Source: Pseudomonadota bacterium (GTDB taxonomy: Bacteria > Desulfobacterota > Desulfobulbia > Desulfobulbales > JAHJIY01). Taken from it: a DNA stretch of 64,000 nucleotides. The stretch spans positions 9,625 to 73,624 of the forward strand of contig JAHJIY010000086.1 in the NCBI GenBank assembly GCA_018823175.1. The letters are read 5' to 3'. Both the position numbers and the translations under genes were made by a program. The stretch's first letter is position 1. Every line of letters starts with the position of its first letter. Below, piece by piece: positions 1 through 64,000 of this stretch. Below the pieces are notes generated by a model. That model searched no databases and was not told where the DNA came from. It was given only the letters and a program-made list of their open reading frames with translations.

Positions 1-210
1 CCTTGGTAATAATATGGCCTGGCTGATTAAGAAGATCAAAGCTTGATTGGTTTGTAGCACTTGCACTTTGCCGGATCCCTGCCGTCGCTCATTCCCTCGC
101 GAACAGTAGCTTGACAGATGTTGTCAACTGGTTGTACTTTCTCACATTGTTTACCGATAATTAAAGGCCGTAGTTATAGGCTAAATGACAACAATTGAGA
201 AAGAAAAGAA

Positions 211-1206
211 ATGAATGAATTTAGAGAGGTAGTGGCGGAATTTTCTCTTTTTTTCAGCCGGCTGAAAGAAGAATGTGACGCGGTTGATCGAAAATTCCAG
301 AGCATTGAATGTCGGACCGCCTTTGTTAAAGAAAAAGAAAAGCAGGGGGTTTATGGCGCGATAAGTAATTATTTTGCCAAGGTTTGGGACCTGGTTAAAG
401 ATTATCCAAATGATGATCCCTGTTTTTTGTCCTGCCGAGACCATCTTCATCAAATGATTCATCGTTATATCTGTGCCGGTGGTCTTAATAATATGGTTGT
501 TGATAAACCATTGGGTCATGCCGGCGACTATCTGACCATCTATCATTATTTTCTCGATTACTCCGGCGAGCAGACTTACGAAATATTGATCAATCAATAT
601 TCCCGGTCGATCCCCGTGGCGGTTGCCCATCGCAACCGGATTCCGTTGCTGATGAAAGAGATCGAGGCCCAGTCCCGAAACGGCGGCGATATTATGTCTA
701 TCGGTTGCGGTCCGGCCATTGAGCTTCAGCGTGCCTCGTGTGAGCCATATTTTAAGGGCTGTAATTTTACCTTGTTTGACGTGGATGAGCGGGCCCTTGA
801 TTTTGTCGAGGCTAAACTGCCGGAAAATATCTCAAATGTTGAGTCTTTTAACTCTTCGGTTCTTGGATTGTTGAAGTTGCTGGCAAGGCGAAAAGACCAG
901 GGGCGACAGCAGGATTTCATCTATTGCTGCGGACTTTATGATTACCTCGGTGATCGCCTGGCCGGGCTTTTGCTTCAGAGTTTTTACGATAACCTTAAGC
1001 CGGGCGGCAAGATCATGGTCACCAATGTCAGTTCCGATGTTGGTGATCGTGGCTATTTTGAGTTTTTTGCCGGCTGGGACCTCATTCTGCGCTCTGATCA
1101 CGATATGCTGGCCTTGGCCCGCCATTGCCCGGCGGAGGCAAAATGTCGGGTCGAGCGTGATCCTGACACCGGGGCCAATCTTTATCTTTACCTGGAAAGA
1201 CAATAG
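211..1206 (+). CDS. Class I SAM-dependent methyltransferase with uncharacterised N-terminal domain
   Basis: 331-aa ORF. Rossmann-type SAM motifs SIGCGPAIE and KPGGKIMVTN sit in the C-terminal half. Convergent with recO. Confidence 0.7.
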   Translation: MNEFREVVAEFSLFFSRLKEECDAVDRKFQSIECRTAFVKEKEKQGVYGAISNYFAKVWDLVKDYPNDDPCFLSCRDHLHQMIHRYICAGGLNNMVVDKPLGHAGDYLTIYHYFLDYSGEQTYEILINQYSRSIPVAVAHRNRIPLLMKEIEAQSRNGGDIMSIGCGPAIELQRASCEPYFKGCNFTLFDVDERALDFVEAKLPENISNVESFNSSVLGLLKLLARRKDQGRQQDFIYCCGLYDYLGDRLAGLLLQSFYDNLKPGGKIMVTNVSSDVGDRGYFEFFAGWDLILRSDHDMLALARHCPAEAKCRVERDPDTGANLYLYLERQ

Positions 1207-1215
1207 ACTGTTTTT

Positions 1216-1977
1216 TTAGAGGCTTTGGAGGAAAGGTTTCCAGGAGTGGATGTCACGATGTAACAGGGAATCGCTGTATTTTTTCAGCAGATTGATAGCT
1301 TCCAACAGGGACTGACGTGCAAATTGGAGCCGGCTGATTTTCTCCAGGGGCATATCCTGGGCTTTGTTTAATATTTTTGCGGTATTGATCGCGAGTGGAA
1401 TTGTGGTTGGTTGGTGATCTTGATTGCAGGTCTTGCAGATAATTCCGTTCCGACCCAGACTGAAGCAGTATGGACCGTGCTTGACATCTAAAACTACGCC
1501 GCATGACACACAACCGGCAAGTTGCGGCCGGTAGCCGAGTAAATCAAGAAATTTGAGCAGAAATAATACGGTGATTTCAGGGGTGTGGTCTTTGGCATTT
1601 AATTTGGCCAGGGCCCAGGTTAAAAGTCTGAATATTTCCGGATCCGGATCGTTTTCCCTGGTCCAGAAAATGACCAGTTCACAGAAGAGAGTGGCGGCGA
1701 CATACTGTTTGTAATTTTCTCGCAGAAAGACGAAGGGGTCAAGCAGTTCGGCCTGATCAACTCGCACCAGGCTTGAGTGCTTGCTCTCCGTGTATTCGAT
1801 TTCCAGCAAGGAGAAGATCTCAAGTTTGTTGACGAAACGTTTTTTACTGCGCTTGGCACCTTTGGCAATGCCAGCCATCTTGCCAACATGCGGACAGTAG
1901 AAGGTTACGATTTTGTCTGATTCACCGTGGTCCTGGACATTGATGACCACGGCCGGGGTGAGATGCAGGGGCGGCAT
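1216..1977 (-). CDS. recO: DNA repair protein RecO
   Basis: 253 aa. N-terminal OB-fold-like region (AVVINVQDHGESDKIVTFY) and a C-terminal Cys-rich zinc motif (CVSCG...CKTC), typical of RecO in size and layout. Confidence 0.85.
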   Translation of the reverse strand: MPPLHLTPAVVINVQDHGESDKIVTFYCPHVGKMAGIAKGAKRSKKRFVNKLEIFSLLEIEYTESKHSSLVRVDQAELLDPFVFLRENYKQYVAATLFCELVIFWTRENDPDPEIFRLLTWALAKLNAKDHTPEITVLFLLKFLDLLGYRPQLAGCVSCGVVLDVKHGPYCFSLGRNGIICKTCNQDHQPTTIPLAINTAKILNKAQDMPLEKISRLQFARQSLLEAINLLKKYSDSLLHRDIHSWKPFLQSL

Positions 1978-1991
1978 GATATGGGGGCAGG

Positions 1992-3326
1992 TCAGGGGAG
2001 ATCGCGCGGGATCGAGAGCCTGATGACCTTTCCCGGTTCGCCGGCCAAATCCAGCGGGGTTCCGTTCAAGAAAAGTTTAAGGCCGGCGGCGTTACCGATG
2101 TGGAGTCTTATCTGTTCCTTGGCCTTCCATTCCTTGCTGGTGCCGGCCCGATAGGTGTATTGTCTGGGCCGTTCGCCGTCAACCCGGACTCTTAACCAGG
2201 TTGGTTCGATAAAGTCAGCTTTAAGTATGTAATTAAATTCTTCCTCAATCGGGGTTGGGTTGTCGGTTTTGGTAGTTGAAGGTTCTTCGGTGCCGCTGAT
2301 CTCGGCGTCTTCTTGAATTTCTGAAATGTCAGTCTGGGGATTGTCCGGGGTGATGGCCAGGATTTGCGGTTCGTCATCAAACTCCGCGACTTGTTCCGGT
2401 TTTTCTGCCGGTTCCGGCCTTGTTTCCGCAATCGTTTCGGGCTGAAGATCGGCAATCGCCGTATCATCGTTACTGTCTGGCGTTTCTATTTCTATATTTT
2501 CCTCGGCTTCTTCTTCGGCCGCTGCCGGGATAATTTCCTGCTCGGTTGGGATTGGTGTTTTATCCTGAGCAATGATTACCGCCTTGGCTTCCGCTTGTTT
2601 GTTGGAGACTTCGGCGATCATTTCGGACTTTTCCGAGGCAAGATCCGGGGCTGTAATTTTTGTTTCGGCCTTTTCTGTTACGACCACTGGGGCAGGGCTG
2701 GAATTTTGCTGATTTGTTGCCGCCCTTTCCTGGTTTACCTCTTTTTCAACCGGGGAGAATGATGGCCTTGCCGTAATTGCTGCCGGTTCTTTAGTTTTCG
2801 TTTCGCGGACGGTCTCTTCTTCTATTTCAATGGAAGACTTGAAGATATCTTCATTGACTGCAGCCTGCTGTTTGGTCTCCAGTGAAATCTGCTGGATTGG
2901 TGCGGTCGGGAACATGATACCGAAGACGATATAGAGGAAGAATCCTACAAAGAGAAGGGCGAAGGCGGTGACTATTTTTACCCCGAAGGAGGTTTTTTCC
3001 CGGTCATCGGTATGATCGGAGGAGATTATCTCCTGATTGTATAAATTGACTTCTTTTAATGAGTTGGTGGATGTTGATACATAGTGACTTAAAATCTCTT
3101 CCTGATCTAGACCAAGGTATTCGGCGTATATTTTAATAAATCCTTTGGTGAAAACCGGGGCAGGTAGCTGGTCGTAATTGTCATTCTCTAACGCCATGAG
3201 TGAACGGAGATGAATGCAGGTGGCTGCTGCGACATCTTCAATTGATTTGTGCTGGTTTTCACGTTCCCTTTTGAAGCGGGTGCCGATGGTTTCGGATATT
3301 GATTCCTGCTCTGCGGGATTGTTCAT
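1992..3326 (-). CDS. rodZ: RodZ-like cytoskeleton protein (HTH, TM helix, acidic/Pro-rich linker, DUF4115)
   Basis: N-terminal HTH (IGTRFKRERENQHKSIEDVAAATCIHLRSLMALE), one TM helix, and a C-terminal DUF4115-like segment (WLRVRVDG...LHIGNAAGLKLFLNG). The ORF track extends to 3362, but the ATG at 3326 has an AAGGA SD 7 nt upstream. Confidence 0.7.
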   Translation of the reverse strand: MNNPAEQESISETIGTRFKRERENQHKSIEDVAAATCIHLRSLMALENDNYDQLPAPVFTKGFIKIYAEYLGLDQEEILSHYVSTSTNSLKEVNLYNQEIISSDHTDDREKTSFGVKIVTAFALLFVGFFLYIVFGIMFPTAPIQQISLETKQQAAVNEDIFKSSIEIEEETVRETKTKEPAAITARPSFSPVEKEVNQERAATNQQNSSPAPVVVTEKAETKITAPDLASEKSEMIAEVSNKQAEAKAVIIAQDKTPIPTEQEIIPAAAEEEAEENIEIETPDSNDDTAIADLQPETIAETRPEPAEKPEQVAEFDDEPQILAITPDNPQTDISEIQEDAEISGTEEPSTTKTDNPTPIEEEFNYILKADFIEPTWLRVRVDGERPRQYTYRAGTSKEWKAKEQIRLHIGNAAGLKLFLNGTPLDLAGEPGKVIRLSIPRDLP

Positions 3327-3620
3327 TTCAATTCCTTGCTTGGTGCCTGTTCTTGGAGTCATCGGTCATTGTAGTTTGCCGGACTTAAGTTGACAGGTAA
3401 TGGTCGGGTCCGGCATTTTTGTAAAATAATATTATACCCTGAGGGTATCGGACCATCTACAGTTATAATTGTCGGTTTCAAAAAAAACTATCAAACTTGG
3501 ATGAAAGTGTCAGGTAACGAGTAAATATTAACGATTTTTCACTGCGGCTATTCGTCCTTTTTCATTATGGTTTGTCCAATTAACCGATTTTGCCTGTTTA
3601 TAAAGCCATCTGATCTGCGA

Positions 3621-4655
3621 TTACAGTAAATCCTCAATATCGGCTTGTTCCCTCAACTCTTTCAGCCATTGTGTATATTGGCGGCCTGTTTCCTGTTGAT
3701 AAATGATCCCCTTGATTTCCTCCTGCAGCTTTTCGAAAGGGGCCAGGCTGATCTGATCACCCGATTTGGTCGATAATAGCATGAAAAATTGAAAACCGGC
3801 CGGGGTTTCGATAATTTCGCTAAGCTCACCGGGCTGGATCTTAATAATGGCGTCCCGCATTTCCCTGGCCATTTCAGATTGTTTCAAAATGCCGATGTCG
3901 CCGCCATATACGGCAGATGGCAGGTCGGAGAATGATTCGGCCAACTGTCTGAAATTTTGTCCTTCCAGGACCATTTTGCGGATTTGGCCCGCGCGGTTTT
4001 CCGCCTCTTCCCTGGTTTTGGAGCTGGAGCGTTCGGTTCCCCAGGACAGGCCGATCTGGAGAATATGGTAGCCGTCCGCCGCATCTTTTTTCACATATTG
4101 TTCATTGTAGTAGGCCAGGGCTTCTTCTTCCGAGATAACTATCTTGGAGCGGATCTCATAATTGACCAGTTTGGAAACCAGCATTTTGTTCATGAGTGAT
4201 TCCCGGTAGTCTGCTTCATTCATTCCCGATCGGCTCAGCTCCTGGCGGAACTCTTCGATACTTTTTTTGTTCTCAGCCAGTATGTTTTCAATGTTCGCGT
4301 CAATTTCACTGTCGCTGATCGCGATCTCAAGCTTTTTAGCTTTCTGATTGATTAAAGCCAGATCGATTAGAGTAGCCAGGGTTTCCATTTCTGACTGTTT
4401 GGGTGGTGTTTTCCTTTGCAGCTCGGAAAGGGTGATGACCTGATCGTTTACGATCGCGACTATCCGGTCAACTACTTCCGCCGGAGTTAAGGAAGGATAA
4501 CAGAACATAATGGTTAAAAAAATTAAAATCAGGCGATTAATAAATTTTGAATTTAAAGACATAGTTTTTATTACATGAGAAGCGAAACGCACTCCAGGAG
4601 CATTTTTCTTCGGGACACATTTCCCGCGGCTTGAAGTCTTGCGCTTCATTGCCAT
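3621..4655 (-). CDS. SurA-like periplasmic peptidyl-prolyl cis-trans isomerase (PpiC/parvulin type)
   Basis: SurA N-domain-like region followed by a parvulin domain (YHILQIGL...GGDIGIL...PGELSEIIETPAGFQFF). The signal peptide fits better if translation starts at the internal ATG 4562 (MSLNSKFINRLILIFL...). Sits next to mfd. Confidence 0.75.
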   Translation of the reverse strand: MAMKRKTSSRGKCVPKKNAPGVRFASHVIKTMSLNSKFINRLILIFLTIMFCYPSLTPAEVVDRIVAIVNDQVITLSELQRKTPPKQSEMETLATLIDLALINQKAKKLEIAISDSEIDANIENILAENKKSIEEFRQELSRSGMNEADYRESLMNKMLVSKLVNYEIRSKIVISEEEALAYYNEQYVKKDAADGYHILQIGLSWGTERSSSKTREEAENRAGQIRKMVLEGQNFRQLAESFSDLPSAVYGGDIGILKQSEMAREMRDAIIKIQPGELSEIIETPAGFQFFMLLSTKSGDQISLAPFEKLQEEIKGIIYQQETGRQYTQWLKELREQADIEDLL

Positions 4656-4743
4656 GGGGAGTATGCCCGGAAGGGGGCATGAAGTTGCGGATCTGATTAT
4701 AATTCCACCAACAAAACGGAATCAGTATCCTGCAAAAATACTA

Positions 4744-7700
4744 CTAAGGATTAAATGAACAGTCCATTTTAGTAGCATTCTGCAGGAGTGTGCGCAAGAC
4801 ATTTTTAGTTTCCGCCAGGATAAGAGCTGGAGAATCAAGTTTACTCGGCACGACCAATTTGCTGTCCGGGGTCAATCGCCAGCGATTTCCTGGTTTGGCC
4901 AGAAGTAGCATGATTTTCTCCGGACTGACCGGGGTCCGGTCGGTAAAAGTGAAGACCAGGGTGTCAGCCCCTTGTTCCAGTTTGGATATCTTGAGCTTCT
5001 GCAGTTCTTTTTTCAGTCCGATGATCTGAAACAGATTCAAGGTTTCTTCCGGCATCGGGCCGTAACGATCCCGCATTTCATCCCGCATTTCGGCGAGATC
5101 TTCGTCGGTGGTCAGACCGGTTATCCGGCGGTAGGCCAGGTAGCGCTGGTCGGTATCGGTGATGAAGCTGTCCGGAATATAGGCGGAAAGCAGCAGGTTT
5201 ATTTCCGGGTCAACCTCGTCGCCGATAGTCTGGTCTTCGCCGGCCGCCCCTTTTCTTTTCAGGTCTTCGACGGTTTTTTGCAGGAGATCCAGATAAAGAT
5301 CATAGCCGACCGCCGCGATATTGCCGCTTTGGGATTCCCCTAAAATATTGCCGCCGCCCCTGATCTGCAGATCACTCATCGCCAGTTTGAAGCCCCCGCC
5401 TAATTCGTTGTAATCCATCAGGGCCCGCAGTCGGCGGCGCGCGTCTTTTGACAGGCCGTCCAGAGAAGGGACCAGCAGGTAGGCGTATGCCTGTTCACTG
5501 CTTCGGCCGACCCGGCCTCGCAACTGGTATATCTCAGCCAGACCAAGACGGTCAGCCCGGGGAATGATGATGGTATTGGCGTTGGGGATATCCAGGCCGG
5601 ATTCGATTATGGTGGTACAGATCAGGACATCAACTTCACGGTTGACGAAGCGGACCATGATTTCTTCGAGATCTTTGCCGGGCATCTGGCCATGGGCTAC
5701 GGCCACTCGGGCTTCCGGTCTCAAATTCTGGACCTTTCGCGCCATTTCATGGATGGAGCGGACCCGGTTGTGGACCAGAAATACCTGGCCGCCCCTTTGC
5801 AGTTCCTTGGTTATCGCCTCCTTGATCACCAGATCATCGTAGCGGGCGACAAAGGTTTTGACCGCGCGACGGTGTTGCGGCGGAGAACTGATTACTGAAA
5901 GGTCGCGGACGCCCAAAAGCGACATTTCCAGGGTGCGGGGGATCGGGGTGGCGGTCAAGGTAAGAACATCGACCCCGACCCTGAGTTTTTTCAGTTTTTC
6001 TTTATGGCTGACCCCGAACCGGTGTTCTTCATCGATGATCAGCAGGCCAAGTTTCTTGAAGGAGACATCCTTTGACAGCAGACGATGGGTGCCGATCACA
6101 ATGTCAACCGAGCCGTCGGCCAGGCCGCTGACTGTTTTGCGTTGTTCAGCCGGAGATCTGAAACGGTTCAGGCTATTTACCCGGACCGGAAATCCCTTGA
6201 AGCGCTCTTGAAAGGTTTCCAGATGTTGTTCGGCCAGGACGGTAGTCGGCACCAGGATTGCCACCTGGAAACCGTCTTCCATTACCTTGAAAGCGGCCCG
6301 GATCGCCACCTCGGTTTTGCCGTAGCCGACATCGCCGCAGACCAGGCGGTCCATGACCCGATCTGAAGTCAGGTCATCAATTACCTCTTTGATTGCCTTG
6401 CTCTGGCCGGTGGTTTCATCGTAAGGAAACGATTCCTCCAACTCATCAAACAACTCGCCGGGCGTGGAAAAGATGTTGCCTTTGGCCAGTTGGCGGCGAC
6501 CGTATAAATCCAACAATTCCTGGGCCACTTTCCAAACCGCTTCCTTGACTTTGCTTTTGGCCGAAGCCCATGATTTGCTGCCAAGTTTGTCAAGCTTCGG
6601 GGTTTTATCGGCCAAACCCTTGTATTTGCTTACGGCATTGATCCGGTCGACCGGCACATAAAGTATGTCATTGATCAGGTAATTTATCTGCATGAAATCA
6701 TTGATGATATTGTTGATCTTCATATTGACCAGACCGGCGTAGACCCCCAGGCCGTGCTCTTGGTGCACCACAATATCGTCAATCTTGAGTTCTTCAAAGC
6801 GGATGGGCTCACCGGAGGTTTTGCCGGTTACTTTCTTTCTGGCGCTGAGTCGTTTTTCGCCGAACAATTCACTTTCCGAGATAATATGCAGCTGTTCGGC
6901 CGGCAGGTCAAATCCCTGCGAAACAGGGTTGGGGCAGAGGATGACCTCGTTTTCTTTTTGTGCATGGCCAAAGGGAAGTTGTTCCGTTCTGGTCGGCAGA
7001 CTGTATTGTTTTAACAGGTCACTGAGATTTGCGGCGTGCCTGGCTGAACGACAGGCGAAGATAACCGTATCTTTTTGGGCCAGCCACTCTGAGATAAAAT
7101 CGGCCAGAGATGACAAAAGCCCGCGTTTTGCCCTTTGCAGCTCGATGGTCTGTTTCATCAGGGTGTGGTCGCCGGAGGAGATGTTTAAAATGTCTCCGGT
7201 CTCGGCCTCAGCGTCTGAATCGGGAAAGTCTTGCAACCGGACGATCTGTGATTTCGCTAATATTGTTGTTATTTCGGCGGGCGACACAAAAAGGTCAGTC
7301 TGGTCGAGGGCCGGGAAACCTAAGGCCTTTCCTTCATGGTAGTTGGCGTTAATTCTTTCCCAGGTAATTTCAATTGTCCGGTCGATCTCGATGGGGTCAA
7401 ACAAGATGATCATCGTGTCATCCGGCACGAAGTCAAGCGGGGTGGAGGTCTGGTCGTAGAATAAGGGCAGAAAAAATTCGATTCCCGGAAAGCGGCGGCG
7501 GTTGCGGATCTGTTCGGAAATGCGGGCCGCCTCTTCCTGATCCCACTCCAGCAGCCGGGAGTATTCGGTAAAGCGGGCAATGATCGCGGCCATTTCAGCT
7601 GTGTCTTCTTCCGGGAACAGGATATCGCTGGCCGGTAAAAAGACGGCCTCGCTCAGTTCGCTGACTGACCTTTGGCTGATCGGGTCAAACTGGCGGATCG

Positions 7701-8325
7701 ATTCGATGGTTTCCCCGAAAAAATCAAGTCTGACCGGCCCTGCACAGCATGAAGGCTTCTGATTACGGGTAGATTGAGTCTCTATCGCTTCATAGTCAAA
7801 GGCCGGCGGGAAGACGTCGACAATTCCCCCTCTGACGGAAAATTCACCGGCATTTTGCACCATGGACATAGATTCGTATCCTGCCTTGGCCAGGGCAAGG
7901 CAAAGCTGGTTTGGATCGGTATCTTCGCCGGTGATGACCAGTTCCGCCAGATCAGCCAGGATGTTTTTGGGAATGGTGCGCCGTAAAAGGGCGTCGGCCG
8001 GGATAATAATCAGGGACGGGGCGTCGGTGGTCAGTAATTTGTACAGGGTGGAGATCCGGGCCGCCACCGTTTGGGGATCAGGTGAAAGAGGGGTGTAGGG
8101 TGGAATGTCGTAACCCGGGAAAAAAAGAACTGGCAGTTCGCTGAAAAAAGCCAGGTCCTGTTCAAGCTGGGCCGCCTGTTGCTCATTGGGCAGAATGACC
8201 ACGACCGGTTTTTGCTGAACAACGGCGGCGCGTGCCACCAGCAGGGCAGGAGCGCTACCCCGCAGACCGGTGACGCTGATATTTTTCCAGTCCTTTTGCT
8301 GGAGGACTTTAAGTTTATCTTTCAT
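4744..8325 (-). CDS. mfd: Transcription-repair coupling factor Mfd
   Basis: 1193 aa. Superfamily-2 helicase motifs (GDVGYGKTEVA, DEEHRFG, LTATPIPRT), a CarD-like domain (HQEHGLGVY) and a TRG region. Confidence 0.95.
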   Translation of the reverse strand: MKDKLKVLQQKDWKNISVTGLRGSAPALLVARAAVVQQKPVVVILPNEQQAAQLEQDLAFFSELPVLFFPGYDIPPYTPLSPDPQTVAARISTLYKLLTTDAPSLIIIPADALLRRTIPKNILADLAELVITGEDTDPNQLCLALAKAGYESMSMVQNAGEFSVRGGIVDVFPPAFDYEAIETQSTRNQKPSCCAGPVRLDFFGETIESIRQFDPISQRSVSELSEAVFLPASDILFPEEDTAEMAAIIARFTEYSRLLEWDQEEAARISEQIRNRRRFPGIEFFLPLFYDQTSTPLDFVPDDTMIILFDPIEIDRTIEITWERINANYHEGKALGFPALDQTDLFVSPAEITTILAKSQIVRLQDFPDSDAEAETGDILNISSGDHTLMKQTIELQRAKRGLLSSLADFISEWLAQKDTVIFACRSARHAANLSDLLKQYSLPTRTEQLPFGHAQKENEVILCPNPVSQGFDLPAEQLHIISESELFGEKRLSARKKVTGKTSGEPIRFEELKIDDIVVHQEHGLGVYAGLVNMKINNIINDFMQINYLINDILYVPVDRINAVSKYKGLADKTPKLDKLGSKSWASAKSKVKEAVWKVAQELLDLYGRRQLAKGNIFSTPGELFDELEESFPYDETTGQSKAIKEVIDDLTSDRVMDRLVCGDVGYGKTEVAIRAAFKVMEDGFQVAILVPTTVLAEQHLETFQERFKGFPVRVNSLNRFRSPAEQRKTVSGLADGSVDIVIGTHRLLSKDVSFKKLGLLIIDEEHRFGVSHKEKLKKLRVGVDVLTLTATPIPRTLEMSLLGVRDLSVISSPPQHRRAVKTFVARYDDLVIKEAITKELQRGGQVFLVHNRVRSIHEMARKVQNLRPEARVAVAHGQMPGKDLEEIMVRFVNREVDVLICTTIIESGLDIPNANTIIIPRADRLGLAEIYQLRGRVGRSSEQAYAYLLVPSLDGLSKDARRRLRALMDYNELGGGFKLAMSDLQIRGGGNILGESQSGNIAAVGYDLYLDLLQKTVEDLKRKGAAGEDQTIGDEVDPEINLLLSAYIPDSFITDTDQRYLAYRRITGLTTDEDLAEMRDEMRDRYGPMPEETLNLFQIIGLKKELQKLKISKLEQGADTLVFTFTDRTPVSPEKIMLLLAKPGNRWRLTPDSKLVVPSKLDSPALILAETKNVLRTLLQNATKMDCSFNP

Positions 8326-8337
8326 TAGTAAATCGGG

Positions 8338-11139
8338 CTAGAAGGATCCGCCTATACTGAAGTCCCAGTTGCCCTGGTCCTCTCCCGGCTCCGGATTGAG
8401 GTTGTAACCCCATTCCAGTCGCAGAGGGCCGATGGGTGACATCCACCGGAAGCCATATCCGGCGCTTGATCTGGTCCTGGCCAGGTCCATAAACTCGTCA
8501 TCGTTATAAACATTGCCCAGATCGTAGAAGATTACCCCCTGCAGGCCGGTATCTTTAAGGATTGGGAAGATTAACTCAAGGTTGGCGTACCACATCTTAT
8601 CGCCACCGATTCGGTCGAGAGTCTTTTTATCAACCGGGCTGATGTCGCCGTTGTCAAAACCGCGGATACTTCTTAAGCCGCCTAAATAAAATCTTTCATA
8701 GATCGGCACGAAACCATCCGGATTTTCGGTGATATATCCGACCGCGGCCTTGGGATGAAAAGTCAGGTTTTTGGAAAGGGGAAAATACCAGCTGCTGATC
8801 CCTTCAAATTTGGTAAAGCCGTTGTCGCCACCCAGAGGGCCGCCGGCATATTTTACGCTGAAACTGTTGATCGACCCCTCGGTAGGATTATAAATATGGT
8901 TAGTGCTGGTCCGGCTTAAACCAAATCTAACCGAGCTGGTGGTCGGATGGTTCATTGAGTCAACGGTGCTTTGGGCCGGCGGATTTGTGACAACCTGCGC
9001 GGTCTCTCCGGTTTTAGGATCAATAACGAGCTCATCGGTAGCAGGATCAATTTCTGTTGTCTCAACGTAGATCGGGGTTGGTAATTCCAGGGTGGTATCG
9101 TCCCAGCCGTAGCCGGTGCTGAAGCGCCATTCTTCCCAGATCGGATAACCGAAATTAACCGAAAATCCGTTGGATAATTTGGTGTACTCGTCGTACTCCC
9201 GTTCCCAGTTAAAGACGTTGGTGCTGAACGATAACTTGCTGTCGAACAGATGCGGTTCCGTAAAGTTTAGGTTGTAGCGACTGCTGGTTTCACTGATATT
9301 GGCCTGCACCGCCAGGCTCTGGCCTCGACCCAGAAAGTTGTTTTCCTTTATCTCTCCCATAAAGGAAAGGCGGTCTACCGAGCTGTAGCCCGCGCCGATA
9401 CTGAAGTTGCCGGTCGGCTTTTCGGTAACTTCAACTATGATGTCGAGGAGGTTCTCATCTAGGGTCGGTTCGGGATTAATGTTGAGGTTTTCGAAAAAAT
9501 CCAGTCTTCGCAGGCGCTGGTGACTTTCTTTCAGGGCCTTGGAATCGAACAGGCCGTTTTCCTTGATTTTTATTTCACGCCGAATGACTTTGTCACGGGT
9601 CCGTGTGTTGCCCTTGATGATGATTCGGTTAATATGGACCAGATCACCTTTGGTGATTTTATAGATCAGGTCGACGCTTTTCTCCATGATGTTCTTGTTG
9701 CTATCATAGGTGGTTTCGGAAAATGCGTAGCCTTTTTCCGCGTAGAAGTCGGTCAGACGCAGAATGTCTTCCCGTAAAGTTTTGCGGCTGAAATATTCTT
9801 CCTCGCCAACCTTGATTAATTTCAGCAGGTTTTCCTTGGTGTCGATCAGGTCGCCGCTGATATCAATTTTCCCGACAACATAGCGTTCTCCCTCCTGGAT
9901 ATCGATGGTCACAAAAATCCATTTGTCACTGACGGTAATCTCCGGTGCGCCGACTCTGGCCTCAACAAAGCCGTGGTTATGGTAAAAGGAGGTGACTCGG
10001 GCGACGTCCTGTTCCAGGATTTCCCGTTTCAGCATGCCGGAATCGGTGAACCAGGACAATAACCCCTTTTCAGAGGTTGACATGACTTTGAGCAGTTCGG
10101 AGTTATCAAAAGAGTGGTTGCCGGTGAAGCTGATCTCCTTGATAAATATTTTCTCATTTTCGGTGATCACGAATTTCAGGTTGAGGCGGTCCGGTTTAGG
10201 GTAGGTTCTCTCAATGGCGACTGCGGCATTGTAATACCCTTTTTCCCGGTAAAGCTGCAGAATATTGTCGATTGAGGTTCTGACCAGTTGTTCGTCGATA
10301 ATGGAGTTTGCTCTTACCTTGATCACTTCCTTGATGTTTTCTTCCTTGACCTTGTCCTGACCGCTGATCTCCACCTGATTGACTATTGCTTTTTCGGTAA
10401 TCAGGAAGGTGACATTTTTCCCTTGTGGCGAGTCAGTTACCTCGACCTGGACGTCTTTGAAGTAGCCCATCTTGAAAATACTTTTGATGTCGTTACTGAA
10501 TTTGGCTGGATCGTAGAGGTCTTTTTCCTGACTGATAATGTTTTTGAGGATGGCGCCGGAATCAATTCTTTTGTTGCCCTTGATCTCGATTTTGCCAATC
10601 AGTGAATCACGATGGGCATAAGACCACACCTGATCGACCAGGGGGCCAAGGGCGGTGGCCAGCTCTTTTAGCGAATTGGTTTTCCCGTAAAAATAAACGG
10701 GGTCGGTCTCGGTTTGCAGATCAACCACCGCCAGATCAATGCTTATGGTGTCTCCCGTCTTCATTAAGCTGCCGGTGGCGGCATAACGGTATTCATTTCC
10801 GGCAAGTCTGTTCAGGTCCGGGCGGGTGGGAGGTGATGCCGGATAATTTATTTCCGCCGCCGCATTTTCCCGTGAGATGAGGGTGATATTTCTTAAAGAA
10901 AGGGTCTCCGCCAAAGCCTGGTCAGTGGCCTTGGTCAAGGTCTCCTGGTCGTGAGCGGCGTTTACCGTGAAAGGCAGAAAAACGACTTGCTGGTCAGAGC
11001 CGGCGGCCATTACTCTCTCAGGAGAAAAAATTTGAAAAAGCAGGGTGCAGATAATTATTAAATATAATGGTGAAAAATATCCTGGGCCAGGTGTTGTTGC
11101 GTAGTCGGTTTGGGTCAAATATTTCATGAGGTATATCAA
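8338..11139 (-). CDS. bamA: Outer membrane protein assembly factor BamA, with extra N-terminal domain
   Basis: 933 aa. Repeated POTRA-like units (I..I.I.GN.R), a C-terminal Omp85 barrel (RGF...GG, ...WDFSIGGSF end) and about 170 extra N-terminal residues. Confidence 0.9.
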   Translation of the reverse strand: MIYLMKYLTQTDYATTPGPGYFSPLYLIIICTLLFQIFSPERVMAAGSDQQVVFLPFTVNAAHDQETLTKATDQALAETLSLRNITLISRENAAAEINYPASPPTRPDLNRLAGNEYRYAATGSLMKTGDTISIDLAVVDLQTETDPVYFYGKTNSLKELATALGPLVDQVWSYAHRDSLIGKIEIKGNKRIDSGAILKNIISQEKDLYDPAKFSNDIKSIFKMGYFKDVQVEVTDSPQGKNVTFLITEKAIVNQVEISGQDKVKEENIKEVIKVRANSIIDEQLVRTSIDNILQLYREKGYYNAAVAIERTYPKPDRLNLKFVITENEKIFIKEISFTGNHSFDNSELLKVMSTSEKGLLSWFTDSGMLKREILEQDVARVTSFYHNHGFVEARVGAPEITVSDKWIFVTIDIQEGERYVVGKIDISGDLIDTKENLLKLIKVGEEEYFSRKTLREDILRLTDFYAEKGYAFSETTYDSNKNIMEKSVDLIYKITKGDLVHINRIIIKGNTRTRDKVIRREIKIKENGLFDSKALKESHQRLRRLDFFENLNINPEPTLDENLLDIIVEVTEKPTGNFSIGAGYSSVDRLSFMGEIKENNFLGRGQSLAVQANISETSSRYNLNFTEPHLFDSKLSFSTNVFNWEREYDEYTKLSNGFSVNFGYPIWEEWRFSTGYGWDDTTLELPTPIYVETTEIDPATDELVIDPKTGETAQVVTNPPAQSTVDSMNHPTTSSVRFGLSRTSTNHIYNPTEGSINSFSVKYAGGPLGGDNGFTKFEGISSWYFPLSKNLTFHPKAAVGYITENPDGFVPIYERFYLGGLRSIRGFDNGDISPVDKKTLDRIGGDKMWYANLELIFPILKDTGLQGVIFYDLGNVYNDDEFMDLARTRSSAGYGFRWMSPIGPLRLEWGYNLNPEPGEDQGNWDFSIGGSF

Positions 11140-11178
11140 TGTCTGCTTAAGATTAATGGGGAAATTCGTTCAGTGGTC

Positions 11179-11877
11179 CTATTCGCAGAGCCGGCCATCT
11201 TCCAGGGTAAGGCAACGATGCATCTGGCGGGCCAGGTCATAGTTGTGGGTCACCATTACCGTCGATAATCCGGATGACTGGTTAATCTCCTGGATCAGTT
11301 CGAATACCCGGTTGCCGGTGCCTGGATCCAGGTTGCCGGTCGGTTCATCCGCCAGGAGTAAGGAAGGTTTCATGATCATGGCCCGGGCCAGGGCAACGCG
11401 CTGCTGTTCACCACCGGATAATTCTCCCACCTTATGATTGAGGCGGCTGGTGAGTTCAACTCTGGCCAGGAGCTCGTGTCCTGCGGCCATTAGTTCTTTT
11501 CGGTTCATGCCGGCGATGATGGCCGGCATCACCGTATTTTCCAAAGCGGTGAAATCCGGCAGCAGGTGATGGGACTGGAAGACAAAGCCGATGGTCTGGT
11601 TACGAAAGATCGAAAGCTGGCTATCGTTTTTCAGGAAAACATCTTTCCCGTCACAGAACAGAGATCCTTCTGTGGGTCGGTCCAGGGTGCCCAGAATCTG
11701 CATCAGGGTAGTTTTGCCGGTCCCTGATTTGCCGACAATGGCGATCATCTCTCCTTTTTTAATGTGGAGATCGATGCCCTTGAGAACTTCCAGCTCATGA
11801 ACGGTGGAAAATGATTTTTTTATGCCGGTGGCCCGGAAATCAGTGGCCCGATTATTATTGTTAATATTTTTGCTCAT
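11179..11877 (-). CDS. lolD: Lipoprotein-releasing ABC transporter ATP-binding protein LolD
   Basis: Walker [13 protein letters not shown] signature LSGGEQQR and Walker B LLLADEPT. Adjacent to a LolC/E-type permease. Confidence 0.9.
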
Positions 11878-11892
11878 GGTCTTTTCGTCTTT

Positions 11893-13134
11893 TTAATGTT
11901 CGTAGCGTAAGGCTACGGCCGGTTCCACCCGGGATGCCTGCCATGAGGGGTAAAGGGTGGCGAGAAAAGTTATCAGGACCGCCGAGACCGAAATCATGAT
12001 GACATCAAGTGGCAGTACCTTGACCGGCAGGATCGATAGCGGATAAACATCGGGCAGTTTGATGAACTGATAATGGCTCAGCAGTTCGCACAGGGTCAGC
12101 CCGCCGATGATTCCCAGAATGGTGCCGGCCAGACCGATCACCAGTCCCTCGTAAATAAAGATCCGCATGATATTTCTGGCGGTGGCGCCCATGGATTTCA
12201 GGATGGCGATGTCCTTGTTTTTTTCCATAACCACCATGGTCAGGGTACTGACGATGTTAAAGGCCGCCACCAGAACGATCAGGGCCACGATTATCGACAG
12301 GGCGGTTTTTTCAAGTTGCAGGGCGGAGAAGAGGTTTTTGTTCATCTTCATCCAGTCTTTGGCAATATAGACCATGCCAAGTTTCTGTTCGATCTGTTCG
12401 GAGATAACTCCGGCCTGGTATATATCTTTAACCTTTACTTCCAAGCCGTGGACACTGTCGCCAATGTCAAGAAAACCCTGGGCTGTTTCCAGTGAAACAT
12501 AGATCAGGGTTGAGTCGTATTCATACATTCCGGTTTCGAAAACCCCGGCTACCCGGCATGCCTTCATCTTGGGAATGACCCCCATCGGGGTAAGGGGACC
12601 GGCGGCGGAGATCAGCCGGATCCGATCATTCTTTCTGAGCCGCAGTTGTTTGGCCAGTTCACTGCCGATAATTACGCCGGGGACTCGTGGCTGTTCAGGA
12701 TCGTCGGCCGGCAGGGCAAGATCCTCGATCGACCCTTGCTGCATATGCTGTTCGATACTTAATACCGAGGTGACCGAACCTGGGTCAATACCGCGCATGA
12801 TTGCGCCGGTCCCTCCGGAGTGGCCGCTGATCATGGTTTGGGTGTAAAGATAAGGGGTGACTGCGGCAACTCCTTCAATCTGCATAATCTTGGGCTGTAG
12901 TTCCGCGTAGTTGCTGATGGTGTCACCGAGTTTTTGGACCACAATATGCGAGTTGATCCCGAGGATCTTGGTCCGGAAACCGTCGGTGAAGCCGGTCATT
13001 ACCCCGAGCACGCAGATCAGGGCCATCACGCCGACCGCTACGCCGGCCACGGAAATAAAGGTGATCAGCGAAATGAAGCCTTGTTTGCGTTTGGCTTTCA
13101 GATAACGGAGACAGACAAACCATTCAAAATGCAA
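11893..13134 (-). CDS. lolC: Lipoprotein-releasing system permease LolC/LolE family (MacB-like FtsX)
   Basis: 413 aa. Four-TM FtsX-type permease with a large periplasmic loop. Upstream of lolD. Confidence 0.85.
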   Translation of the reverse strand: MHFEWFVCLRYLKAKRKQGFISLITFISVAGVAVGVMALICVLGVMTGFTDGFRTKILGINSHIVVQKLGDTISNYAELQPKIMQIEGVAAVTPYLYTQTMISGHSGGTGAIMRGIDPGSVTSVLSIEQHMQQGSIEDLALPADDPEQPRVPGVIIGSELAKQLRLRKNDRIRLISAAGPLTPMGVIPKMKACRVAGVFETGMYEYDSTLIYVSLETAQGFLDIGDSVHGLEVKVKDIYQAGVISEQIEQKLGMVYIAKDWMKMNKNLFSALQLEKTALSIIVALIVLVAAFNIVSTLTMVVMEKNKDIAILKSMGATARNIMRIFIYEGLVIGLAGTILGIIGGLTLCELLSHYQFIKLPDVYPLSILPVKVLPLDVIMISVSAVLITFLATLYPSWQASRVEPAVALRYEH

Positions 13135-13178
13135 AATTATATACCTTGTGCAAGATTATTACTTTAATTCGGGCCGCT

Positions 13179-14663
13179 TTATCTTTCCGATTTTCGCAGA
13201 TGCGGAAAAAGAATGACATCGCGGATTGAGGCGGAATTGGTTAGCAACATCACCAGGCGGTCAATGCCGATTCCTTCACCGGCGGCAGGTGGCATGCCAT
13301 ATTCCAGGGCCCGGAGAAAATCTTCATCCAGTTCCGGAAAGATCTCTTCGTTTTCCCCTTTTTCCGCGATCTGTTTTTCAAGACGTTGGCGCTGGTCGAT
13401 CGGGTCATTCAACTCGCTAAAGGCGTTGGCGATTTCCCGGCCGGTGATAAACAGTTCGAAACGGTCGGTCACTTCCGGGTCATTTTCGTTGCGTCGGGCC
13501 AGCGGCGAGACCTCGGTCGGGTAGGCCGTGATAAAGGTGGGGTTAATCAGCTTTTCTTCCACCAGCAATTCGAAGAGCTCGGTTTTGGCCTTGCCGTGCC
13601 CGGCTTTCTCTTCCAGTTTAATTCCGTTTTCCTTGACCAGTTGCATGACTTTGGCAGGATCGTCAAGGGTCTCTCTGGCGATTCCTGCTATTTCGATTAG
13701 CGACTCGTCCATAGTGTAACGTTTCCAGGGCGGCGAAAGATCTACTTCCTGCCCCTGGTAGGGAACGGTCATCGACCCGGTTACTTCCGCCGCGATCCAG
13801 GAAATCATTTCCTCGGTCAGGTCCATCATGTCATCATAGGTAGAGTAGGCCTGGTAAAACTCAAGCATGGTGAATTCGGGGTTATGCCTGGTTGATAGAC
13901 CTTCGTTTCTGAAGTTGCGGTTGATCTCGAACACTTTTTCAAAGCCGCCGACTAATAATCTTTTCAGATATAACTCCGGGGCGATCCTTAAATAAAGCTC
14001 CATGTCCAGGGCGTTGTGGTGGGTCTTGAAGGGTTTGGCCGTGGCGCCGCCGGCGATTGGATGCATCATCGGGGTCTCTACTTCCATGAAACCGCGATTG
14101 GCCAAAAAATCCCGGATCAGACGGATGATCTCCACCCGTTTTCTGAAGGTGTCTCTTACTTCCGGATTGACAATCAGATCAACATATCTTTGCCGGTATC
14201 TGGTTTCCACATCGGTCAGGCCGTGAAATTTTTCCGGCAAGGGCAGGAGGGATTTGGTGATCGGTTTAAGGGTCGAGGCCTGCAGGGACAATTCGTCGGT
14301 CTTGGTCCTGAACAGGGTGCCCGAAAAACCTGCAATATCGCCGATGTCCAATTTTTTGAAGATGGCGAATAACTCATCACCGACGATATCTTTTTTGATA
14401 TAGATCTGGATTTTATCCGTCTCATCCTGAATTTTCAGGAAGGCGGCTTTGCCGAAATTGCGCATCGCGACGATCCGGCCGGCCAGGGTGTATGAGGGGC
14501 CGGTGCCGGCGACGGTATCTTTGGTTATCGTGTCGGCCATTCCCAGGATGTCGCTGATCGCGTCGGTTGGTTTGAAGTCATTGGCGTAAAGATTTACGCC
14601 CATTTCCGCCAGGCTGGCGGCTTTTTCCCGACGTTGTTTTAAGAGTTGATTAAGTTCATTCAT
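13179..14663 (-). CDS. lysS: Lysine--tRNA ligase (class II)
   Basis: 494 aa. OB-fold anticodon-binding N-domain and class II motifs (FMEVETPMM, FRNEG, GIGIDRLVMLL). Confidence 0.95.
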   Translation of the reverse strand: MNELNQLLKQRREKAASLAEMGVNLYANDFKPTDAISDILGMADTITKDTVAGTGPSYTLAGRIVAMRNFGKAAFLKIQDETDKIQIYIKKDIVGDELFAIFKKLDIGDIAGFSGTLFRTKTDELSLQASTLKPITKSLLPLPEKFHGLTDVETRYRQRYVDLIVNPEVRDTFRKRVEIIRLIRDFLANRGFMEVETPMMHPIAGGATAKPFKTHHNALDMELYLRIAPELYLKRLLVGGFEKVFEINRNFRNEGLSTRHNPEFTMLEFYQAYSTYDDMMDLTEEMISWIAAEVTGSMTVPYQGQEVDLSPPWKRYTMDESLIEIAGIARETLDDPAKVMQLVKENGIKLEEKAGHGKAKTELFELLVEEKLINPTFITAYPTEVSPLARRNENDPEVTDRFELFITGREIANAFSELNDPIDQRQRLEKQIAEKGENEEIFPELDEDFLRALEYGMPPAAGEGIGIDRLVMLLTNSASIRDVILFPHLRKSER

Positions 14664-14743
14664 CTTGTTTCCGTTATCTTAGTGTTAAATGGTCCGGTAA
14701 AATATTTTTATCTGATGTCCGGTTGAATAGTATGTTTGGAATA

Positions 14744-15844
14744 TCAAGCCGGGTATTTGTGGCGCAGGGTCTCTGAGACGTCATGGGTCAGATTCAGGAC
14801 ACGTTGCGCCAACTCCAGCGACAGTGAGCCTGTTCCGCAGCTGGGGGTGATCATGGTCTGGTTTAAAAGAGCGGCCAGATCCCATTGGTCATTAGTTAAT
14901 TGGGCGGCCTGTTTTTCCCAGAGGGTAACCAGGGAAGCGGTGGTCTCACCGGTAATGATTTCTGCATTGGCGGTCGGGACAATACCCCAGGCCAGAATGC
15001 CGCCATTATTTAAATATTCATAAACCGGTTTCTTGTCGGCGATCAGGCGATCAAAAAATCCGTAGGCATCAAAACTTAAAACATCAAGACCGATTGACAG
15101 CAGCAGGTTCCAGTCGGTGTTGGCGCAGACATGTACGCCAGCCAGCCCCCCGGCTTCCTGGATTGCGGTGATGACTTCCGTCAGGTCCTGGCTTATATCA
15201 TCAAGACTGATGCTGATAAATGATGATGATCCAAGTCCGGCCAGGGCTGGTTCATCGATAAAAATTATGACCGGCAGTTTTGATTCTTTTAGAAAAGTTA
15301 CCTGCCAGGCAGCTTTCATGGCCAGCGCCTTGACCACCATTTCCCTGATGGTCGGATCGTAATAACCAAGTCTTTTATCTTTGTCATGGAGACCGGTCAG
15401 CAAGGTGAATGGCCCGGTGATCTGACCCTTGAGGGCGATCAACTCATTTTTGCCGGCGACTATCTCCTTGAACCGATATAGGCCGCCCCCCCTTTTTTCG
15501 CTGACCTGAAATCGGGAAGACAGTAGTTTGGAAGGGGACTCGATAACGGCCAGATATTCTTCGAAGAAGGCAAGAAGTTCCGGCTCGAAATTTTCGGTGG
15601 CGGTCTCGAAAAAAGTGGAGTTCTCTTGCTCAACAATTCCTGGGATCCCTTCAATGAACTGACTGAGCATTCCTTCCAGAGGGTTTGACGGTAACTGCGG
15701 CCAGAGCGGGATGTGTGGCGTGCTGGCCAGGATCAGGTCGAGGGCTTTATTGTGGTCGTTGACCGGCAGGCTGCCGATCAGGGTGGCATGGCCCGCGGCC
15801 CTGAATTGTTTGTCACTAATGATTTTGTTGCTAAGATCTGACAT
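14744..15844 (-). CDS. MetE-like (cobalamin-independent methionine synthase C-terminal domain family, COG0620-type) protein
   Basis: 366 aa. IFIDEPALAG resembles the MetE IQIDEPAL motif. Putative Zn ligands are HVC...ITPSCGTG, and the N-terminal LIGSLP resembles MetE IGSFP. Substrate unknown. Confidence 0.55.
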   Translation of the reverse strand: MSDLSNKIISDKQFRAAGHATLIGSLPVNDHNKALDLILASTPHIPLWPQLPSNPLEGMLSQFIEGIPGIVEQENSTFFETATENFEPELLAFFEEYLAVIESPSKLLSSRFQVSEKRGGGLYRFKEIVAGKNELIALKGQITGPFTLLTGLHDKDKRLGYYDPTIREMVVKALAMKAAWQVTFLKESKLPVIIFIDEPALAGLGSSSFISISLDDISQDLTEVITAIQEAGGLAGVHVCANTDWNLLLSIGLDVLSFDAYGFFDRLIADKKPVYEYLNNGGILAWGIVPTANAEIITGETTASLVTLWEKQAAQLTNDQWDLAALLNQTMITPSCGTGSLSLELAQRVLNLTHDVSETLRHKYPA

Positions 15845-16209
15845 GATAATTTTCTTCGGGAAAAGGTTATTTGTTCAGGTGGTTAAAGGAAAAATTGTTG
15901 TCTGCGCCGAAGTATTTTTGTTTCAGAGCCCCTCGGGATACGGAAAAGCGATTTGCCGATATATTGAGTTTGCGTGTTGATTATCGGGTCAGGATTTCTT
16001 TCGGAGCCGCTTACATTTAAGGCCTATTAGCTATCAGTAACGGTGCTTTCTGTCAATCAATTTTGTCGGTATGGCGGATTGGCAAAAACCGATTCTTCGA
16101 AAAACCTCCTTGCCGAAGGGTATCGACATAACTTGTTGATTTATGACGGCTTAATTAACCTATTTCAATTATTTGCGATATCTTAAATAATTAAATAATC
16201 ATCCCGGCC

Positions 16210-16238
16210 TTGACTGCGCAGCAAATTTTGTTTATTTT
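16210..16238 (+). promoter_or_regulatory. Putative sigma70 promoter of tRNA-Leu (TTGACT-17-TATTTT)
   Basis: TTGACT at 16210-16215, a 17-nt spacer and TATTTT at 16233-16238, 11 nt before the tRNA 5' end. Sequence match only. Confidence 0.3.
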
Positions 16239-16249
16239 TTGATGTTCAT

Positions 16250-16335
16250 GCGAGAGTGGCGGAACTGGTAGACGCACTAGACTTAGGATCTAGCGCCCTT
16301 CGGGTGTGGGGGTTCAACTCCCCCCTCTCGCACCA
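16250..16335 (+). tRNA. tRNA-Leu (anticodon TAG), CCA encoded
   Basis: Manual cloverleaf. Acceptor GCGAGAG/CTCTCGC, anticodon stem CTAGA/TCTAG with loop CTTAGGA, long variable arm, T-arm GGGGG-TTCAACT-CCCCC, then ACCA. Confidence 0.9.
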
Positions 16336-16452
16336 TTATTTAAGGTCAGATAATTACAATAGGCAAATAGCTTGAAACACGTAGTTTTTTCTGTGTTTGA
16401 CGGTGTTTTTGATATCCAAGGGAAAAACAGTTTTCCGCAGTTAGCTGCGGGT

Positions 16453-16644
16453 TTAATGAGTGTCTGTACATAAATGGTCTTTTTCTCCGATAACTTCGTT
16501 GCTGCGTTTTTTGAAAGTGCTCACGGACACAAGTCCGCGGAGTTTATACCCGTCAGGGTGCTTTTCAAAAATCATAGCGCCTTGTTCTCGAACAAAAATC
16601 CTCATTTCTGAACAGACACTAGTGAGCAAATCTGATGATAACAT
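16453..16644 (-). CDS. Orphan HicA-like small ORF, possibly degenerate
   Basis: 63 aa. FVREQGAMIFEKHPDGYKLRGLVSVSTFKK aligns by eye with the HicA consensus (V.R..GSH..F.HP......VTVP.H.KK), but the GSH His is replaced (GAM). There is no room for a HicB partner. Lies 118 nt from tRNA-Leu. Confidence 0.25.
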   Translation of the reverse strand: MLSSDLLTSVCSEMRIFVREQGAMIFEKHPDGYKLRGLVSVSTFKKRSNEVIGEKDHLCTDTH

Positions 16645-16779
16645 CCTTACATACGAAGATTTTCCCGCGGTACGATCAGGAGTTTACCCCCCGTGAGGGG
16701 TACGTATCTGCCGCGAGAGCTTCAATGTTCTTGTAAGATATAACTAATCAAATACCTATAGAATAAAGGAAGGTCCCTG

Positions 16780-18117
16780 ATGCAGGTTACTGTTGAAGAG
16801 GTAAGTTCACTTACCCGTAAAATGAAGATTGTTCTCTCCAAGGAAGATGTCGCCCCTAAAATTGAAGATGCGTATCGTAAACTTGCTTCCGAAGTTTCGA
16901 TTAAAGGATTCAGAAAAGGCAAGGTGCCGCGCAAGGTACTTGAAAAGAATTATGCGCCGAAGGTTAAATCTGAACTGGGCGAGAAACTGGTGCAGGAAAC
17001 ATATTTTGACGCTTTGAGCGAGGTGAAGCTTGATGCGGTGGTTCATCCTGATATTCGGAGTATAAGCTTTGAGGACGATGGTTCATTTGTCTATGAAGCG
17101 GAGGTGGATGTCAGGCCTCAGTTTGAGCTTGGCGCTTATACCGGGCTTGAGGTTGAACAGCAAGAGATTCTGGTGAGCGATGCTGATGTTGACGCGGAGC
17201 TTGAACGGATCAGAAAAGAGATGGCCCCGCTGCGCAGTGTTGATGATCGCGGCATAAAGAATGGAGATGTTGCCGTCTTGAAGTTTGAGGGTTTTCATGA
17301 AGGCAAGGAGATGGATAAGGTAAAGGCCGATGACTTTTCCGTTGATGTGGGCGCCGGACGTCTGGGTAAAGAATTTGAAGAAAACCTTGTCGGGTTGGCC
17401 AAGGGAGAAAAAACCGAGCGCGAGATTGATTTCCCCGTTTCTTTTGGTAATCAGATGCTGGCCGGGAAAAAGGTTAACTTTAAGATTGAAGTCAAAGATA
17501 TCAAGGAAAGAGCTTTACCCGAATTTGATGACGAGTTTGCCAAGGATGTGGGTGAAAATTTCAAAACCCTGGCTGATTTGAAAAAACATATTTCCGAGCA
17601 AAGACGTAAGACCATGGAAGAGGTGCAAAGTGGCGATTTCTCTGATAAAATAATGCTTAAACTGCTCGATAACCACGATTTTGAAGTGCCGCCAAGGTTG
17701 GTGGCCTATGAAGTCAATAATCTGATTACAGAGCTGGAAAATAACCTGACGAATCAGAATATGACCCTGGAGTCGGCCGGGATGAATCGGGACTCTCTGG
17801 TCGAGCAATATAAAGATACGGCTCAGAAAAGAGTGAAAGGCGATTTTATCCTGAAAAAAATTGCCGAGAAAGAAGAAATAAAGCTGGTTGATGAAGATAT
17901 CGAAAACGGCTTTAAACGGATCGCTGAAAAGTATGAAATGGCGGTTGCCGATGTTAAAAAATATTTCTCAAACCGGGATGATCTTCTGCCATTTATGAAT
18001 GAACTTCTCAGTGAGAAGATCCTTAAGTTTTTACGTGATGCTGCCGAAGTAAAGATAGTACCGGTCGGCTCCGCTGACGCCGCAAAAAAAGAAACCGTTA
18101 AAGGAGAAGCTGCATGA
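16780..18117 (+). CDS. tig: Trigger factor
   Basis: 445 aa. N-terminal ribosome-binding motif GFRKGKVP and an FKBP-type middle domain. Followed by clpP-clpX-lon. Confidence 0.95.
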
Positions 18118-18719
18118 GTCTGATTCCCATGGTGGTGGAGCAAAGTCCGCGTGGTGAGCGGGCTTATGATATCTACTCAAGGTTGCTGAAAGAGAGGATT
18201 ATTTTTCTCGGGACCGGGATTAATGATGATGTCGCCAACGTGATTATTGCGCAGCTTCTTTTTCTGGAGGCTGATGATCCGGAAAAAGACATCACCTTTT
18301 ATATTAATTCGCCGGGCGGCGTGGTTACTGCAGGTTTAGCCATTTATGATACGATGCAGTACGTAAAGTGCGATATTGCTACTTTATGTATGGGGCAGGC
18401 CGCCAGTATGGGGGCGGTTCTTCTTGCCGCCGGGGCTGCCGGTAAACGATATTCACTGCCCAATGCCCGGATCTTGATTCATCAGCCGATGGGCGGATTT
18501 CAGGGGCAGGCCACCGACATTGATATTCATGCCAGGGAAATTCTGAGAATGCGTGAGGATCTGAATAAAATTCTTTCGATTCATTCCGGCCAGAAAATCA
18601 AGAAGATTCAGAATGATACTGAACGTGATTATTTTATGAGTGCCGAAGAAGCAAGGAAATATGGTATAATAGACAAGGTGCTGGTTAAGAGACAGATCCA
18701 AGAGGACGAGGAGGCTTAA
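18114..18719 (+). CDS. clpP: ATP-dependent Clp protease proteolytic subunit ClpP
   Basis: 201 aa with the Ser-His-Asp triad context ([12 protein letters not shown]). ATGA overlap with the tig stop codon. Confidence 0.95.
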
Positions 18720-18720
18720 T

Positions 18721-19980
18721 ATGCCGAAAGACCACAGTGGTGATAGAGATGTGCTTTGTTCGTTCTGTGGGAAAGGGCAGGATGAGGTCAAGAAACTGAT
18801 TGCCGGTCCCACGGTTTATATTTGTGATGAATGCATCGAACTGTGTAATGATATTGTAAAAGAGGATCGGCATAAAGAGGCGGCCCATAATGAGAGGGCC
18901 GGGCTTAAGCCCATTGAGATCAAGGCCTTGCTGGATGAGTATGTTATCGGCCAGGATCAGGCGAAGAAGACTTTGGCCGTAGCCGTTCATAATCATTATA
19001 AACGGATTGATCTCCAGAAGAATGATGACGGCAAGGACGTTGAGCTGCAAAAAAGCAACATCATTATGATTGGGCCGACCGGTAGCGGCAAGACCCTGGT
19101 TGCCCAGACCTTGGCCCGGATTCTTAATGTGCCTTTCGCCATGGCTGATGCCACCACCTTGACCGAGGCGGGATATGTCGGTGAGGATGTGGAAAATATC
19201 CTGGTCAATCTGCTGCAGGCGGCGGATCATGACGTGAAAAAGGCCTCCTGCGGGATCGTCTATATTGACGAAATTGATAAAATAGCTCGTAAATCCGACA
19301 GTGCCTCGATCACCCGCGATGTATCCGGTGAAGGTGTTCAGCAGGCCTTGCTCAAGATTATCGAGGGCACGGTGGCCAGTATTCCGCCAAAGGGTGGTCG
19401 GAAGCATCCGCAGCAGGAATATATCAAGATCGATACCACTAATATTCTGTTTATCTGTGGCGGCGCCTTTGTCGGTCTTGAAGAAGTAATCAAGAAAAGG
19501 ACCGGCACCAAATCGATGGGATTTGGCGCCAAGGTGGTGGCTAACAGTAAAAAGAAAACCGGTGAGGTTCTTGCCCAGATCAGGTCGGAAGATCTTTTAC
19601 GGTTTGGGCTGATTCCGGAGTTTGTTGGTCGTTTGCCGGTAGTTGCCACCATGGAAGAGCTGGAAGAGGAGGATTTGATCAAGATACTGCGTGAACCCAA
19701 AAACGCTCTGACCAAACAGTACGAAAGATTGTTTGCTTACGATAATATTCGGTTGCGTTTTACCGAGGGCGCGTTGTCGGCCATTGCCCATGAGGCTCTT
19801 AAAAGAAAATCAGGAGCCAGGGGCTTACGAGCGGTAATGGAAGCCGCCATGCTTGATGTCATGTATGAACTGCCCTCCGATGTCGGAGTTAAAGAGTGCG
19901 TGATCAGTGAGCAGGTTATCCTCAATGGTGATTATCCTGTAGTTCTCTACGAGAATGAGAAGAAAAAGAAATCTGCCTGA
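18721..19980 (+). CDS. clpX: ATP-dependent Clp protease ATP-binding subunit ClpX
   Basis: N-terminal zinc finger CSFCGK...CDECI, Walker A GPTGSGKT and Walker B YIDEIDK. Confidence 0.95.
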
Positions 19981-20016
19981 TTTCTCGTAAAAATAGCGGT
20001 AAACCCGGTTTTAATT

Positions 20017-22425
20017 ATGAATCATATTGTTTACGAAGATAATGTTTATCCGATGATGTCCCTGCGGGACATCGTTCTTTTCCCTTATATGGTTGCGCCT
20101 CTGGTAGTGGGTCGTGAAAAATCGATCAGGGCCCTGGAAGAGGCGATGAGCAACCGGACCGAAATTTTTCTTGTTACCCAGAAAGATGGTTTGCAGGATG
20201 ATCCGGGCGAGGAAGATGTCTATAGTGCAGGTACCGTGGCCAATGTCCTGCAATTATTGCGGTTGCCTGACGGGACCATCAAGGCGCTGGTTGAGGGTAA
20301 AAAAAGAGGGGTGATTGCGGCCTTTGTTCCTAATGCTGATTTCCCGATTGTTGAGCTGGAAAAGATCGCTGATGATCCCCTGTCCGAGGGCGAGGCCAAT
20401 GCTTTCATGCGGACGATTCGTTCTTCTTTTAAGGAATATCAGGCCCATAATAATAAAATTCCCAAGGAGGTAATTAACTCCCTTGGCAAAATAGAAGATC
20501 CATCCAGGTTCGTCGATGTCTTGGCCTCGCACCTGCCGTTGAAGACTGAAGAAAAGCAGGCAATTCTGGGCGCTATTTCGCTGGCTGACCGGCTTACTCT
20601 TGTTTTGAGCATGCTTCACCGGGAGATCGAAATTGCCTCTCTTGAGGGCCGTATTCGTTCCCGGGTCAAGAAGAAGATGGAAAAAAGCCAGAAGGACTAC
20701 TATCTGGCCGAGCAGATGCGGGCGATTCAGAATGAGATGGGCGGTCAGGATGACGGTCATTCCGAGGTTGATGAACTGGAACAGGCGATCAAAGATAAGA
20801 ATCTGCCGGAAACGGTTCGGACTAAAGTAGAGAAGGAATTTAAAAAACTGAAGATGATGCCCGCCATGTCGGCCGAGGCCACTGTGGTAAGGAATTACAT
20901 CGATTACATCATAAGTCTGCCCTGGAATGATAAAACCGAGAGTCAGATTGATATCAATAAGGCTGAAGTAATTCTTGATGAAGATCATTTCGGACTGGCC
21001 AAGCCTAAAGAGCGGATTTTGGAATATCTGGCGGTTCAATCCCAGGTCAAGAAGGTAAAAGGTCCAATTCTTTGTCTGGTCGGCCCTCCCGGGGTTGGTA
21101 AAACTTCCCTTTGCAAGTCTGTGGCCCGGGCGATGGGTCGAGAGTTTGTGCGCCTTTCTCTGGGCGGGGTCCGTGATGAAGCTGAGATCCGTGGTCATCG
21201 ACGGACCTATATCGGGGCGATGCCCGGTAAGATCGTTCAATCTCTGCAAAAGGTGAAAGTTAACAATCCTGTTTTCTGTCTCGATGAAGTAGACAAGATG
21301 AGCATGGATTTCCGCGGCGATCCATCCGCCGCACTTCTCGAGGTGCTTGACCCGGAACAGAACAGCGCCTTTAATGATCATTATCTCGATCTTGACTATG
21401 ATCTTTCGGATGTATTTTTTATTACGACCGCCAATAATCTCCCGGCAATTCCTCCCCCTTTGCAGGATCGGATGGAGGTAATCAAACTAAGTGGTTATAC
21501 TGAGGAAGATAAGCTGCATATCGCCCAGGGATTTCTTGTTCCCAAGCAGTTGAAAGAAAACGGCTTTGAGCCTGGCGAAATTATCTTTAGTGAAGCAAGT
21601 CTGATGGAGATCGTGCAGCGTTATACCCGTGAGGCCGGGGTCCGTAATCTTGAAAGAAGTATTTCTTCGGTTTGCCGTAAAGTGGCCCGGGAACGGTTGA
21701 AGAAAAAATCGAACAAAAAATATCGGATTTCTCCTGCTTCCATTGCTAAATATCTTGGCGTTGCCAGGTATCGTTTTGGTTCGGCTGAAAAAAGCGACGA
21801 GGTCGGATTGTCGGTTGGTCTGGCCTGGACCGAGGTTGGCGGCGAGTTGCTGCAGATAGAGACGGTTTTAATGCCTGGCAAGGGTAAGTTGACCATTACC
21901 GGTAAACTTGGTGATGTTATGCAGGAATCGGCCCAGGCCGCGCTCAGTTATATCCGCTCAAGATCGGTAGCCTTGGGGTTTACGCCTGATTTTTATCAGA
22001 AGCTTGATATTCATATCCATGTGCCGGAAGGGGCTATTCCCAAAGATGGCCCGTCGGCCGGAATTACCATGGCTACTTCAATGGTTTCCGCTTTGTTGCA
22101 GGTTCCGGTTCGCAGGGATCTTGCCATGACCGGGGAGATCACCTTGCGTGGTTGCGTATTGCCGATCGGTGGTCTGACCGAGAAACTTCTTGCCGCTCGT
22201 CGGGGGAATATCAAACATGTCTTGATCCCGAAAGACAACGAGCGTGATTTGAAGGAGATTCCGGCCAAGATCTTGAAAAGCCTGGAGATTGAGCTGGTTG
22301 AGAATGCCGATGATGTTCTGGCCAGGGCCTTGATTTTACCCGAAGGTGAAGTGCTGTTTAAAGTCGTGCCCAACGTAAATTTTTGCGCTGAGATGGCGGA
22401 CACCGTAAACAATGTTCCTCATTAA
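20017..22425 (+). CDS. lon: Lon protease (LonA)
   Basis: 802 aa. LON N-domain, AAA+ motif GPPGVGKTS and a protease domain with PKDGPSAGI. Confidence 0.95.
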
Positions 22426-22465
22426 CTGCTTGTTGTAAAAAAATGATTTCGGCGTAGTATTTTTC

Positions 22466-22494
22466 TTGACTAAGTAAGGCTATACTGTTAAAAA
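22466..22494 (+). promoter_or_regulatory. Putative sigma70 promoter for the tRNA-Val/tRNA-Asp pair (TTGACT-17-TAAAAA)
   Basis: TTGACT at 22466-22471, a 17-nt spacer and TAAAAA at 22489-22494, about 16 nt before tRNA-Val. Sequence match only. Confidence 0.3.
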
Positions 22495-22510
22495 ATCGCA
22501 TCAACAAATT

Positions 22511-22586
22511 GGGCGGTTAGCTCAGCTGGGAGAGCATCGGCCTTACAAGCCGAGGGTCACAAGTTCAATCCTTGTACCGCCCACCA
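22511..22586 (+). tRNA. tRNA-Val (anticodon TAC), CCA encoded
   Basis: Acceptor GGGCGGT/ACCGCCC, anticodon stem TCGGC/GCCGA with loop CTTACAA, T-loop GTTCAATC. 76 nt. Confidence 0.9.
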
Positions 22587-22595
22587 CCATATTGT

Positions 22596-22672
22596 GGGGT
22601 CGTAGTTCAGTTGGTTAGAATGCCGGCCTGTCACGCCGGATGTCGCCGGTTCGAGCCCGGTCGGCCCCGCCA
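22596..22672 (+). tRNA. tRNA-Asp (anticodon GTC), CCA encoded
   Basis: Acceptor GGGGTCG/CGGCCCC, anticodon stem CCGGC/GCCGG with loop CTGTCAC, T-loop GGTTCGAGCC. 77 nt. Confidence 0.9.
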
Positions 22673-22682
22673 GTCGTATCAA

Positions 22683-22718
22683 GGGATCAGCTAGAAATAG
22701 CTGGTCCCTTTTTTTTTT
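22683..22718 (+). terminator. Rho-independent terminator after the tRNA pair
   Basis: Stem GGGATCAGCT / AGCTGGTCCC (one G-U pair), 6-nt loop, followed by a T10 run. Confidence 0.8.
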
Positions 22719-22967
22719 CGTGATAGCTCAATTTATATTGAAACAGCTTAGAATGATATTTGATTTTTTTTTTAAATATTTTGCCCGGTTTTGTCATCTT
22801 AGATGAAAGCAGGCAGGATTAGACTCGCCATTTTTAAATTTAATCAAAATTAAGTTATAAAATTGAGAGAAAGTTTTTATATCTATTTGGCATGTTTATC
22901 GAGAAGATTGAACGTAAGCCATGATGACTAATAGCTGACTGTTACCTTTTTTCACCCGGAGACTACG

Positions 22968-23720
22968 ATGAAACCGAGAGTAAAAATAGCTGCCGCCCCT
23001 ACTCCTGATGGAGGCGAGATGGTACTTTATCAGCATGACCGCGATTTTTTTATCAAGGTTAACGGTGAGGATTTGATGCACAGTCGTCACTATGAGTCTG
23101 AATTGGAGTTGGCGCGACTTGGTTGCAGACATCTGGTCGGTCGCAAGACGCCGCCCAGCATACTTATTGGTGGCCTGGGAATGGGCTATACCTTGCGCCA
23201 GGTTCTTGATCTGCTCGGCCCTACTTGCCAGGTTGTGGTGGCAGAGTTGTTGCCGATTGTGGTTGAATGGAATCGCATGTTCTTCGGGGATCTTAACGGT
23301 CAACCCCTGTCTGATGAACGAGTTGACCTGCAGGTTGTTGATGTTCTGGAGATTATATCCGGTTCCAAGAGCAGATTTGATGCGATCCTGCTGGATATTG
23401 ATAATGGTCCTAAAGCAATGACCGATGCCGGGAACAGTCGTTTATATGCCTATGAAGGAATTCTGGCTTGTTGTCTGGCGCTCCGCAAACAGGGGTGTCT
23501 GGCGGTATGGTCGGCCGGGGCAAGTAAAGAATTCGAGGAGCTCCTGATGACCTGCGGTTTGCATGTGCGCCGATACCGGGTTCCTGCCTATAAGGGGAGT
23601 AAGTCGCAGTCCCGGTTTGTATGGGTCGCTTCGGCCAGCAAGAGTGTGCTGCCGCCTGGCGGCGGTGAGCCGCGGCGGTCGGGGAAGAATGAAGCGAAGG
23701 GCAAGCGCCGCCATTCTTGA
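22968..23720 (+). CDS. Spermidine-synthase-like class I SAM-dependent methyltransferase family protein
   Basis: 250 aa. ILIGGLGMGYTLRQVLD (motif I) and ILLDIDNGP resemble the spermine/spermidine synthase fold. Has a basic C-terminal tail. Confidence 0.6.
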   Translation: MKPRVKIAAAPTPDGGEMVLYQHDRDFFIKVNGEDLMHSRHYESELELARLGCRHLVGRKTPPSILIGGLGMGYTLRQVLDLLGPTCQVVVAELLPIVVEWNRMFFGDLNGQPLSDERVDLQVVDVLEIISGSKSRFDAILLDIDNGPKAMTDAGNSRLYAYEGILACCLALRKQGCLAVWSAGASKEFEELLMTCGLHVRRYRVPAYKGSKSQSRFVWVASASKSVLPPGGGEPRRSGKNEAKGKRRHS

Positions 23721-23748
23721 CTGATTAATTCGTAGGTTTTGGGCGACG

Positions 23749-24321
23749 CTAAGTCTGGTCTTGCTCTCTTTCCTGTTGCTGTTTTTTGGAGAGCTGTTTT
23801 AAACGAAGTTTTGCCTCGGAGATAATCTGCGTGTTTGCGGGGATTAATTTGTAAGCAGGTACTTCCAGTTCAAAGGGGATGTCTTCCAAAATGATGTCCC
23901 GACCTAGATTTGTTTTCAGGGTAAGTTTCTCCATGGTGCTGTTAATTTTCAGCTTCACGGTGCCTGATTGCAGAACAAATTTGTTTTCATGTCCTTTGTA
24001 GACTGAAGTTCGAATAATATTTCGGGCAAAATTTGAGATACTCAGTTCGATATCAGTCACAAAATCTTCAATCTGCAGCCCGTCCAAAGTCATTTTTTTA
24101 GTCAGTTCATCATTAAACCATTTCTTGGTAAAGGGCAGCAGAATGTGTTTTGCAAAAACAGTTTCTATTTCTTCCTCGGTAATTGAAAAATAATAGGAGG
24201 CGATCTCGCCAAATAATTTGTCTTTGTGTTTCTCTTGTAAATTCAGAATGTTTCTCAGCTGGTCTCGGCTGATCACCCCTTCTCTTTGCAGAATCCAGCC
24301 GAATTTAATGTAGCGCGACAT
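23749..24321 (-). CDS. Hypothetical protein with N-terminal MshEN/T2SSE_N-like tandem motif
   Basis: 190 aa. KFGWILQREGVISRDQLRNILNLQ followed 6 residues later by LFGEIASYYFSITEEEIETVFAKH resembles the tandem 24-residue MshEN motif. The C-terminal ~110 aa are unassigned. Confidence 0.35.
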   Translation of the reverse strand: MSRYIKFGWILQREGVISRDQLRNILNLQEKHKDKLFGEIASYYFSITEEEIETVFAKHILLPFTKKWFNDELTKKMTLDGLQIEDFVTDIELSISNFARNIIRTSVYKGHENKFVLQSGTVKLKINSTMEKLTLKTNLGRDIILEDIPFELEVPAYKLIPANTQIISEAKLRLKQLSKKQQQEREQDQT

Positions 24322-24552
24322 TTTTTCATTATCAGGTTGAGATTTAAAAGAGAGAGACTGACCTCGTTAATCTATTTATTATAAGGTAATAATGGCGATT
24401 TGGGAAACGGGTTGAAATATATTATTGAAATGGACTTTTCATTGATTATTCAAATAGATATTTTGCCGGCAGTTAATTGACATCCAGTAGGGAATAATTA
24501 TTTTATAAGTAGGTAAAATGATTAATTTAAATATCTGAAAGGGGGTGACGTT

Positions 24553-25005
24553 ATGTACGGTATTGTACCATTTCGTAGCCAAGGATTAGCATCGGTTTTG
24601 CGCAACATGGACGAAATCTTCAAGCGAGTTTGGCATGACATCCCACTCAATGAATGGAATGTTGATTTTGGCGGTGACTGGTTGCCGCCGGTTGATCTGA
24701 CCGAAAGCAAGGATTCCGTCACCGTTAAGGTTGAGTTGCCCGGACTTGAGAAGAAAGATGTCGACTTGACCGTGAACGAAGGATTGTTGACGATCAAGGG
24801 CGAGAAGAAGGAAGAGAAGAAGGAGACTGATAAGTATTTCCATCGGATCGAGCGTAGTTTCGGTAGCTTCATCCGGACCTTCCGGCTCCCGGCCGGAGTG
24901 AAGGAAGATAAGGTGAAAGCCGAGTTTAAGGATGGTGTCTTGATTGTCACTCTGCCGAAAGCTGAGGAAGAAATCAAGAAAGTGACCCACGTTGAGATCC
25001 ATTAG
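24553..25005 (+). CDS. Hsp20/alpha-crystallin family small heat shock protein
   Basis: 150 aa. Alpha-crystallin domain (PVDLTESKDSVTVKVELPGLEKKDVDLTV...FGSFIRTFRLP...GVLIVTLPK). Confidence 0.9.
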   Translation: MYGIVPFRSQGLASVLRNMDEIFKRVWHDIPLNEWNVDFGGDWLPPVDLTESKDSVTVKVELPGLEKKDVDLTVNEGLLTIKGEKKEEKKETDKYFHRIERSFGSFIRTFRLPAGVKEDKVKAEFKDGVLIVTLPKAEEEIKKVTHVEIH

Positions 25006-25033
25006 TCAGTTCAGTTCTCTTTCTTAACCAAAA

Positions 25034-25061
25034 GACCCGCGTTTTCAGCGGGTCTTTTTTT
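25034..25061 (+). terminator. Rho-independent terminator after hsp20
   Basis: GACCCGC - gttttca - GCGGGTC followed by T7. Confidence 0.85.
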
Positions 25062-25229
25062 GTGTTTGCCAAAGATAAAAACTGGAATAGTCTTCAGGTA
25101 ATTGTTAATTATAGGTTTGTGGGATTTGATCAATAATTTATAGTATGAGTGACAAAATTGCCTGAAAGGGATATGATTAATGGTTTCGAGATGATTATGG
25201 CTTTTGATTGTTCGGGGTGATGGGTTTTA

Positions 25230-26150
25230 ATGTCGATTATTCATAGTTTGCAAAGCATATTGTCTGGTGATCGTAAGGGAATAACGTTTATCAGGACGCT
25301 TCTTAATTTTATGTTGATTGCCTTGATCGCTAATCTGGCGGCCTCGTTGACCTGGGAATTGGCCGGTGTTTCCGGGGGTGACGGCGCGGTGGCCTCGGTG
25401 ACAACCGCAAACGGTCCGCTGAGCAAGAAGGGTAGGGTCGGCATGCGGACAGCCAAGGTTTCTGATTCTGTTGATCTGCATCTTTTCGGCAATGCCGGGA
25501 AGGTCGTAGTCCGTGATCTTAACGATGAACCGACTTCCGCCCCCCAGACTACTTTGAGTCTGGTCCTGAAAGGAATTGTTTTCTCATCGGATACGAGCAG
25601 GGGGCTTGCGATAATCGCTGAGAAAAACAAGACCCAGATCGATAATGTCTATGGTATCGGGGATCAGGTGCCGGGTGATGCCGTGATCAGCGAGATATAT
25701 AATGACCGGGTCATTCTGTTGAGAAACGGGCAACCTGAGACCTTAATGCTTATTGACGTTCTGGTCTCTGAGTCCGCCCCGGTAAGAAGGTCGGTCAGTC
25801 GGGAGAAGATCAGAAGCACGGGAGATGGCAATAAGTTTGCGATAAACGGCAGTTATCTTGATGAAAGGTTGCAGGATATTCCTTCGCTGGCCAAGGAGAT
25901 CGGGGTTGAGGTCTATAAAGAAGATGGTGTCTCGGTCGGCTTTAAGCTGATTTCTTCTCGGGGCAGCAAGTTGTTGACTGATTTGGGGCTGCAGGCCGGG
26001 GATGTCTTGTATGAAGTGAACGGCGTCCGGCTTAATAGTATTCATGGGGGGCTTGAGGCCTATAAGCGGCTGAAGGAAGCGTCTCAGGTCAGGGTTATGA
26101 TCGGCCGAAACGGGAACCGTGAGAACAGGGTTTATTCGATTAACCGGTAG
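25230..26150 (+). CDS. gspC: Type II secretion system protein C (PDZ domain)
   Basis: 306 aa. N-terminal TM helix, a HR-like middle region and a C-terminal PDZ (LGLQAGDVLYEVNGVRL). First gene of the gsp cluster. Confidence 0.8.
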   Translation: MSIIHSLQSILSGDRKGITFIRTLLNFMLIALIANLAASLTWELAGVSGGDGAVASVTTANGPLSKKGRVGMRTAKVSDSVDLHLFGNAGKVVVRDLNDEPTSAPQTTLSLVLKGIVFSSDTSRGLAIIAEKNKTQIDNVYGIGDQVPGDAVISEIYNDRVILLRNGQPETLMLIDVLVSESAPVRRSVSREKIRSTGDGNKFAINGSYLDERLQDIPSLAKEIGVEVYKEDGVSVGFKLISSRGSKLLTDLGLQAGDVLYEVNGVRLNSIHGGLEAYKRLKEASQVRVMIGRNGNRENRVYSINR

Positions 26151-26341
26151 ACTTCTTTTGTTTTAAAAGGGCTTGCCGCGCCCGGCAGCAAATCTTTAAT
26201 TGTCTGAGCATTCGAGCGGCGGGGAAACTCCGGACCTTAGGAGTTATTAACAATCAGATCAGTGCGCGGATCGGACGGCAGGGAGATGTTTTCTGATCCC
26301 ATAAGTCGCGAGGAACGCCTGCTGATCGTGTTCAAAGAAAA

Positions 26342-28303
26342 GTGAAAATGGGAAAAACGCATAGCTGTAAGAAATTGCTGATGGTGCTGATCGTTTCTTT
26401 TTTGATTGTTTTGCCCCGGGTGAGTCCGGCTGAGCTTGAGGTCAGTGATGAGGGCAAGGTTACGGTCAACTTCCAGGATGTGGATATCAGAACGGTGGCA
26501 AAATCGGTCGCTAAGATAACCGGCCGGAGTTTTCTTCTGGATCCGGATATTAAGGGGAATGTGACCATTATTTCATCGGAGCCGGTGTCTGAAAATGAGC
26601 TTTATCCGCTTTTTCTCGCGATTCTGCAGGTCCATGATTTTGTCGCCATTGATAGTGATAACGTAACTAAAATTATTCCTCTGGTTCGGGCCAAACATGA
26701 CAATTTTACGGTAATTGATAGTGAAGGGGACCAGAGTCCGGCCGATAGTGTCGTGACCATCATTTATAAATTGCAGTATGTCGCGGCAGACCAGTTAGTG
26801 CCTATCCTGCGGCCGTTGGTTCCGGCCAAATGTTATCTTGCCGCCCAGGTGGACAGCAATATGCTGATTATCTCCGATCGCAAGGCAAATATTGATCGGT
26901 TAACCGAAATAATCAAGAAGATTGACCTGGAGGAGTCCGGCGATATCGAGATTATGAAACTTGAATATGCCGACGCCGGAGAGGTGGTCTCCGTCATCGA
27001 GGGCCTGGAAGGGAAAGCCAATCCCAAGCGCAATGATAAAAGTTTGCGGCTTATTGCCGATGCCCGGACCAACAGTATTCTTTTAAGTGGCAGCAGTTAT
27101 AATATCCTGCGGATCAAAACCCTGATCACTCATCTTGACTCGCCTATTGAATCAGAGGGTACCACCCAGGTTATTTTCCTGCGCTATGCCAAGGCCAAGG
27201 ATCTGGTCGATATTCTGCGCGGCGTTGATGCCCAGAGTGCAGATAAAAAAAATATCAAACCGTCATCCCAGCGGACCGATCTCATGATTCAGGCCGACGA
27301 ATCGACTAATGCCCTGATTATTAACGCGGCGCCGGCCGTCATGAAAAATATTCGGGCCGTGATCCGTACCCTTGATATCCGCCGGACTCAGGTGTTGATC
27401 GAGGCGATCATCGCCGAGGTTTCAACCGATAAGGGTGCAGAATTAGGGGTCCAGTGGCGGTTGACCGACATGACCAATTCAAGTGATGACGGTTTTATCG
27501 GCGGCACTAATTTTAACACCGGTGATGCCAGTCCGGGCATTAATATTTTGAGCGGCGATCCCGTTTCCGGGGTTATGGGGCTTAATGGCTTTAATCTCGG
27601 CTATGTCAAGGGTACGGCGAGTATTTTGGGTAATACTGTACTGAATATCGGTACTCTGGTCTCGGCCCTGGCCGCCGACGGCGATGCCAATATTCTTTCC
27701 ACCCCCTCGCTGGTGACCATGGACAACGAAGAGGCCGAGATCGTGGTCGGCAAGAATGTGCCTTTTGCCACCGGCAGCTATACCTCGACCGGCAGCAGTA
27801 ACCCGCAAAATCCATTTACTACCTATGAGCGTCATGATGTCGGCGTCAAGCTTAAGGTGATGCCCCAGATCAATGAAGACGATACGATCAGGCTCGATAT
27901 CGTGCAGGAGGTGTCGAATCTGACTTCCGTCGCCACCGATGGCGGGCCGATCACCAATAATCGGACGATTAAAACCATTGTCATGATGGATAACGGTAAA
28001 ATCCTGGTTCTGGGAGGTTTGATCAGCGACGATGTCTCGGAGGTTGAGCAACGAGTGCCGATCCTCGGCAGTATTCCATTAATCGGATATTTTTTCCGTT
28101 ATACCAAAACCGGTCATAATAAACAGAACCTGATGGTTTTCCTGAAGGCGACAATTCTGCGGGATGAAAACGATAGCAACAAGATCACCTTTGATAAATA
28201 TGATTACATGAGACGTCTGCAGATTGATTATCGGGAAGATGGCATCTCTTTGATGCCCGATGAGGTTTCGCCGGTGATGGATGAAATCAAGAAGATTGAA
28301 TAA
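26342..28303 (+). CDS. gspD: Type II secretion system secretin GspD
   Basis: 653 aa. Signal peptide, N0-N3 domains (VNFQDVDIRTVAKSVAKITGRSF) and a C-terminal secretin domain (VPILGSIPLIGYFF). GTG at 26342 or ATG at 26348. Confidence 0.95.
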   Translation: MKMGKTHSCKKLLMVLIVSFLIVLPRVSPAELEVSDEGKVTVNFQDVDIRTVAKSVAKITGRSFLLDPDIKGNVTIISSEPVSENELYPLFLAILQVHDFVAIDSDNVTKIIPLVRAKHDNFTVIDSEGDQSPADSVVTIIYKLQYVAADQLVPILRPLVPAKCYLAAQVDSNMLIISDRKANIDRLTEIIKKIDLEESGDIEIMKLEYADAGEVVSVIEGLEGKANPKRNDKSLRLIADARTNSILLSGSSYNILRIKTLITHLDSPIESEGTTQVIFLRYAKAKDLVDILRGVDAQSADKKNIKPSSQRTDLMIQADESTNALIINAAPAVMKNIRAVIRTLDIRRTQVLIEAIIAEVSTDKGAELGVQWRLTDMTNSSDDGFIGGTNFNTGDASPGINILSGDPVSGVMGLNGFNLGYVKGTASILGNTVLNIGTLVSALAADGDANILSTPSLVTMDNEEAEIVVGKNVPFATGSYTSTGSSNPQNPFTTYERHDVGVKLKVMPQINEDDTIRLDIVQEVSNLTSVATDGGPITNNRTIKTIVMMDNGKILVLGGLISDDVSEVEQRVPILGSIPLIGYFFRYTKTGHNKQNLMVFLKATILRDENDSNKITFDKYDYMRRLQIDYREDGISLMPDEVSPVMDEIKKIE

Positions 28304-28308
28304 TTTAT

Positions 28309-29823
28309 ATGCTTTCTGAAAAAAACATATCGGTTAAAAGACTGCCTTTCTCTTTTGCCAAAAGACACGGCGTGCTTCTGGTCGGGGTTGAGAACGACAA
28401 GGCCCTGGTTACCTGTCGTAACGGTTTACTGCCTTCGGCCCTGGTCGAGATCCGGCGCTTTGCCGGCATGCCTCTGCAGCTTTCGAGGGTTGATCGTGAA
28501 CGCTTTGATACCCTTTTGCAGCAATATTATGAAGGCGGTTCCAGCGATGCCATGCAGATTGCCGATGACCTCGGTGATGATTTTGATCTGCATAGTATCG
28601 CCGAGCAGATGCCGGAAACCGAGGACTTGCTGGAGAGCGAAGATGATGCCCCGATTATCCGGTTGATTAACGGACTGCTGACCGAGGCGATCAAGGAGAA
28701 TGCCTCGGACATTCATATCGAACCATACGAGAGCCGTTTACGGATCCGCCTGCGGGTTGACGGGGTCTTGCGGGAAATTCTGCAGCCGGCTCGGGTACTG
28801 GCGCCGCTGATTATTTCACGGATCAAGGTCATGGCCCGGCTCGATATCGCCGAGAAGAGACTGCCCCAGGACGGGCGGATATCGTTACGGATCGCCGGGC
28901 GACCGGTAGATGTTCGGGTTTCGACCATCCCTTCGGCGGCCGGTGAGAGGGTGGTGTTGCGTTTGCTCGATAAACAGGTAGGGCGCCTTGATTTTCAGAA
29001 TCTCGGGATGTCGGATGTAATCCTGCCGGTCATGAATCGGTTGATTAATCGGCCCAACGGTATTTTGCTGGTGACCGGGCCGACCGGCTCCGGCAAGACC
29101 ACCACCCTCTATGCCGGTCTTACCGTGCTCAATAAAAACAGCCGCAATATCATGACGGTTGAAGATCCGATTGAATACTATCTCGACGGGATCAGTCAGA
29201 CCCAGGTCAATACCAAGGTCGAGATGACTTTTGCCAAGGGCTTGCGGGCCATTCTGCGTCAGGATCCCGATGTGGTAATGATCGGTGAAATCCGGGATCT
29301 GGAAACCGCTGAAATTGCAGTCCAGGCCAGTCTCACCGGTCATCTGGTCCTTTCCACCCTGCACACCAATACCGCGGTGGGGGCGATGACCCGGCTGCGG
29401 GACATGGGGGTTGAGCCGTTTCTGTTGTCGTCGACTATTGTCGGGGTGCTTTCCCAGCGGTTGGTTCGGGTCTTGTGTGAGCATTGCAAAAGGCCGTATC
29501 AGGCGACCAGGTCTGAGTGTGTGAGTCTGGGAATCAGTGTCGATAATCCACCGACCTTTCATGCCGCGGTGGGTTGTGATAAATGTAAGCAGAATGGGTA
29601 TACCGGTCGGACCGGCATTTATGAGCTGGTTGAAATGGATGATACCATCCGGACCATGATTCATGACGGAACCAGTGAACATGAGATTGAAAAATACGCC
29701 CGCCTCCGCTCCGCCCATATCAGACAGGATGGCCTGCGGCGTATTCTCTCCGGCGACACCTCGATTGAAGAAGTATTGCGGGTAACGGCCGAGGACCAGA
29801 AAGAAGACCCTCTGGAACCATGA
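28309..29823 (+). CDS. gspE: Type II secretion system ATPase GspE
   Basis: 504 aa. Walker [10 protein letters not shown], Asp/His boxes and a tetracysteine motif (CEHCK...CDKCK). The N1 domain is of the GspE type. Confidence 0.95.
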   Translation: MLSEKNISVKRLPFSFAKRHGVLLVGVENDKALVTCRNGLLPSALVEIRRFAGMPLQLSRVDRERFDTLLQQYYEGGSSDAMQIADDLGDDFDLHSIAEQMPETEDLLESEDDAPIIRLINGLLTEAIKENASDIHIEPYESRLRIRLRVDGVLREILQPARVLAPLIISRIKVMARLDIAEKRLPQDGRISLRIAGRPVDVRVSTIPSAAGERVVLRLLDKQVGRLDFQNLGMSDVILPVMNRLINRPNGILLVTGPTGSGKTTTLYAGLTVLNKNSRNIMTVEDPIEYYLDGISQTQVNTKVEMTFAKGLRAILRQDPDVVMIGEIRDLETAEIAVQASLTGHLVLSTLHTNTAVGAMTRLRDMGVEPFLLSSTIVGVLSQRLVRVLCEHCKRPYQATRSECVSLGISVDNPPTFHAAVGCDKCKQNGYTGRTGIYELVEMDDTIRTMIHDGTSEHEIEKYARLRSAHIRQDGLRRILSGDTSIEEVLRVTAEDQKEDPLEP

Positions 29824-30050
29824 TGGTCAATGGATCTAAATGCTTTCTCCCCCTTTTAATTCATGCAACAAGATAATAAGGTCTCAGTTTTTGAAAACTT
29901 CAACCGAACTATCCAATGTTTATCTGCCTGATGGCAGTCGGCCTCTTTCTGGTGAGGGCGGTAGATTTTTGATCTCCAGCTGGATAATTAAATCGGATGT
30001 TGTTTTTGATCTGCGGCACTCATTAACGCTCACGAGTTCGGGTAATCTTC

Positions 30051-31265
30051 ATGGGCGCCTTTGAATACAGCGCGGTTGATAAGGCCGGCCGACTTAAGAA
30101 AGGGGTGTTGGAGGGAGATACCCCACGGCAGGTCCGGCAGATTATCAGGGACCGAGGGTTGTCGCCGGTTTCGGTTGAAGCGGTGGCTGAACAGGGGCAA
30201 AGCGGTGCCGTCCCTTTTTTTGGGCGAAGAAGTATCAGCAGTACCGATCTGGCCCTGATTACCCGGCAGCTCGCCACCCTGGTCCGGTCTGGTACTGTTC
30301 TGGAAGAGGCTCTGCGGGCGATTGCCGAACAGGCGGAAAAGGCCAGGATTATCGGCATCGTCACGGCGGTTCGTTCCAAGGTGGTGGAAGGACATCCGCT
30401 GGCCAACGCTTTGGCCGATTTTCCATCGGTATTCTCAAATTTATATCGGGCGACGGTCGGCGCCGGTGAGCAGACGGGCAAGCTTGATCTGGTGCTCGAA
30501 CGGCTGGCCGACCATACCGAATTTAATCAGCAGCTTCGGCAAAAGGTGATGCTGAGCCTTCTCTATCCAACCCTGTTGACCATTGTTGCTATTCTGGTGG
30601 TCTCCGCTCTGTTGACTTATGTGGTGCCGCAGGTGGTTTCGGTTTTTCGTAATATCAATCAGGAATTGCCGTTGTTGACCAAGGTCTTGATCGCCAGCAG
30701 TTCTTTTCTGCGCAGCAACGGTATTTTGATTCTGATCTTACTGGTTGGTTCTTTTGTCTTGTTTCGCTTCCTGATGCGAGGCGAGGGGTTTCGCCTGAAA
30801 TTCCATCATTTATTGCTCCGGCTTCCTCTGGTCTCGAGGTTCACCCGGTCAATCAATACGGCCCGTTTTGCCAGGACTTTCAGCATCTTGACCGCCAGCG
30901 GCGTACCGGTCCTGGAAGGGATGAATATCTCGGCCAAGGTCTTGGATAATCTGGCCATGCGTTATGCGGTTGAAGAGGCCTCCCGCCGGGTTCGGGAGGG
31001 GAGCACCGTCCATCGGACCCTGGCCAAGAGCGGCTATTTTTCCCCGATCATGATCCACCTTATTGCCAGCGGTGAGGCCAGCGCCAATCTTGATGAGATG
31101 CTGGAGCGGGCTGCTATTAATCAGGAACGTGATGTCGAAACCCTGATCGCCGCGGCCATGGGTATTTTTGAACCGCTGCTTATTCTGGTCATGGGTGGCG
31201 TGGTTTTGTTGATTGTTTTGGCGATTTTGTTGCCGATCTTTGATCTGAATCAACTGGTGAAGTGA
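30051..31265 (+). CDS. gspF: Type II secretion system inner-membrane platform protein GspF
   Basis: 404 aa. Duplicated T2SSF domains, three TM segments, and an MGAFEYSAVDKAGR start typical of GspF. Confidence 0.95.
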   Translation: MGAFEYSAVDKAGRLKKGVLEGDTPRQVRQIIRDRGLSPVSVEAVAEQGQSGAVPFFGRRSISSTDLALITRQLATLVRSGTVLEEALRAIAEQAEKARIIGIVTAVRSKVVEGHPLANALADFPSVFSNLYRATVGAGEQTGKLDLVLERLADHTEFNQQLRQKVMLSLLYPTLLTIVAILVVSALLTYVVPQVVSVFRNINQELPLLTKVLIASSSFLRSNGILILILLVGSFVLFRFLMRGEGFRLKFHHLLLRLPLVSRFTRSINTARFARTFSILTASGVPVLEGMNISAKVLDNLAMRYAVEEASRRVREGSTVHRTLAKSGYFSPIMIHLIASGEASANLDEMLERAAINQERDVETLIAAAMGIFEPLLILVMGGVVLLIVLAILLPIFDLNQLVK

Positions 31266-31648
31266 TGCATTCGGGCTTGTCTGATCGCCGGGGGTTTACC
31301 CTGTTGGAGATTCTGGTCGCCCTGGCGGTCCTTAGTCTGGTGGTGGTGGCGGTGTTGAAGAACAATAACGCCATGATCGACAACAGCATATATTTGCGCG
31401 ATAAAACCCTGGCCGGTTTTGTGGCCTCAAACAAGGCGGCTGATCTGGAGCTGGCCAATCTCTGGGTCAAGACCGGCACCGAGCAGGGGGAGGTCGTGCT
31501 GGCCGACCGGCGGTGGTTCTGGACGGTGGTCGGCAAGGAAACGCCTGATCCAGATATGCGGATCGCCGAAATCGAAGTAAGAAGCGAAAATGAAGAGGAG
31601 ACAGCCCTGGCCTCTTTGGTTATTTATCTTGGTCGTCCTCCTTTTTAA
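31262..31648 (+). CDS. gspI: Type II secretion minor pseudopilin GspI
   Basis: 128 aa. Prepilin leader plus GFTLLEILVALAVLSL. Size and position fit GspI. Overlaps the gspF stop codon. Confidence 0.8.
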   Translation: MMHSGLSDRRGFTLLEILVALAVLSLVVVAVLKNNNAMIDNSIYLRDKTLAGFVASNKAADLELANLWVKTGTEQGEVVLADRRWFWTVVGKETPDPDMRIAEIEVRSENEEETALASLVIYLGRPPF

Positions 31649-32300
31649 TGTGCAAGGTAATGGTTTGACTGATAATTATAACGGTTTGGCCGGCAAAGGT
31701 TTTACCCTGTTGGAATTACTTGTCGCCATGTCGATTTTCTCAGTAATGTCGGTTATGGCCTATAGCGGTCTGGCGACGATGATCGTAAGCCGGGAACATA
31801 TGATGGGGGAGGCGGAAAAACTTCAGGCGATCCAGCGGGTCTTTACCCTCATTTCCTATGATTTCAGGCAGGTTCTGGATCGGCCGGTCCGCGATGAGTT
31901 CGGTCAGGATTTAGGCGCCATGCTGGGCACCTTTGATCTGGAAATTGCCGCCGTCGAATTTACCCGAAGTGGCTGGCGTAATCCAACCGGCGCCAAACGC
32001 AGCAGCATGCAGAGGGTTGCTTACGAGCTTGAGAACGATAAGCTGATCAGAAAAAGCTGGCCGGTTTTGGATCGGGCCTATGATAGTAAACCATTTTCAA
32101 CCGTACTACTGTCCGGCGTCGAAAGGTTGGAGATCCGATATTTCAATGCCTATGATCAGGTGACCAACGTCTGGCCGCCGGCTAGCGGCTCGTTAGCTGG
32201 TTCCTTTGGGTCGCTTGCTTTGCCCAAGGCCGTGGAAATTGCGGTTGACCTGAAAGATTGGGGTCGGATTAATCGGCTATTTGTTCTGGTCAACGGATAA
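31590..32300 (+). CDS. gspJ: Type II secretion minor pseudopilin GspJ
   Basis: GFTLLELLVAMSIFSVMSVMAYSGL prepilin N-terminus. The true start is probably the in-frame GTG at 31650, just after the gspI stop, rather than ATG 31590. Confidence 0.8.
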   Translation: MKRRQPWPLWLFILVVLLFNVQGNGLTDNYNGLAGKGFTLLELLVAMSIFSVMSVMAYSGLATMIVSREHMMGEAEKLQAIQRVFTLISYDFRQVLDRPVRDEFGQDLGAMLGTFDLEIAAVEFTRSGWRNPTGAKRSSMQRVAYELENDKLIRKSWPVLDRAYDSKPFSTVLLSGVERLEIRYFNAYDQVTNVWPPASGSLAGSFGSLALPKAVEIAVDLKDWGRINRLFVLVNG

Positions 32301-32329
32301 TTGATTTGTCATATTTGTTGCGGAAAAAC

Positions 32330-33271
32330 ATGCTTGTTTATTTGAATAATCAAAAAGGGGTGGCGCTGGTTACCGTTTTGCTGATCGCCGGGATTGTTTC
32401 GGTAATGGCCCTCAGCATGACCTCAAGTCAGCAGATTGATATCAGGCGGACCGCCAACATTATTGAGTCGGAAAGGGCTCTCTGGCTCGTTAAAGGGGTG
32501 GAGACCTGGGGTGTGTGTCTACTGATGCGTGACAATGTGAGTGGCGGTAACGATAATCTGGGAGAAGACTGGGCCCAGGGCATGTTGCCGACCGGGATTG
32601 ACGGGGCTTTTGTCTCGGGTGAACTTGAAGATCTCCAGGGTCGGATAAATATTAATAATCTGGTGTCGGTACTCACCGTAGGCCAGGCCACCCTTAAAGG
32701 CGAGACCTGGAGCCAGCTGACCAGATTGTTTGAGAGGTGCGAGATTGATCCTGCCGCTCTTTATAAAGTGCTTGACTGGATTGATCCGGATGTCGATGCT
32801 CAGGGCTACGGTGCGGAGGATGAATATTATCTTGTTCAGGAGACCCCATACCGGGCGGCAAATCGGTTGATGGTCAGTCCCACCGAGCTCAGGGCAGTCG
32901 GGGACATTAGTGAAGAGGGTTATCAGTGTCTGGCCCCCAATATTTCGACCTTGCCCTACGATACATATATTAATGTCAATACGGTGCCGCCCGGGGTTAT
33001 TGCGGCCCTGGGTGATGACATTAGCCTGGCAGTTGCCGAGGAAGTTGTCGACGAGCGGCCGATCGACGGTTTTGCCTCTATTGCCGAGTTTCGGAATCTG
33101 CCGCAGTTCGCTGGAAAGGATATGGACATCGTGTTTCTGACCGATAGAAGTGAATATTTTCTGGCGACCTCCAGGGCCAGAGTTGGTCGGCAGGATATCG
33201 TCATGTATAGTCTGGTCGCTAAAAAATCCGATAAAGTCTCTGTTTTAAGCCGAAGTATTGGGGTATATTGA
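32330..33271 (+). CDS. gspK: Type II secretion minor pseudopilin GspK
   Basis: N-terminus QKGVALVTVLLIAGIV (GspK lacks the conserved Glu5) and a C-terminal helix-hairpin-helix-like region. The ORF track starts at TTG 32306; ATG 32330 is preferred. Confidence 0.8.
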   Translation: MLVYLNNQKGVALVTVLLIAGIVSVMALSMTSSQQIDIRRTANIIESERALWLVKGVETWGVCLLMRDNVSGGNDNLGEDWAQGMLPTGIDGAFVSGELEDLQGRININNLVSVLTVGQATLKGETWSQLTRLFERCEIDPAALYKVLDWIDPDVDAQGYGAEDEYYLVQETPYRAANRLMVSPTELRAVGDISEEGYQCLAPNISTLPYDTYINVNTVPPGVIAALGDDISLAVAEEVVDERPIDGFASIAEFRNLPQFAGKDMDIVFLTDRSEYFLATSRARVGRQDIVMYSLVAKKSDKVSVLSRSIGVY

Positions 33272-33326
33272 ACCGATATTTCAGGGCAAATCATTTTGAA
33301 AATTAGGTTATGAGCTGATTGATCAT

Positions 33327-34568
33327 ATGAATGAATTAATTATCTGCATAGGGGCGGAGGCCCCGGAAAAGGTCTGTTGGGCGGAGCGTGATGCCACAGG
33401 ATCCTTGTCCGTGGTTTGCGGCTCATTGCGTGAGGCGTCGGGCCGGATAGTGAAACGGACCGTGGTTCTGGTTCCCGGCTCTGAGGTTTTGCTTACTCGC
33501 GCCACCCTGCCGACCGGCAGCAAGAAACTGGCTTTAAAGGCTATTCCTTATGCCATTGAGGACAATCTGGCTTCCGATGTTGAAGGTCAACATTTTGCCT
33601 TTGGTCGAAAAAATTCCGACCAGACTTTAGCCGTGGCGGTGGTTGATAATCTCCGAATGGAGGCGTGGCTTTCCATGTTGCGCGAAGTAGGGATCGAGCC
33701 TGATATTATTTGTCCCGCTACCCTGGCTGTGCCGATTAATGATCAGGGGATTGCGGTGCTGATTGAAGGGGGCGATGCCTTGGTCCGGCTCGACAGTCAG
33801 CAGGGTTACGGGATTGATCAGGATAATTTGCCGATGATCCTCAATGCTGATTCTGACAAGGCGGCCGAGGGTGCGGCGCTTAAGGTCAGGATCTATAATT
33901 GTTCCGGCGAGCAACTGCCGGCCTTTGGTCCGGCTATTGAGCTTGATGAGGTGGCCGCCGGCAAGGGACGACTGGCGATGTTGTCATCGGCTGGCCAGGC
34001 CGCCTGGCATCTGGCATCCGGCTTTGATGAGAAGAAGGCGATCAATCTTCTGCAGGGTACGTACAGTCGTAATGCCGAGTGGGGAAAAGCCTGGCAGAAA
34101 TGGCAATTGCCGATCATGCTGCTCGCCGTTTTAATGGTATTGCATATCTCCAGCCAGATTTCGGATTTTTATCGATTGCGGGCCGAGAGTTTAAACTTGG
34201 ACTCCGCGATTGTCAATGTTTACAAGACAACTTTTCCCAAGGCCAAAAAAGTGGTTAAACCACGGGTCCAGATGGAACAAAAGCTTAAACTCCTCCAGGG
34301 TGGCGGTGATGCAGGCGGCTCTGGATTTCTTGAATTATTTGATAAGACCGGGCAGATTTTAATCCAAGGTAAAGGGGTTAAACTTTTGAACCTGCGTTTT
34401 CAGGAGGAAGTTATTGAGCTTGAATTTGAGACGACTGACCTGCAGGCCCTTGATGAATTAAAGGGGGCGTTAGTCAAACAGCCGGGAGTTGAGGTGGAAA
34501 TTAAAAACGCTTCAGCGGTAAATGACCATGTTCTGGCCCGGATGCGGATTAAGGCGGTGGCCCAATGA
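33327..34568 (+). CDS. gspL: Type II secretion system protein L
   Basis: 413 aa. Cytoplasmic actin-like domain, a single TM helix (WQLPIMLLAVLMVLHI) and a periplasmic domain. Position between gspK and gspM. Confidence 0.8.
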   Translation: MNELIICIGAEAPEKVCWAERDATGSLSVVCGSLREASGRIVKRTVVLVPGSEVLLTRATLPTGSKKLALKAIPYAIEDNLASDVEGQHFAFGRKNSDQTLAVAVVDNLRMEAWLSMLREVGIEPDIICPATLAVPINDQGIAVLIEGGDALVRLDSQQGYGIDQDNLPMILNADSDKAAEGAALKVRIYNCSGEQLPAFGPAIELDEVAAGKGRLAMLSSAGQAAWHLASGFDEKKAINLLQGTYSRNAEWGKAWQKWQLPIMLLAVLMVLHISSQISDFYRLRAESLNLDSAIVNVYKTTFPKAKKVVKPRVQMEQKLKLLQGGGDAGGSGFLELFDKTGQILIQGKGVKLLNLRFQEEVIELEFETTDLQALDELKGALVKQPGVEVEIKNASAVNDHVLARMRIKAVAQ

Positions 34569-35047
34569 TGGCTTTCTGGGAAAAATGGAGTAATCGTGAA
34601 CGATTGATGGTTGTTGGCTGCAGTTTATTCATCCTCCTTGCCGTGGCTTATCTGCTGGTCCTTGAACCTTTTTACAGTGGCCTTGACGAGTATCGGCGAC
34701 AGGTTCCCGGACAAAGGGCCGAACTTGCCTGGATGCAATCGGCCTCGCTTCGGATCAAGGAACTCGGTGGGCCGGCGGCGGATATCGTCGGACAGAACGC
34801 CTCTCCGCTGGCGGCGGTCGATCGGGCGGCCAGGAAAATGAAGATTGATTCTGCGATTAAACGGGTTGAACCGGGGGATAATGAGACGGTGAAGGTCTGG
34901 TTTGATGAGGTCCTTTTTGATGATCTTATTGCGTGGTGCCGGGTGTTAAGTGTGGAGTATGGCATCAAGATTGTAAGTTTTTCGGCTGATCGGCAGCAGG
35001 CGCCCGGTTATGTCAGCGCCCGGGTCGTTTTTGGTGGCCGGACCTGA
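34565..35047 (+). CDS. gspM: Type II secretion system protein M
   Basis: 160 aa. One N-terminal TM helix and a ferredoxin-like periplasmic domain. ATGA overlap with gspL. Confidence 0.8.
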   Translation: MMAFWEKWSNRERLMVVGCSLFILLAVAYLLVLEPFYSGLDEYRRQVPGQRAELAWMQSASLRIKELGGPAADIVGQNASPLAAVDRAARKMKIDSAIKRVEPGDNETVKVWFDEVLFDDLIAWCRVLSVEYGIKIVSFSADRQQAPGYVSARVVFGGRT

Positions 35048-35051
35048 TAAT

Positions 35052-35822
35052 ATGAAAAAATTCTCCAAGAGATATATTGTTTTTGGCTTTACCGCCTATC
35101 TGTTTTTCCTGGCCTTGTCTTTTCCCGCAGACCGGGCCTGGTCGATTGCCGAAAAACGGCTTGGTCCGTCGTCTGCTTTGCCGCAAGTTTCCGGAATCAG
35201 CGGGGTCTGGTGGTCTGGTCGGGTTGATGAAGTCAGGTTTAATGCGATAGAGCTGCGGAATCTGCGCTGGACATTTCGCCCATTAGCTCTGGTCCGGGGT
35301 ATGGTTAAGGCGGTGGTTGCTTTTGAACCGCCGGGCGGCAACTTTGCCGGGGTTATCGCGGTCGGACGTAAAACTATTGAACTGACTAAAGTAAAAGCCA
35401 AAGTTCCTTTCGATCAGCTTAACGATATCTTGACCGTTTTTGGGGTGCAGGTAGGCGGGTTTCTGGTTGCTGATCTGCAAAAGATAATCCTGGTAGACAA
35501 ATCGCTTCTTCTGGCAGACGGTTTGCTGGTCTGGCAGGATGCGTTGGTGGAACGGCCGCAAAAACTAATTTTAGGTGAGTTGAAGGCCGCTCTGTCAACG
35601 GAAAAGGAAGGGGTGCGAGCCGTAATTTCGGACAGCGGCGGGCCTTTGGTGGCGGAGGGCATTTCCACCCTGGATTCTGCCGGCCTATATAGTCTGGCGG
35701 TTAAACTCGCCTCACGGGACTCGGCGCAGCCGGATTTGGCCGATGCCATAAAGTTGCTGGGTACACCTGGTGGTGACGGCAAGGTCTCTTTATCTTATAA
35801 CGGCAAACTGCCGGAATTTTGA
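35052..35822 (+). CDS. gspN: Type II secretion system protein N
   Basis: About 256 aa. N-terminal TM helix and GspN-like length and position. ATG 35052 lies 5 nt after the gspM stop; the ORF track starts at 35010. Confidence 0.7.
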   Translation: MKKFSKRYIVFGFTAYLFFLALSFPADRAWSIAEKRLGPSSALPQVSGISGVWWSGRVDEVRFNAIELRNLRWTFRPLALVRGMVKAVVAFEPPGGNFAGVIAVGRKTIELTKVKAKVPFDQLNDILTVFGVQVGGFLVADLQKIILVDKSLLLADGLLVWQDALVERPQKLILGELKAALSTEKEGVRAVISDSGGPLVAEGISTLDSAGLYSLAVKLASRDSAQPDLADAIKLLGTPGGDGKVSLSYNGKLPEF

Positions 35823-35963
35823 TCGCCATGTCCTAAGGGGTGAGCAAACCAAGATCCGGTAAAAAGCATGGGTGATTTTCATAGTCAAAACCTTGGGCCT
35901 TTTTTGCGGCTCGTGTTTGTAATGATTTTTTTTGTATCGTATCAGTTAATAAGGAAAACAATA

Positions 35964-36428
35964 ATGGACAGAAAGATAATAACGGCAGGAACGGTTCGTG
36001 TTCTTGGTCAAAAAGGTTTTACCCTGATTGAGATTATGGTGGTGGTCGTAATTTTAAGTATCCTGGCTGCGATCATTGTGCCGCGCATCATGGATCGGCC
36101 GGATCAGGCCCGGGTGGTCAAGGCCCGGCAGGACATCAGGGCCCTGGAAAGCGCTCTGAAACTTTACAAGCTTGATAATTATGTATATCCCACCACCGAC
36201 CAGGGGTTGGAGGCCCTTTCGGTCAAACCAACCGATGAGCCTGAACCGAAAAAATGGAAAGATGGCGGCTATATTGATCGTCTGCCGAAAGATCCATGGG
36301 GTGGCGATTATCAATATCTGAGTCCGGGTGAGAACGGACCTATTGATATTTATTCACTCGGTGGCGATAATCAGCCCGGCGGTGAGGGGATTAATGCCGA
36401 TATCGGTAACTGGGACCTTGAAGAATAA
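35964..36428 (+). CDS. gspG: Type II secretion major pseudopilin GspG
   Basis: [55 protein letters not shown]... is a classic GspG sequence. ATG 35964 follows an AAGGAAAA SD; the ORF track starts at 35868. Confidence 0.9.
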
Positions 36429-36960
36429 GAAAGCAGGCCTTACTCAACAGGGCTTTACCCTGCTTGAATTAATTGTTGTTGTGTTGCTTATCGGGATCAT
36501 TACCAGCTTTGTCACTTTGTCCATCGGGTCGCGTAGTGATAAAATCGATACGGAAGCCCGCCGCCTGGTCGCCTTGCTCAACCTGGCCGGGGATGAGGCA
36601 GTGATGAGCGCCCGGGAATATGCCGCTGATTTTACGCCGACCACTTATCGGTTTATGGAATACGGTCGTGATGGCTGGCAGGACCTTGGAGAAAACGGTG
36701 ATGATGTCCTCCGCTCCCGCTCTCTGGCCGAAGGCATAAGTTTTAAGCTGGAGATCGCCGGAGAACCGGTGGATTTTGAGCGCTCTGCCCTGGTCGAGGA
36801 AAGAAAAGATCCGGTCGGTATCTTCCTTTTTTCCAGCGGCGAAGTCTCCCCTTTTGAAATTACCATCACCGATTCCTATTCCGGAGTGAGCCGAGTCGTT
36901 TCCAATCTGATCGATGGGCGGGCCAGGCTCGCTGATCCCGGTTTGTCCGTCAAAGATTAA
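36394..36960 (+). CDS. gspH: Type II secretion minor pseudopilin GspH
   Basis: [22 protein letters not shown] prepilin N-terminus, about 185 aa. Start at ATG 36394 or TTG 36418; the ORF track starts at 36328 inside gspG. Confidence 0.75.
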
Positions 36961-37324
36961 GCCTTCCCCAAAATAGATATCTTTTTGTCCTAAAATTCTA
37001 ATGGTTATTTTTTGATCGGCACCTTGGGTGACGGGAAAAATGAAGTAGATATTGACCTTAAATATTTAGTTAGTTTAGGATTGATTATTAAAATTTTGGT
37101 GGGCAAAAAAAAACTGTTTTTTTTTTGATTGTTGTAATATCATAAAAAAATGAATATCTGTTCAGCATGATGAGACCTAACAAGACTTGAATTGGAGTTT
37201 GGGCTGTAATAAGCATGAAATAAAGTTATTTACCTCTTGCTTCAAACAACCCAAAATGAGTATATTAAATGTTGTCCATTGTGGATAACATGAGCGCTTA
37301 ACAACAATAAAGGGAGAAGGGTCT

Positions 37325-39445
37325 ATGCAAAAGTTCAAGATTGGATTGCTGATTGTCCTTATGGCAATGGGGTCTGGCCTGTATGGCTGTAGCGGTGATG
37401 ACGGGACTAACGGCGTCAATGGCGTTGATGGTGTCGATGGTTCCGATGGGACGGCAACACACACAGAGGAAAGCTGTACGGTATGTCATGGCGATAATCG
37501 GCTTTTGGATACAGCTGCCCTGCATACCGCAAACGCTACGGCCCTGGCAAACGATGATCTGGTTGGCACGGTCACGGGCATTACCGACGATGGTACTGGC
37601 CTTCTGACAATCGCCTTCTCCGTGGTCGACCAAGACGGTGCAGCAGTTACTGGCATTGCTCAGGGTCGCGCCTATCTGGCCGACATCGTCCCGGCCGGCG
37701 TTGGTACCAACACTTTTGGCTCCTCCTATTTGGAGCGTTGGGCCTACGAAACTAGTACAGGCACCTGGACAGATTTAGGTGCTGGAAACTACACCTATAA
37801 GTTTACTACCGCTGCCGTCCTTGGGGCCGCCGGTTTTGATGCCACGGCCGTAGATTTCGATACGACTCACACTCAGCGTCTGGTCTTGCGTCTTGGCGCT
37901 GATGACCATAATAACGGTCTCATCGTTCAAGACTTCAACCTGACCGGTGCCGGTGCCCAGACTCTGCTTGCTCCTCAACGCGTACTCGCCCCCACCGACG
38001 GCTGCAAGAATTGTCATAGCAACCAGATGGTCGGTGCCGCTCATGCCGATAGCTACCTCGACGTTCGCGCCTGTAACGTTTGTCATAGCCCCATCGGTCA
38101 TTACGCTGCGTCTATGACCGAAGATGATGCCTACATCGGCCGCTTTATTCATGGTATCCATGCTGCGAAGTCTTCGACTGAGTTGCCTGGTTTTGCTGAA
38201 TTTGAAGAGGGTGGCGGCCATGCCCGTTTCCCTGATGCCGCTGGCGTAGACCAAGGTTATGCGGCTGTTACCTATCCCAAAGCGATCAATGACTGTGCTG
38301 CTTGCCATACCGGCAGCGAGAGCATGACTGACGGTTGGAAGAGCAACCCGACGATGGAGATTTGTACCTCATGCCATACCTCCAGCACCGTTAATATCGA
38401 CGGCACCTTTACCCACACCGCAGAGAACACTTCTGCCCCGAGCTCCACCAAAACCAACGCTCAATGTGCCGGTTGTCATGGTGCAACGGATATAGTGGGC
38501 TACCATGCGGTGACCACGCTCAAAGGTGATTCGGCAGTATCTATCACCCCGGTCTATACGGCGACCATTGCCATGACCCCCCCCGCCAACGGTACTCACT
38601 ATGTAGCAGGTGAAGCACCAGTGGTCACGGTTACTACAACTGCATCCGGTGCCTACGACAGTCTTGACAACACTACCGATTATACTGCGGCCACTCTCTA
38701 TGTTTATGGCCCAAGGGCTGAAGCGGTACCGGTCTTGACTCCTGGTTCAACTACTGATCCTGATTATATTTCCATGATTAGTGATGACACTGATCCTGAT
38801 TATGATCCGACCGCACTTCCGACTCAGGGTCATAACATGCGCGCCAGTGATGCTGCAAGCGACGCCAATGTCCTGACCGATGCCACCGGCTTTAAGTATC
38901 AACTTCAGGCAATTCCTGCTGATCTTGCGCCGGGCACCTACATGGCTCAGGTTGCAATTGGCCATACCAGTAGCAGGACCACCGGCAGCCGTAACTACAA
39001 GATTGACGGTTGGCAGATGGTAAGCTTCCAGGTAGGAACGGCTACGACAGAGCAGAGAATTGGTGGCGATAAATGCAGCAATTGCCACGATCTGACCGAC
39101 TGGACCAGCACCTATCATCGTGCTTACTTTGGTACCGACGGTTGTAATGCCTGTCATGACAAATCGGGTAACCACGCTAATCCGATCGCCAACCGGGTCC
39201 ATGCTATCCATGCCTCTAGCGAAGCTGGCGATGCGCTTGGCGCTGATTGGGCGGAAATCACCTTCCCACAAAGCGATGTTGCTGAAGGTGAGCCTGAAAG
39301 CACGCTCTGTCAGGGTTGTCATACTACGGACAATACCAGCTACCTGACTAACCCAGGCGGCTTCCCTTGTCTTGGTTGTCATGGTGATACGCCAAATGCC
39401 GTGGATCATATGATCCAAAATGGTGCTCCGCTTGCAGCACACTAA
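37325..39445 (+). CDS. Decahaem c-type cytochrome lipoprotein, MtrC/OmcA-like
   Basis: 706 aa. Lipobox LYGC (Cys22) followed by the Gly-X-Y linker GDDGTNGVNGVDGVDGSDG. Ten CXXCH motifs have their first Cys at residues 51, 227, 250, 324, 347, 381, 584, 607, 662 and 682. Two haem-free beta-rich segments (GNYTYKF, GTYMAQV) resemble the MtrC/OmcA domain plan. Strong SD AAGGGAGAAGGG. Confidence 0.85.
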   Translation: MQKFKIGLLIVLMAMGSGLYGCSGDDGTNGVNGVDGVDGSDGTATHTEESCTVCHGDNRLLDTAALHTANATALANDDLVGTVTGITDDGTGLLTIAFSVVDQDGAAVTGIAQGRAYLADIVPAGVGTNTFGSSYLERWAYETSTGTWTDLGAGNYTYKFTTAAVLGAAGFDATAVDFDTTHTQRLVLRLGADDHNNGLIVQDFNLTGAGAQTLLAPQRVLAPTDGCKNCHSNQMVGAAHADSYLDVRACNVCHSPIGHYAASMTEDDAYIGRFIHGIHAAKSSTELPGFAEFEEGGGHARFPDAAGVDQGYAAVTYPKAINDCAACHTGSESMTDGWKSNPTMEICTSCHTSSTVNIDGTFTHTAENTSAPSSTKTNAQCAGCHGATDIVGYHAVTTLKGDSAVSITPVYTATIAMTPPANGTHYVAGEAPVVTVTTTASGAYDSLDNTTDYTAATLYVYGPRAEAVPVLTPGSTTDPDYISMISDDTDPDYDPTALPTQGHNMRASDAASDANVLTDATGFKYQLQAIPADLAPGTYMAQVAIGHTSSRTTGSRNYKIDGWQMVSFQVGTATTEQRIGGDKCSNCHDLTDWTSTYHRAYFGTDGCNACHDKSGNHANPIANRVHAIHASSEAGDALGADWAEITFPQSDVAEGEPESTLCQGCHTTDNTSYLTNPGGFPCLGCHGDTPNAVDHMIQNGAPLAAH

Positions 39446-39488
39446 TTGAAAAGGATTAACTCCCATTTCAAGTAAAGTCTCAGTAAAA

Positions 39489-39521
39489 GGGGGCGGGCCG
39501 TAAGGTTCGCCCCCTTTTTTT
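39489..39521 (+). terminator. Rho-independent terminator after the decahaem cytochrome gene
   Basis: GGGGGCG - 12-nt loop - CGCCCCC followed by T7. Confidence 0.85.
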
Positions 39522-39698
39522 GCCCAGTATAAATGACCTGTAAATCTCGCCAATAATGTAGTCGTTTCACCTCTGTAAATTTCAATAAAGTTCTTGACCA
39601 CGAGCAACAAACCTAATCATATAGTAATTTGTCTAAATAATTTGAATGCAGCCCTTTAACTTTGTTGTTCAATCACCACCCGCAAAGGTCCATGTTCA

Positions 39699-41900
39699 AT
39701 GCCTAAAAAACAATCTCATTCCGATTTTCCCCCTGGATCAGAATTAAAGTCAAAGGTTTCTCAACGCTTACCCCTCTGGCAGGCCCTTGTCCTGCCAATA
39801 GTCGCTATCCTGGTCTTTTTTCTGCTCTTGGAAGGCGGACTCGCCCTTTTCGGTCTGCAACCGACCCTGCATAATAAGGACCCCTTTGTCGGCTTTGCTG
39901 CCAATGTCCCACTCTTTACCGCCTCACCTGGAGCAAACGGCAAACAACTGCTGACTACCCCAGCCAATAAAAAGGACTATTTCAACCGGCAGAGTTTTAC
40001 CAAAGAAAAAGATCCGAACACCTATCGTATATTTTCTCTCGGTGGCTCGACCACCTATGGCCGGCCTTACGCTGACAGTACTTCTTTTAGCGGCTGGCTG
40101 CGGCAACTGCTGCCCGTAGCCGACAGCAGTAAAAAATGGGAGGTGATTAACGCCGGTGGCATCAGTTATGCCAGCTATCGGGTTGCCCAGTTGATGGAAG
40201 AGTTGGTTCAGTATCAGCCGGATCTGTTCATCATCTATACCGGTCATAACGAATTCCTTGAAGAACGCACTTACCGTAAACTAAAAGAGATCCCGCCGCT
40301 GATCCGCTCAACTGCTTCGTTGCTGGCCAAAACCCGTACCTGGACAGCCCTGACCGGCGTATTAGAAAAGGTGGACCTCGCGCCGGTTGCGGAAAAGGAA
40401 ACCCGTTTTAAGCTTGGTACGGAAGTTGATGCTATCCTCGATCGTACTACAGGTCCGAAAAGTTACTCGCGTAACGATACCTTGAAAAACAACATCTTAA
40501 ACCATTTTCGGATCAGCCTGGAACAGATGGTTACCCTTGCCCAATCGGTGGGTGCTCAGGTCATTTTTGTCACGCCAGCCGCAAATCTGAAGGAATGTTC
40601 ACCCTTTAAAAGTGAGCACACCCCTGGCATCAATGCCGCATCACTGCGACGCTCCGAAGATTTGCTAACCATGAGCAAGCCAATGGTCTGGGAAAAAAAC
40701 TGGCCCATGGTTCTGCATTTCCTGGATGAGGCGGCGGCCATTGATCCGCGCTTTGCCGATCTACAGTATCATCGCGGTCAGGCTTTACTGGCGTTGGGCC
40801 GCAATAAAGAAGCCAAAACAGCCCTGCGCCTGGCGAGCGACGAAGATGTCTGCCCGCTTCGAGCTTTAACCCCGATGGCTCAAATCGTCACCGAGGTCGC
40901 CAAGCAGCACGGAGCTATGCTGGTCGATTTTATTGATCTCCTGGAGCAGAGGATGGTAAACAACAAAGAGTATCCCATCCTTGGTGCGGAGTTTTTTCTC
41001 GATCATGTGCACCCTACCATTGAAGGCCACAAACTATTGGCGGTCGAACTGCTTGAAACCATGTCTGCCCGAGGCATAGTGCATCCCGGTGCTGACTGGG
41101 GTACAGCAGCCATTTCGGCAGTCGCTGCAAAAATTGAAGCGGGTGTCGATCAATGGGTTCAGGGACATGCTTTGGCTAACCTGGCTCGGGTGCTATTGTG
41201 GGCCGGAAAAGAGCAAGATTCAGCCCGTCTGGCCAGGCAGGCATTGGAGCTCGCTGGTGATAATCAGCAAGTGGCGATCAACGCGACCACTACTCTGGCA
41301 ACCATCTACATCATGCAGAAAAATCCAAAGCGGGCCGTGAAGTTACTTTACGCTGCCCTTGAAAAAGCACCAAGCGCAATCGAGCTACGCCTCAAACTTG
41401 GCCAGATCATGCTGGGTCAGAAATCCCCAAATTTGGAAGGGGCAGCCGCAAATCTGCTATTGATCACCCAGCTGATGCCCTACTATGATGTTGGTCACAC
41501 CATATTCGGCATTGCCATGGCAGATCGAGGTCGTCCGCAAATTGCCTACCCGAGCCTGATGCAGGCGCTGCAGATTAACCCGAATAACAAGGACGCCAGC
41601 TTTAAATTGGCCCAAATCCGGCCCTTGCTCAAGGGGCTGGAATTCAGTCGGAAGTTCCTTCTTGTTCAGCTTGATTATTATCCTTCCACCGCCCCACGCA
41701 AAATGGTTCAGGGACGGCGTAATACCAACGGTCAATTCATCCAGGATGGTATTGAAGTGGAATTTCATGAGAATGGTCGGCTTAAAAGCTTCCTCGATAT
41801 TGAGCAAGGAAAACCAAATGGGCTCGAAATGACTTGGGATTCGGAGGGCAAGGTTTTGTCACGTAAGATTTATAAGCAGGGGATTCTTGTCGATGGTTAG
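39699..41900 (+). CDS. Membrane-anchored SGNH/GDSL-hydrolase-like, TPR and MORN(YwqK-like) fusion protein
   Basis: 733 aa. N-terminal TM helix. SGNH-like blocks are FSLGGSTTYG, NAGGISYAS, GHNEF and DHVHPT. The central region is TPR-like helical repeats. The C-terminal region has MORN/YwqK-like repeats (NGQFIQDGIEVEFHENGRLKS...NGLEMTWDSEGKV). Confidence 0.6.
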   Translation: MPKKQSHSDFPPGSELKSKVSQRLPLWQALVLPIVAILVFFLLLEGGLALFGLQPTLHNKDPFVGFAANVPLFTASPGANGKQLLTTPANKKDYFNRQSFTKEKDPNTYRIFSLGGSTTYGRPYADSTSFSGWLRQLLPVADSSKKWEVINAGGISYASYRVAQLMEELVQYQPDLFIIYTGHNEFLEERTYRKLKEIPPLIRSTASLLAKTRTWTALTGVLEKVDLAPVAEKETRFKLGTEVDAILDRTTGPKSYSRNDTLKNNILNHFRISLEQMVTLAQSVGAQVIFVTPAANLKECSPFKSEHTPGINAASLRRSEDLLTMSKPMVWEKNWPMVLHFLDEAAAIDPRFADLQYHRGQALLALGRNKEAKTALRLASDEDVCPLRALTPMAQIVTEVAKQHGAMLVDFIDLLEQRMVNNKEYPILGAEFFLDHVHPTIEGHKLLAVELLETMSARGIVHPGADWGTAAISAVAAKIEAGVDQWVQGHALANLARVLLWAGKEQDSARLARQALELAGDNQQVAINATTTLATIYIMQKNPKRAVKLLYAALEKAPSAIELRLKLGQIMLGQKSPNLEGAAANLLLITQLMPYYDVGHTIFGIAMADRGRPQIAYPSLMQALQINPNNKDASFKLAQIRPLLKGLEFSRKFLLVQLDYYPSTAPRKMVQGRRNTNGQFIQDGIEVEFHENGRLKSFLDIEQGKPNGLEMTWDSEGKVLSRKIYKQGILVDG

Positions 41901-42245
41901 GGACGGGAGTAACCTTGATCCCTGTATCGCTTTAGCAAATAATCATCTTTAAATTCAGTAACGTGGATTTTGTTTGTGATTTTTTCCGATCAGAAATTGA
42001 TACTGGAAGTGGGGTAATTAACCTGAAATAAAGGTTGTCAGCTTATATTATAATTAATAAGTGATCTTAGTAATGACTAATTTATTAAACTGTAATTTTT
42101 GTCTAACCGCATAAATGATCTTTAAGTACACTTTAATTATTGCATTTTATTTGTTGTTTTAGTAGTTATCTACTCTGTTTCTTTATCAAAACTAATTTGT
42201 ATTGCTGGCACATCCTAGGAACTTTTACCTTGTTCAGGGGGTAGC

Positions 42246-43535
42246 ATGATAATGACTAAATGGTCGGGCCGTTTTTTGGGGTTGGGGATAATGTCGGTAC
42301 TATGTTTGCCGACAGCTGCTTTTGCGGCGGAGATAAGTGTTAAATCCGACACGATCTTCCGGGGCTTTGAACGGGATACCGCGACAGAGTCTGAAGCCAT
42401 GGTGCTTCCTGCCTATGAGTATCTGCAGATTGACGTTGACACTCCAGGCGAGCCGGGACTGGCTCTTCATCTTTATGGCTGGGGGCGCGGAGATTTAGCG
42501 GATAAAGATTATTACGACGACACCACGGACGGGGAAGTCCTCTATGGTTATTTGGAATATAGCAAAAAAGAGGCGCGCTTCAACGCTAAACTTGGTCGGC
42601 AGCACGTGTTTGAAGGGGTGGCCAATGAAACCTTGGATGGCTTGCGGATCAGCTCTGATCTGGGGCGGTATTTTTCCGGATCGCTCTATGGCGGACAACA
42701 GGTCGCGATGAGCGATGAACAGGGGAGGAGTGGCGACAGTATTTATGGTGGCCGTTTGTCCCATCACCTGATCGGCCGTTATGCTCTGGGGGTCTCTTAC
42801 AAGAAAATTACTAATGACAGCGAAGATGCCGAAGAGATGACCGGTGTTGATCTGGCGGCTTATCTGCCTTACGATGTAAACCTGTTTGGGAATTCCACCT
42901 ACAATTTTGAAAGCGAAGACTGGGCTGAACATTCCTATGAAATGCGCGCCACCTTCGGCCAGTTGGCGGTACGTCCATATTTCCAGAAATTTAAATATGA
43001 TGATTATTTCGCTACTGGCGCCAACAGCGCCGGTCCTTTCCGTTTTCTTGCCGACAGCGGTGAGGAGTTGACGGTAGGTGGTGGTGACTTCACCCTGTCG
43101 CTTGATTCCACCTGGGTTCTGGTTGGCAAGTTTAAACATTATACTTATGAAGTGCTTGATGACGCCTCTCCCTATTATGGTGCGCAGGCCACCTGGTCGG
43201 GTGAAAAACACTGCCAGATCGGTGGCGAGGTCGGTTATATGAATGGCGAGGTGGCGCAGAACGACTATTACCTGGTTAGACTTTTCACCTATTGGGACCA
43301 GTTGCCGGCAATCTTGCCGATTGGGTTTGTCAGTGCCGATGTAGTCTATGTTGGATATGACAAGCCGATTTACGAAGAAGACAACTCGCTTTTTGTCTCT
43401 CTTGGCGCCGGCAAAAAGTTTATGGAGGATGCGCTTGAGTTGAAACTTTCCGGTGACTACAGCAGCGATCCTTACTTTGACCAAGACGTGCGGGGGATGT
43501 TGACGGCCAGTTACCGCTTTGGCCATTCACTGTAA
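42246..43535 (+). CDS. Predicted outer-membrane beta-barrel (porin-like) protein of a porin-cytochrome module
   Basis: 429 aa. Sec signal peptide (...LPTAAFA/AE), a pervasive alternating hydrophobic/aromatic pattern, Y/G-rich turns and a near-C-terminal OMP-like ...LTASYRF. No Cys-haem motifs. Immediately followed by two cytochrome genes. Confidence 0.6.
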   Translation: MIMTKWSGRFLGLGIMSVLCLPTAAFAAEISVKSDTIFRGFERDTATESEAMVLPAYEYLQIDVDTPGEPGLALHLYGWGRGDLADKDYYDDTTDGEVLYGYLEYSKKEARFNAKLGRQHVFEGVANETLDGLRISSDLGRYFSGSLYGGQQVAMSDEQGRSGDSIYGGRLSHHLIGRYALGVSYKKITNDSEDAEEMTGVDLAAYLPYDVNLFGNSTYNFESEDWAEHSYEMRATFGQLAVRPYFQKFKYDDYFATGANSAGPFRFLADSGEELTVGGGDFTLSLDSTWVLVGKFKHYTYEVLDDASPYYGAQATWSGEKHCQIGGEVGYMNGEVAQNDYYLVRLFTYWDQLPAILPIGFVSADVVYVGYDKPIYEEDNSLFVSLGAGKKFMEDALELKLSGDYSSDPYFDQDVRGMLTASYRFGHSL

Positions 43536-43564
43536 TGGATTTAATTACGATCAGGAGTCAAGTG

Positions 43565-44035
43565 ATGCGAACGAAATTTTGGATAGGAATTGGATTGTCT
43601 CTTTTGCTGCTGGCCTTGGGTGCTTGCGCAGCATTGGATAGCGGGTTAGATCTGCCGGCACGTCATCAAACGGCGGAGGATTTGGGGGAGGCCCCGAAGA
43701 TGTGTACCAATTGTCATGAGGCGCGCGGGGAGAAGCTGGCGTTTGGCAACTTCAACCATACGGCGACCTGGATGCAGACCCATCGGCAGCAGGCATATCA
43801 ACAGGAGGCTGTGTGTTCGATGTGTCATCAGCCCAGTTTCTGTAGCGACTGTCACGCGTCACGGGTGGAGCTTAAACCATCCTTGAAGAATCAGGCGGAA
43901 ACATCCCGGCAAATGCCGCATCGAGGAGATTATCTGACCAGGCATCGGATTGATGGCCGGGTTGATCCGACCTCTTGCTTCCGCTGTCACGGTAATCCGA
44001 AATCGGCTAAAACTTGCGTCCGTTGTCACGGTTAA
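43565..44035 (+). CDS. Pentahaem c-type cytochrome (small, periplasmic or lipoprotein)
   Basis: Five CXXCH motifs (CTNCH, CSMCH, CSDCH, CFRCH, CVRCH) in about 156 aa. Signal peptide with a possible lipobox ALGAC. ATG 43565 has an AGGAG SD 7 nt upstream; the ORF track starts at 43535. Confidence 0.85.
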   Translation: MRTKFWIGIGLSLLLLALGACAALDSGLDLPARHQTAEDLGEAPKMCTNCHEARGEKLAFGNFNHTATWMQTHRQQAYQQEAVCSMCHQPSFCSDCHASRVELKPSLKNQAETSRQMPHRGDYLTRHRIDGRVDPTSCFRCHGNPKSAKTCVRCHG

Positions 44036-44111
44036 GAGATAAAGTTGAGTTGAGCAGCCTTTCTGCTCAAATGAAACTTATGCCCTTGCGGTATAAGAAG
44101 GAGAAAACTAG

Positions 44112-44861
44112 ATGCTACGCTCATTTGCCTTTTTGATGTTGTTTCTTATCCCCTTCGCCCTGACCGGTTGTGGTGAAGGAAATTCTAATGCGCCTTTGGA
44201 TACAGAGCCCCATCCAGAGTCATGGATTTCGACTCATTCTGCGGCCGCCATCGCTGATGCTGGATACACGGGATGTATCAGCTGCCACGGTTCAGATCTG
44301 ACTGGTTATGGTGAGGTGCCCAGTTGCTATTCCTGTCACGTCTTTAACACCAGCCCGCCTTTAACGATTCATCCGGCGGCCTGGACCAATATCTATGTTA
44401 ATCATCGTGGCTCAGCAGATATCACCATTTGTGAAAATTGTCATGGTGTGCTTTTGCAGGGTAGTGAGTCTGCACCCAGTTGTTATTCAAGCATTTTCGA
44501 TGGTTTAAGTTGTCATGCAGCCGGCCCAGGACAGGCGCCTCATCCCGTCGATACTTCTTATTTGTCTGGTACTGTTCATGGTCCAGTTGCCAAATCGGAT
44601 TTGAGAGTATGCCAGGCCTGTCATGGCCAGGCGGGTGGACCGGGAGATAATCCGCGCTTTAATGTCGGGATCAGTAGTGCAGGTGGTAATGGTTGTGAGT
44701 CATGCCATGGTACCAACTATGCCCATCCGGCCAGCTGGATGAGTGGTCATCGTTCAGCCGGGAATATCTCGAATGTCTGCACCCTCTGTCATGGGGTCGC
44801 TCTTGATGGTAGTGGCGGAGTAGGTATCAGTTGCGGAACATGCCATGGAATCCCAGGGTAA
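44112..44861 (+). CDS. Multihaem c-type cytochrome lipoprotein (7 CXXCH plus 1 CX9CH)
   Basis: 249 aa. Lipobox LTGC (Cys20). Seven CXXCH motifs (CISCH, CYSCH, CENCH, CQACH, CESCH, CTLCH, CGTCH) plus CYSSIFDGLSCH. Four tandem two-haem modules. AAGGAG SD. Confidence 0.85.
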   Translation: MLRSFAFLMLFLIPFALTGCGEGNSNAPLDTEPHPESWISTHSAAAIADAGYTGCISCHGSDLTGYGEVPSCYSCHVFNTSPPLTIHPAAWTNIYVNHRGSADITICENCHGVLLQGSESAPSCYSSIFDGLSCHAAGPGQAPHPVDTSYLSGTVHGPVAKSDLRVCQACHGQAGGPGDNPRFNVGISSAGGNGCESCHGTNYAHPASWMSGHRSAGNISNVCTLCHGVALDGSGGVGISCGTCHGIPG

Positions 44862-44946
44862 TAAATATACTGGGTTATTTGTGCGGAATTACTTCCTGCC
44901 TTTGTCTTAAATACCAGGGAGTATGAAAATTACAGAATCTGAAAAA

Positions 44947-44979
44947 AGGCGAATCCAATTGTGGATTCGCCTTTTTTTA
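44947..44979 (+). terminator. Rho-independent terminator after the cytochrome module
   Basis: AGGCGAATCCA - attg - TGGATTCGCCT followed by T7. Confidence 0.85.
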
Positions 44980-45164
44980 TTGGGTGATAAATTATCTGGT
45001 TCACATCGAAATTCAGCTATTGTGCCGGCGAGACCGTGCAAGTCTTTGGGAGGAGCACCCAGCAAGGGGGGATAAACTTTGCGAGGCGGCAGATAAGCAA
45101 CCGAAGGGCGACTTCGATCTTATGATACTTGTATAAAGCATGAGATTGTTTCTGAATTATTGAG

Positions 45165-45218
45165 ATCGAAGTATGCGCTATCTGCTTCAATTAGTTCGCA
45201 GATAGCGCATACTTCGAT
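45165..45218. repeat. Perfect 21-bp inverted repeat with 12-nt loop
   Basis: ATCGAAGTATGCGCTATCTGC (45165-45185) and GCAGATAGCGCATACTTCGAT (45198-45218). Lies between convergent transcription units, 44 nt past the mgtC stop. Confidence 0.8.
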
Positions 45219-45261
45219 GACTCCTTTTGGAGCTGAAGATTAATGGTAATTAGAAAATATA

Positions 45262-45759
45262 TTACTCAGGTTCGTCTGTGGAGATGTCGGAGGTGTTGTT
45301 TTCGCTATAATTTGCGTGTGCGCCACGTCTTAGCTTTTTGAAGGTTGACTCCAGAAGCTCAACTCCCAGAAGCACGCTGACTGTAACCAGCGTCAGGGCC
45401 AGGGCCGGGGACAGCATCCCGTAACCGATACAAGCCCCAATCCCTGCCAGGACCCAGATGACTGCCGCAGAGGTCACTCCCTTGACCAGGCTGTCCTTGC
45501 CCATGATTACGCCGGCCCCGATGAAACCGATCCCGGTGACGATCTGCCCGATTATCCGGGAAGGATCACGGTTTTGAGGGCTCAGCGAGTCTGCCAGGCT
45601 GACAAAGATATAGGTGCCAAGGCAGATGAGGATGCTGGTTCGGATACCGGCTGGTTTGCCGCGGAGCTGTCTTTCAACGCCGATAATGCCGCCACAGAGA
45701 ATGGTAACAAAAATAGGTACCCAGAATTCAACGGTTAGCGGGTTGAGGATGGTGTGCAT
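45262..45759 (-). CDS. mgtC: MgtC/SapB family membrane protein
   Basis: 165 aa. GGIIGVERQLRGKPAGIRT motif and 4-5 TM helices, typical of the MgtC N-domain. Confidence 0.85.
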   Translation of the reverse strand: MHTILNPLTVEFWVPIFVTILCGGIIGVERQLRGKPAGIRTSILICLGTYIFVSLADSLSPQNRDPSRIIGQIVTGIGFIGAGVIMGKDSLVKGVTSAAVIWVLAGIGACIGYGMLSPALALTLVTVSVLLGVELLESTFKKLRRGAHANYSENNTSDISTDEPE

Positions 45760-45854
45760 TTCGTCTATTTATCTCACAAAGTAGATTGGCGGCATTGACT
45801 GCTGACTAACAGGAATCAATGCCGCCATTTAAAACTAATCTCGAAAAGGCAGAT

Positions 45855-46223
45855 CTATTTGCCTTCTTTTCCGGTCAATTCCAGATAAAGTTTCAGTTCT
45901 TCTTCCGTCAGGTTTTCCAAGGAGACTTCGTCGTCTGAGGCTGGTTGGTAATCCTGCAATCTTCCATCTTCTGAATCTGCTTCGACAGTTTCGTTAGAGT
46001 GGTTATTTAGGGAGTTTTCCTCATCAGTGTAAGTGGCATCGGTTTCTTCCGGTAAAGATTCATTGTTCTCAATGACCACGGAGTCGTCTTCATCGCTGGC
46101 AGCCATAGTTATTGATGCATCGTGATCGAAGTCAGTGGCTGCTCCAATACCCGTGATCAAACTCAGACAAGTGATAACTGTAAACACGGAAATAATTGAT
46201 TTGAGCGTTAATTTTTTCTGCAT
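45855..46223 (-). CDS. Secreted, highly acidic (D/E/S-rich) hypothetical protein
   Basis: 122 aa. Signal peptide (KSIISVFTVITCLSLITGIGA/ATD); the mature part is low-complexity and acidic. Has its own TATAAT-like box (46256-46261, minus strand) and an AAAGG SD. Confidence 0.5.
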   Translation of the reverse strand: MQKKLTLKSIISVFTVITCLSLITGIGAATDFDHDASITMAASDEDDSVVIENNESLPEETDATYTDEENSLNNHSNETVEADSEDGRLQDYQPASDDEVSLENLTEEELKLYLELTGKEGK

Positions 46224-46324
46224 TTTGACACCTTTAAATTCTAGGATTGATAACGATTATACCTTTAAATGATTTAATAACAGATGTTAATTTCGCAACA
46301 TCATGCGCTCCTTGTTGGTAATTT

Positions 46325-47650
46325 TTATAAAGTAACTACTTTAGGAAGTGGCTTGATGAAATTTTGCCGTAAACTATAGGTGTATGCTCCCTGGGTCGGA
46401 ATCATCAGAATGTCGCCGGGTTGAATGTCACCTCCCCAATAGGAATCGCCCCAGAGATCGTGAGGGGTGCATAATGAACCGACTATCTGACATGGTTTTT
46501 CTGTCAGCGCCGGGCGGCTCAGGTTTAAAACCGGGAAATAATCTACTTCGTACCTTTCCCAGCCTACGGAATTGGTCCCGGCATCAGTTATCACCAGATC
46601 ATCCATCTTTTTGTCGACCACGGAAAAAATAAGATGCATGGCATCATTGCAGATCCAGCGACCCGGTTCAAAACATATCCGACAGGAGATCCGGCTGAAG
46701 ATATGTTTTTGGATCGCCTCGGCCAGTTTCTCGGCAAAGTTGTCAATAGGGGTGGCGGCAAGCCGGTATCTTTTGCCGAAAGTTTTCGGGTAGCCAAGCA
46801 GGCCTCTGATTTTGCCGGCTTCTGTTCCTTCTTCCTGCAACCATTCACCTTGCGGCGGCCAGTAACCACCGCCAATGTCGATAAAGCTGATTTCGGAACG
46901 GAAATTATCCGGCAGGGTCTGGATTATGCTGCCGAGTTTTTTAATAAAGGAAATCTGTTTCTCAGGGTCAAGATTCCAACTGGAATGAAACTGGATACCT
47001 TCTAGTTTTACGTTGGAAGCTTCCCTGGCTTTTCGCCAGAAGGCGGATAATTCTTCCGGCAGAATGCCGAATTTACGCCAGAGACCGTGCGGGTTATTGT
47101 TCAGGCGTATTCCGGCCCTGATCTCCCGGTCCAGTGATTCGGTGATTTTTTTTAGCCTTTCCAGTTCGCCGAAACTGTCGATCAGAATAATGACCCTGTC
47201 GGCATGTTCCACGGCCAGGGTAAGTTCCTGATCGGTTTTGCCCGGGCCGCTGAAAATTATATCCGTTGCGTTTAAGCCGAGCGCCAGCTCCAGCTCAACC
47301 CCGCTTGAGACGTCAAGCCCGAATCCTGATTCCAGTAAGGTATTTGCTACCTGCGGGTGGTTGTTGCTCTTTACGGCATAATAAAATGAGGTCTCGGGCA
47401 GGTTGTTGATAAAGGCGTTTTTGAATTCATCGGCTTTTTTGCGCAGGATGGAACTGTCGAGCAGATAGATGGGTGACGACTCTTTATTAAAGGCCTGTAG
47501 GTAAAGTTCTCGACAGGAGAAATGGTGCTGGACAAATTCCCAGATCTCCTCTTGTGGCATGAACGGTGGTTCTACAAGTAGTTCTCCTGGCAGATCAGCC
47601 GGCTTAAAATGAATAAGGTTTATATCAGATAGTATTTGTTCAGTTTTCAT
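46325..47650 (-). CDS. PLP-dependent decarboxylase, Orn/DAP/Arg decarboxylase (alanine-racemase fold) family
   Basis: YYAVKSNNHP (PLP-binding Lys), DIGGGY and GSLCTPHD motifs. ATG 47650 is preferred over the TTG at 47683 used by the ORF track. Overlaps the ATP-grasp gene stop codon. Confidence 0.8.
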   Translation of the reverse strand: MKTEQILSDINLIHFKPADLPGELLVEPPFMPQEEIWEFVQHHFSCRELYLQAFNKESSPIYLLDSSILRKKADEFKNAFINNLPETSFYYAVKSNNHPQVANTLLESGFGLDVSSGVELELALGLNATDIIFSGPGKTDQELTLAVEHADRVIILIDSFGELERLKKITESLDREIRAGIRLNNNPHGLWRKFGILPEELSAFWRKAREASNVKLEGIQFHSSWNLDPEKQISFIKKLGSIIQTLPDNFRSEISFIDIGGGYWPPQGEWLQEEGTEAGKIRGLLGYPKTFGKRYRLAATPIDNFAEKLAEAIQKHIFSRISCRICFEPGRWICNDAMHLIFSVVDKKMDDLVITDAGTNSVGWERYEVDYFPVLNLSRPALTEKPCQIVGSLCTPHDLWGDSYWGGDIQPGDILMIPTQGAYTYSLRQNFIKPLPKVVTL

Positions 47651-48911
47651 GGTTTTCAATAATTTCGATTGCGAGCTGCGCAACTATTTTATCGGCCTGG
47701 GCTACCGGGTCTAAGCCGTTGGCACATTTAAAGATGATATGGCCGAGCAGCCAGGAATCATAGTCGGCCGGCGGCATATTGATTACATGGCCTGGCGTCT
47801 TGAGGATCTGCACCTTGATCACGCCAAGTTCAGCCGGCATGTTGCCAATCGTGATTTTTTTGAGAATCCCGGGTTTGGCGGCATGCAGGCGGATACAGGC
47901 GTGCGGGACCTGTTTCTTGTCATGGAAAATAAATATCTCGCGTTCCTGGGCAAAATCAAGGGCCATGGTCAGAACGTCCAGGCCCGCGACATGTCTGAGC
48001 ATGAAGGGTAGGCAGTCGCCACCCGGTCTGGGTGAAAGTTCGATAAGCACAATTTCCCCGTTTCTGACGATAAAATCGAGCATGCAGATTGCTCTTTCCA
48101 GGCCAAGGGCCTTGGCGCTTTTGACTAATATGTCTTTTAATTGTTGCGGATCAATCCCTGCCAGAACCGGTTCGGCCAGGATATAACCACGAATAGTCCC
48201 AAAAGGAGCATTTTGAGCCGGAATTTTTCGGGTCAGCCTGATAATTTCGGCCCGGCTGTTTTCAAGGATGAAATCACAACTGTATTCCGGACCATCAATG
48301 AATTCTTCGGCCAGAATCTCTGGGCTGAACCCGTATGCCGCCGCGGCCGAATTTTTTTGTTTAAAATTGTCATTAATAACCCTTAGCGCATTCCGGCTGT
48401 CTTCTCTGGTCTTACATTTGGCGACCATTTCACTGCCGGTCCCGGAAAGTGGTTTGATCACGCAAGGAGTGTGTTTGCTCTGAAAAGAGTCAATATCTTC
48501 GTCTGAATTAATCAGCGCGGTCTCAGGGCAGGACAGACCTTGCTCTCTCCAGAGTTGTTTACTGGCAAATTTGTCCCGGCAATTATGAATCGCTTTGATC
48601 GACGGATATGACAAAGAAAAATCAGAAGCAATGGTGGCTGCCAGCTCCATTGCTTCGCAATCAAAACAACATATTGAGTCAATGGTGATTTTTTCCTCAC
48701 AAAGAAAATTCAATAAAGCTGTCTGGGTCTGCTGGATATCGCTAAGATCACAGAGTATTTCTTCGTCCGTTTCCGGACGCTGCTCGCGGGCCCTCTCTCT
48801 GACCGATGAGTTGGTCAGAAAAATCGCCCGGTCGGGATTGGATTTTCTGATCAGATCGATGTAGTCTGGTGTGGTGCCGACAACAAGTAGTTTGGAATTA
48901 TTGTATCGCAA
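47640..48911 (-). CDS. ATP-grasp domain carboxylate-amine ligase
   Basis: 423 aa. CRDKFASKQLWREQGLSCPE, VIKPLSGTGSEMV, EEFIDGPEYSCDF and LIELSPRPGG match ATP-grasp signatures. Confidence 0.8.
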   Translation of the reverse strand: MRYNNSKLLVVGTTPDYIDLIRKSNPDRAIFLTNSSVRERAREQRPETDEEILCDLSDIQQTQTALLNFLCEEKITIDSICCFDCEAMELAATIASDFSLSYPSIKAIHNCRDKFASKQLWREQGLSCPETALINSDEDIDSFQSKHTPCVIKPLSGTGSEMVAKCKTREDSRNALRVINDNFKQKNSAAAAYGFSPEILAEEFIDGPEYSCDFILENSRAEIIRLTRKIPAQNAPFGTIRGYILAEPVLAGIDPQQLKDILVKSAKALGLERAICMLDFIVRNGEIVLIELSPRPGGDCLPFMLRHVAGLDVLTMALDFAQEREIFIFHDKKQVPHACIRLHAAKPGILKKITIGNMPAELGVIKVQILKTPGHVINMPPADYDSWLLGHIIFKCANGLDPVAQADKIVAQLAIEIIENHEN

Positions 48912-49866
48912 CTTTCCGGTGCCTGTGTGTGAGATTGTTGCTGCATTTTGCAGGATTATTTACCCGTAATTCAAAAAGAGGTCGAGGTGTGAGCCGGAAT
49001 CGTTCTTTCCAGCCGAAGTCGCCACAAAGAAAATCAACACTTTGCTGATGGCTGCGGCAGGCCCATTCCAGGTGATGGAAGTTTATCATCTTGGCAACGC
49101 CGGGAAATTCCGGGCTGGTGCCGCCGGCCAGCACTGTATATTGCTTGTTCCAGACCGCGCCTAGATCAATGGCTGCAACTTTGCCGCCGATAAGCACGGT
49201 GGTGATTCGCAACATTTTATTCCGGCTTAGAAATGAGATGAGTTCTTCAAATGAGAGCATGAACCGTGAATCTGCGAAATAAGAGGATTCGCCAAAGGCG
49301 TCAAGGTTCAGTTTGAATAGAAGGGCGATGTCGGCGGTCTTATTGTGGCGGAATGAAACGCCGATCTCGTCAAAGCGAGATAATTCCTTGTCTATTTTTT
49401 TACGGGACTTGTTCGGGATAAGTTCCCGGTATTTTGGAAAAGAGTAGTCAAGCGTTGGCGGATGAAACATATATCCTGTCTCATCCACCAATGCTGTAAA
49501 GCGTTTTTCCGGGAATGAACTCTTGGTCAGATATCTCAAATGAACGCGGCCGGGAGCGGCGGCAAGCATCTTGGTGAAAATATCGTTATCTTTAGCCAGG
49601 ATTCTGTTTTGTTCAAGCCAGGTTTTTCCCTGCCAGGTTTCTCCCGGGAAATGAGAAAAATACTGCTCTTTTTTGAGCCAGCTCAAGGCCAGCATTCCGT
49701 TAGGTTTCCCGTTGTTTTCCGAAACAAGAAAACATGGGCGATTGTTGTAATGTTTATGGAAGGCGTAACGCACTTCCCACAGGTCAAAGAGACATTTTTG
49801 CGGCCAGAGCTCCTGCCAGAGCTGACGGCAATCATCAAGGTCCTCGTACTCTTTTATTTGCAGCAT
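48898..49866 (-). CDS. GNAT-fold acyl/aminoacyl-transferase, CelD/BioF2-like (FemAB-related) family
   Basis: 322 aa. The C-terminal half (ITTVLIGGKVAAIDLGAVWNKQYTVLAGG...GVAKMINFHHLEWA) resembles the Acetyltransf_6-type GNAT. 14-nt overlap with the ATP-grasp gene. Confidence 0.55.
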   Translation of the reverse strand: MLQIKEYEDLDDCRQLWQELWPQKCLFDLWEVRYAFHKHYNNRPCFLVSENNGKPNGMLALSWLKKEQYFSHFPGETWQGKTWLEQNRILAKDNDIFTKMLAAAPGRVHLRYLTKSSFPEKRFTALVDETGYMFHPPTLDYSFPKYRELIPNKSRKKIDKELSRFDEIGVSFRHNKTADIALLFKLNLDAFGESSYFADSRFMLSFEELISFLSRNKMLRITTVLIGGKVAAIDLGAVWNKQYTVLAGGTSPEFPGVAKMINFHHLEWACRSHQQSVDFLCGDFGWKERFRLTPRPLFELRVNNPAKCSNNLTHRHRKVAIQ

Positions 49867-49868
49867 GG

Positions 49869-50300
49869 CTAACGCCTCAGGGATACGTTGATTATGCTGT
49901 CGCTACCGCCAAAAAAATTCTGGGTGAACCAGCGCACGACTTCAGGGGGATAAGGTTTACAGCTGAAAACATCAATGTATGCGGCATTGGTCTGGTTGGC
50001 GAAATGGCCTGAAATCAGTGAAGTCTCAATGAGTTGGACCATGGAATAGCCGGCTACTTTTTCATCTTCGCCAAAGTGAACAACCTGGGTTTCTCCGAAG
50101 CGTTTCATTTCAATGAGGTCGCAAAGTTCAACGACAAATCGACGAATTTCATCGGCATTGCGAATTTTTTCCGGATTACAGTTGTATACATCGATAGACG
50201 AGGCAATTCCCCAAACGTCAAGGGCTCTGGCTTGATCTTCTATGCTCAGGTATTTGATGTCCGTTTCTCTTGCCTCGCTTAAAACTGGTTGTAATTGCAT
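49869..50300 (-). CDS. Divergent S-adenosylmethionine-decarboxylase-like (SpeD/SpeH fold) putative pyruvoyl enzyme
   Basis: SSIDVYNC...VQLIETSLISGHFANQTNAAYIDVFSC aligns with class 1 AdoMetDC (...LWGC...[27 protein letters not shown]). ATG 50300 has a GAAAGGAGA SD; the ORF track starts at GTG 50354. Two nt separate it from the GNAT gene. Confidence 0.65.
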   Translation of the reverse strand: MQLQPVLSEARETDIKYLSIEDQARALDVWGIASSIDVYNCNPEKIRNADEIRRFVVELCDLIEMKRFGETQVVHFGEDEKVAGYSMVQLIETSLISGHFANQTNAAYIDVFSCKPYPPEVVRWFTQNFFGGSDSIINVSLRR

Positions 50301-50420
50301 TTGCTTTCTCCTTTCGGGTGCAGAGGTCTTGAATGTTGATTTGTTTAATTTCACATAAGCCTGGTTGTTTGTTTTATTACTCCAGGTTTGGCGTCGATCT
50401 TTTCAAACATTGGCGTTATT

Positions 50421-50436
50421 AGCATCTTTTATGCCA
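50421..50436 (-). promoter_or_regulatory. Sigma54 (-24/-12) promoter of the speD-like/GNAT/ATP-grasp/decarboxylase operon
   Basis: The minus strand reads TGGCATAAAAGATGCT. GG and GC have the exact consensus spacing (TGGCACG-N4-TTGCW). Lies about 120 nt upstream of ATG 50300. Confidence 0.65.
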
Positions 50437-50537
50437 ATAAGAATATAGGGCGCTAAAAAGATATAACTGTATGAAAAATGGTCTAAATGCTTGATCTTAT
50501 TATTTTTTGGACAAGGGCGGAAATGTTATTGTTGAGA

Positions 50538-50590
50538 AAAAAGAGAATATTATTGCTTATTTTTTCAAAAAGAGAATATTATTGCTTATT
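50538..50590. repeat. Two perfect 24-nt direct repeats (AAAAAGAGAATATTATTGCTTATT), period 29 nt; candidate enhancer (UAS)
   Basis: Copies at 50538-50561 and 50567-50590. They lie 100-155 bp upstream of the minus-strand sigma54 promoter, in the divergent intergenic region shared with the EBP gene. Confidence 0.6.
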
Positions 50591-50701
50591 ATTGTTTGAT
50601 ATTCTGTTTTCATAAAAGGTGTATTCCAATAAAATATAATATTTACAGTAGGTTGGTTCTGTAAATTAAAAGGTATTTTTTTTCTCTTTTCAGGTGAAAT
50701 T

Positions 50702-52129
50702 ATGTTGAAACGCTTAGTTCTGGCTATTAAGAACAAGGATTTGGAGTCAAGTCTTGAGGCTGAATTTTCAGGGGTTGATACCCAGGTTGAATGTTATGGC
50801 AGCACGAAGAATCCATGGCTTAATGCGGTACAGAGTTGTGGCGATATTATTATCGTCAGTGAGAAATTTATTCCCGGGCCTATCGAATACGGGATCGCCA
50901 TGATTAATGATCTGCCTGAGAAGCCGACCACCGTAGTCCTGCACGGGGTTGATTCCTCTCAGGAGCACGCGAAGATCGTCGCTGCCGGTGCCGATGTAGT
51001 CCTTTATGAAAGAATAACCATTCAAAGTCTTATTGAGGCCATTTATGCCACTCTGGAATCTAGGCAACAGCTTATACAGATGGAGCAACCGGGTATTCAG
51101 GTTATTCCGCCGCCCCGGATTAACGATTTTTCTTCTGAAAATGAGGAAATGCAGCTTTTTTTAAACCAGGTCCTGCAGGTGGCGCCAACGAATTCATCGT
51201 TGCTTCTTTTAGGTGAAACCGGAGTGGGCAAAGAGCATCTGGCTAAAGCGATCCATGCCAAAAGCAAAAGGTCCGGTGGACCTTTCGTTACCGTTAATAC
51301 AGCAGCTCTGCCCGAGCATCTGCTGGAAAGTGAACTTTTTGGTCATAAACAGGGGGCCTTTACCGGAGCGGTAAGGTCTAGGCGAGGGTCATTTGAACTG
51401 GCCCATGGCGGCACCATCTTTCTTGATGAAATTGGCGAAATGCCCCTGCATCTTCAGTCGAAACTTCTTCGGGTTCTGCAGGATTTTGAGGTGAAACCAG
51501 TGGGTAGCGAGAATTCGATATGGGTTGATGTGCGGGTTGTGGCCGCGACTAATCGTGACCTGGAAGAAGAGGTGACGAAGGGGAATTTCAGAAAGGATCT
51601 TTATTATCGACTAAATGTCATGACTTTGATCATCCCGCCTTTAAGGCAGCGGCAGGAGGATATCCCCGCCCTGGCGCAGCATTTTCTCCGTAATTTCCGT
51701 TATAAAATCGGTCGGGAAGTTAATTCTATCTCAGAATCTGCAATGGAGGCGCTCTGCCAATATGACTGGCCGGGAAACGTGCGTGAATTGATGAATGTTA
51801 TCGAACGGGCCATGCTTTTAAGTAAAGGGAAATCTGTTTCCATTTATGATCTGCCCAATGTTTTTCACCTTAGCAGTATCAGTAACCTCTTAACGGATAA
51901 TATTATCAAGGAGGATATGCAGGTTACAGGTTTCTGGAAAGATAAAAGTCTGGCTGAGGTGAAAAATGAAATTATCGATCGGGTGGAGATCCTTTACTTC
52001 GATATGGTTCTCAAGCAGACAAAAGGCAGAATCAGGGAGGCCGCCGGGATCGCTAAAATTCACACCCGGGCTCTTTATAACAAGATGAGAAGATTGGGTC
52101 TGAAGAAAGAAGACTATAAGGGGAAATGA
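50702..52129 (+). CDS. Sigma54-dependent transcriptional activator (bacterial enhancer-binding protein) with degenerate receiver-like N-domain
   Basis: AAA+ core with Walker [15 protein letters not shown], Walker [10 protein letters not shown], plus a C-terminal Fis-type HTH. The N-terminal ~120 aa are receiver-like but lack the acidic pocket and phospho-Asp. Confidence 0.9.
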
Positions 52130-52459
52130 TTTGATAATCCTCGAATAAGAGAAATCAATGAGAGTAAATTGGTAGTTCGGTAATAGAATGAAAGGGGTTG
52201 TGCTGGAATAGTCGGTCACCACTTGTTGAAGAGATAATGTACAAAAAAGACCTGTTATGTTAGTATTGCCAACTTTGGTTCGAGGGTTCTGTTGCCGGAA
52301 CGAGTGGTTAATTTTTGCTGATCGTTTGATTTTGTCTGATCAGCTAATTGACTGACTACACGGAGGTATTTAGCAGAGCCCAGCTTTGACGGACTGGTTG
52401 TTTTATGGAGTTAAATATATAAATTTTTCAGATAATGTTCAGATTTCAGGAGTTAAGTA

Positions 52460-54373
52460 ATGGGTAAAACAGTTACGGAAAAAATTTTAGAGGCACATCT
52501 GGTTGAGGGGAAGATGGCTAAAGGTCAGGAGATCGGGATTCGTATCGATCAGACCCTGACCCAGGATGCCACCGGTACCATGGCATATCTGGAGTTTGAG
52601 GCGATCGGCATTCCAAGGGTGCAGACGGAACTTTCGGTCTGTTATGTTGATCATAATCTGGTCCAGTCTGATTTCAGGAACGCCGATGACCATCGTTTTT
52701 TGCAATCCATTGCCCGTAAATACGGGCTGTATTTTTCTCCTCCCGGCAATGGTATCTCTCATCAGATTCATCTTGAAAGGTTCGGTTTGCCCGGCAAAAC
52801 TCTGCTCGGTTCGGACAGCCATACCCCAACCGGGGGCGGTCTAGGGATGCTGGCCATTGGCGCCGGCGGTCTGGATGTCGCGATGGCGATGGCCGGCAAG
52901 CCTTTTTATCTTGTAATGCCAAAGGTTTACGGCATCAAGTTGATCGGTAAATTGCAGCCCTGGGTATCGGCCCGTGATATACTTCTTGAGGTGTTGCGCC
53001 GTCTTTCAGTAAAGGGCGGGGTGGGCTATATCATGGAATATTTTGGCCCAGGCGTTAAAGAACTGACCGTTACCGATCGGGCTTCGATTACCAATTTTGG
53101 GGCGGAGTTGGGCGCCACTACTTCTGTTTTCCCCTCTGATGAAAATACCAGACAATTTCTGCAAAGCCAGGGTCGGGCTGATAACTGGGTGGAATTGATT
53201 GCCGATTCGGATGCGGTTTATGATGAGGTTATCGAGATTGACATGTCCAGCCTCGAGCCGTTGATTGCCTGTCCGTCCTCGCCGGATAATGTGGTAAAGG
53301 TGAGTGAGGTGGCAGGTAAACCTGTAGCTCAGGTCCTGGTTGGTTCTTGTTCCAACTCTTCGTTAAGAGATTTGATGGTGGTGGCCAAGACCCTTGAGAC
53401 CCGTGAAATCAGCCGCGATGTAAGTTTTGAGATCAACCCCGGTAGTCGCCAGGTTCTGGAAAATATGACTGCTCAGGGCGATATGCTTACGTTGGTCAAG
53501 GCCGGCGCCCGAGTGCATCAGGCCGGTTGTCTTGGTTGTATCGGAATGGGGCAGGCCCCTTCAACCGGGACTATTTCGTTACGGACCTTTCCCCGTAATT
53601 TTCCGGGCCGAAGCGGGACCAAGGATGATCAGGTTTATCTGTGCAGTCCTGAGGTTGCGGTCGCTTCCGCCATTACCGGTAAGATTACCGATCCTCGTGA
53701 TCTTGGGTCATATCCATCCTTCAGTCTGCCGAAAAACTATCTGTTAGGTGATCAGCGCATTGAGGCCCCTCTGGCCGAGGGTGTGGCGGGAGAGATTGTT
53801 CGTGGTCCTAATATTACCCCTTTTCCAAAATTTGATGCTATTCCTGATACCTGGAGCGGTAAAATTCTATTGAAGGTTGGTGATAATATTACTACTGATC
53901 ATATTATGCCGGCCGGTGCTAAAATATTGCCGCTGCGCAGCAACATCCCGGCGATCAGTGAGTTTGTTTTTGACTCGGTTGATCATGATTTTACGGTGCG
54001 GGCCAAAGCGTCTGATGCCGGGATGGTCGTGGGCGGAGAAAATTACGGACAGGGTTCTTCCCGTGAGCATGCGGCTTTGGCTCCTCGCTTTCTGGGCGTA
54101 AGGGTTAAACTGGTCAAGAGTTTTGCCCGGATCCATAAGGCCAATCTGATTAATTTTGGGATCCTGCCGTTGACTTTTGAGAACCCGGCGGATTCTGATT
54201 CGATCGAACAGGGGGATGATGTTCTTATCCCTGGGTTGCGTAAAGCATTGGAAACCGGTCTTGAGATAATCGCTGTCCGGATTGGTGACCGTGAAATATC
54301 GGCAAAACTTGATATCTCCGCCAGGCATCGGGAGATACTCCTGGCTGGTAGTCTATTGAATTGGGCCAAATAA
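52460..54373 (+). CDS. acn: Aconitate hydratase (short bacterial AcnA_Bact-type, ~640 aa)
   Basis: 637 aa. Aconitase catalytic domain (GSDSHT, cluster Cys in GSCSNSS and CLGCIGMG) fused to a swivel domain (GENYGQGSSREHAA). Confidence 0.85.
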   Translation: MGKTVTEKILEAHLVEGKMAKGQEIGIRIDQTLTQDATGTMAYLEFEAIGIPRVQTELSVCYVDHNLVQSDFRNADDHRFLQSIARKYGLYFSPPGNGISHQIHLERFGLPGKTLLGSDSHTPTGGGLGMLAIGAGGLDVAMAMAGKPFYLVMPKVYGIKLIGKLQPWVSARDILLEVLRRLSVKGGVGYIMEYFGPGVKELTVTDRASITNFGAELGATTSVFPSDENTRQFLQSQGRADNWVELIADSDAVYDEVIEIDMSSLEPLIACPSSPDNVVKVSEVAGKPVAQVLVGSCSNSSLRDLMVVAKTLETREISRDVSFEINPGSRQVLENMTAQGDMLTLVKAGARVHQAGCLGCIGMGQAPSTGTISLRTFPRNFPGRSGTKDDQVYLCSPEVAVASAITGKITDPRDLGSYPSFSLPKNYLLGDQRIEAPLAEGVAGEIVRGPNITPFPKFDAIPDTWSGKILLKVGDNITTDHIMPAGAKILPLRSNIPAISEFVFDSVDHDFTVRAKASDAGMVVGGENYGQGSSREHAALAPRFLGVRVKLVKSFARIHKANLINFGILPLTFENPADSDSIEQGDDVLIPGLRKALETGLEIIAVRIGDREISAKLDISARHREILLAGSLLNWAK

Positions 54374-54668
54374 GTTGTCGAGTTTTTTCGTCTTATAGTG
54401 GAAAGTTCTGACTTTGAAGTAAAAATAATTGTACTAAAAGTTTGTGGCGGCTTGTTTGGTGATAAATTAACGTTTATTTTAATGGCGGGTATAAAAATTA
54501 GTACCTCTTAATATCCTGTTTTTATTGATTAATTGTTGAAAGTACTTTGGGGAGGAGGGTGGGTATAAATAATTATATCGAATGTCGCTGTGGATGGAAT
54601 GACGGTCTTTCGTTATAACTGCTTGATATTGTTTGGTTTTAGTTGAAAAATGCAATAATATTTTTTAT

Positions 54669-54684
54669 TGGCATGGCTATTGCT
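54669..54684 (+). promoter_or_regulatory. Sigma54 (-24/-12) promoter
   Basis: TGGCATGGCTATTGCT matches TGGCACG-N4-TTGCW at all key positions with correct GG-GC spacing. Predicted TSS near 54695. Confidence 0.65.
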
Positions 54685-54694
54685 CTATTACAAT

Positions 54695-54768
54695 ATCAAA
54701 TAAAGAAAACTTCCCTCCTTTCTCTAAAAAGGTCGACCTCCTCCCCCTTGGTCGGCCTTTTTTCTTTT
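54695..54768 (+). ncRNA. Candidate sigma54-dependent small RNA or attenuator leader (C-rich, terminator-ended, ~70 nt)
   Basis: Runs from the predicted TSS to the intrinsic terminator. Contains CUUCCCUCCUUUCUCU and a terminator loop UCCUCCCCCUU (anti-Shine-Dalgarno-like CCUCC motifs). No ORF. Confidence 0.3.
54729..54768 (+). terminator. Rho-independent terminator-like hairpin
   Basis: AAGGTCGACC (54729-54738) pairs with GGTCGGCCTT (54750-59, one G-U pair). 11-nt C-rich loop, then TTTTTTCTTTT. Confidence 0.65.
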
Positions 54769-54800
54769 CAAGCCCAATATATTTCTCTGATCGGCAAATT

Positions 54801-55769
54801 ATGAAGGATCTGAACAATCAGTTAAAGGTAGCGTTAGTCTCATGCAAAAATTATGAGCGGCGCTTAATGAAAGAGCAGATTGATCAAATCTGCCATGCTT
54901 TAAACTTTCGACCACCGGCCGGGAGTCGGGTTCTTCTCAAGCCTAATCTTGTTTCTGCCGGCAGTAGAGGTAATATTGCCTGTACAAATGCGGAGTTTGT
55001 GGCGGCCGTCGCCGAGTGGATGCTTGATCATGGGGCTATGGTTAAAATTGGTGATTCACCGGCTTTTGGCAGTGCCTGTAAAGTGATGGCGGCCTCTGGT
55101 ATATCTGAGGCCTTGCACGGTTTGCCGGTCACTATGGTGGATTTTAGCGATAATCGTTCAGTATCTTTGCCCTGCGGTCTTGAAACGGCGATTGCCGTTG
55201 AGGCCCTTGAATGTGATCTCCTGGTTAATCTGCCGAAGATAAAATCTCATTGTCAGTTATTGGTCAGCCTGGCGGTAAAAAATTATTTCGGAGTGGTGGT
55301 TGGTTGGCGCAAGCCATTGATTCATGCCAGATATGGAGAGGTGGATAATTTGTTTGAGGCCTTACTGGTAGATTTGCCGGAGATGGTCCCGTCAGGTATC
55401 TCTCTGCTGGACGGGGTTGTTGCCATGCAAGGAAACGGTCCCTTGAAGGGGGATCCCTTTTCTCTGGGACTGCTGGCCGGGGCAATTAACCCGGTGGCCG
55501 TTGATTCCGCTCTGCTCAAAATTCTGGGGCTGGAACCGGAACAAAGTCCTCTCTGGCGTGAATGTGCGCGCAGAAAATTACCCGGGGTCAAAAATCAATC
55601 TCTTGTATATCCCCTGTTGATGCCCGATGAACTTCGGGTCAGTGATTTTGAAGTGGTACAGCCGCTAAAGCCGGTGACTTTTCATCCCGGCAAATTGTTT
55701 GTCGGCGGGTTGAAACGGGTGGCGACTTCTTTAGCTGATAGAGTTAACTATGGTAACCACAAGAGCTGA
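54801..55769 (+). CDS. DUF362 domain-containing protein
   Basis: About 322 aa from ATG 54801 (MKDLNNQLKVALVSCKNYE...), which resembles the DUF362 family N-terminus and length. The ORF-track extension to 54633 spans a promoter and a terminator and is rejected. Confidence 0.6.
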   Translation: MKDLNNQLKVALVSCKNYERRLMKEQIDQICHALNFRPPAGSRVLLKPNLVSAGSRGNIACTNAEFVAAVAEWMLDHGAMVKIGDSPAFGSACKVMAASGISEALHGLPVTMVDFSDNRSVSLPCGLETAIAVEALECDLLVNLPKIKSHCQLLVSLAVKNYFGVVVGWRKPLIHARYGEVDNLFEALLVDLPEMVPSGISLLDGVVAMQGNGPLKGDPFSLGLLAGAINPVAVDSALLKILGLEPEQSPLWRECARRKLPGVKNQSLVYPLLMPDELRVSDFEVVQPLKPVTFHPGKLFVGGLKRVATSLADRVNYGNHKS

Positions 55770-56029
55770 TTGTATCTATTTCGGCAGAGCAGGGAAAATC
55801 TTCATGCGGTGAATTTGCACCTCATAAATGAAAGGTAGTTTTGAGGTCTGCACTTATCTGGAAAAATTCAATTACCTGTGGGTTATTTTTGGCTTTGCAT
55901 GTTCAGGTGTATTATCTTGAGAATCATGTTTACAAGAGAGTATGAAAATTTTATCGTAGCCCAAACTGAAAGCTTGATGGCGTATTTATCGGGCGCCATT
56001 GTTAAATATGATTGAGACTAGGGAGTTGC

Positions 56030-56785
56030 ATGATGTTTAATCTGGAAGGAAAAGTTGCGCTGGTGACCGGTAGTTCCCGAGGAATTGGCAAGGCCATTGT
56101 CCTGAGGTTGGCGGAAAATGGTGTGAATATAGTGGTGAATTATATCAGACATCGGCGGGATGCCGAAGATACCGCGGCCTTGATTGAGGCAAAGGGTGCT
56201 AAATGTCTGGTGGTTAAGGCCAATGTCGCTAATGATGATGATGTGGTCGCCATGTTTGATCTGATTAAAAAAGAATATGGCCGCCTTGATTTTCTGGTAA
56301 GTAATGCGGCGTCCGGGGTTTTGAAACCGGCGCTTGAGTTAAATGCGCGTCATTGGAATTGGGCGATGGATATTAACGCCCGATCATTATTGACTCTGGC
56401 CCAGCAGGCAGTGCCCCTCATGGAGGCAGGTGGACGGATTATCGCGGTTTCCAGTCTAGGCGCAATCCGGGCGGTGGAAAATTATACAGCGGTTGGCGCC
56501 TCGAAGGCCGCTTTGGAATCCCTGGTTCGCCATTTGGCCGTGGAGTTGGGGCCGATGGGGATACTGGTTAATACCATCAGCGCCGGCGCGGTTGATACCG
56601 AGGCCTTGAAAAAATTTCCAAACCGCACGGAGATTCTTGAAGGAGCCCTGGTGCGGACTCCGATCGGTCGGTTGACGACTCCGGAAGATGTGGCCGATCT
56701 GGCTTTATTCTTGTGCAGCGATCTTGCCTCCATGATCCACGGTCAGACCGTGGTGGTTGATGGCGGTTACTCGATCCGGGCCTGA
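56030..56785 (+). CDS. fabL: Enoyl-[acyl-carrier-protein] reductase FabL-type (SDR family)
   Basis: GKVALVTGSSRGIGKA, NAASGVL and SSLGAIRAVENYTAVGASKAALESLVRHLAVEL closely parallel B. subtilis FabL as I recall it. GGGAG SD before ATG 56030/56033. Confidence 0.75.
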   Translation: MMFNLEGKVALVTGSSRGIGKAIVLRLAENGVNIVVNYIRHRRDAEDTAALIEAKGAKCLVVKANVANDDDVVAMFDLIKKEYGRLDFLVSNAASGVLKPALELNARHWNWAMDINARSLLTLAQQAVPLMEAGGRIIAVSSLGAIRAVENYTAVGASKAALESLVRHLAVELGPMGILVNTISAGAVDTEALKKFPNRTEILEGALVRTPIGRLTTPEDVADLALFLCSDLASMIHGQTVVVDGGYSIRA

Positions 56786-56796
56786 GTTGAGCTTTA

Positions 56797-57390
56797 ATGT
56801 TTAAAACATTACAGCCTTTGATTCTGGCCTCTTCTTCACCTCGGCGGCAGGAATTCCTTGTAAATCTTGGCCTTGATTTTGAGATAAAGACGGCCGAGGT
56901 TGAGGAGAACCTGCGTCCCGACGAATCAGCGCAGGATTTTGTTCAACGTCTTGCGTTGGACAAGGCCTGGGCAATATCGATCAACCATCAGGACTCGTGG
57001 GTTTTGGGCGCCGATACCGTCGTGGTCAAGGATGACCATATCATGGGAAAGCCGGTTGATGAGGTTGAGGCACGCTTGATGTTGAGAGGTCTGTCCGGCC
57101 GTAGTCATGAGGTCTGGACCGGTTTTGCCGTTTGCCGGGCAAGTGATGCCTATAAAGTTGTCGATTCGGTTAAGACCATCGTCAAGTTCGCATCTTTTTT
57201 TCCGGAGCAGCTTCTTGATGCCTATGTCCGGACCGGCGAGCCGCTGGACAAGGCTGGCGCTTACGGCATCCAGGGCCTGGGCGGTTTGCTGGTGGAAAGC
57301 ATTGACGGTTCCTATAGTAACGTGGTCGGCCTGCCGGTTGCAGAAGTTATTCGCGAGTTTCTTCGACTGGGCATTGTTGTTCCCGCCTGA
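56797..57390 (+). CDS. maf: Maf-like nucleoside triphosphate pyrophosphatase
   Basis: 197 aa. LILASSSPRR, GADTVV and KAGAYGIQG motifs. Confidence 0.9.
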   Translation: MFKTLQPLILASSSPRRQEFLVNLGLDFEIKTAEVEENLRPDESAQDFVQRLALDKAWAISINHQDSWVLGADTVVVKDDHIMGKPVDEVEARLMLRGLSGRSHEVWTGFAVCRASDAYKVVDSVKTIVKFASFFPEQLLDAYVRTGEPLDKAGAYGIQGLGGLLVESIDGSYSNVVGLPVAEVIREFLRLGIVVPA

Positions 57391-57563
57391 TCTAATCTGT
57401 TCTGGTTTGTTTTAAAGAACTTATCCCTTTTATATTCGCATAGTTAAAAAAATTCCGGTCAAACTTTGCTGGTTGCGTCAAAAAGACAAGATTAGCTACC
57501 CGCCATAACATAATTATTGATTTGCCTGATCCCTTCTCCCTGATTTAAAGGCGTCTAAATGGA

Positions 57564-57594
57564 TTGACAATTTTTTATCTTTTTAAACTATAAT
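57564..57594 (+). promoter_or_regulatory. Putative sigma70 promoter (TTGACA-19-TATAAT)
   Basis: Perfect hexamers TTGACA (57564-69) and TATAAT (57589-94), but with a long 19-nt spacer. About 135 nt upstream of the EAL-HDOD start. Confidence 0.3.
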
Positions 57595-57730
57595 TATTTG
57601 TGTCGCTGAGTATATAATAATATCGAAATAGTATCTTTTCTCTGCTCGGTAAGCGTATTTGGTTGAAAAGGCGAGGAACCTCTTGTTTTTTGAGTGCGGT
57701 ACGAGCTTAAGTTTTCAATTGAGAATATTT

Positions 57731-58981
57731 ATGTTTCAAGAGCAACTGGCTAATAAGGATAATGGTAATATTTTTATTGCCCGGCAGCCTATTTTTCGAA
57801 AAAATAAAAGGGTGTTCGGATATGAACTTCTGTTCAGGTCCAGTCTTGACAATTTCTTTGACCCGGCTGAGGATGGGGTAAAGGCCTCGTCCAACGTTAT
57901 TGTCGATAGCTTTCTGTTAATCGGCATCAATAATATTACCCAAGGTAAAAAGGCTTTTATCAATTTTACCCAGGAAATGCTTCGCCTCGAATATCCGATT
58001 CTTTTCCCCAGGCGGCAGACCGTTATTGAAATCTTGGAGGATGTTGAGATCACCGATGAGTTGATCTCTGCCTGCCGTTATCTTTCCAATGAAGGGTATG
58101 TCCTGGCCCTTGATGATTTTCAATATGAACCACGTTTTGATCCGTTGTTGCCGCTGGTTGATATTATTAAATTTGACATACAATTAATGAGTCTTGGTGA
58201 ATTAGAACGGCAGGTCGAGATCGTCTCGCAATATAATGTGAAACTTCTGGCGGAAAAAATCCAGAATGATGATGAGTTTGAAACTACCAAAGACATGGGT
58301 TTTGATTATTTCCAGGGCTACTTTTTCCGTCGACCAAACATTATCGTCGGTAAAGATATCCCTGGTTCCAAAATGCAGTATCTGCAGATCTTGAAGGAGA
58401 TTAAGGATGATAATTACAGTTTTGTTAAATTGGCCAAGCTTATCGCCGATGATGTTTCGCTGTCCTATAAACTTTTAAAGTATGTAAATTCCGCTTTTTT
58501 TAGAAGGAGGCAGGAAATTCATTCCTTGCAGAGCGCCGTGGCCATGGTCGGCGAGGATAGTTTGCGTAAGTGGTTGTCTTTTATGATGATTTCTTATCTG
58601 GCGGAGGACAAGCCCGATGAGCTGGTCAGATTGGCGATATTGCGGGCTAATTTTTGTGAACAACTTGGTGAAATGATGCCGGGGCCGGGCAAAGCTGACA
58701 AATTTCATACGGTAGGGATGTTTTCAATGCTTGAAGCCTTGCTGGATAAACCGATGCCGGTAATCCTCCAGGGACTAAATCTGTCTGATGATATTAATAA
58801 CGCCTTGCTGGGCCGTAAAAAAGGGAGATTGTATGGCGCTCTTTATCTGGCGCAGGCCTATGAACGGGGGGCCTGGGAGGCGGTGGCAAAACTTTCCCGC
58901 AAACTCGGGGTGGACCAGGAAACCCTGCCGGTAATATATGAGAAGTCCCTTGAAGTGGTAAGGATGTATGATTTTCTTTAA
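57731..58981 (+). CDS. EAL-like (YuxH-type) plus HDOD domain signalling protein
   Basis: IFIARQPIF...VFGYELLFRS EAL-type start and ALDDF...KFD...LAEKI..., followed by an HDOD-like C-terminal half. ATG 57731 is preferred over the TTG at 57659. Confidence 0.8.
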   Translation: MFQEQLANKDNGNIFIARQPIFRKNKRVFGYELLFRSSLDNFFDPAEDGVKASSNVIVDSFLLIGINNITQGKKAFINFTQEMLRLEYPILFPRRQTVIEILEDVEITDELISACRYLSNEGYVLALDDFQYEPRFDPLLPLVDIIKFDIQLMSLGELERQVEIVSQYNVKLLAEKIQNDDEFETTKDMGFDYFQGYFFRRPNIIVGKDIPGSKMQYLQILKEIKDDNYSFVKLAKLIADDVSLSYKLLKYVNSAFFRRRQEIHSLQSAVAMVGEDSLRKWLSFMMISYLAEDKPDELVRLAILRANFCEQLGEMMPGPGKADKFHTVGMFSMLEALLDKPMPVILQGLNLSDDINNALLGRKKGRLYGALYLAQAYERGAWEAVAKLSRKLGVDQETLPVIYEKSLEVVRMYDFL

Positions 58982-59012
58982 CCGTTAACCGTTAACCGTT
59001 AACCGTTAACCG
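58978..59012. repeat. Perfect heptanucleotide tandem repeat (TTAACCG)x5
   Basis: Five exact copies. The first contains the TAA stop of the EAL-HDOD gene, and the last abuts the TAG stop (59013-15, minus strand) of the oxoprolinase gene. Confidence 0.95.
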
Positions 59013-62000
59013 CTAATTCCCTTTTTTGCTATAGCCGCCGCCTCCTGGAGTCATTATGCGGAGCCGATCACCAGGTTGGGCCACTATTTCATTTTTGCCG
59101 CCGATATCTACCGGTTCCTGGTTTTTCCGGATAAAGATGTTTTGCCCTTTAGCGCCTGGTTTTCCTCCCTTCAGCCCATATGGGTTATTGATCCGGCGTT
59201 CGGAAAGAATGGCGGCCTGCATGGGGGTGGTAAACTCAATCTCTCTGATCAGCCCCTCTCCCCCGTTAAATTGACCTTGCCCGCCTGAATTTGGGCGGAG
59301 AGAGAATTCCTTCAGGATTACCGGGTAGCGTTTTTCCAGGACCTCAGGGTCGGTGATCCGGGTATTGGTCATGTGGGTATGAACGCCGGATTGCCCATGC
59401 CATCCCGGTCCGGCGCCCGCCCCTCCACCTATCGTTTCGTAGTAGCCGAAAGAGGCGTTGCCGAAAGTCAGGTTGTTCATGCAGCCCTGGGAAGCAGCCG
59501 CTGCCTTAAAGGCTTTCAGGATAACATCGACGATCCGCTGGGAGGTTAAAACATTACCGCCGACCACGGCGGCTTTCTCGGAAGGGGCCAGCAGAGAACC
59601 TGCCGGAATTATTATTCTGATCGGCCTTAAGCAACCCTGATTCAGGGGGATCTCCTCTTTGATCAGACATCGCAGAACATAAATAATGGCGGAGTGGCTG
59701 ACGGCCTTCGGAGCATTGCAGTTACCCGTGAGTTCCGGAGCCGTACCGGAAAAATCAAAAATAGCGCCCCCGGTCTCCGGGGCGATCGTGATTTTCAACT
59801 TGATCGGACTCCCGTCGTCCAGGTAGTCGACTGCTTGCAAGGTGGTTTGACCTGTGTCGGCGGCCAGTTTTTTAAGCATCTGGCGGACCGCGTGCTCGGC
59901 ATTGCTCTGGACATGTTCCATATATTTTTGCACGGTATTAAGGGAATAGCGAGCCACTATTTCGGTCAACAGGGTAATCCCCCGGCGGTTGGCGGCGACC
60001 TGGGCCTTAAGGTCTGAAATGTTATCGGTAAGGGTGCGGGTGCCGATTATGTTCGGGCCGGGATCGGTGAGTAGGGTGATGATCCCTTCTTCCTGAAAAA
60101 TATGGTTTACTACCAGTTTGAAGCTTTTGATGCAGATTCCTTCATCGGCAAGTTTATGGGAAAAAGGTGGCATGGAGCCGGGTGATATTCCTCCCACATC
60201 GGCATGATGCCCACGGTTTGCCACAAAAAAAACAGGTTCGCCATTCTTGATAATCGGGGAAATTACTGTCAGGTCCGGCAGATGACTGCCGCCGGTCAAG
60301 GGATGGTTGGTAAGCAGGACATCTCCTTCTTTGAGTGATGTTCCATGTATTTTGATCTGCTGGCGTACCGCTTCGCTCATGGCTCCGAGATGGACCGGTT
60401 GATGCGGTGCGTTGGCTACCAGAGCGCCGGTGTGGTCAAAAAGCGCGCAGGAAAAATCATGCCTCTCCTTGATGTTGGTCGAAATGGCGGTGCGCTGTAA
60501 TGTGCGTCCCATCTGTTCGGCAATGGACATGAACAGGTTGCTGAAGATGGCCAGTTGCACCGGATCTATTCTCGACGATATTTCTTTCTTCCGTTGGTTT
60601 GCGAGGGTGATTCGGATATCACCGTTTTCGGTGATTAAGGCGGTGCACTCAGGTTCCAGCACGATTGTTGAGGTATCATGAATGATGATGGCTGGGCCGG
60701 TTAATATTTCCTCTGCGCCGAGTTCTGCTAGTTTAAATACCGGGGTGTCCTCAAATCCGTTTGCAAAATAGCAGGAGGTGAAGGCCACAGGATTTGTTGC
60801 TGTTTTCTTATGGTCGATTACCACCTTTGCCAGGTGGGGGGAAAGACCTTTGGCCTGCACCCGGACATTATCAACGATGATCGGTCGATTTTCCAGATCA
60901 AAGCCGAATTCGCGAAGATAGTGGTTGCGAAAAGAAGTTTCGTAGTCCTGGTCGTTTAATTTTTGGATCATCAGGGACGTGTCGGTGCCCTGATAGCGTA
61001 AGTTAAGAAAGAAAGTTGTTTCTATCTGCTCATCAGCAAAACCCTGGTCGGTTAATTTCTGCTTGGTCGAAGTTGCAAGTCTTGCCAGTCTGGTGTTCAG
61101 GTCGCTAAGATTATCTTGAGTATAAATTAATGCGGCTGGTTCCTGTTGATCTTCTATGACATCGGCCATGCCCAGACCATAAGCGGAAAGAATTCCGGCA
61201 AAACGGTGGATGAATATTTCTGTAATTTCTAAATTACGGGCAATGGCGCAGGCATGCTGACCACCGGCCCCGCCAAAACAGGCTAGGACGTGCTCTTTAA
61301 TATCGTAGCCCCGGGCGGTTGAAATCTCGCGCATTGGCCGGGCCATGGTTTCATTGGCTACTTGAATAAAACCGTAGGCCACTTGCTCAAGGGTCATGGC
61401 CGGTATATTTTGTGTGTTGCGATATTGGTTTATCTCATCACGCATTCGACAAAAGGCTTTGCGGCTGGCTTTCAGATCCAGAGCATCTTTGCCGCCAGGG
61501 CCGAAAATTTTCGGGAAAAAGTCGGGTAGTAGACGGCCGAGCACCAGATTGGCATCGGTGATCGTTAACTGCCCGTCTTTCCGGTAACAAACCGGACCGG
61601 GATGAGAACCGGCTGATTCCGGTCCAACCTCGAACATGTTGTGCCGGAAAAAAAGGCGGGACCCGCCGCCGGCGGCGACGGTAATAATATCGAGTTGCGG
61701 GGCCTGAATTCTGGTGCCGGCTGTTTCTGTTTCATGGACCAGGGCAAATTGGCCATCATACCGGGAGACATCGGTTGAGGTGCCGCCCATGTCAAAGCCG
61801 ATGACCGGTTGGGGTTTTAATTTATTGATGGTCGTGGCGGCATAGCCGATTACGCCACCTGCCGGACCGGACAAGATGGCCTTGCTGCCCGAAAAATTAT
61901 CTGCTGGAGTCAGGCCGCCATCGGAACGCATAAATTGCAGATTTACATGCTGCAGCAGATCTGAAAATCCGTTCCGGAAATTTTCAATGTATTGATGAAT

Positions 62001-62735
62001 GTGAGGCGTGAGATAGGCATCAACCACGGTGGTATCTCCACGGCTGACGATTTTAATCATCGGCATGATCTCTGAAGAGATCGAAACCTGTCTGAATCCT
62101 AATTGGCGGGCGATCAGGCCGATTTGTCTTTCGTGGTCCGGAAAGATGTATGCGTGCATGCAGACCACGGCAATGCTTTCGATTCCTTCTTTTTTGAGGC
62201 GAAGCAGATCCTTTTTTATTTGGTCAAGGTTGGGGCGGTGGATGATCTTGAGATATTCGTCGCTCAAACCCCGGACGATTTCGTCTGTTTCGTTGGGCTG
62301 TTCGTCTTTGAGCAGAACTACTCTCTCGTTGATCTCCACAACTTTTTCGTATAGTAATTCCGGTTTTTTGATTTCCAGGTCAAAGATGCGGGGCCGGTTC
62401 TGGTTGCCGATCTGTAAAAGATCACGGAACCCCTTGGTGATCAGCAGGCCGCAACGGGAACCCTGCCGCTCCAGGAGGGCATTGGTCGCCACGGTTGTCC
62501 CCATTCGGATGTACTCGATCTGGTCGGCATTGATCGCATCGGGTGGAATCGTTTTACCACCAACTTCTTCCAGGATGCGGCGGATACCTTCCCGTGGAGC
62601 GTCTGGATAATTTTGAGGGTCTTCGGAGAGTAGTTTCAGGACACGGAAGCCCGGATTGCCCGGAACTTCCGCGTAAATGTCAGTAAAGGTCCCGCCCCGG
62701 TCGATGGCGAAGCGAAATTTGTCATGAACCGGCAT
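59013..62735 (-). CDS. Fused hydantoinase A/B family 5-oxoprolinase (ATP-hydrolysing)-like protein
   Basis: 1240 aa. The N-terminal half is HyuA-like ([21 protein letters not shown]) and the C-terminal half HyuB-like (HPGPVCYR..., [12 protein letters not shown]). Confidence 0.85.
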
Positions 62736-64000
62736 GGGTCATTTTGGAAAAATCACCGATCTTGAGAAATAGTTTGGAGATTGCGGTGAGCAGGGCCAGG
62801 CGATTGTTCTTTACCTTATCGTCTTCGGCCATAACCATGACATCATCAAAGAAATTGTCCACCGGTTCTTTCATCTGGAGGATGACCGCCATTGCCGACA
62901 AATAGTTTCGGTTGGCCAGAAGGGGGGTGGTGTCTTTTTCTGCTTGTTGCAGAGCGGCAAACAGTCTTTTCTCGGCCCCTTCGGTAAGGAGTTCTTCCGC
63001 TACTTTGGTGTCCTGGTGTTCTTTGATAATGTTTCTAACCCGTTTGAAAGAGCCGGCCAGAATAGGAAAGGCCGGTTCCTTGCTGATGGTGGTAAGGGCG
63101 CTTATCTTCAGATTGCATTCAGCCACATCATCAAAGCCGGTCGAGGTGACCGCTTCGACGGTTTCAATCGGGATGCCGCCGGCGATTCGATCATTAACAT
63201 AGCGGCCTTTGATGAATTCCATGATGTTTTGTTTGGCGGTTGCGACATCTTCGGTGATTTTGTCCTGGTAAAGATTAAGCGCTTCGTCGGTCATGGCCGA
63301 TAGTGAAAGATTAAATCCTTTGTCTGAAATGGTATACAACAGGCCAAGGGTCAGCCTCCGCAAACCATAGGGATCGGTAGTGCCGGTGGGGAGTTTGCCG
63401 ATGCCGAAACATCCGGCAATAGTATCAATCCGGTCGGCCAGACTTACCAGGGCGCCGGTAACAGATACTGGCAGTTCGCCGCCCGCCCTGATCGGCAGAT
63501 AGTGTTCGGTGATGGCAGCCGCTACCTCGGGATTTTCACCTTCCTGTAAGGCGTAGACCCGGCCCATCACACCTTGCAGAGAAGGGAATTCGTTGACCAT
63601 TGCGGTCAACAGGTCAGCTTTTGCCAGGCGGGCGGCTTTTTGGCAATTTACGGTCAGTTCGGGGGCCAGTTTGTTTGCCAGGGTGCCGGCAAGTTTTTCG
63701 ATCCTTTCGGTCTTCTCAAGCATGGTGCCAAGTCCGGACTGGAAAATTACGCCGGAAAGATCATCGATTCGATCAACCATTTTTTTGTTTTTGTCTTCAT
63801 GGAAGAAGAACAGGGCGTCTTCAAGCCTGGCCCTTAACACGCGTTGGTGTCCAGCCTTTGCCACGATAGGGTCTTTTGTTTCGGTATTGTTGACTGCTAC
63901 AAAATAAGGAAGCAGGTCTCCCTTGTCGTTAACAACCGCAAAGTATTTCTGGTGTTCACGCATGGAGGTGATCAGCGCCTCGCGGGGCAGTTCCAGAAAT
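62722..64000 (-). CDS. glyS: Glycine--tRNA ligase beta subunit (3' part; gene continues beyond the window)
   Basis: The frame stays open to the window edge (…FLELPREALITSMREHQKYFAV…), with a C-terminal anticodon-binding DALR-like region. Its stop overlaps the oxoprolinase start by 14 nt. Confidence 0.9.
   Translation of the reverse strand, partial: FLELPREALITSMREHQKYFAVVNDKGDLLPYFVAVNNTETKDPIVAKAGHQRVLRARLEDALFFFHEDKNKKMVDRIDDLSGVIFQSGLGTMLEKTERIEKLAGTLANKLAPELTVNCQKAARLAKADLLTAMVNEFPSLQGVMGRVYALQEGENPEVAAAITEHYLPIRAGGELPVSVTGALVSLADRIDTIAGCFGIGKLPTGTTDPYGLRRLTLGLLYTISDKGFNLSLSAMTDEALNLYQDKITEDVATAKQNIMEFIKGRYVNDRIAGGIPIETVEAVTSTGFDDVAECNLKISALTTISKEPAFPILAGSFKRVRNIIKEHQDTKVAEELLTEGAEKRLFAALQQAEKDTTPLLANRNYLSAMAVILQMKEPVDNFFDDVMVMAEDDKVKNNRLALLTAISKLFLKIGDFSKMTHAGS

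Follow-up and report, generated by a model that had tools for sequence, protein, structure and literature searches.

A complete type II secretion system (T2SS) gene cluster and a set of outer-membrane electron-transfer genes lie side by side in the 64-kb stretch of DNA analysed here (the window), and the same pairing is carried by several unrelated uncultured sediment bacteria. The reading we favour, at a probability of roughly 0.6, is that these are two functionally related, separately transcribed gene sets: a general T2SS, and an electron-transfer module whose cytochromes the T2SS displays. Judged from sequence comparison, the conserved unit is the module itself, a decahaem cytochrome gene and a Pcc-like trio, often with an SGNH/TPR protein gene; adjacency to the T2SS is facultative, recurrent and probably selected. 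The linkage is neither an operon, nor a dedicated secretion system, nor a complete pathway.

The secretion genes encode a complete, general T2SS

Twelve gsp genes occupy positions 25230-36960 of the + strand, each above its Pfam gathering threshold, in the order gspC-D-E-F-I-J-K-L-M-N-G-H; G and H have shifted to the cluster end. The decahaem gene follows on the same strand, as the initial annotation had read from the sequence. The gspC product (25230..26150, 306 aa) has an HR domain and a weak PDZ domain (Pfam T2SSC, E 2.6e-31); its best NCBIfam model, GspC_delta, scored 124 bits, below the cut-off of 150. The secretin GspD (26342..28303, 653 aa) contains N0, three Secretin_N stretches and a secretin domain by Pfam, and its nearest relatives, at 58-62% identity, are named Desulfurivibrionaceae, Desulfobulbales or Desulfobulbaceae. 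The ATPase gene gspE (28309..29823, 504 aa; T2SSE, E 1.3e-152; GSPE_N1E, E 3e-21) is followed by gspF for the inner-membrane platform protein (30051..31265; T2SSF in two stretches, E 2.6e-54) and by the minor pseudopilin genes gspI (31262-31648; T2SSI) and gspJ (31590-32300; T2SSJ), both with an N_methyl prepilin motif, and gspK (32306-33271; T2SSK). The remainder comprises gspL (33327-34568; T2SSL and GspL_C), gspM (34565-35047; T2SSM), gspN (35010-35822; T2SSN), the major pseudopilin gene gspG (35868-36428; T2SSG, E 3.5e-42) and gspH (36328-36960; Pfam GspH and N_methyl; NCBIfam gspH 93.7 against a cut-off of 80). The true starts of gspG and gspH are probably internal, shortly ahead of their G↓FTL(I/L)E cleavage motifs.

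By its sequence, this T2SS is complete and general, and its cluster and gene order ('type A') are standard for Desulfobulbales-like bacteria. None of the eight nearest sampled type-A clusters (L056-L058, L139-L143) has cytochromes beside it, and the proposal of a dedicated secretion machine has to give way to an ordinary Desulfobulbales-type system.

The module combines an MtrC-type cytochrome with a Pcc-like trio

The gene at 37325..39445 (+) encodes an OmcA/MtrC-family decahaem lipoprotein of 706 aa, with 10 CXXCH motifs, a lipobox (LYGC, Cys22) followed by a Gly-rich linker, and matches to the Pfam MtrC/MtrF N and II/IV domains, in agreement with its original description as a 10-haem lipoprotein cytochrome. 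A profile search of PDB sequences retrieved MtrF (3pmq, E 4.8e-59) and MtrC (6r2q_C, E 6.5e-40), and the best 15 Foldseek matches of its AlphaFold2 (AF2) model were all MtrC, OmcA, UndA or MtrF. The protein is nevertheless divergent, scoring 172 bits with TIGR03507 against a cut-off of 209 and sharing about 16% structure-based identity with solved MtrC.

The next gene (39699..41900, +) encodes an SGNH/GDSL hydrolase-TPR protein of 733 aa. Its SGNH domain (Lipase_GDSL_2, 40.6 bits; gathering score 32.9) and TPR repeats (TPR_14, TPR_19) are above the Pfam thresholds, whereas the MORN repeats also assigned to it are not (MORN_2, 21.8 bits, gathering score 29.6). By inspection of the sequence, candidate Ser/Asp/His catalytic motifs are present, and the N-terminus, with positive charges ahead of one hydrophobic segment, resembles an anchor in the inner membrane more than a signal peptide that is cleaved off. 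Among the module's proteins this one is the most conserved, at 53-67% identity to its homologues in neighbours, compared with 32-48% for the decahaem protein at the same loci.

The trio begins with an outer-membrane beta-barrel (42246..43535, +; 429 aa) that has a signal peptide and 22 predicted strands, seen in an AF2 model with a pLDDT of 78.5. No Pfam family matched it, its family, with about 600 members, is uncharacterised (597 homologues, all 'hypothetical'), and Foldseek returned generic outer-membrane barrels only, with MtrB absent from the best 50. The pentahaem c-type cytochrome gene (43535..44035, +; 166 aa, 5 CXXCH) overlaps the barrel gene by ATGA, which couples the translation of the two, and its product is probably a lipoprotein, with a Cys at a lipobox-like position in nearly all homologues listed. 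The third gene (44112..44861, +) encodes a lipoprotein cytochrome of 249 aa with the lipobox LTGC, and its homologues elsewhere carry 4-21 CXXCH motifs. Barrel and five-haem protein were correctly named at the outset; the supposed 8-haem member has 7 CXXCH motifs, and the label is defensible on account of one CX9CH kept in all homologues.

The gene sets are transcribed separately and are not a self-contained island

Upstream of the gsp cluster, an Hsp20 gene (24553-25005) ends in an intrinsic terminator (25030..25061, +; -18.2 kcal/mol, z -4.7, then a U-run) that would shield the cluster from upstream transcription. The blocks are separated, as initially noted, by AT-rich spacers of 364, 253 and 345 bp (GC 0.32, 0.39 and 0.31 against a window mean of 0.49). 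In the spacer between gspH and the decahaem gene (36961..37324, +), no stable hairpin was found in the first 100 nt and no terminator-like site by consensus scan, which did call one promoter-like site at 37052-37081. A promoter for the decahaem gene probably sits in this spacer, and read-through from gspH is possible. Strong intrinsic terminators, also part of the earlier description, follow the decahaem gene (39485..39521, +; -29.9 kcal/mol, z -5.64, then a U7 run) and the trio (44940..44979, +; -25.2 kcal/mol, z -6.73); neither hairpin was equalled in folding by any of 200 shuffles, and the consensus terminator scan called neither. No common regulatory motif stood out in the spacers above shuffled controls. 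With the terminator after the decahaem gene and the long AT-rich spacers, the region from gsp to trio comprises at least four transcription units, and not one unit of about 20 kb.

The flanks encode Hsp20, MgtC and polyamine genes and carry no mobility genes such as those for integrase or transposase, and GC is uniform over the region, which does not fit the term island; tRNA-Val and tRNA-Asp genes lie 2.6 kb upstream of gspC. The region is also not self-contained, because it lacks an inner-membrane quinol oxidase, a periplasmic carrier and ccm genes (for quinol oxidase and ccm genes the immediate flanks were covered as well); the entire 64 kb holds no CXXCH protein besides the region's cytochromes.

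The T2SS-decahaem linkage recurs but is facultative

A T2SS immediately adjoins a homologous decahaem gene in at least five other genomes (L001, L006, L011, L052 and L016, the last at a contig edge), so this genome is not alone in having the linkage. In all five, gspC and the decahaem gene stand head-to-head across 550-1000 bp, unlike the co-directional genes of the window, giving two orientations overall. L006 has a type A system in the window's gene order, with a GspD 53% identical to the window's; the other four have a 'type B' system in the order CDEFGHIJK, with GspD 32-35% identical. In L055 (Thiotrichales), gspL-M-N begin 338 bp after an MtrC-family gene. The linked cases thus span at least two T2SS lineages, and probably three. 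No gene intervenes between T2SS and decahaem gene in any linked case. Of the five other loci with an adjoining T2SS, four share the SGNH/TPR gene with the window, and L006 lacks it. A metagenome scan yielded no additional linked case.

Recurrence is thus one outcome of the gene-neighbourhood check, and frequent absence is the other. A T2SS neighbours 4 of the 42 distinct decahaem loci whose upstream sequence extends for 8 kb or more, and about half of the closest cytochrome-module relatives are without one. Many close relatives of the module, the cultured Geopsychrobacter electrodiphilus (L003) and Citrifermentans bremense (L144) among them, lack a T2SS within 10 kb. In L139, one contig carries both the module and a T2SS 77-89% identical to that of L006, with 55 kb between them. 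The Pcc-like trio, for its part, lies beside the decahaem gene at 18 of 31 well-flanked loci. When the window is compared with L001, identity is 62-66% for the barrel, pentahaem and SGNH proteins and about 48% for the decahaem proteins, against 32% for GspD and 36% for GspF. Across lineages, similarity is higher among module proteins than among the T2SS proteins encoded next to them, which suggests that the module travelled on its own and settled beside different resident T2SSs.

The adjacency could be coincidental, a housekeeping T2SS and a functionally unrelated module having met in a few rearrangements retained by shared ancestry, with the cytochromes surfacing otherwise. The unlinked state of all eight closest T2SS relatives and of 38 of the 42 decahaem loci agrees with this, as do the separate transcription units and the spacers without a common motif. 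Because the linked decahaems placeable on the tree all fall within one subclade (6 linked and 7 unlinked loci with enough flank), independent linkage events may number only 2-3. However, the chance expectation of a T2SS beside a decahaem gene is roughly 0.1-0.8% per genome or locus, and the binomial probability of at least three independent events is still about 1e-5 to 5e-3. Coincidence would also have to accommodate two linked lineages of divergent GspD and different gene order, a third in L055, an immediate adjacency every time, and a known functional reason, the T2SS requirement of Shewanella MtrC/OmcA; we regard it as unlikely.

Secreted GDSL lipases are classic T2SS substrates, and the SGNH protein, being the module's most conserved and encoded at most linked loci, might be the cargo, with the cytochromes as bystanders. 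This is very improbable: L006 is linked without the gene, many loci bear it without a T2SS, the T2SS is always adjoined by the decahaem gene and not by the SGNH gene, and the N-terminus suggests retention at the inner membrane. We give equally little credence to a mobile island ferrying T2SS and cytochromes jointly between genomes. The nearby tRNA genes and the apparent movement of the module between lineages would suit it, but mobility genes are missing from the flanks and GC is uniform; moreover, the T2SS did not accompany the module, because it groups with the presumed host lineage and its order is common to unlinked relatives.

A general T2SS serving an electron-transfer module, our preferred reading, would work as follows. 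The module would consist of a surface OmcA/MtrC-type decahaem cytochrome, a membrane-anchored SGNH/TPR protein as putative accessory enzyme, and a Pcc-like conduit of 22-strand barrel, 5-haem lipoprotein and 7/8-haem lipoprotein, in the topology we infer. Sec would export the cytochromes, which would receive their haem in the periplasm, be lipidated and be routed to the outer membrane. By analogy with Shewanella and from the gene neighbourhood, the T2SS would then drive the folded decahaem protein outward by way of the GspD secretin, and probably the 7/8-haem lipoprotein as well. Once on the outer face, they would dock on the barrel/5-haem complex and hand respiratory electrons to minerals or partner cells. 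Sequence does not tell which proteins are T2SS cargo, since the substrates of these systems bear no signal that can be recognised in it. The pairing is a useful, non-obligatory clue that the T2SS places cytochromes on the cell surface, because it recurs in unrelated bacteria and is absent from most relatives. Overall, the gene identities given by the initial annotation hold and the linkage recurs; the single, self-contained island with its own machine is not supported.

Comparison with known systems

Two features are new here: T2SS and cytochrome genes are recurrently found in physical linkage in Desulfobacterota, and an MtrC-type cytochrome is combined with a conduit other than MtrAB; T2SS-dependent display of MtrC/OmcA in Shewanella was already known. 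The open-access literature, including the most relevant papers and full text, yielded no description of such a linkage, in line with the earlier impression that it is undescribed. To our knowledge, Shewanella carries its gsp cluster apart from its mtr cluster, whereas gsp and cytochrome genes abut in the window. Like the window, Shewanella oneidensis has a full Gsp system of 12 genes and a decahaem lipoprotein, the two decahaems agreeing in family and fold. The proposed mechanism, surfacing of a folded, haem-loaded lipoprotein by the T2SS, is established in that species, where MtrC/OmcA placement needs Gsp translocation (PMC3279761). The window differs in lacking MtrA/MtrB, the 22-strand barrel having no MtrB match, and in the divergence of its decahaem protein.

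The likeness to Geobacter Pcc rests on gene order, strand number, haem counts and the CXnCH motif (Liu 2014, PMC4282303; Shi 2014, PMC4245776). The trio follows the ombB-omaB-omcB order (porin-like barrel, small multihaem, outer-membrane lipoprotein multihaem), its 22 strands and 5 and 7+1 haems fall inside the published ranges of 18-22 strands and 1-16 haem motifs, and its outer cytochrome has an atypical CXnCH motif, as also published. Pcc group II is reported in Desulfurivibrio and Desulfuromonas (same sources), the lineages of the trio's relatives. In contrast to Pcc, the small cytochrome is apparently a lipoprotein, and an MtrC-type decahaem and an SGNH/TPR gene, sometimes with a T2SS, are attached to the cluster.

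Desulfuromonas acetexigens offers OmcA/MtrC-family cytochromes in the same phylum, Desulfobacterota; its mtrC is not clustered with mtrAB, the MtrAB homologues that the work assigns to MtrC as partners being encoded at other sites in the genome, and secretion genes go unmentioned (ISME J 2025, PMC12133095). The conserved neighbours of the window's decahaem gene are instead the Pcc-like trio and, in a subset, the T2SS. In the related Geobacter sulfurreducens, a T2SS-type machine is likewise tied to extracellular electron transfer: according to Mehta 2006, as cited in PMC4282303, an atypical T2SS with the OxpG pseudopilin is needed to reduce insoluble acceptors, and its reported cargo is a multicopper protein. 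The T2SS of the window, unlike that system as cited, is canonical and complete, and is adjoined by cytochrome genes.

The secretion genes and the decahaem lipoprotein

Type II secretion systems (T2SSs) carry proteins that have folded in the periplasm out through the outer membrane. ORF listing and translation placed 17 plus-strand genes in positions 25230-44861, the first twelve of which form the T2SS cluster (25230-36960). As the initial annotation had proposed, all twelve are gsp genes (C, D, E, F, I, J, K, L, M, N, G, H), each scoring above its Pfam gathering threshold, in an unusual order that places gspG and gspH after gspN. The GspD secretin passed the gathering scores for type_II_gspD_N0, Secretin_N (three stretches) and Secretin, and the GspE ATPase carries T2SSE together with the N1E domain GSPE_N1E. 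The inner-membrane platform and GspC were recognized by T2SSF, T2SSL with GspL_C, T2SSM and T2SSC, and the pseudopilins by T2SSG (major) and by GspH, T2SSI, T2SSJ and T2SSK (minor), with the prepilin N-methylation motif (N_methyl) found in G, H, I and J. No gene for the prepilin peptidase GspO was found within 25230-36960; this gene is often encoded elsewhere in the genome, away from the gsp cluster.

The gene that adjoins gspH (37325-39445) encodes a lipoprotein decahaem cytochrome, as had been claimed. In the 706-aa product there are ten CXXCH motifs; the lipobox reads LYGC (residues 19-22), and its Gly21 and Cys22 do not vary among 20 homologues. Pfam MtrC-MtrF_N scored 34.3 against a gathering score of 27.7, and the MtrC/MtrF II/IV domain scored 100.8 against 30, in two stretches; the score for NCBIfam TIGR03507 was under the curated cut-off (172.5 versus 209.3 bits). 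The protein has the four-domain layout of the family (barrel, pentahaem, barrel, pentahaem), and strand and helix blocks alternate in an AlphaFold2 model of moderate quality (pLDDT 68). A single-sequence search of PDB sequences gave no match, but a profile built from the decahaem and 19 homologues matched MtrF (3pmq, E 4.8e-59) and MtrC of the MtrCAB complex (6r2q_C, E 6.5e-40), as well as UndA and other MtrC entries. The top 15 Foldseek matches of the model were all MtrC, OmcA, UndA or MtrF, with E values down to 3e-21. The decahaem is a divergent member of the OmcA/MtrC family.

The trio and the SGNH/TPR protein

The trio at 42246-44861 had been described as a barrel, a 5-haem and an 8-haem cytochrome. 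The first two descriptions hold; the third protein has seven CXXCH motifs plus one CX9CH, and counting eight haems is a reasonable reading because the CX9CH is kept in every homologue. The barrel (42246-43535) had no Pfam match, and its profile found no match among PDB sequences. AlphaFold2 predicted a 22-strand beta-barrel (pLDDT 78.5), and the family of about 600 members, all named "hypothetical", has a constant length of 427-430 aa. MtrB was absent from the top 50 Foldseek matches of the barrel, which were generic large outer-membrane barrels. Its gene overlaps that of the 5-haem protein (43535-44035) by ATGA. The latter protein has five CXXCH motifs, a Cys at a lipobox-like position in nearly all homologues listed, and one marginal match in a single-sequence search of PDB sequences. 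The 7-haem protein (44112-44861) has the lipobox LTGC and gave no match in the same kind of search. The whole trio is closest to that of Desulfurivibrionaceae metagenome-assembled genomes (MAGs), with 88% identity in the 5-haem protein.

The length of the outer lipoprotein cytochrome varies. It has 249-286 aa and seven CXXCH motifs in the window and two Desulfurivibrionaceae-type loci, and reaches 882 aa and 21 CXXCH motifs in other genomes. Its N-terminal 250 aa and the CX9CH are conserved in the window and in five of the compared genome and metagenome loci (L001, L006, L011, L035, L087).

Between the decahaem gene and the trio lies a gene (39699-41900) whose product had been called an SGNH-TPR-MORN protein. 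Its SGNH/GDSL and TPR domains were recovered, and the MORN-like C-terminus dropped out as sub-threshold. This protein is more conserved than the adjacent decahaem, at 53-67% versus 32-48% identity in the same loci. Its gene, which marks one decahaem subclade, was seen in the window and in L001, L003 (Geopsychrobacter electrodiphilus), L004, L005, L009, L011, L016, L019, L028, L035, L052, L060 and L087. In L003 and L016 a carbamoyltransferase gene follows it, a hint that a surface glycan or lipid is modified. No description of this partner was found in the open-access literature. In L052 the decahaem gene (9881-11716) and the SGNH/TPR gene (12576-14752) are each split into several ORFs, reflecting either assembly frameshift errors or pseudogenes.

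Transcription signals

The AT-rich spacers and strong terminators reported for this region were both borne out. The spacers measure 364, 253 and 345 bp, with a GC content of 31-39% versus 49% for the window, and the terminators at 39485-39521 and 44940-44979 have folding energies of -29.9 and -25.2 kcal/mol, which no shuffled sequence matched. A third terminator (25030-25061) closes the upstream Hsp20 gene, and neither a consensus scan nor direct folding found one between gspH and the decahaem gene. The consensus scan missed the two strongest terminators of the region, which direct folding showed clearly. Among six intergenic spacers, a search for shared 12-mers with up to two mismatches on both strands found no motif in excess of shuffled controls: the best 12-mer occurred in three other spacers, and the controls reached two to four. 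The region had been taken for one unit; it is not an operon, the blocks having their own spacers and terminators.

Linkage of T2SS and decahaem genes across genomes

To see whether the linkage extends beyond this genome, the 17 proteins encoded at 25230-44861, together with a second set of T2SS proteins, were mapped onto fetched loci, comprising 51 genome and 80 metagenome loci that encode decahaem relatives, plus several exact look-up neighbourhoods. The T2SS lies directly beside the decahaem gene in L001, L006, L011 and L052, and also in L016, there at a contig edge. These five loci all place gspC head-to-head with the decahaem gene, across 550-1000 bp that contain no other gene; the window T2SS has the other orientation, with gspH adjoining the decahaem gene. 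In a Thiotrichales MAG (L055, 1-3385) the contig begins within an MtrC-family decahaem gene, of which the C-terminal part remains, and gspL-M-N lie 338 bp beyond it on the same strand; this T2SS probably represents a third lineage. Linkage is therefore not unique to the window, but it is facultative, as many relatives are unlinked.

The T2SSs beside decahaem genes fall into distinct types. Type A, in the window and L006, has the order CDEFIJKLMNGH and GspD proteins 50-77% identical to one another. Type B, in L001, L011 and L052, has the order CDEFGHIJK and GspD proteins 32-35% identical to those of type A; the L016 system is probably type B, judged from gspC alone. The type A order, with the major pseudopilin gene at the end, is common to all ten Desulfobulbales-type clusters compared (window, L006, L056-L058 and L139-L143), as far as the contigs extend, and differs from that of the second lineage (L001, L011, L052). 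Two type B clusters have a small gene between gspC and gspD (L001 7747-8118; L011 7923-8330), and that of L001 matches Pfam 23S_rRNA_IVP.

In a neighbour-joining tree, all placeable linked decahaems fell into one subclade, the same that carries the SGNH/TPR gene. Linked and unlinked members are interleaved within it, with six linked and seven unlinked among the loci with enough flank. Between the window and L001, the barrel, the 5-haem cytochrome and the SGNH protein are 62-66% identical, and GspD and GspF 32-36%. Because the proteins of the cytochrome module (the decahaem and the trio, often with the SGNH/TPR protein) are more similar between lineages than the adjoining T2SS proteins are, these sequence comparisons fit a history in which the module moved and came repeatedly to lie beside a resident T2SS.

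How far the linkage exceeds chance was estimated from the 42 distinct loci whose upstream flank reached 8 kb or more, four of which have a T2SS. The chance expectation, roughly estimated for a genome of about 4 Mb, is about 0.8% for "within 10 kb" and about 0.1% for "immediate neighbour". For three independent events P is then about 5e-3 and about 1e-5, respectively, the independence assumption being the weak point. Of the 31 distinct loci flanked by 8 kb or more on each side, 18 had the barrel trio, 8 the SGNH/TPR gene and 4 a T2SS. The pairing of decahaem and trio reaches the cultured G. electrodiphilus and Citrifermentans bremense (L144), neither of which has a T2SS nearby. A metagenome scan with the decahaem profile, which supplied the 80 further loci, mostly on short contigs, revealed no new T2SS linkage.

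We then weighed whether the T2SS might be a system dedicated to these cytochromes, or the whole region a mobile island. The eight closest long-contig relatives of the window GspD (L056, L057, L058, L139-L143) all have the same twelve-gene order, as far as contigs extend, and none has a decahaem or trio gene beside the T2SS. The L139 T2SS lies on the same contig as the module locus L005, 55 kb away from it, and is 77-89% identical to the linked T2SS of L006. These unlinked relatives, L139 among them, indicate an ordinary lineage T2SS and no dedicated paralogue, and the comparison of L139 with L006 shows that linkage comes and goes between close relatives. A dedicated T2SS was therefore rejected, and so was a mobile island: the flanks lack mobility genes, the GC content is even across the region, and the T2SS follows the host lineage, its GspD relatives being named Desulfurivibrionaceae, Desulfobulbales or Desulfobulbaceae. 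Judged from these GspD relatives and from the Desulfurivibrionaceae affinity of the trio, the host is probably a member of Desulfobulbales.

Gene content of the surroundings

The region had also been proposed to be self-contained, which would call for genes of a quinol oxidase in the inner membrane, of carriers in the periplasm and of cytochrome maturation alongside the outer-membrane parts. This set was not found: the 64 kb encode only three CXXCH proteins, and no ccm genes and no inner-membrane quinol oxidase turned up in the region or in the sequence immediately flanking it. The flanking genes code for Hsp20, MgtC, polyamine enzymes and an MshEN-like c-di-GMP-binding protein. The relative L004 differs in having NrfD/Fer4/Rieske-cytochrome b genes beside its module; in L004 1242-9346 the module adjoins two sets of NrfD/Fer4 genes and one of Rieske-cytochrome b genes with multihaem cytochromes, making this locus a candidate for a more complete pathway than the window.

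Two tRNA genes (tRNA-Val and tRNA-Asp) lie at 22511-22672, 2.6 kb upstream of gspC, with no integrase seen. On the minus strand at 23749-24321, about 0.9 kb upstream of gspC with the Hsp20 gene between, is the gene for a protein of 190 aa whose MshE-related c-di-GMP-binding domain scored 27 bits with NCBIfam NF053729, under the cut-off of 38. L056, a sister MAG whose GspD is 60% identical, encodes on the opposite strand (476-3472) an MtrB_PioB barrel and an MtrA-like cytochrome, about 5.5-8.5 kb upstream of gspC and separated from it by four unrelated genes. This pair may be another loose association of T2SS and electron transfer, or chance.

Discussion

How metal-respiring Desulfobacterota (Geobacter and relatives, Desulfuromonas, Desulfobulbales) bring large haem-loaded cytochromes to the surface is an unsettled question. 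To our knowledge, T2SS-dependent display of cytochromes has been proven only in Shewanella. In that genus, lipoprotein cytochromes already loaded with haem reach the outer face through the T2SS (PMC3279761). The best-supported reading of our results transfers this paradigm to Desulfobacterota: the T2SS would move haem-loaded lipoprotein cytochromes to the outer face, where they would work with a conduit like the Geobacter-type porin-cytochrome (Pcc) clusters and not with MtrAB. That the cytochromes are T2SS cargo is suggested by gene neighbourhood and by analogy with Shewanella. The recurrent, immediate linkage of MtrC-type genes with T2SSs of at least two lineages is independent genomic support for a Shewanella-like route, and a moderately interesting clue to cytochrome display. 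It points to concrete parts, namely the decahaem, the 22-strand barrel, the 5-haem and 7/8-haem lipoproteins and the very conserved SGNH/TPR enzyme. What the initial annotation observed is confirmed, and its interpretation is supported in part.

A fuller account can be offered tentatively, at a probability of roughly one in three. Selection would repeatedly put an MtrC-type module beside the host's T2SS, often with a shared divergent gspC/decahaem control region of 0.5-1 kb, the T2SS being the general, rate-limiting display route for multihaem lipoproteins in Desulfobacterota. The module itself would be an unrecognised hybrid conduit, in which an MtrC-type terminal reductase docks on a Pcc-type barrel and assembly is helped by the dedicated SGNH/TPR enzyme.

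We found no earlier description of T2SS-cytochrome gene linkage in the open-access literature, an absence that is not proof. Secretion-gene linkage is unmentioned in papers on Mtr evolution (PMC8805035), on MtrC in Desulfobacterota (PMC12133095) and on iron respiration in Desulfurivibrio (PMC12545173), and in a large-scale survey of cytochrome gene neighbourhoods (PMC11475568). The pairing of MtrC with a Pcc-like conduit and the conserved SGNH/TPR partner are by-products worth following, and the former bears on the annotation of extracellular-electron-transfer genes in metagenomes.

Two known conduits invite comparison. Beside the decahaem gene there is no MtrA, a periplasmic decahaem, the only other CXXCH proteins of the window being the 5- and 7-haem proteins, and no MtrB, a 26-strand barrel recognized by Pfam MtrB_PioB, since the barrel encoded here has no Pfam match and 22 predicted strands. 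An MtrCAB conduit with adjacent MtrA and MtrB is thus absent from the window. Pcc clusters have barrels of 18-22 strands, 1-16 haem motifs per cytochrome and, in the outer cytochrome, atypical CX3-15CH motifs; group II clusters are known from Desulfurivibrio and Desulfuromonas (PMC4282303, PMC4245776). The trio resembles the Geobacter Pcc cluster ombB-omaB-omcB in content and order, and its 22 strands, its 5 and 7 haem motifs and its CX9CH are all inside the published ranges. Membership was judged in PMC4245776 by BLAST-level homology to Geobacter OmbB, OmaB or OmcB; the trio here is called Pcc-like by gene order, strand number, haem counts and atypical motif. MtrC-type cytochromes in Desulfobacterota usually sit with such a Pcc-like conduit and not with MtrAB. 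The novelty of the finding lies in how systems of known kinds are arranged.

What the first reader, a model, noticed from the sequence alone, without database searches (positions are those of the whole stretch)
37325..39445. MtrC/OmcA-like decahaem lipoprotein with a 1+5+4 haem layout and no adjacent MtrA/MtrB
**Seen in sequence:**
- A lipobox Cys22 is followed by six Gly-X-Y triplets (GDDGTNGVNGVDGVDGSDG, nt ~37394-37456).
- One CXXCH sits at residue 51, ahead of the first beta-rich domain.
- Five CXXCH motifs lie at residues 227-385, then comes a second beta-rich domain, then only four CXXCH motifs at residues 584-686.

**Established knowledge (from memory of the structures):** MtrC/OmcA are arranged beta / 5 haems / beta / 5 haems, and carry a similar Gly/Asp/Asn-rich linker after the lipidated Cys.

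**Inference:** One haem appears relocated to the N-terminus. The gene stands alone, without a neighbouring mtrA/mtrB pair, directly after the T2SS.
Basis: partly seen in the sequence, partly recalled or inferred. Interest (0 to 1): 0.6.

Follow-up and report, generated by a model that had tools for sequence, protein, structure and literature searches.

The report
Circularly permuted MtrC-type surface cytochrome
This gene encodes a ten-haem, lipid-anchored cytochrome of the MtrC/OmcA family in which the peptide that normally binds the last haem has moved to the front of the protein, and it sits between a type II secretion system and a non-Mtr outer-membrane porin/cytochrome module that probably forms its electron conduit.

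Summary
ORF 37325-39445 (+) encodes a 706-aa lipoprotein with a Gly-X-Y linker and ten CXXCH motifs laid out 1+5+4.

It is a divergent OmcA/MtrC-family cytochrome by Pfam domains, by fold and by NCBIfam similarity, although the NCBIfam score is below the curated cut-off.

The odd N-terminal haem motif is the sequence homologue of the C-terminal haem-10 peptide of MtrF, UndA and the 5+5 relatives, so this is a circular permutation.
- An HMM built only from N-terminal peptides hits motif 10 in 54 of 61 5+5 relatives.
- In MtrF it scores 25 bits on the last motif and at most 7.4 bits on the other nine.
- No homologue carries both copies.
- The layout is common: 81 of 120 close homologues, and half of the nearest full-length 50%-identity clusters.

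"Stands alone" is misleading. There is no MtrA or MtrB, but a conserved module follows the gene:
- an SGNH/TPR protein;
- a roughly 22-strand barrel with no Pfam family (OMP429);
- a pentahaem lipoprotein;
- a further multihaem lipoprotein.

This order recurs in many genomes, often beside a T2SS, including cultured Geopsychrobacter electrodiphilus.

Recent papers describe the lineage, but I found no mention of the permutation or of these linkages. The three-dimensional position of the relocated haem could not be measured here.

The parts
25230..36960 (+). Type II secretion system: gspC, D, E, F, I, J, K, L, M, N, G, H.
   Evidence: Pfam and NCBIfam hits for every gene, for example Secretin 1.6e-48, T2SSE 1.3e-152, GspC_delta 8.5e-36 and GspH 1.2e-26. 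A T2SS lies beside homologous cytochrome or barrel clusters in L002, L006, L012, L018, L064, L074/L075, L077 and L078.
37325..39445 (+). Gene for the 706-aa OmcA/MtrC-family decahaem lipoprotein with the permuted 1+5+4 layout.
37325..37390 (+). Signal peptide and lipobox (L19-Y-G-C22).
   Evidence: Read directly from the sequence. G21 and C22 are conserved in at least 90% of 93 aligned homologues.
37394..37450 (+). Gly-X-Y (collagen-like) tether, residues 24-42.
   Evidence: Weak Pfam Collagen hit, E = 0.038. AF2 pLDDT is below 50 for residues 22-43. The median uninterrupted run is 7 triplets in both layout classes. MtrF and S. baltica MtrC carry the same kind of linker.
37454..37558 (+). Relocated haem-10 peptide, residues 44-78: CTVCH at 51-55 and the trailing His67.
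   Evidence: It is homologous to the last haem motif of 5+5 relatives, of MtrF (residues 613-639) and of UndA (residues 821-843). Block-mean pLDDT is 69-79 for residues 51-80, against 44-46 for the tether blocks, residues 21-40.
37562..37969 (+). Domain I, a beta-barrel, residues about 80-215.
   Evidence: PF22111 matches residues 89-198. AF2 predicts strands from residue 80 to 215.
37982..38518 (+). Domain II, with five CXXCH motifs (227, 250, 324, 347, 381), equivalent to haems 1-5 of MtrC.
   Evidence: PF22113 matches residues 224-394. The motif-by-motif score matrix shows a diagonal shifted by one.
38519..39049 (+). Domain III, a beta-barrel, residues about 399-575, with no cysteines.
   Evidence: AF2 strands. 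No CX8-15C disulfide motif is present.
39050..39445 (+). Domain IV, with only four CXXCH motifs (584, 607, 662, 682), equivalent to haems 6-9. The protein ends just after the conserved DHMxQNG.
   Evidence: This is the point where MtrF and the 5+5 relatives continue into the haem-10 peptide.
39699..41900 (+). Membrane-anchored SGNH/GDSL hydrolase plus TPR protein, 733 aa. Role unknown.
   Evidence: Pfam Lipase_GDSL_2 5e-10 and TPR families. A homologue of 59-67% identity lies 220-541 bp from the end of the cytochrome gene in L001, L002, L005, L009, L012, L015, L018, L021 and L041; it is on the opposite strand in L015 and L021.
42246..43535 (+). OMP429, a predicted outer-membrane barrel of about 22 strands with no Pfam family. 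Candidate porin of the conduit.
   Evidence: No Pfam hit. 597 homologues; none of the 120 listed has a Pfam domain, and every name given is 'hypothetical'. AF2 pLDDT 83.7: a signal helix followed by about 22 long strands. Foldseek matches only 18-24-strand outer-membrane barrels such as Occ porins, AlgE, and the FimD and PapC ushers, E about 1e-8.
43535..44035 (+). cyt5, a small pentahaem lipoprotein. The probable true start is Met at 43565, giving 156 aa; lipobox LGAC.
   Evidence: 507 homologues, always with five haems and a lipobox in the loci examined. It is 73% identical to the Geopsychrobacter protein P0277.
44112..44861 (+). cyt7, a 249-aa lipoprotein (lipobox LTGC) with seven CXXCH motifs. 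Homologues at the same position have 4-21 CXXCH motifs; nearly all have 7-21.

Best explanation
The gene encodes a lipid-anchored decahaem c-type cytochrome of the OmcA/MtrC family, probably exposed at the cell surface.

**What is shown**
- It keeps the family's parts: two beta-barrel domains, two haem domains, ten CXXCH motifs and ten conserved candidate distal histidines.
- The roughly 35-residue peptide that binds haem 10, which also carries one histidine for a neighbouring haem, has been cut from the C-terminus. It now sits between the lipid-anchor tether and domain I.

**What is inferred**
- The relocated peptide still docks into the haem-10 pocket of domain IV, so the usual ten-haem 'staggered cross' wire is preserved.
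- The adjacent type II secretion system puts the protein on the cell surface, as happens for Shewanella MtrC, OmcA and MtrF.
- There it caps a non-Mtr conduit encoded just downstream. This consists of the OMP429 barrel, a pentahaem lipoprotein and a second multihaem lipoprotein, an architecture like Geobacter ExtBCD or ExtEFG.
- Electrons would pass between the periplasm and extracellular minerals, electrodes or partner cells. The direction of flow is not known.
For: **Family**
- PF22113 scores 100.8 bits (cut-off 30) and PF22111 34.3 bits (cut-off 27.7).
- TIGR03507 scores 1.4e-50.
- A profile of 93 homologues hits MtrF at 6.8e-67 and MtrC at 4.6e-47 in the PDB.
- The AF2 model has pLDDT 84.4 and pTM 0.81. 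Its only significant Foldseek matches are MtrC, OmcA, UndA and MtrF, E 2e-19 to 9e-12.

**Permutation**
- Of 120 homologues, 81 are 1+5+4, 25 are 5+5 and none is 1+5+5.
- Of the nearest 50%-identity clusters of at least 600 aa, 37 are 1+5+4 and 37 are 5+5.
- In the motif-by-motif BLOSUM matrix, motif k of 1+5+4 scores highest against motif k-1 of 5+5 for six of the nine motifs 2-10. Motif 1 matches haem 10 at +12.3, against -3.5 to -17 for the other nine.
- An HMM built from N-terminal peptides alone finds motif 10 as its best hit in 54 of 61 5+5 proteins, with i-E mostly 1e-5 to 1e-10.
- In the PDB that profile hits MtrF 613-639 (25.3 bits; other MtrF motifs at most 7.4) and UndA 821-843 (21.8 bits).
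- Moving the peptide back to the C-terminus in silico raises the TIGR03507 score by 9-14 bits in three proteins. The alignment then reaches the end of the model, position 672, for the window protein and for P0007.
- Ten proximal histidines plus ten invariant or nearly invariant non-motif histidines are present: 67, 240, 276, 279, 364, 394, 598, 626, 629 and 695.

**Conduit**
- The order cytochrome, SGNH/TPR, OMP429, cyt5, multihaem lipoprotein, or a close variant, occurs in L002, L005, L006, L012, L021, L031, L041, L045, L074 and others.
- 13 of 27 1+5+4 loci with at least 8 kb of flank have an OMP429 homologue within 10 kb.
- In the reverse direction, 3 of 4 OMP429 homologues picked for contig length have an MtrC-like neighbour.
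- OMP429 is predicted to be a large outer-membrane barrel.

**T2SS**
- A T2SS is adjacent in at least nine independent OMP429-type loci, in three different arrangements.
Against: - No coordinates of the model were available and no haems could be docked, so the position of the N-terminal haem in three dimensions is inferred, not measured.
- A covariation test of the N-terminal peptide against the four domains was only weakly in favour of domain IV: 20 of the top 60 pairs, against about 14 expected.
- The TIGR03507 score of this protein (172.5 bits, or 181.5 after re-permutation) stays below the curated cut-off of 209.3.
- About half of the 1+5+4 loci show no OMP429 within 10 kb.
- Shaw et al. 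2025 report mtrAB elsewhere in Desulfobacterota genomes, so another partner is possible.
- No periplasmic ExtA- or ExtG-like cytochrome is encoded in the window.
- Homology of OMP429 and cyt5 to G. sulfurreducens ExtB/E and ExtC/F was not tested directly.
- There are no expression, localisation or activity data.
Confidence: 0.6

Rival explanations
1. The N-terminal haem occupies a new site near domain I or the membrane anchor rather than the old haem-10 pocket. Domain IV would then be a true tetrahaem domain and the haem wire would have a different geometry, for example an entry haem close to the lipid anchor.
For: The model coordinates could not be inspected. pLDDT of residues 51-80 is only 69-79. 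The covariation test was inconclusive. Some 5+5 forms nested within the clade have a short C-terminal peptide without the trailing histidine, which suggests this corner of the protein tolerates change.
Against: The peptide is specifically homologous to haem-10 peptides, including the His 12-13 residues after the motif. The N-terminal and C-terminal copies are strictly exclusive in about 500 sequences. All four non-motif histidines of domain IV stay invariant or nearly so in both layouts, which would leave an orphan ligand if the pocket were empty. The protein ends exactly where the haem-10 peptide would begin.
Confidence: 0.15
2. The cytochrome is a free-standing, OmcA-like accessory, or it works with an MtrAB pair encoded elsewhere in the genome. 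Its position beside the OMP429 module and the T2SS would reflect clustering of envelope genes rather than a physical complex.
For: 14 of 27 1+5+4 loci have no OMP429 homologue within 10 kb. Soares et al. [quoted passage not shown] Shaw et al. 2025 found mtrAB in many Desulfobacterota, with mtrC in a different operon. Shewanella OmcA and UndA are not encoded with their own porin.
Against: Co-location is reciprocal and recurs in different gene orders, orientations and lineages. OMP429 and cyt5 are unannotated, with no Pfam family reaching its gathering score, so earlier surveys could not have scored them as porin-cytochrome genes. No MtrA-like protein is present in 64 kb.
Confidence: 0.2
3. The protein does not carry out extracellular electron transfer. 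It would be an outer-membrane lipoprotein facing the periplasm that reduces or oxidises a soluble substrate.
For: No experimental data exist. The conserved CX8-15C flavin-switch disulfide of the Shewanella proteins is absent. The direction of electron flow is unknown.
Against: The fold and haem set are those of surface cytochromes. T2SS adjacency is repeated. Carriers include the electrode-respiring Geopsychrobacter electrodiphilus and Citrifermentans bremense.
Confidence: 0.05

Closest known systems
Shewanella outer-membrane decahaem cytochromes MtrC, MtrF and OmcA, and the 11-haem UndA (PDB 4LM8, 6R2Q/6QYC, 3PMQ, 4LMH, 3UCP)
   Same: - Lipoprotein signal followed by a Gly-rich tether.
- Two beta-barrel and two multihaem domains, with ten CXXCH motifs.
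- Profile hits of 1e-31 to 7e-67 and Foldseek E of 1e-11 to 2e-19.
- The last-haem peptide is recognisably the same sequence element.
- A genetic link to a T2SS.
   Different: - The haem-10 peptide is at the N-terminus instead of the C-terminus.
- Only 15-18% identity over the structural alignment; a single-sequence phmmer search finds nothing in the PDB.
- No CX8-15C disulfide in domain III.
- No mtrA or mtrB neighbour; instead a barrel of about 22 strands with no family, plus small lipoprotein cytochromes.
The 'Desulfobacterota MtrC' lineage (Shaw et al. 2025, PMC12133095) and the MtrC/F/OmcA-like structural cluster of 57 Desulfuromonadia proteins (Soares et al. 2024, PMC11492766)
   Same: Very probably the same protein lineage. 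Homologues here include Geopsychrobacter, Citrifermentans, Desulfuromonas and Desulfurivibrionaceae proteins. Both papers note that the gene is usually not next to mtrAB.
   Different: Neither paper mentions the relocated haem motif, a T2SS link, or the OMP429/cyt5 neighbours; the text searches found nothing. Soares et al. describe the cluster as not associated with porin-cytochrome complexes. Shaw et al. leave the partner open.
Geobacter sulfurreducens Ext conduits: extABCD (periplasmic 12-haem, barrel, 5-haem lipoprotein, 12-haem lipoprotein) and extEFG (barrel, 5-haem lipoprotein, 12-haem cytochrome) (Jimenez Otero et al. 2018, PMC6148476)
   Same: - The same gene order: barrel, about 160-aa pentahaem lipoprotein, larger multihaem cytochrome.
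- That paper lists two Geopsychrobacter proteins as ExtC/ExtF homologues. [quoted passage not shown]
- Gene counting in L001/L074 fits cyt5 being D888DRAFT_0812. This is an inference.
   Different: - Direct sequence comparison with GSU2643/2644 and GSU2725/2726 could not be made.
- No ExtA- or ExtG-type periplasmic dodecahaem is present in the window.
- An MtrC-family cap and an SGNH/TPR protein are added.
Circular permutation of proteins in general (permutation by duplication, or by fission and fusion)
   Same: A terminal segment appears at the opposite end in one subfamily. Its sequence is conserved and the two positions are mutually exclusive. Tandem paralogues, which could fuel permutation by duplication, are common (L005, L014, L017, L028, L029, L041, L078).
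   Different: Only a single cofactor-binding peptide of about 35 residues is displaced. The new N-terminus had to be placed behind an existing signal peptide and tether. The mechanism and the number of events are unresolved; a rough NJ tree nests 5+5 forms three times inside the 1+5+4 clade.

Membership tests
OmcA/MtrC family decahaem cytochromes | Whole-protein score above the curated cut-off of NCBIfam TIGR03507 (209.3 bits). | tested here: not met
   172.5 bits natively and 181.5 bits after in-silico re-permutation. A 1+5+4 clade member, P0087, passes at 280 bits, so the permuted clade is not excluded as such.
OmcA/MtrC family decahaem cytochromes | Pfam domains MtrC/MtrF II/IV (PF22113) and MtrC/MtrF N-terminal domain (PF22111) above their gathering scores. 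| tested here: met
   100.8 bits against 30, and 34.3 bits against 27.7.
OmcA/MtrC family decahaem cytochromes | Ten CXXCH motifs, with bis-His ligation possible for all ten. | tested here: met
   Ten CXXCH motifs. Ten further histidines are invariant or at least 90% conserved, or sit in the conserved N-terminal peptide. Actual ligation was not observed.
OmcA/MtrC family decahaem cytochromes | Linear order barrel, 5 haems, barrel, 5 haems. | tested here: not met
   The order is 1 haem, barrel, 5 haems, barrel, 4 haems. The displaced motif is the homologue of haem 10, so this is a circular permutation of the family's order.
OmcA/MtrC family decahaem cytochromes | Four-domain fold similar to the solved structures. 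| tested here: met
   For the AF2 model, the only Foldseek PDB matches with E <= 0.001 are MtrC, OmcA, UndA and MtrF, with TM 0.41-0.53 for the full-length chains. The apo model limits the TM-score.
OmcA/MtrC family decahaem cytochromes | Lipoprotein signal peptide followed by a Gly/Asp/Asn-rich tether. | tested here: met
   LYGC22 followed by six to seven GXY triplets. The same feature is aligned in MtrF and S. baltica MtrC.
OmcA/MtrC family decahaem cytochromes | Conserved CX8-15C disulfide in domain III, the flavin switch of the Shewanella clades (PMC4486940). | tested here: not met
   There is no non-haem cysteine after the lipobox. 93 of 106 1+5+4 proteins have no cysteine in domain III.
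Mtr conduit (MtrCAB) | Adjacent mtrA (about 330-aa decahaem) and mtrB (about 700-aa, 26-strand barrel). | tested here: not met
   Only three ORFs in 64 kb contain CXXCH, and none is MtrA-like. Gammaproteobacterial 5+5 relatives do sit in mtrCAB clusters (L036, L053).
Mtr conduit (MtrCAB) | [quoted passage not shown] | not testable with these tools
   Only genetic linkage is seen. A gsp cluster ends 365 bp upstream, and T2SS adjacency recurs in at least nine related loci.
Geobacter Ext-type porin-cytochrome conduit (ExtBCD / ExtEFG) | Gene order: outer-membrane barrel, small pentahaem lipoprotein, larger multihaem cytochrome. | tested here: met
   42246-43535 is the barrel (AF2 and Foldseek). 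43535-44035 is a five-haem lipoprotein. 44112-44861 is a seven-haem lipoprotein.
Geobacter Ext-type porin-cytochrome conduit (ExtBCD / ExtEFG) | Sequence homology to G. sulfurreducens ExtB/ExtE and ExtC/ExtF. | not tested
   The G. sulfurreducens sequences could not be obtained; the top 120 hits are all at least 50% identical and contain none. Indirect evidence: the Geopsychrobacter orthologue P0277 (73% identical) probably equals D888DRAFT_0812, which is listed as 53% identical to ExtC and 43% to ExtF.
Geobacter Ext-type porin-cytochrome conduit (ExtBCD / ExtEFG) | Periplasmic dodecahaem partner (ExtA or ExtG) in the cluster. | tested here: not met
   There is no further CXXCH-containing ORF in the window. 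The third cytochrome here is a lipoprotein with seven haems.
Circularly permuted variant of a protein family | The N-terminal segment of one subfamily is homologous to the C-terminal segment of the other, and never both are present. | tested here: met
Circularly permuted variant of a protein family | The displaced segment occupies the same place in the three-dimensional structure. | not testable with these tools
   The model coordinates are not exposed and haems cannot be docked. Indirect support only: the histidine count, the position of the chain end, and pLDDT of 69-79 for the peptide against 44-46 for the tether.

The most novel reading that the evidence does not exclude
The permuted MtrC-type cytochromes, the unannotated OMP429 barrel, the ExtC-like pentahaem lipoprotein and a dedicated T2SS together form a distinct, widespread hybrid class of outer-membrane electron conduit: an Mtr-type cap on an Ext-type pore. 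Because the permutation ties the haem-10 end of the wire directly to the lipid anchor, the cap may sit on the membrane in a different orientation from Shewanella MtrC. In that case haem 10 rather than haem 5 would face the pore. This would answer the open question of what the Desulfobacterota MtrC proteins connect to.
Probability: 0.25. Interest if true: 0.75.

Novelty: new variant of a known kind. Interest (0 to 1): 0.6.

Why it matters
- **Model system.** MtrC-family cytochromes are the best-understood biological 'wires' for electron transfer to minerals and electrodes.
- **Natural experiment.** A large natural subfamily binds the terminal haem through a peptide moved to the other end of the chain. 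This shows how modular the haem-binding peptides are, which is useful for engineering multihaem wires. It also explains why curated family models under-score these proteins, so that they are annotated as 'hypothetical'.
- **Testable partner.** The conserved neighbours give a concrete answer to a question left open in 2024-2025 papers: what the Desulfobacterota MtrC proteins plug into. The candidates are a barrel with no Pfam family, an ExtC-like pentahaem lipoprotein and a T2SS.
- **Cultured carrier.** Geopsychrobacter electrodiphilus carries the whole set, so the model can be tested genetically.

Tried and rejected
- **Single-sequence phmmer against the PDB:** no hits at E <= 0.01. A profile of homologues was needed.
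- **Measuring where the N-terminal haem sits in the AF2 model:** the tool returns no coordinates and /data holds no model file. Not possible.
- **MI-APC covariation between the N-terminal peptide and the four domains,** on 92 non-redundant sequences: only a weak excess of domain IV partners. Treated as inconclusive.
- **In-silico re-permutation:** it raises the TIGR03507 score by 9-14 bits but does not lift this protein over the cut-off. The low score is therefore mostly general divergence, not the permutation.
- **Third homology search, with cyt5, to reach G. sulfurreducens ExtC/ExtF:** the 120 listed hits were all close relatives, so the Ext link rests on a paper's supplementary table and on gene counting.
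- **Fold search of OMP429 against afdb50:** the library was not available.
- **Promoter and terminator scan of 36800-45300:** counts were no different from shuffled sequence, so nothing can be said about operon structure.
- **NJ tree to count permutation events:** 5+5 forms nest three times inside the 1+5+4 clade. The tree is distance-based and carries no support values, so the number and direction of events is left open.
- **Assembly or frameshift artefact as the cause of the N-terminal motif:** rejected. The layout is shared by more than 100 independent sequences, including isolate genomes.


Full report
**1. The observation**

- ORF 37325-39445 (+) encodes 706 aa and sits behind a good ribosome-binding site. 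NCBI calls the identical protein, as 'hypothetical protein KKB30_09595', in a proteobacterial MAG.
- So are the ten CXXCH motifs, at residues 51 | 227, 250, 324, 347, 381 | 584, 607, 662, 682.
- Only three open frames in all six frames of the 64-kb window contain any CXXCH, so this is not chance.
- A complete gspCDEFIJKLMNGH cluster ends 365 bp upstream.
- The rest of the window is housekeeping: mfd, bamA, lolC/E, lysS, tig, clpX, lon, aconitase, glyS.

**2. The family**

- Pfam finds the MtrC/MtrF haem domain (PF22113, 8e-29) and the MtrC N-terminal barrel (PF22111, 2.5e-8), both above their gathering scores.
[quoted passage not shown] At 172.5 bits it stays below the curated 209.3, which explains the 'hypothetical' annotation.
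- A single-sequence search of the PDB finds nothing. A profile of 93 homologues hits MtrF (6.8e-67), MtrC of S. baltica (4.6e-47), UndA and MtrC of S. oneidensis.
- An AlphaFold2 model built on that alignment has pLDDT 84.4 and pTM 0.81. Its only significant Foldseek matches in the PDB are MtrC, OmcA, UndA and MtrF, E 2e-19 to 9e-12.
- The protein is therefore a divergent member of this family, about 15-18% identical to the crystallised proteins.
- It lacks the CX8-15C disulfide of domain III that is conserved in all Shewanella clades and controls flavin binding (PMC4486940). It has no cysteine beyond the lipobox and the haem motifs, and 93 of 106 proteins with this layout have none in domain III.

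**3. The 1+5+4 layout is a circular permutation of the haem-10 peptide**

*Distribution*
- Among the 120 best homologues, 81 are 1+5+4, 25 are 5+5 and none is 1+5+5. The remainder are fragments or carry variant motifs.
- In a library clustered at 50% identity, 359 clusters match at E <= 1e-3. Among the top-150 hits of at least 600 aa, 37 are 1+5+4 and 37 are 5+5, again never both.

*Sequence identity of the moved peptide*
- The consensus of the N-terminal peptide is T-x-E-S-C-x-V-C-H-G-x-G-x-x-A-D-I-A-x-x-H-P.
- The C-terminal haem-10 peptide of MtrF reads TETCAFCHGQGTVADVLKVHP. The 5+5 relatives read QCxVCHGEGRxADLxxxH.
- In a motif-by-motif score matrix, motif k of the 1+5+4 proteins scores highest against motif k-1 of the 5+5 proteins for six of the nine motifs 2-10. 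Motif 1 matches haem 10 at +12.3, against -3.5 to -17 for the other nine.
- An HMM built only from the 38-residue N-terminal peptides finds its best hit at motif 10 in 54 of 61 full-length 5+5 proteins, with i-E mostly 1e-5 to 1e-10.
- The same kind of profile against the PDB hits MtrF residues 613-639 (25.3 bits; the other nine MtrF motifs score at most 7.4) and the last motif of UndA (21.8 bits). The DnaJ zinc-finger hits are a CxxCxGxG coincidence.
- Moving the peptide back to the C-terminus in silico raises the TIGR03507 score by 9, 14 and 12 bits in three proteins. The alignment then reaches the last model position for the window protein and for P0007.

*Where the chain was cut*
- The protein ends right after the conserved DHMxQNG. 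That is where MtrF and the 5+5 forms continue into the haem-10 peptide.

*Ligands*
- The count adds up: ten CXXCH histidines plus ten conserved further histidines, namely 67, 240, 276, 279, 364, 394, 598, 626, 629 and 695.

*Inference about the three-dimensional site*
- From established knowledge of the pseudo-two-fold arrangement of domains I+II and III+IV in MtrF and MtrC, the end of the haem-10 peptide should lie near the start of domain I. This mirrors the way the haem-5 peptide leads into domain III, and would make such a permutation sterically easy.
- The second-best similarity of the N-terminal peptide is indeed to haem 5.
- After both motifs the model shows a helix and then the first barrel strand.
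- That the relocated haem fills the old pocket remains an inference.

**4. The gene is not alone**

*The downstream module*
- 39699-41900: a membrane-anchored SGNH/GDSL hydrolase with TPR repeats.
- 42246-43535: OMP429, a 429-aa protein with no Pfam family. It has 597 homologues; none of the 120 listed has a Pfam domain, and every name given is 'hypothetical'. AlphaFold2 (pLDDT 83.7) predicts a signal peptide and about 22 long strands. Its fold matches only large outer-membrane barrels.
- 43535-44035: a five-haem lipoprotein, cyt5, of about 156 aa.
- 44112-44861: a seven-haem lipoprotein, cyt7.

*Recurrence*
- The same set, or close variants, lies next to homologous cytochromes in a JGI metagenome contig (L002), Geopsychrobacter electrodiphilus (L001/L074), Citrifermentans bremense (L004), and many Desulfuromonadales, Desulfobulbales and other MAGs.
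- Of 27 loci with a 1+5+4 gene and at least 8 kb of flank, 13 hold an OMP429 homologue within 10 kb and 9 hold the SGNH/TPR gene, which lies 220-541 bp from the end of the cytochrome gene.
- In reverse, of four OMP429 homologues chosen only for contig length, three have an MtrC-like neighbour and two a T2SS.
- In most shared loci the barrel and cyt5 are much better conserved than the surface cytochrome: typically 45-79% identity in the closest clusters, and 84-89% for cyt5 in L030 and L037, against 32-49%. This is the pattern Jimenez Otero et al. described for Geobacter conduits.
- Both layouts occur with this module; L006 and L079 are 5+5.
- The gammaproteobacterial 5+5 relatives sit in classical mtrCAB clusters (L036, L053).

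**5. Relation to Ext conduits**

- The order barrel, pentahaem lipoprotein, larger multihaem cytochrome is that of G. sulfurreducens extBCD and extEFG (PMC6148476).
- That paper's Table S2 lists two Geopsychrobacter proteins, D888DRAFT_0812 and _0827, as 53-60% identical to ExtC and 43-49% to ExtF.
- The Geopsychrobacter cyt5, P0277, is 73% identical to the window's cyt5. By gene counting it fits _0812. This is an inference.
- The legend of their Fig. [quoted passage not shown]
- I could not compare directly with the G. sulfurreducens sequences.

**6. The T2SS link**

- A gsp cluster lies beside the cytochrome or barrel genes in the window, L002, L006, L012, L018, L064, L074/L075, L077 and L078. 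It appears upstream on the same strand, upstream and divergent, or downstream.
- It also lies beside 5+5 genes in L042 and L053.
- By my estimate, one gsp cluster of about 12 kb in a 3-5 Mb genome would fall inside a 20-kb locus in under 1% of cases by chance.
[quoted passage not shown] Export by the neighbouring T2SS is therefore the most economical reading, but it is untested.

**7. What is known already**

- Soares et al. 2024 noted a structural cluster of 57 MtrC/F/OmcA-like proteins in Desulfuromonadia. [quoted passage not shown]
- Shaw et al. 2025 described a major Desulfobacterota MtrC lineage, with mtrC often away from mtrAB. They wrote that it is not known whether these MtrC proteins associate with MtrAB.
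- Full-text searches for permutation, N-terminal haem or type II secretion in these papers, and for MtrC or decahaem together with permutation in the whole library, found nothing relevant.
- The protein lineage is therefore known. The permutation, the OMP429/cyt5 partner and the T2SS link appear to be new observations, within the limits of the searchable library.

**8. Verdict**

- This is a real feature, correctly observed. It is a new variant of a known kind.
- Firmly shown: family membership at the domain and fold level; the sequence-level circular permutation and its wide conservation; and the conserved neighbourhood.
- Inferred: that the relocated haem fills the haem-10 pocket; that the T2SS exports the protein; and that the downstream barrel and lipoprotein cytochromes are its conduit.

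Noticed in passing
window 39699-41900: A 733-aa protein with an N-terminal membrane anchor, an SGNH/GDSL hydrolase domain and TPR repeats lies next to the cytochrome gene. It does the same in at least nine other loci, at 59-67% identity (on the opposite strand in L015 and L021), which is better conserved than the cytochrome itself. In Geopsychrobacter it is followed by a DUF5989 protein and a carbamoyltransferase. Its role is unknown; surface polysaccharide or lipoprotein modification is one possibility.
   Followed up: partly
window 44112-44861: Besides its seven CXXCH motifs, the cyt7 lipoprotein contains CYSSIFDGLSCH, a possible CX9CH site. It follows 'APS' just as the earlier 'VPSCYSCH' motif does, so an eighth, non-canonical haem site is possible. 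Homologues at this position range from 203 to 882 aa and carry 4-21 CXXCH motifs.
   Followed up: no
P0008, P0018, P0075; L005 10001-11860; L006 9878-12115: Some 5+5 proteins that nest among the 1+5+4 proteins in a rough tree have a very short C-terminal haem-10 peptide that ends 9-13 residues after CXXCH and lacks the trailing histidine. P0008 and P0018 also carry an extra N-terminal domain (PF23657). This suggests repeated switching of the peptide between the two ends.
   Followed up: partly
L005, L014, L017, L028, L029, L041, L074, L078: Tandem or nearby paralogous MtrC-like genes are common. Some pairs combine a 1+5+4 gene with a 5+5 gene (L028, L029). This is raw material for permutation by duplication and fusion.
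   Followed up: no
window 37394-37450 and homologues: The tether after the lipidated Cys is a collagen-like Gly-X-Y run. The median is 7 uninterrupted triplets in both layout classes, and the maximum is 22. Many runs are Pro-rich, for example GPAGPAGPEGP. Whether such runs form triple helices, and so trimeric stalks, is unknown.
   Followed up: partly
L053 12080-21039; L036 4065-12160: In a Chromatiaceae MAG, a classical mtrC-mtrA-mtrB cluster is followed directly by gspC-gspD. The T2SS link is therefore not limited to the permuted clade. In the Thiodiazotropha locus L036, a second 5+5 paralogue follows mtrCAB, in an OmcA-like position.
   Followed up: no
window 45855-50354 (-) and 22968-23720 (+): A polyamine-type gene set flanks the region: an AdoMet decarboxylase-like protein, a GNAT acetyltransferase, an ATP-grasp ligase, an Orn/DAP/Arg decarboxylase, and a spermidine-synthase-like protein upstream of the T2SS. 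No link to the cytochrome is apparent.
   Followed up: no
L077 9001-12402: One OMP429 homologue sits next to a T2SS without any MtrC-like gene within 9 kb. In addition, its cyt5 position holds a 256-aa protein with only three CXXCH motifs. The barrel-T2SS link may therefore be independent of the decahaem cap.
   Followed up: no
window 37100-37135: The AT-rich intergenic region upstream of the gene holds an A9 ... T11 tract (gggcaaaaaaaaactgttttttttttt). The consensus scans gave no promoter or terminator signal above shuffled sequence.
   Followed up: no

Follow-up and report, generated by a model that had tools for sequence, protein, structure and literature searches.

A probable Ext-type porin–cytochrome locus of unusually small size, linked to an MtrC/OmcA-like decahaem gene and a type II secretion system

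The locus described here is located in a 64-kb window, by which we mean the whole stretch of DNA that was analysed, and which comes from an uncultured, Desulfobacterota-like metagenome-assembled genome (MAG). The list of open reading frames (ORFs) showed a trio of co-oriented genes at positions 42246–44861, bounded by an AT-rich spacer and a terminator. The trio encodes proteins of 429, 156, and 249 aa, with 13 haem motifs in total. Its features and those of its upstream neighbourhood are as follows:

25230..36960, plus strand: complete type II secretion system (T2SS), directly upstream of the cytochrome genes (Pfam)
37325..39445, plus strand: MtrC/OmcA-family decahaem lipoprotein, 706 aa, lipobox LYGC, 10 CXXCH
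39699..41900, plus strand: membrane-anchored SGNH/GDSL-hydrolase and TPR protein, 733 aa, between the MtrC-like gene and the barrel gene (Pfam)
41901..42245, no strand: intergenic spacer, 345 bp, 31.3% GC versus 48.9% in the window
42246..43535, plus strand: probable ExtB/E-family outer-membrane beta-barrel, 429 aa (ORF, AF2, Foldseek, homologues)
43565..44035, plus strand: ExtC/F-like pentahaem c-type cytochrome lipoprotein (c5), 156 aa, 5 CXXCH, lipobox LGAC
44112..44861, plus strand: 8-haem lipoprotein cytochrome in the ExtD position (c8), 249 aa, 7 CXXCH and one CX9CH, lipobox LTGC
44940..44979 (about), plus strand: intrinsic terminator hairpin and T-run, fold −25.9 kcal/mol, z = −7.5

The three ORFs agree with the description given in the initial annotation, and the flanks which it had proposed, AT-rich DNA and a strong terminator, were also found. 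The spacer, which is presumed to be the promoter/regulatory region of the trio, contains sigma-70-like matches that are weak and no more numerous than in shuffled sequence. The terminator that closes the three-gene unit was shown by folding, and it was missed by a consensus terminator scan. The stop codon of the barrel gene overlaps, in the sequence TAATG, the start of the longest c5 ORF (43535..44035, 166 aa). The likely start of c5 is the ATG at 43565, because AGGAG is located 7 nt upstream of it, the protein called by NCBI (MBU0484754.1) has 156 aa, and the relatives have about 156 aa. The five CXXCH motifs of c5 (residues 57, 94, 103, 148, and 161 in the numbering of the 166-aa ORF) are accompanied in the alignment by five further invariant histidines, which implies five bis-His haems; the mature protein has 135 aa. 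Hence, the small protein with five CXXCH motifs and a possible lipobox that had been noticed at first was well described. The third gene is preceded by a 76-nt gap and a GGAG ribosome-binding site, and it encodes a lipoprotein in which the seven CXXCH motifs and the additional CX9CH motif (CYSSIFDGLSCH) had also been correctly recognized. The pattern C[FY]S..F.G..CH occurred 34 times over 71 homologous third-gene sequences, and this recurrence indicates that CX9CH is a feature of the family and not a result of chance. The third-gene family is built of repeats and ranges from 240 to 1512 aa, with the module of c8 repeated in relatives to give up to 28 CXXCH motifs in all, so that the 249-aa c8 is at the short end of this range, in agreement with the earlier remark on the small size of the parts.

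The N-terminus of the barrel protein resembles a type I signal peptide (MIMTKWSGRFLGLGIMSVLCLPTAAFA, directly followed by AE), while its C-terminus reads ...LTASYRFGHSL; the NCBI call for this protein starts from the second ATG (427 aa, MBU0484753.1). The barrel prediction that had been suggested as a check gave a clear result, as the AF2 model, with a pLDDT of 87.7 and a pTM of 0.75, is an outer-membrane beta-barrel of 22 strands and of high confidence. This model, together with the lipoboxes predicted on both cytochromes, is consistent with the initial view of the locus as a porin–cytochrome module. The Pfam/TIGRFAM search, suggested as another check, was less informative. No Pfam (at E ≤ 0.1) or NCBIfam model matched either the barrel or c5, except for a weak Opr-porin NCBIfam match of the barrel, which was far below the cut-off. 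Sequence searches against solved structures returned no relatives of any of the three trio proteins. When the barrel model was used in Foldseek, only outer-membrane barrels were among the matches. The best query-normalised TM-scores, 0.52–0.56, were to the 24-strand ushers FimD and PapC, and the other top matches were OprD/Occ-type substrate porins. The similarity to usher pores and porins and the weak Opr-porin match could suggest that the barrel serves as an export or anchoring channel for surface cytochromes, or as a substrate porin, with c5 being a mere periplasmic or surface carrier; a role of porin–cytochrome complexes in cytochrome secretion is considered speculative in a review (PMC12307469). 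However, these structural matches, at 9–12% identity, reflect generic similarity of barrels.

The conservation of the locus also argues against such a role of the barrel. The scan of GTDB species genomes for the barrel gave 204 relatives, of which the best 80 loci were kept. The data showed that the barrel gene was followed by a gene for a protein of about 156 aa with five CXXCH motifs in 79 of 82 loci (75 of 77 in the first count), and a homologous third gene was present in 69 of the 82. The stop and start codons of the barrel and c5 genes often overlap among the loci. The barrel is thus in a near-obligate 1:1 linkage with the pentahaem gene, often with translational coupling, in about 80 loci, and because both the pair and the trio are conserved in these independent loci, the trio is more than a chance arrangement. 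Moreover, the Nitrospirota versions of the barrel carry a fused tetrahaem c7-like domain at the C-terminus, which also argues against an export channel or substrate porin. The family is large, with 597 barrel homologues of about 428 aa each and 852 clusters at 50% identity, and its members are publicly annotated only as "hypothetical protein" or "cytochrome C". Among the matches listed, the nearest barrel loci belong to Desulfobulbaceae, Desulfobacterales, and Desulfoarculaceae MAGs, while the closest relatives of c5 include a Desulfurivibrionaceae MAG. The barrel is also 29–71% identical (E down to 0) to the barrels that precede c5 in Geobacteraceae, Desulfuromonas, and Geopsychrobacter.

The 706-aa protein encoded upstream was matched by the domain models PF22113 (8e-29) and PF22111 (2.5e-8), and these matches together with the ten CXXCH motifs and the lipobox place it, by sequence, in the MtrC/OmcA family. 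Its score against TIGR03507 (1.4e-50, 172.5 bits) is below the cut-off of 209.3, which indicates that it is a divergent member of this family. It is a likely surface partner. The only three cytochrome genes in the window are those of the MtrC-like protein, c5, and c8, and no ExtA-like periplasmic cytochrome was found within these 64 kb. The T2SS consists of gspC, D, E, F, I, J, K, L, M, N, G, and H. A T2SS also adjoins the orthologous trio in Geopsychrobacter electrodiphilus and in several other loci, and the SGNH/TPR gene keeps its position in six other loci as well as in G. electrodiphilus, where the identity is 59%. These data support the location of the trio in a predicted EET-type island with an MtrC/OmcA-like decahaem cytochrome and a T2SS. 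The proximity of the T2SS could be taken as a further indication that the barrel participates in export, but a dedicated secretion system is already there for this purpose, and we therefore give hardly any weight to the barrel as an export channel or substrate porin.

An orthologous island is present in G. electrodiphilus DSM 16401 (ARWE01000001.1, about 859–880 kb), which is a cultured anode-respiring isolate. This island contains the same set of genes, consisting of an MtrC-like decahaem, SGNH/TPR, barrel, c5, and 8-haem cytochrome genes with an adjacent T2SS, all of the island genes being annotated as "hypothetical". The barrel (429 aa) is 66% identical to that of the window, c5 (WP_020675253, 156 aa) is 73% identical, and the 8-haem cytochrome (WP_020675252, 256 aa) is 58% identical to c8 with a matching layout of motifs. 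The two islands differ in that the T2SS is downstream of the trio in G. electrodiphilus, while it is upstream in the window, and in that the G. electrodiphilus island has a further MtrC-like gene inserted, as well as a gene for a carbamoyltransferase. For G. electrodiphilus, a pair of ExtC homologues with identities of 59.8% and 53.2% was listed previously (PMC6148476), and we infer that the c5 of locus L081 is one of D888DRAFT_0812/0827. The kinship of the trio to the named Ext proteins is a chain of two steps, through G. electrodiphilus and the published identity tables.

Two Ext clusters of Geobacter sulfurreducens have the architecture that is seen in the window (PMC6148476). ExtABCD (GSU2645-2642) consists of the periplasmic 12-haem ExtA, the barrel ExtB, the pentahaem lipoprotein ExtC, and the lipoprotein ExtD, which is reported with 6 or 12 haems, and ExtEFG (GSU2726-2724) consists of the barrel ExtE, the pentahaem lipoprotein ExtF, which is 49% identical to ExtC, and ExtG. 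In both clusters, as in the window, the barrel is directly followed by a pentahaem lipoprotein and then by another cytochrome, which in ExtBCD is also a lipoprotein and in ExtEFG is larger. The family of c5 shows strong conservation. Similarly to the window, loci with extBCD that lack extA were noted before, and a lipoprotein decaheme was noted upstream of extE in some relatives (PMC6148476, Fig. 9 legend). The window differs from ExtABCD by the linked MtrC-like decahaem gene and T2SS and by the lack, within 64 kb, of a gene for the ExtA dodecahaem cytochrome, which is adjacent there. Its barrel is modelled with 22 strands, while older tools predicted 18 for ExtB. ExtD has no homologues of at least 40% identity beyond close Geobacter relatives (PMC6148476), while c8 is an 8-haem member of a variable family. 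ExtG was described as a periplasmic dodecahaem cytochrome, while c8 is a small lipoprotein. Taken together, the sequence comparisons make it probable that the trio is an Ext-type (ExtB/E–ExtC/F) porin–cytochrome conduit, which would move respiratory electrons across the outer membrane.

The initial annotation had instead suggested a minimal conduit of a type not characterised, with a Pcc-like gene order but unrelated to known systems. Such a reading could be consistent with the failure of Pfam and NCBIfam models to match the barrel or c5, the absence of solved relatives, the uninformative public annotations, and the low total of 13 haems with a third gene near the minimum of its family. On the other hand, the architecture has been published as ExtBCD and ExtEFG, and it was genetically dissected gene by gene (PMC8357294): single deletions of extB, extC, or extD abolished growth on electrodes as severely as deletion of the whole cluster, while the effect of extA deletion on electrodes was mild. 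The small numbers of haems also have precedents, namely in pentahaem ExtC and ExtF and in ExtD, for which 6 or 12 haems are reported. A novel type is very improbable, because the family has hundreds of members, its middle protein, unlike OmaB, is a lipoprotein, and the orthologous trio occurs in a cultured organism that reduces electrodes and whose genes of the c5 type are listed as ExtC homologues. Hence, the locus probably adds a further case, of unusually small size, to the known and widespread ExtB/E–ExtC/F family, and its novelty is limited.

Within this family, the Geobacter-type loci L074–L080 have barrels only 29–31% identical and c5 proteins 38–43% identical to those of the window. 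We infer that these Geobacter-type barrels are the ExtE branch, and the low identity places the window on the other, Desulfuromonas/Geopsychrobacter-type branch. In locus L059 a gene for a 12-haem, 298-aa ExtA-like protein is located directly 5′ of a barrel gene whose product is 41% identical to that of the window. The homologue searches seeded with a Geobacter-type barrel and with the L059 ExtA-like protein returned sequences from Pelotalea, Oryzomonas, Desulfuromonadales MAGs, and Ca. Desulfofervidus, and none from G. sulfurreducens.

Other known conduits were also compared with the trio. The Pcc system OmbB–OmaB–OmcB has the same order of porin, small cytochrome, and lipoprotein cytochrome, and presumably the same role, so that the analogy drawn initially holds for the gene order. 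It does not hold for the middle protein, which is a pentahaem lipoprotein in the window, while OmaB is a soluble periplasmic octahaem protein; the third protein has 8 haem motifs, while OmcB is a dodecahaem cytochrome. Membership in Pcc was rejected because of these differences in the middle and third proteins, and it was previously noted that the components of Ext are not homologous to those of Omc (PMC6148476) and that ExtB/E are one porin family, while OmbB is a separate one (PMC7399161). The trio shares with MtrCAB of Shewanella the concept of a barrel around a haem wire and of a surface lipoprotein cytochrome exported by T2SS, and the 706-aa protein is a member of the MtrC/OmcA fold family. 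However, MtrB has 26 strands compared to 22 in the barrel model, and the protein that may serve as the wire carries 5 haems and is lipid-anchored. PF11854 (MtrB_PioB) did not match the barrel (Pfam, E ≤ 0.1), MtrB was absent from the top 50 Foldseek matches, and TIGR03508 (MtrA/DmsE-type decahaem) matched neither c5 nor c8, with no other candidate in the window. The strand number and the lack of PF11854 and TIGR03508 matches led us to reject membership in MtrCAB/PioAB/MtoAB. Finally, OetABI is a proposed porin–cytochrome conduit of ANME-partner sulfate reducers (Ca. Desulfofervidus auxilii), which are also Desulfobacterota. Membership in Oet was rejected, as only haem-motif matches with E ≥ 0.008 were obtained when the window barrel and c8 were compared by BLASTP with the HotSeep-1 oet neighbours (L083), and this neighbourhood is not homologous to either protein. 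The 286-aa cytochrome of the Oet conduit and the ExtA-like protein of L059 share 38% identity.

If the trio works as an Ext-type conduit, c5 would be reduced by generic periplasmic cytochromes, none of which are encoded nearby, and, located in or at the barrel, it would form a trans-membrane haem wire. From c5 the electrons could pass to the surface 8-haem lipoprotein, and perhaps also to the MtrC-like decahaem, both of which would be placed on the cell surface by the T2SS. The surface cytochromes could then reduce minerals, electrodes, or partner cells. The complex might also work mainly in the opposite direction, taking up electrons that are supplied by Fe(II), by reduced minerals, by a cathode, or by a syntrophic partner. 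Haem wires are in principle reversible, with the direction not set by sequence, and the nearest c5 and barrel relatives among the matches listed, which are the Desulfurivibrionaceae, Desulfobulbaceae, Desulfobacterales, and Desulfoarculaceae MAGs, are not classical metal reducers. A separate, non-homologous conduit has also been proposed for electron uptake in ANME-partner sulfate reducers. Against this reading, the neighbouring decahaem is of the MtrC/OmcA type, which in Shewanella is a terminal reductase type. All experimental data on the family concern outward transfer, and G. electrodiphilus appears as a carrier of ExtC homologues in a survey of outward EET (PMC6148476). Uptake as the main function is therefore unlikely, and the outward Ext-type conduit remains the preferred reading.

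The threading of c5 through the barrel is plausible. A more specific proposal, which we put forward tentatively and do not favour over other arrangements, is that lipid-anchored c5, rather than a soluble periplasmic cytochrome, could be the trans-membrane wire of the whole family, its 135 residues and five bis-His haems filling the 22-strand barrel like the plug of a TonB-dependent transporter, with electrons flowing from any periplasmic carrier to c5 and on to interchangeable surface modules. In the window these modules would be the 8-haem lipoprotein and the MtrC-like decahaem, brought to the surface by the adjacent T2SS. ExtC and ExtF are put on the outer surface in published models, and this topology would need revision if c5 were such a plug. 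The Ext-type conduits would then also be architecturally distinct from Mtr and Pcc, and this locus, with its 13 haems, would offer structural studies a naturally occurring, nearly minimal form. To our knowledge, no structure of an Ext-type complex has been solved, and the small trio, together with its ortholog in cultured G. electrodiphilus, would be a minimal system convenient for solving or reconstituting such a complex for the first time. The lack of Pfam and NCBIfam models together with the "hypothetical" annotations means that the family is missed by genome surveys that use those libraries. An MtrC/OmcA-like homologue was found near the barrel in 17 of the 82 related loci, and the repeated occurrence of a decahaem of the MtrC/OmcA type and of a T2SS in linkage suggests that a barrel outside the Mtr family can cooperate with surface cytochromes of the Mtr type.

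The initial annotation had described a porin and two multihaem cytochromes encoded between AT-rich DNA and a strong terminator, and all three ORFs were located at the positions it reported, with the same haem motif counts and lipoboxes in the pentahaem protein (c5, LGAC) and in the third gene product (c8, LTGC). The trio and its surroundings in the window comprise the following features.

Features of the trio and its surroundings
16780-22425, plus strand: housekeeping block (trigger factor, ClpP, ClpX, Lon), upstream of the secretion/EET island
25230-36960, plus strand: complete type II secretion system (T2SS), in the order gspC, D, E, F, I, J, K, L, M, N, G, H
37325-39445, plus strand: MtrC/OmcA-family decahaem lipoprotein, 706 aa
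39699-41900, plus strand: 733-aa protein, anchored in the membrane at its N-terminus, with TPR repeats, a domain of the SGNH/GDSL hydrolase type and a weak match to MORN
42246-43535, plus strand: outer-membrane barrel gene, ORF of 429 aa
43535 (start of ORF; ATG at 43565), plus strand: pentahaem c5 gene, longest ORF overlapping the barrel stop codon
44112-44861, plus strand: c8 gene, 249 aa, lipobox LTGC, seven CXXCH motifs and one CX9CH
45262-49866, minus strand: gene cluster unrelated to EET, on the 3' side of the trio

The spacer 5' of the trio has a GC content of 31%, compared with 49% across the window, and the trio is closed by a hairpin followed by a T-run (fold -25.9 kcal/mol, z = -7.5). 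The c5 product is probably 156 aa long: the position of an AGGAG sequence 7 nt 5' of the ATG at 43565, the public annotation (MBU0484754.1, 156 aa) and the length of the relatives (about 156 aa) all agree.

The barrel protein begins with a type I signal peptide (…PTAAFA, followed by AE) and ends with …LTASYRFGHSL. Pfam assigned it to no family, NCBIfam gave only a sub-threshold Opr-porin match, and a sequence search of the PDB found no relative. The AlphaFold2 model, which was built from a 69-sequence alignment, was confident (mean pLDDT 87.7, pTM 0.75) and contained 22 beta-strands. The matches of this model in a Foldseek search of the PDB were all outer-membrane barrels, with only 9-12% sequence identity; the best query-normalised TM-scores (0.52-0.56) were those of the 24-strand ushers FimD and PapC, while the 18-strand OccD and AlgE scored about 0.4-0.46. 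The model and its matches thus bear out the proposal that the 429-aa protein is an outer-membrane barrel. As modelled it is a large one, clearly exceeding the size of a substrate porin without reaching that of the 26-strand MtrB.

Homologues of the barrel are numerous: a 90%-clustered database contained 597, nearly all of them 425-432 aa long and named "hypothetical", and a profile search of 1.84 billion 50%-identity representatives returned 852 clusters at E <= 1e-3, including 233 at E <= 1e-30. When each GTDB species was scanned through a single genome, 204 relatives were found, and the best 80 of these, which were examined, include Desulfuromonadales, Geopsychrobacteraceae, Geothermobacter and Geobacteraceae, and also span Desulfobulbaceae, Desulfobacteraceae (Desulfoluna), Deferrisomatales and Nitrospirota. 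Of 77 loci with an intact barrel ORF, 75 have a gene for a 150-170-aa protein with five CXXCH motifs immediately after it; this protein usually has a lipobox, and its start codon frequently overlaps the stop codon of the barrel gene. By tblastn the barrel-c5 pair was found in 79 of 82 related loci, and a third cytochrome homologous to c8 lies downstream in 69 of the 82. Barrel and c5 together form the invariant core, to which the third cytochrome is added as a variable module. In one locus (L033) the whole module of barrel, c5 and a 6-haem protein occurs in tandem (4705-7398 and 7926-10637), in copies about 90% identical and flanked by MtrC-like decahaem genes.

Two barrel homologues from Nitrospirota MAGs (L072, 6394-8703; L073, 6236-9067) are fused at the C-terminus to a tetrahaem c7/c3-like domain via long Pro/Ala-rich linkers and repeated domains of about 80 aa. 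The L073 fusion bears an additional monohaem domain, and L072 still has a separate c5 gene downstream. Since these two barrels carry haem domains of their own, the fusions support a role of the barrel in electron transfer rather than a purely porin role.

The mature part of c5 is about 135 aa long, with 10 cysteines in its five CXXCH motifs. An alignment of 26 family members showed five additional invariant histidines, which implies that c5 carries five bis-His haems. The lipobox cysteine is kept in most members; it is absent from two Desulfobacteraceae sequences (…LLFTQLSIGG…), those of Desulfoluna limicola (L058) and of a Desulfobacteraceae MAG (L061), so that not every family member has a lipid anchor.

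The third cytochrome, c8, matched only generic c7/c3 models in Pfam. Its CX9CH motif (C[FY]S..F.G..CH) was found again in homologues, with 34 occurrences at the X9 spacing, and is probably the eighth haem site. The third-gene proteins are built of repeats of one module and range from 240 to 1512 aa, with up to 28 CXXCH motifs (median 502 aa and 12 haems). The small size of the components emphasised in the initial annotation holds insofar as c8 is near the short end of this range, but it is not unique, as shown by a 240-aa protein with 8 CXXCH motifs (L068) and the 256-aa protein of Geopsychrobacter electrodiphilus.

Several known conduits were rejected as the affiliation of the trio. The barrel has no MtrB_PioB match and neither c5 nor c8 matches MtrA/DmsE, unlike Mtr components, while in Pcc the middle protein is the soluble 8-haem OmaB rather than a 5-haem lipoprotein; Ext and Omc components are reported to share no homology (PMC6148476). 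Neither the window barrel nor c8 showed similarity to the oet-type cluster of Ca. Desulfofervidus, whose only overlap is an ExtA-like cytochrome in common with a Desulfuromonadales/"geobacteraceae" MAG locus (L059). In Ca. Desulfofervidus auxilii (L083, 8186-12206) this is a 286-aa cytochrome, probably OetA, with 38% identity to the L059 protein, and the other genes there are not related to c5 or to the Ext-type barrel. Because the clusters otherwise differ, ExtA-like periplasmic cytochromes seem to be common to different conduit types.

The published Ext architecture matches the trio more closely. In G. sulfurreducens, ExtABCD consists of the periplasmic dodecahaem ExtA, the barrel ExtB, the pentahaem lipoprotein ExtC and the lipoprotein ExtD, and ExtEFG of the barrel ExtE, the pentahaem lipoprotein ExtF and ExtG (Jiménez Otero et al. 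2018, PMC6148476). ExtC and ExtF are 49% identical, and two ExtC homologues in G. electrodiphilus have 59.8% and 53.2% identity (supplementary table of PMC6148476). The Fig. 9 legend of the same study notes extBCD loci without extA, and others in which extE is preceded by a further gene for a decahaem lipoprotein. ExtB and ExtE have been grouped into a single porin family, separate from MtrB, OmbB and ExtI (Arbour et al. 2020, PMC7399161). In G. electrodiphilus, the gene for a 429-aa barrel (66% identity to the window barrel) precedes those for a 156-aa c5 (73%) and a 256-aa cytochrome (58% to c8) with identical haem-motif layout; as in the window, an MtrC-like decahaem protein, an SGNH/TPR protein and a T2SS are encoded around this trio. 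In L059 a gene for a 298-aa 12-haem ExtA-like protein lies directly 5' of the barrel-c5 pair, and in Geobacter-type loci (L074-L080) the identity to the window proteins is 29-31% for the barrel and 38-43% for c5. From this architecture and these comparisons we conclude that the trio probably belongs to the ExtB/E-ExtC/F family, on its Desulfuromonas/Geopsychrobacter-type branch; the tie to the G. sulfurreducens proteins runs through relatives and published identities. The porin-cytochrome conduit reading is thereby supported, while the proposal of an uncharacterised type is not, as an ExtBCD/ExtEFG-like arrangement has already been published (PMC6148476) and the family is widespread. On this reading the trio adds a compact new member to a family that is known and widespread, and poorly annotated. 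Its chief use would be in structural studies, as a small and tractable example, and it serves as a reminder that ExtB/E and ExtC/F have no models in public profile libraries.

Published data on electrode respiration, all from G. sulfurreducens, showed that single loss of extB, extC or extD was as severe as loss of the whole cluster and that loss of extA was mild (PMC8357294), so other periplasmic cytochromes are able to feed the conduit. Besides the trio, the only cytochrome gene in the 64-kb window is the 10-haem gene at 37325-39445; a dedicated periplasmic cytochrome gene was not found there. In the trio, periplasmic carriers would reduce c5, which, in or at the 22-strand barrel, would pass electrons across the membrane. 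By analogy with other large barrels, such a barrel would be wide enough for a protein of about 135 residues, and c5 could lie inside the lumen, as first suggested, or on the outer surface, which is the location of ExtC and ExtF in the published Ext models. The T2SS would put c8, and possibly also the MtrC-like protein, on the surface, where they could act as terminal reductases.

The T2SS, whose gene order is unusual, lies directly 5' of the cytochrome genes. In G. electrodiphilus (L081, 12986-21290) a T2SS likewise adjoins the orthologous trio, and about 6-8 of the 82 loci have T2SS genes in the vicinity of the trio. Neither mtrA nor mtrB is present in the 64-kb window, and in 17 of 82 loci an MtrC-like homologue is encoded beside the Ext-type barrel, which points to a pairing of Mtr-type surface cytochromes with a barrel of non-Mtr type. 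The 706-aa decahaem protein has a collagen-like G-x-D-G-x-N-G linker C-terminal to its lipobox. The 733-aa SGNH/TPR protein has counterparts in G. electrodiphilus (59% identity) and in six other loci, again encoded between the MtrC-like protein and the barrel. The upstream housekeeping block places the island in the core chromosome, with no obvious mobile element. The minus-strand cluster encodes an MgtC-family protein (45262-45759), a highly acidic 122-aa signal-peptide protein, a PLP-dependent Orn/DAP/Arg decarboxylase, and ORFs of 423 and 322 aa. The MgtC-family gene is separated at its 3' end from the trio terminator by a perfect inverted repeat of 21 bp that encloses a 12-nt loop (45172-45224; minus-strand fold -43.8 kcal/mol, z = -8.8) and may be the terminator of that gene or a repeat element.
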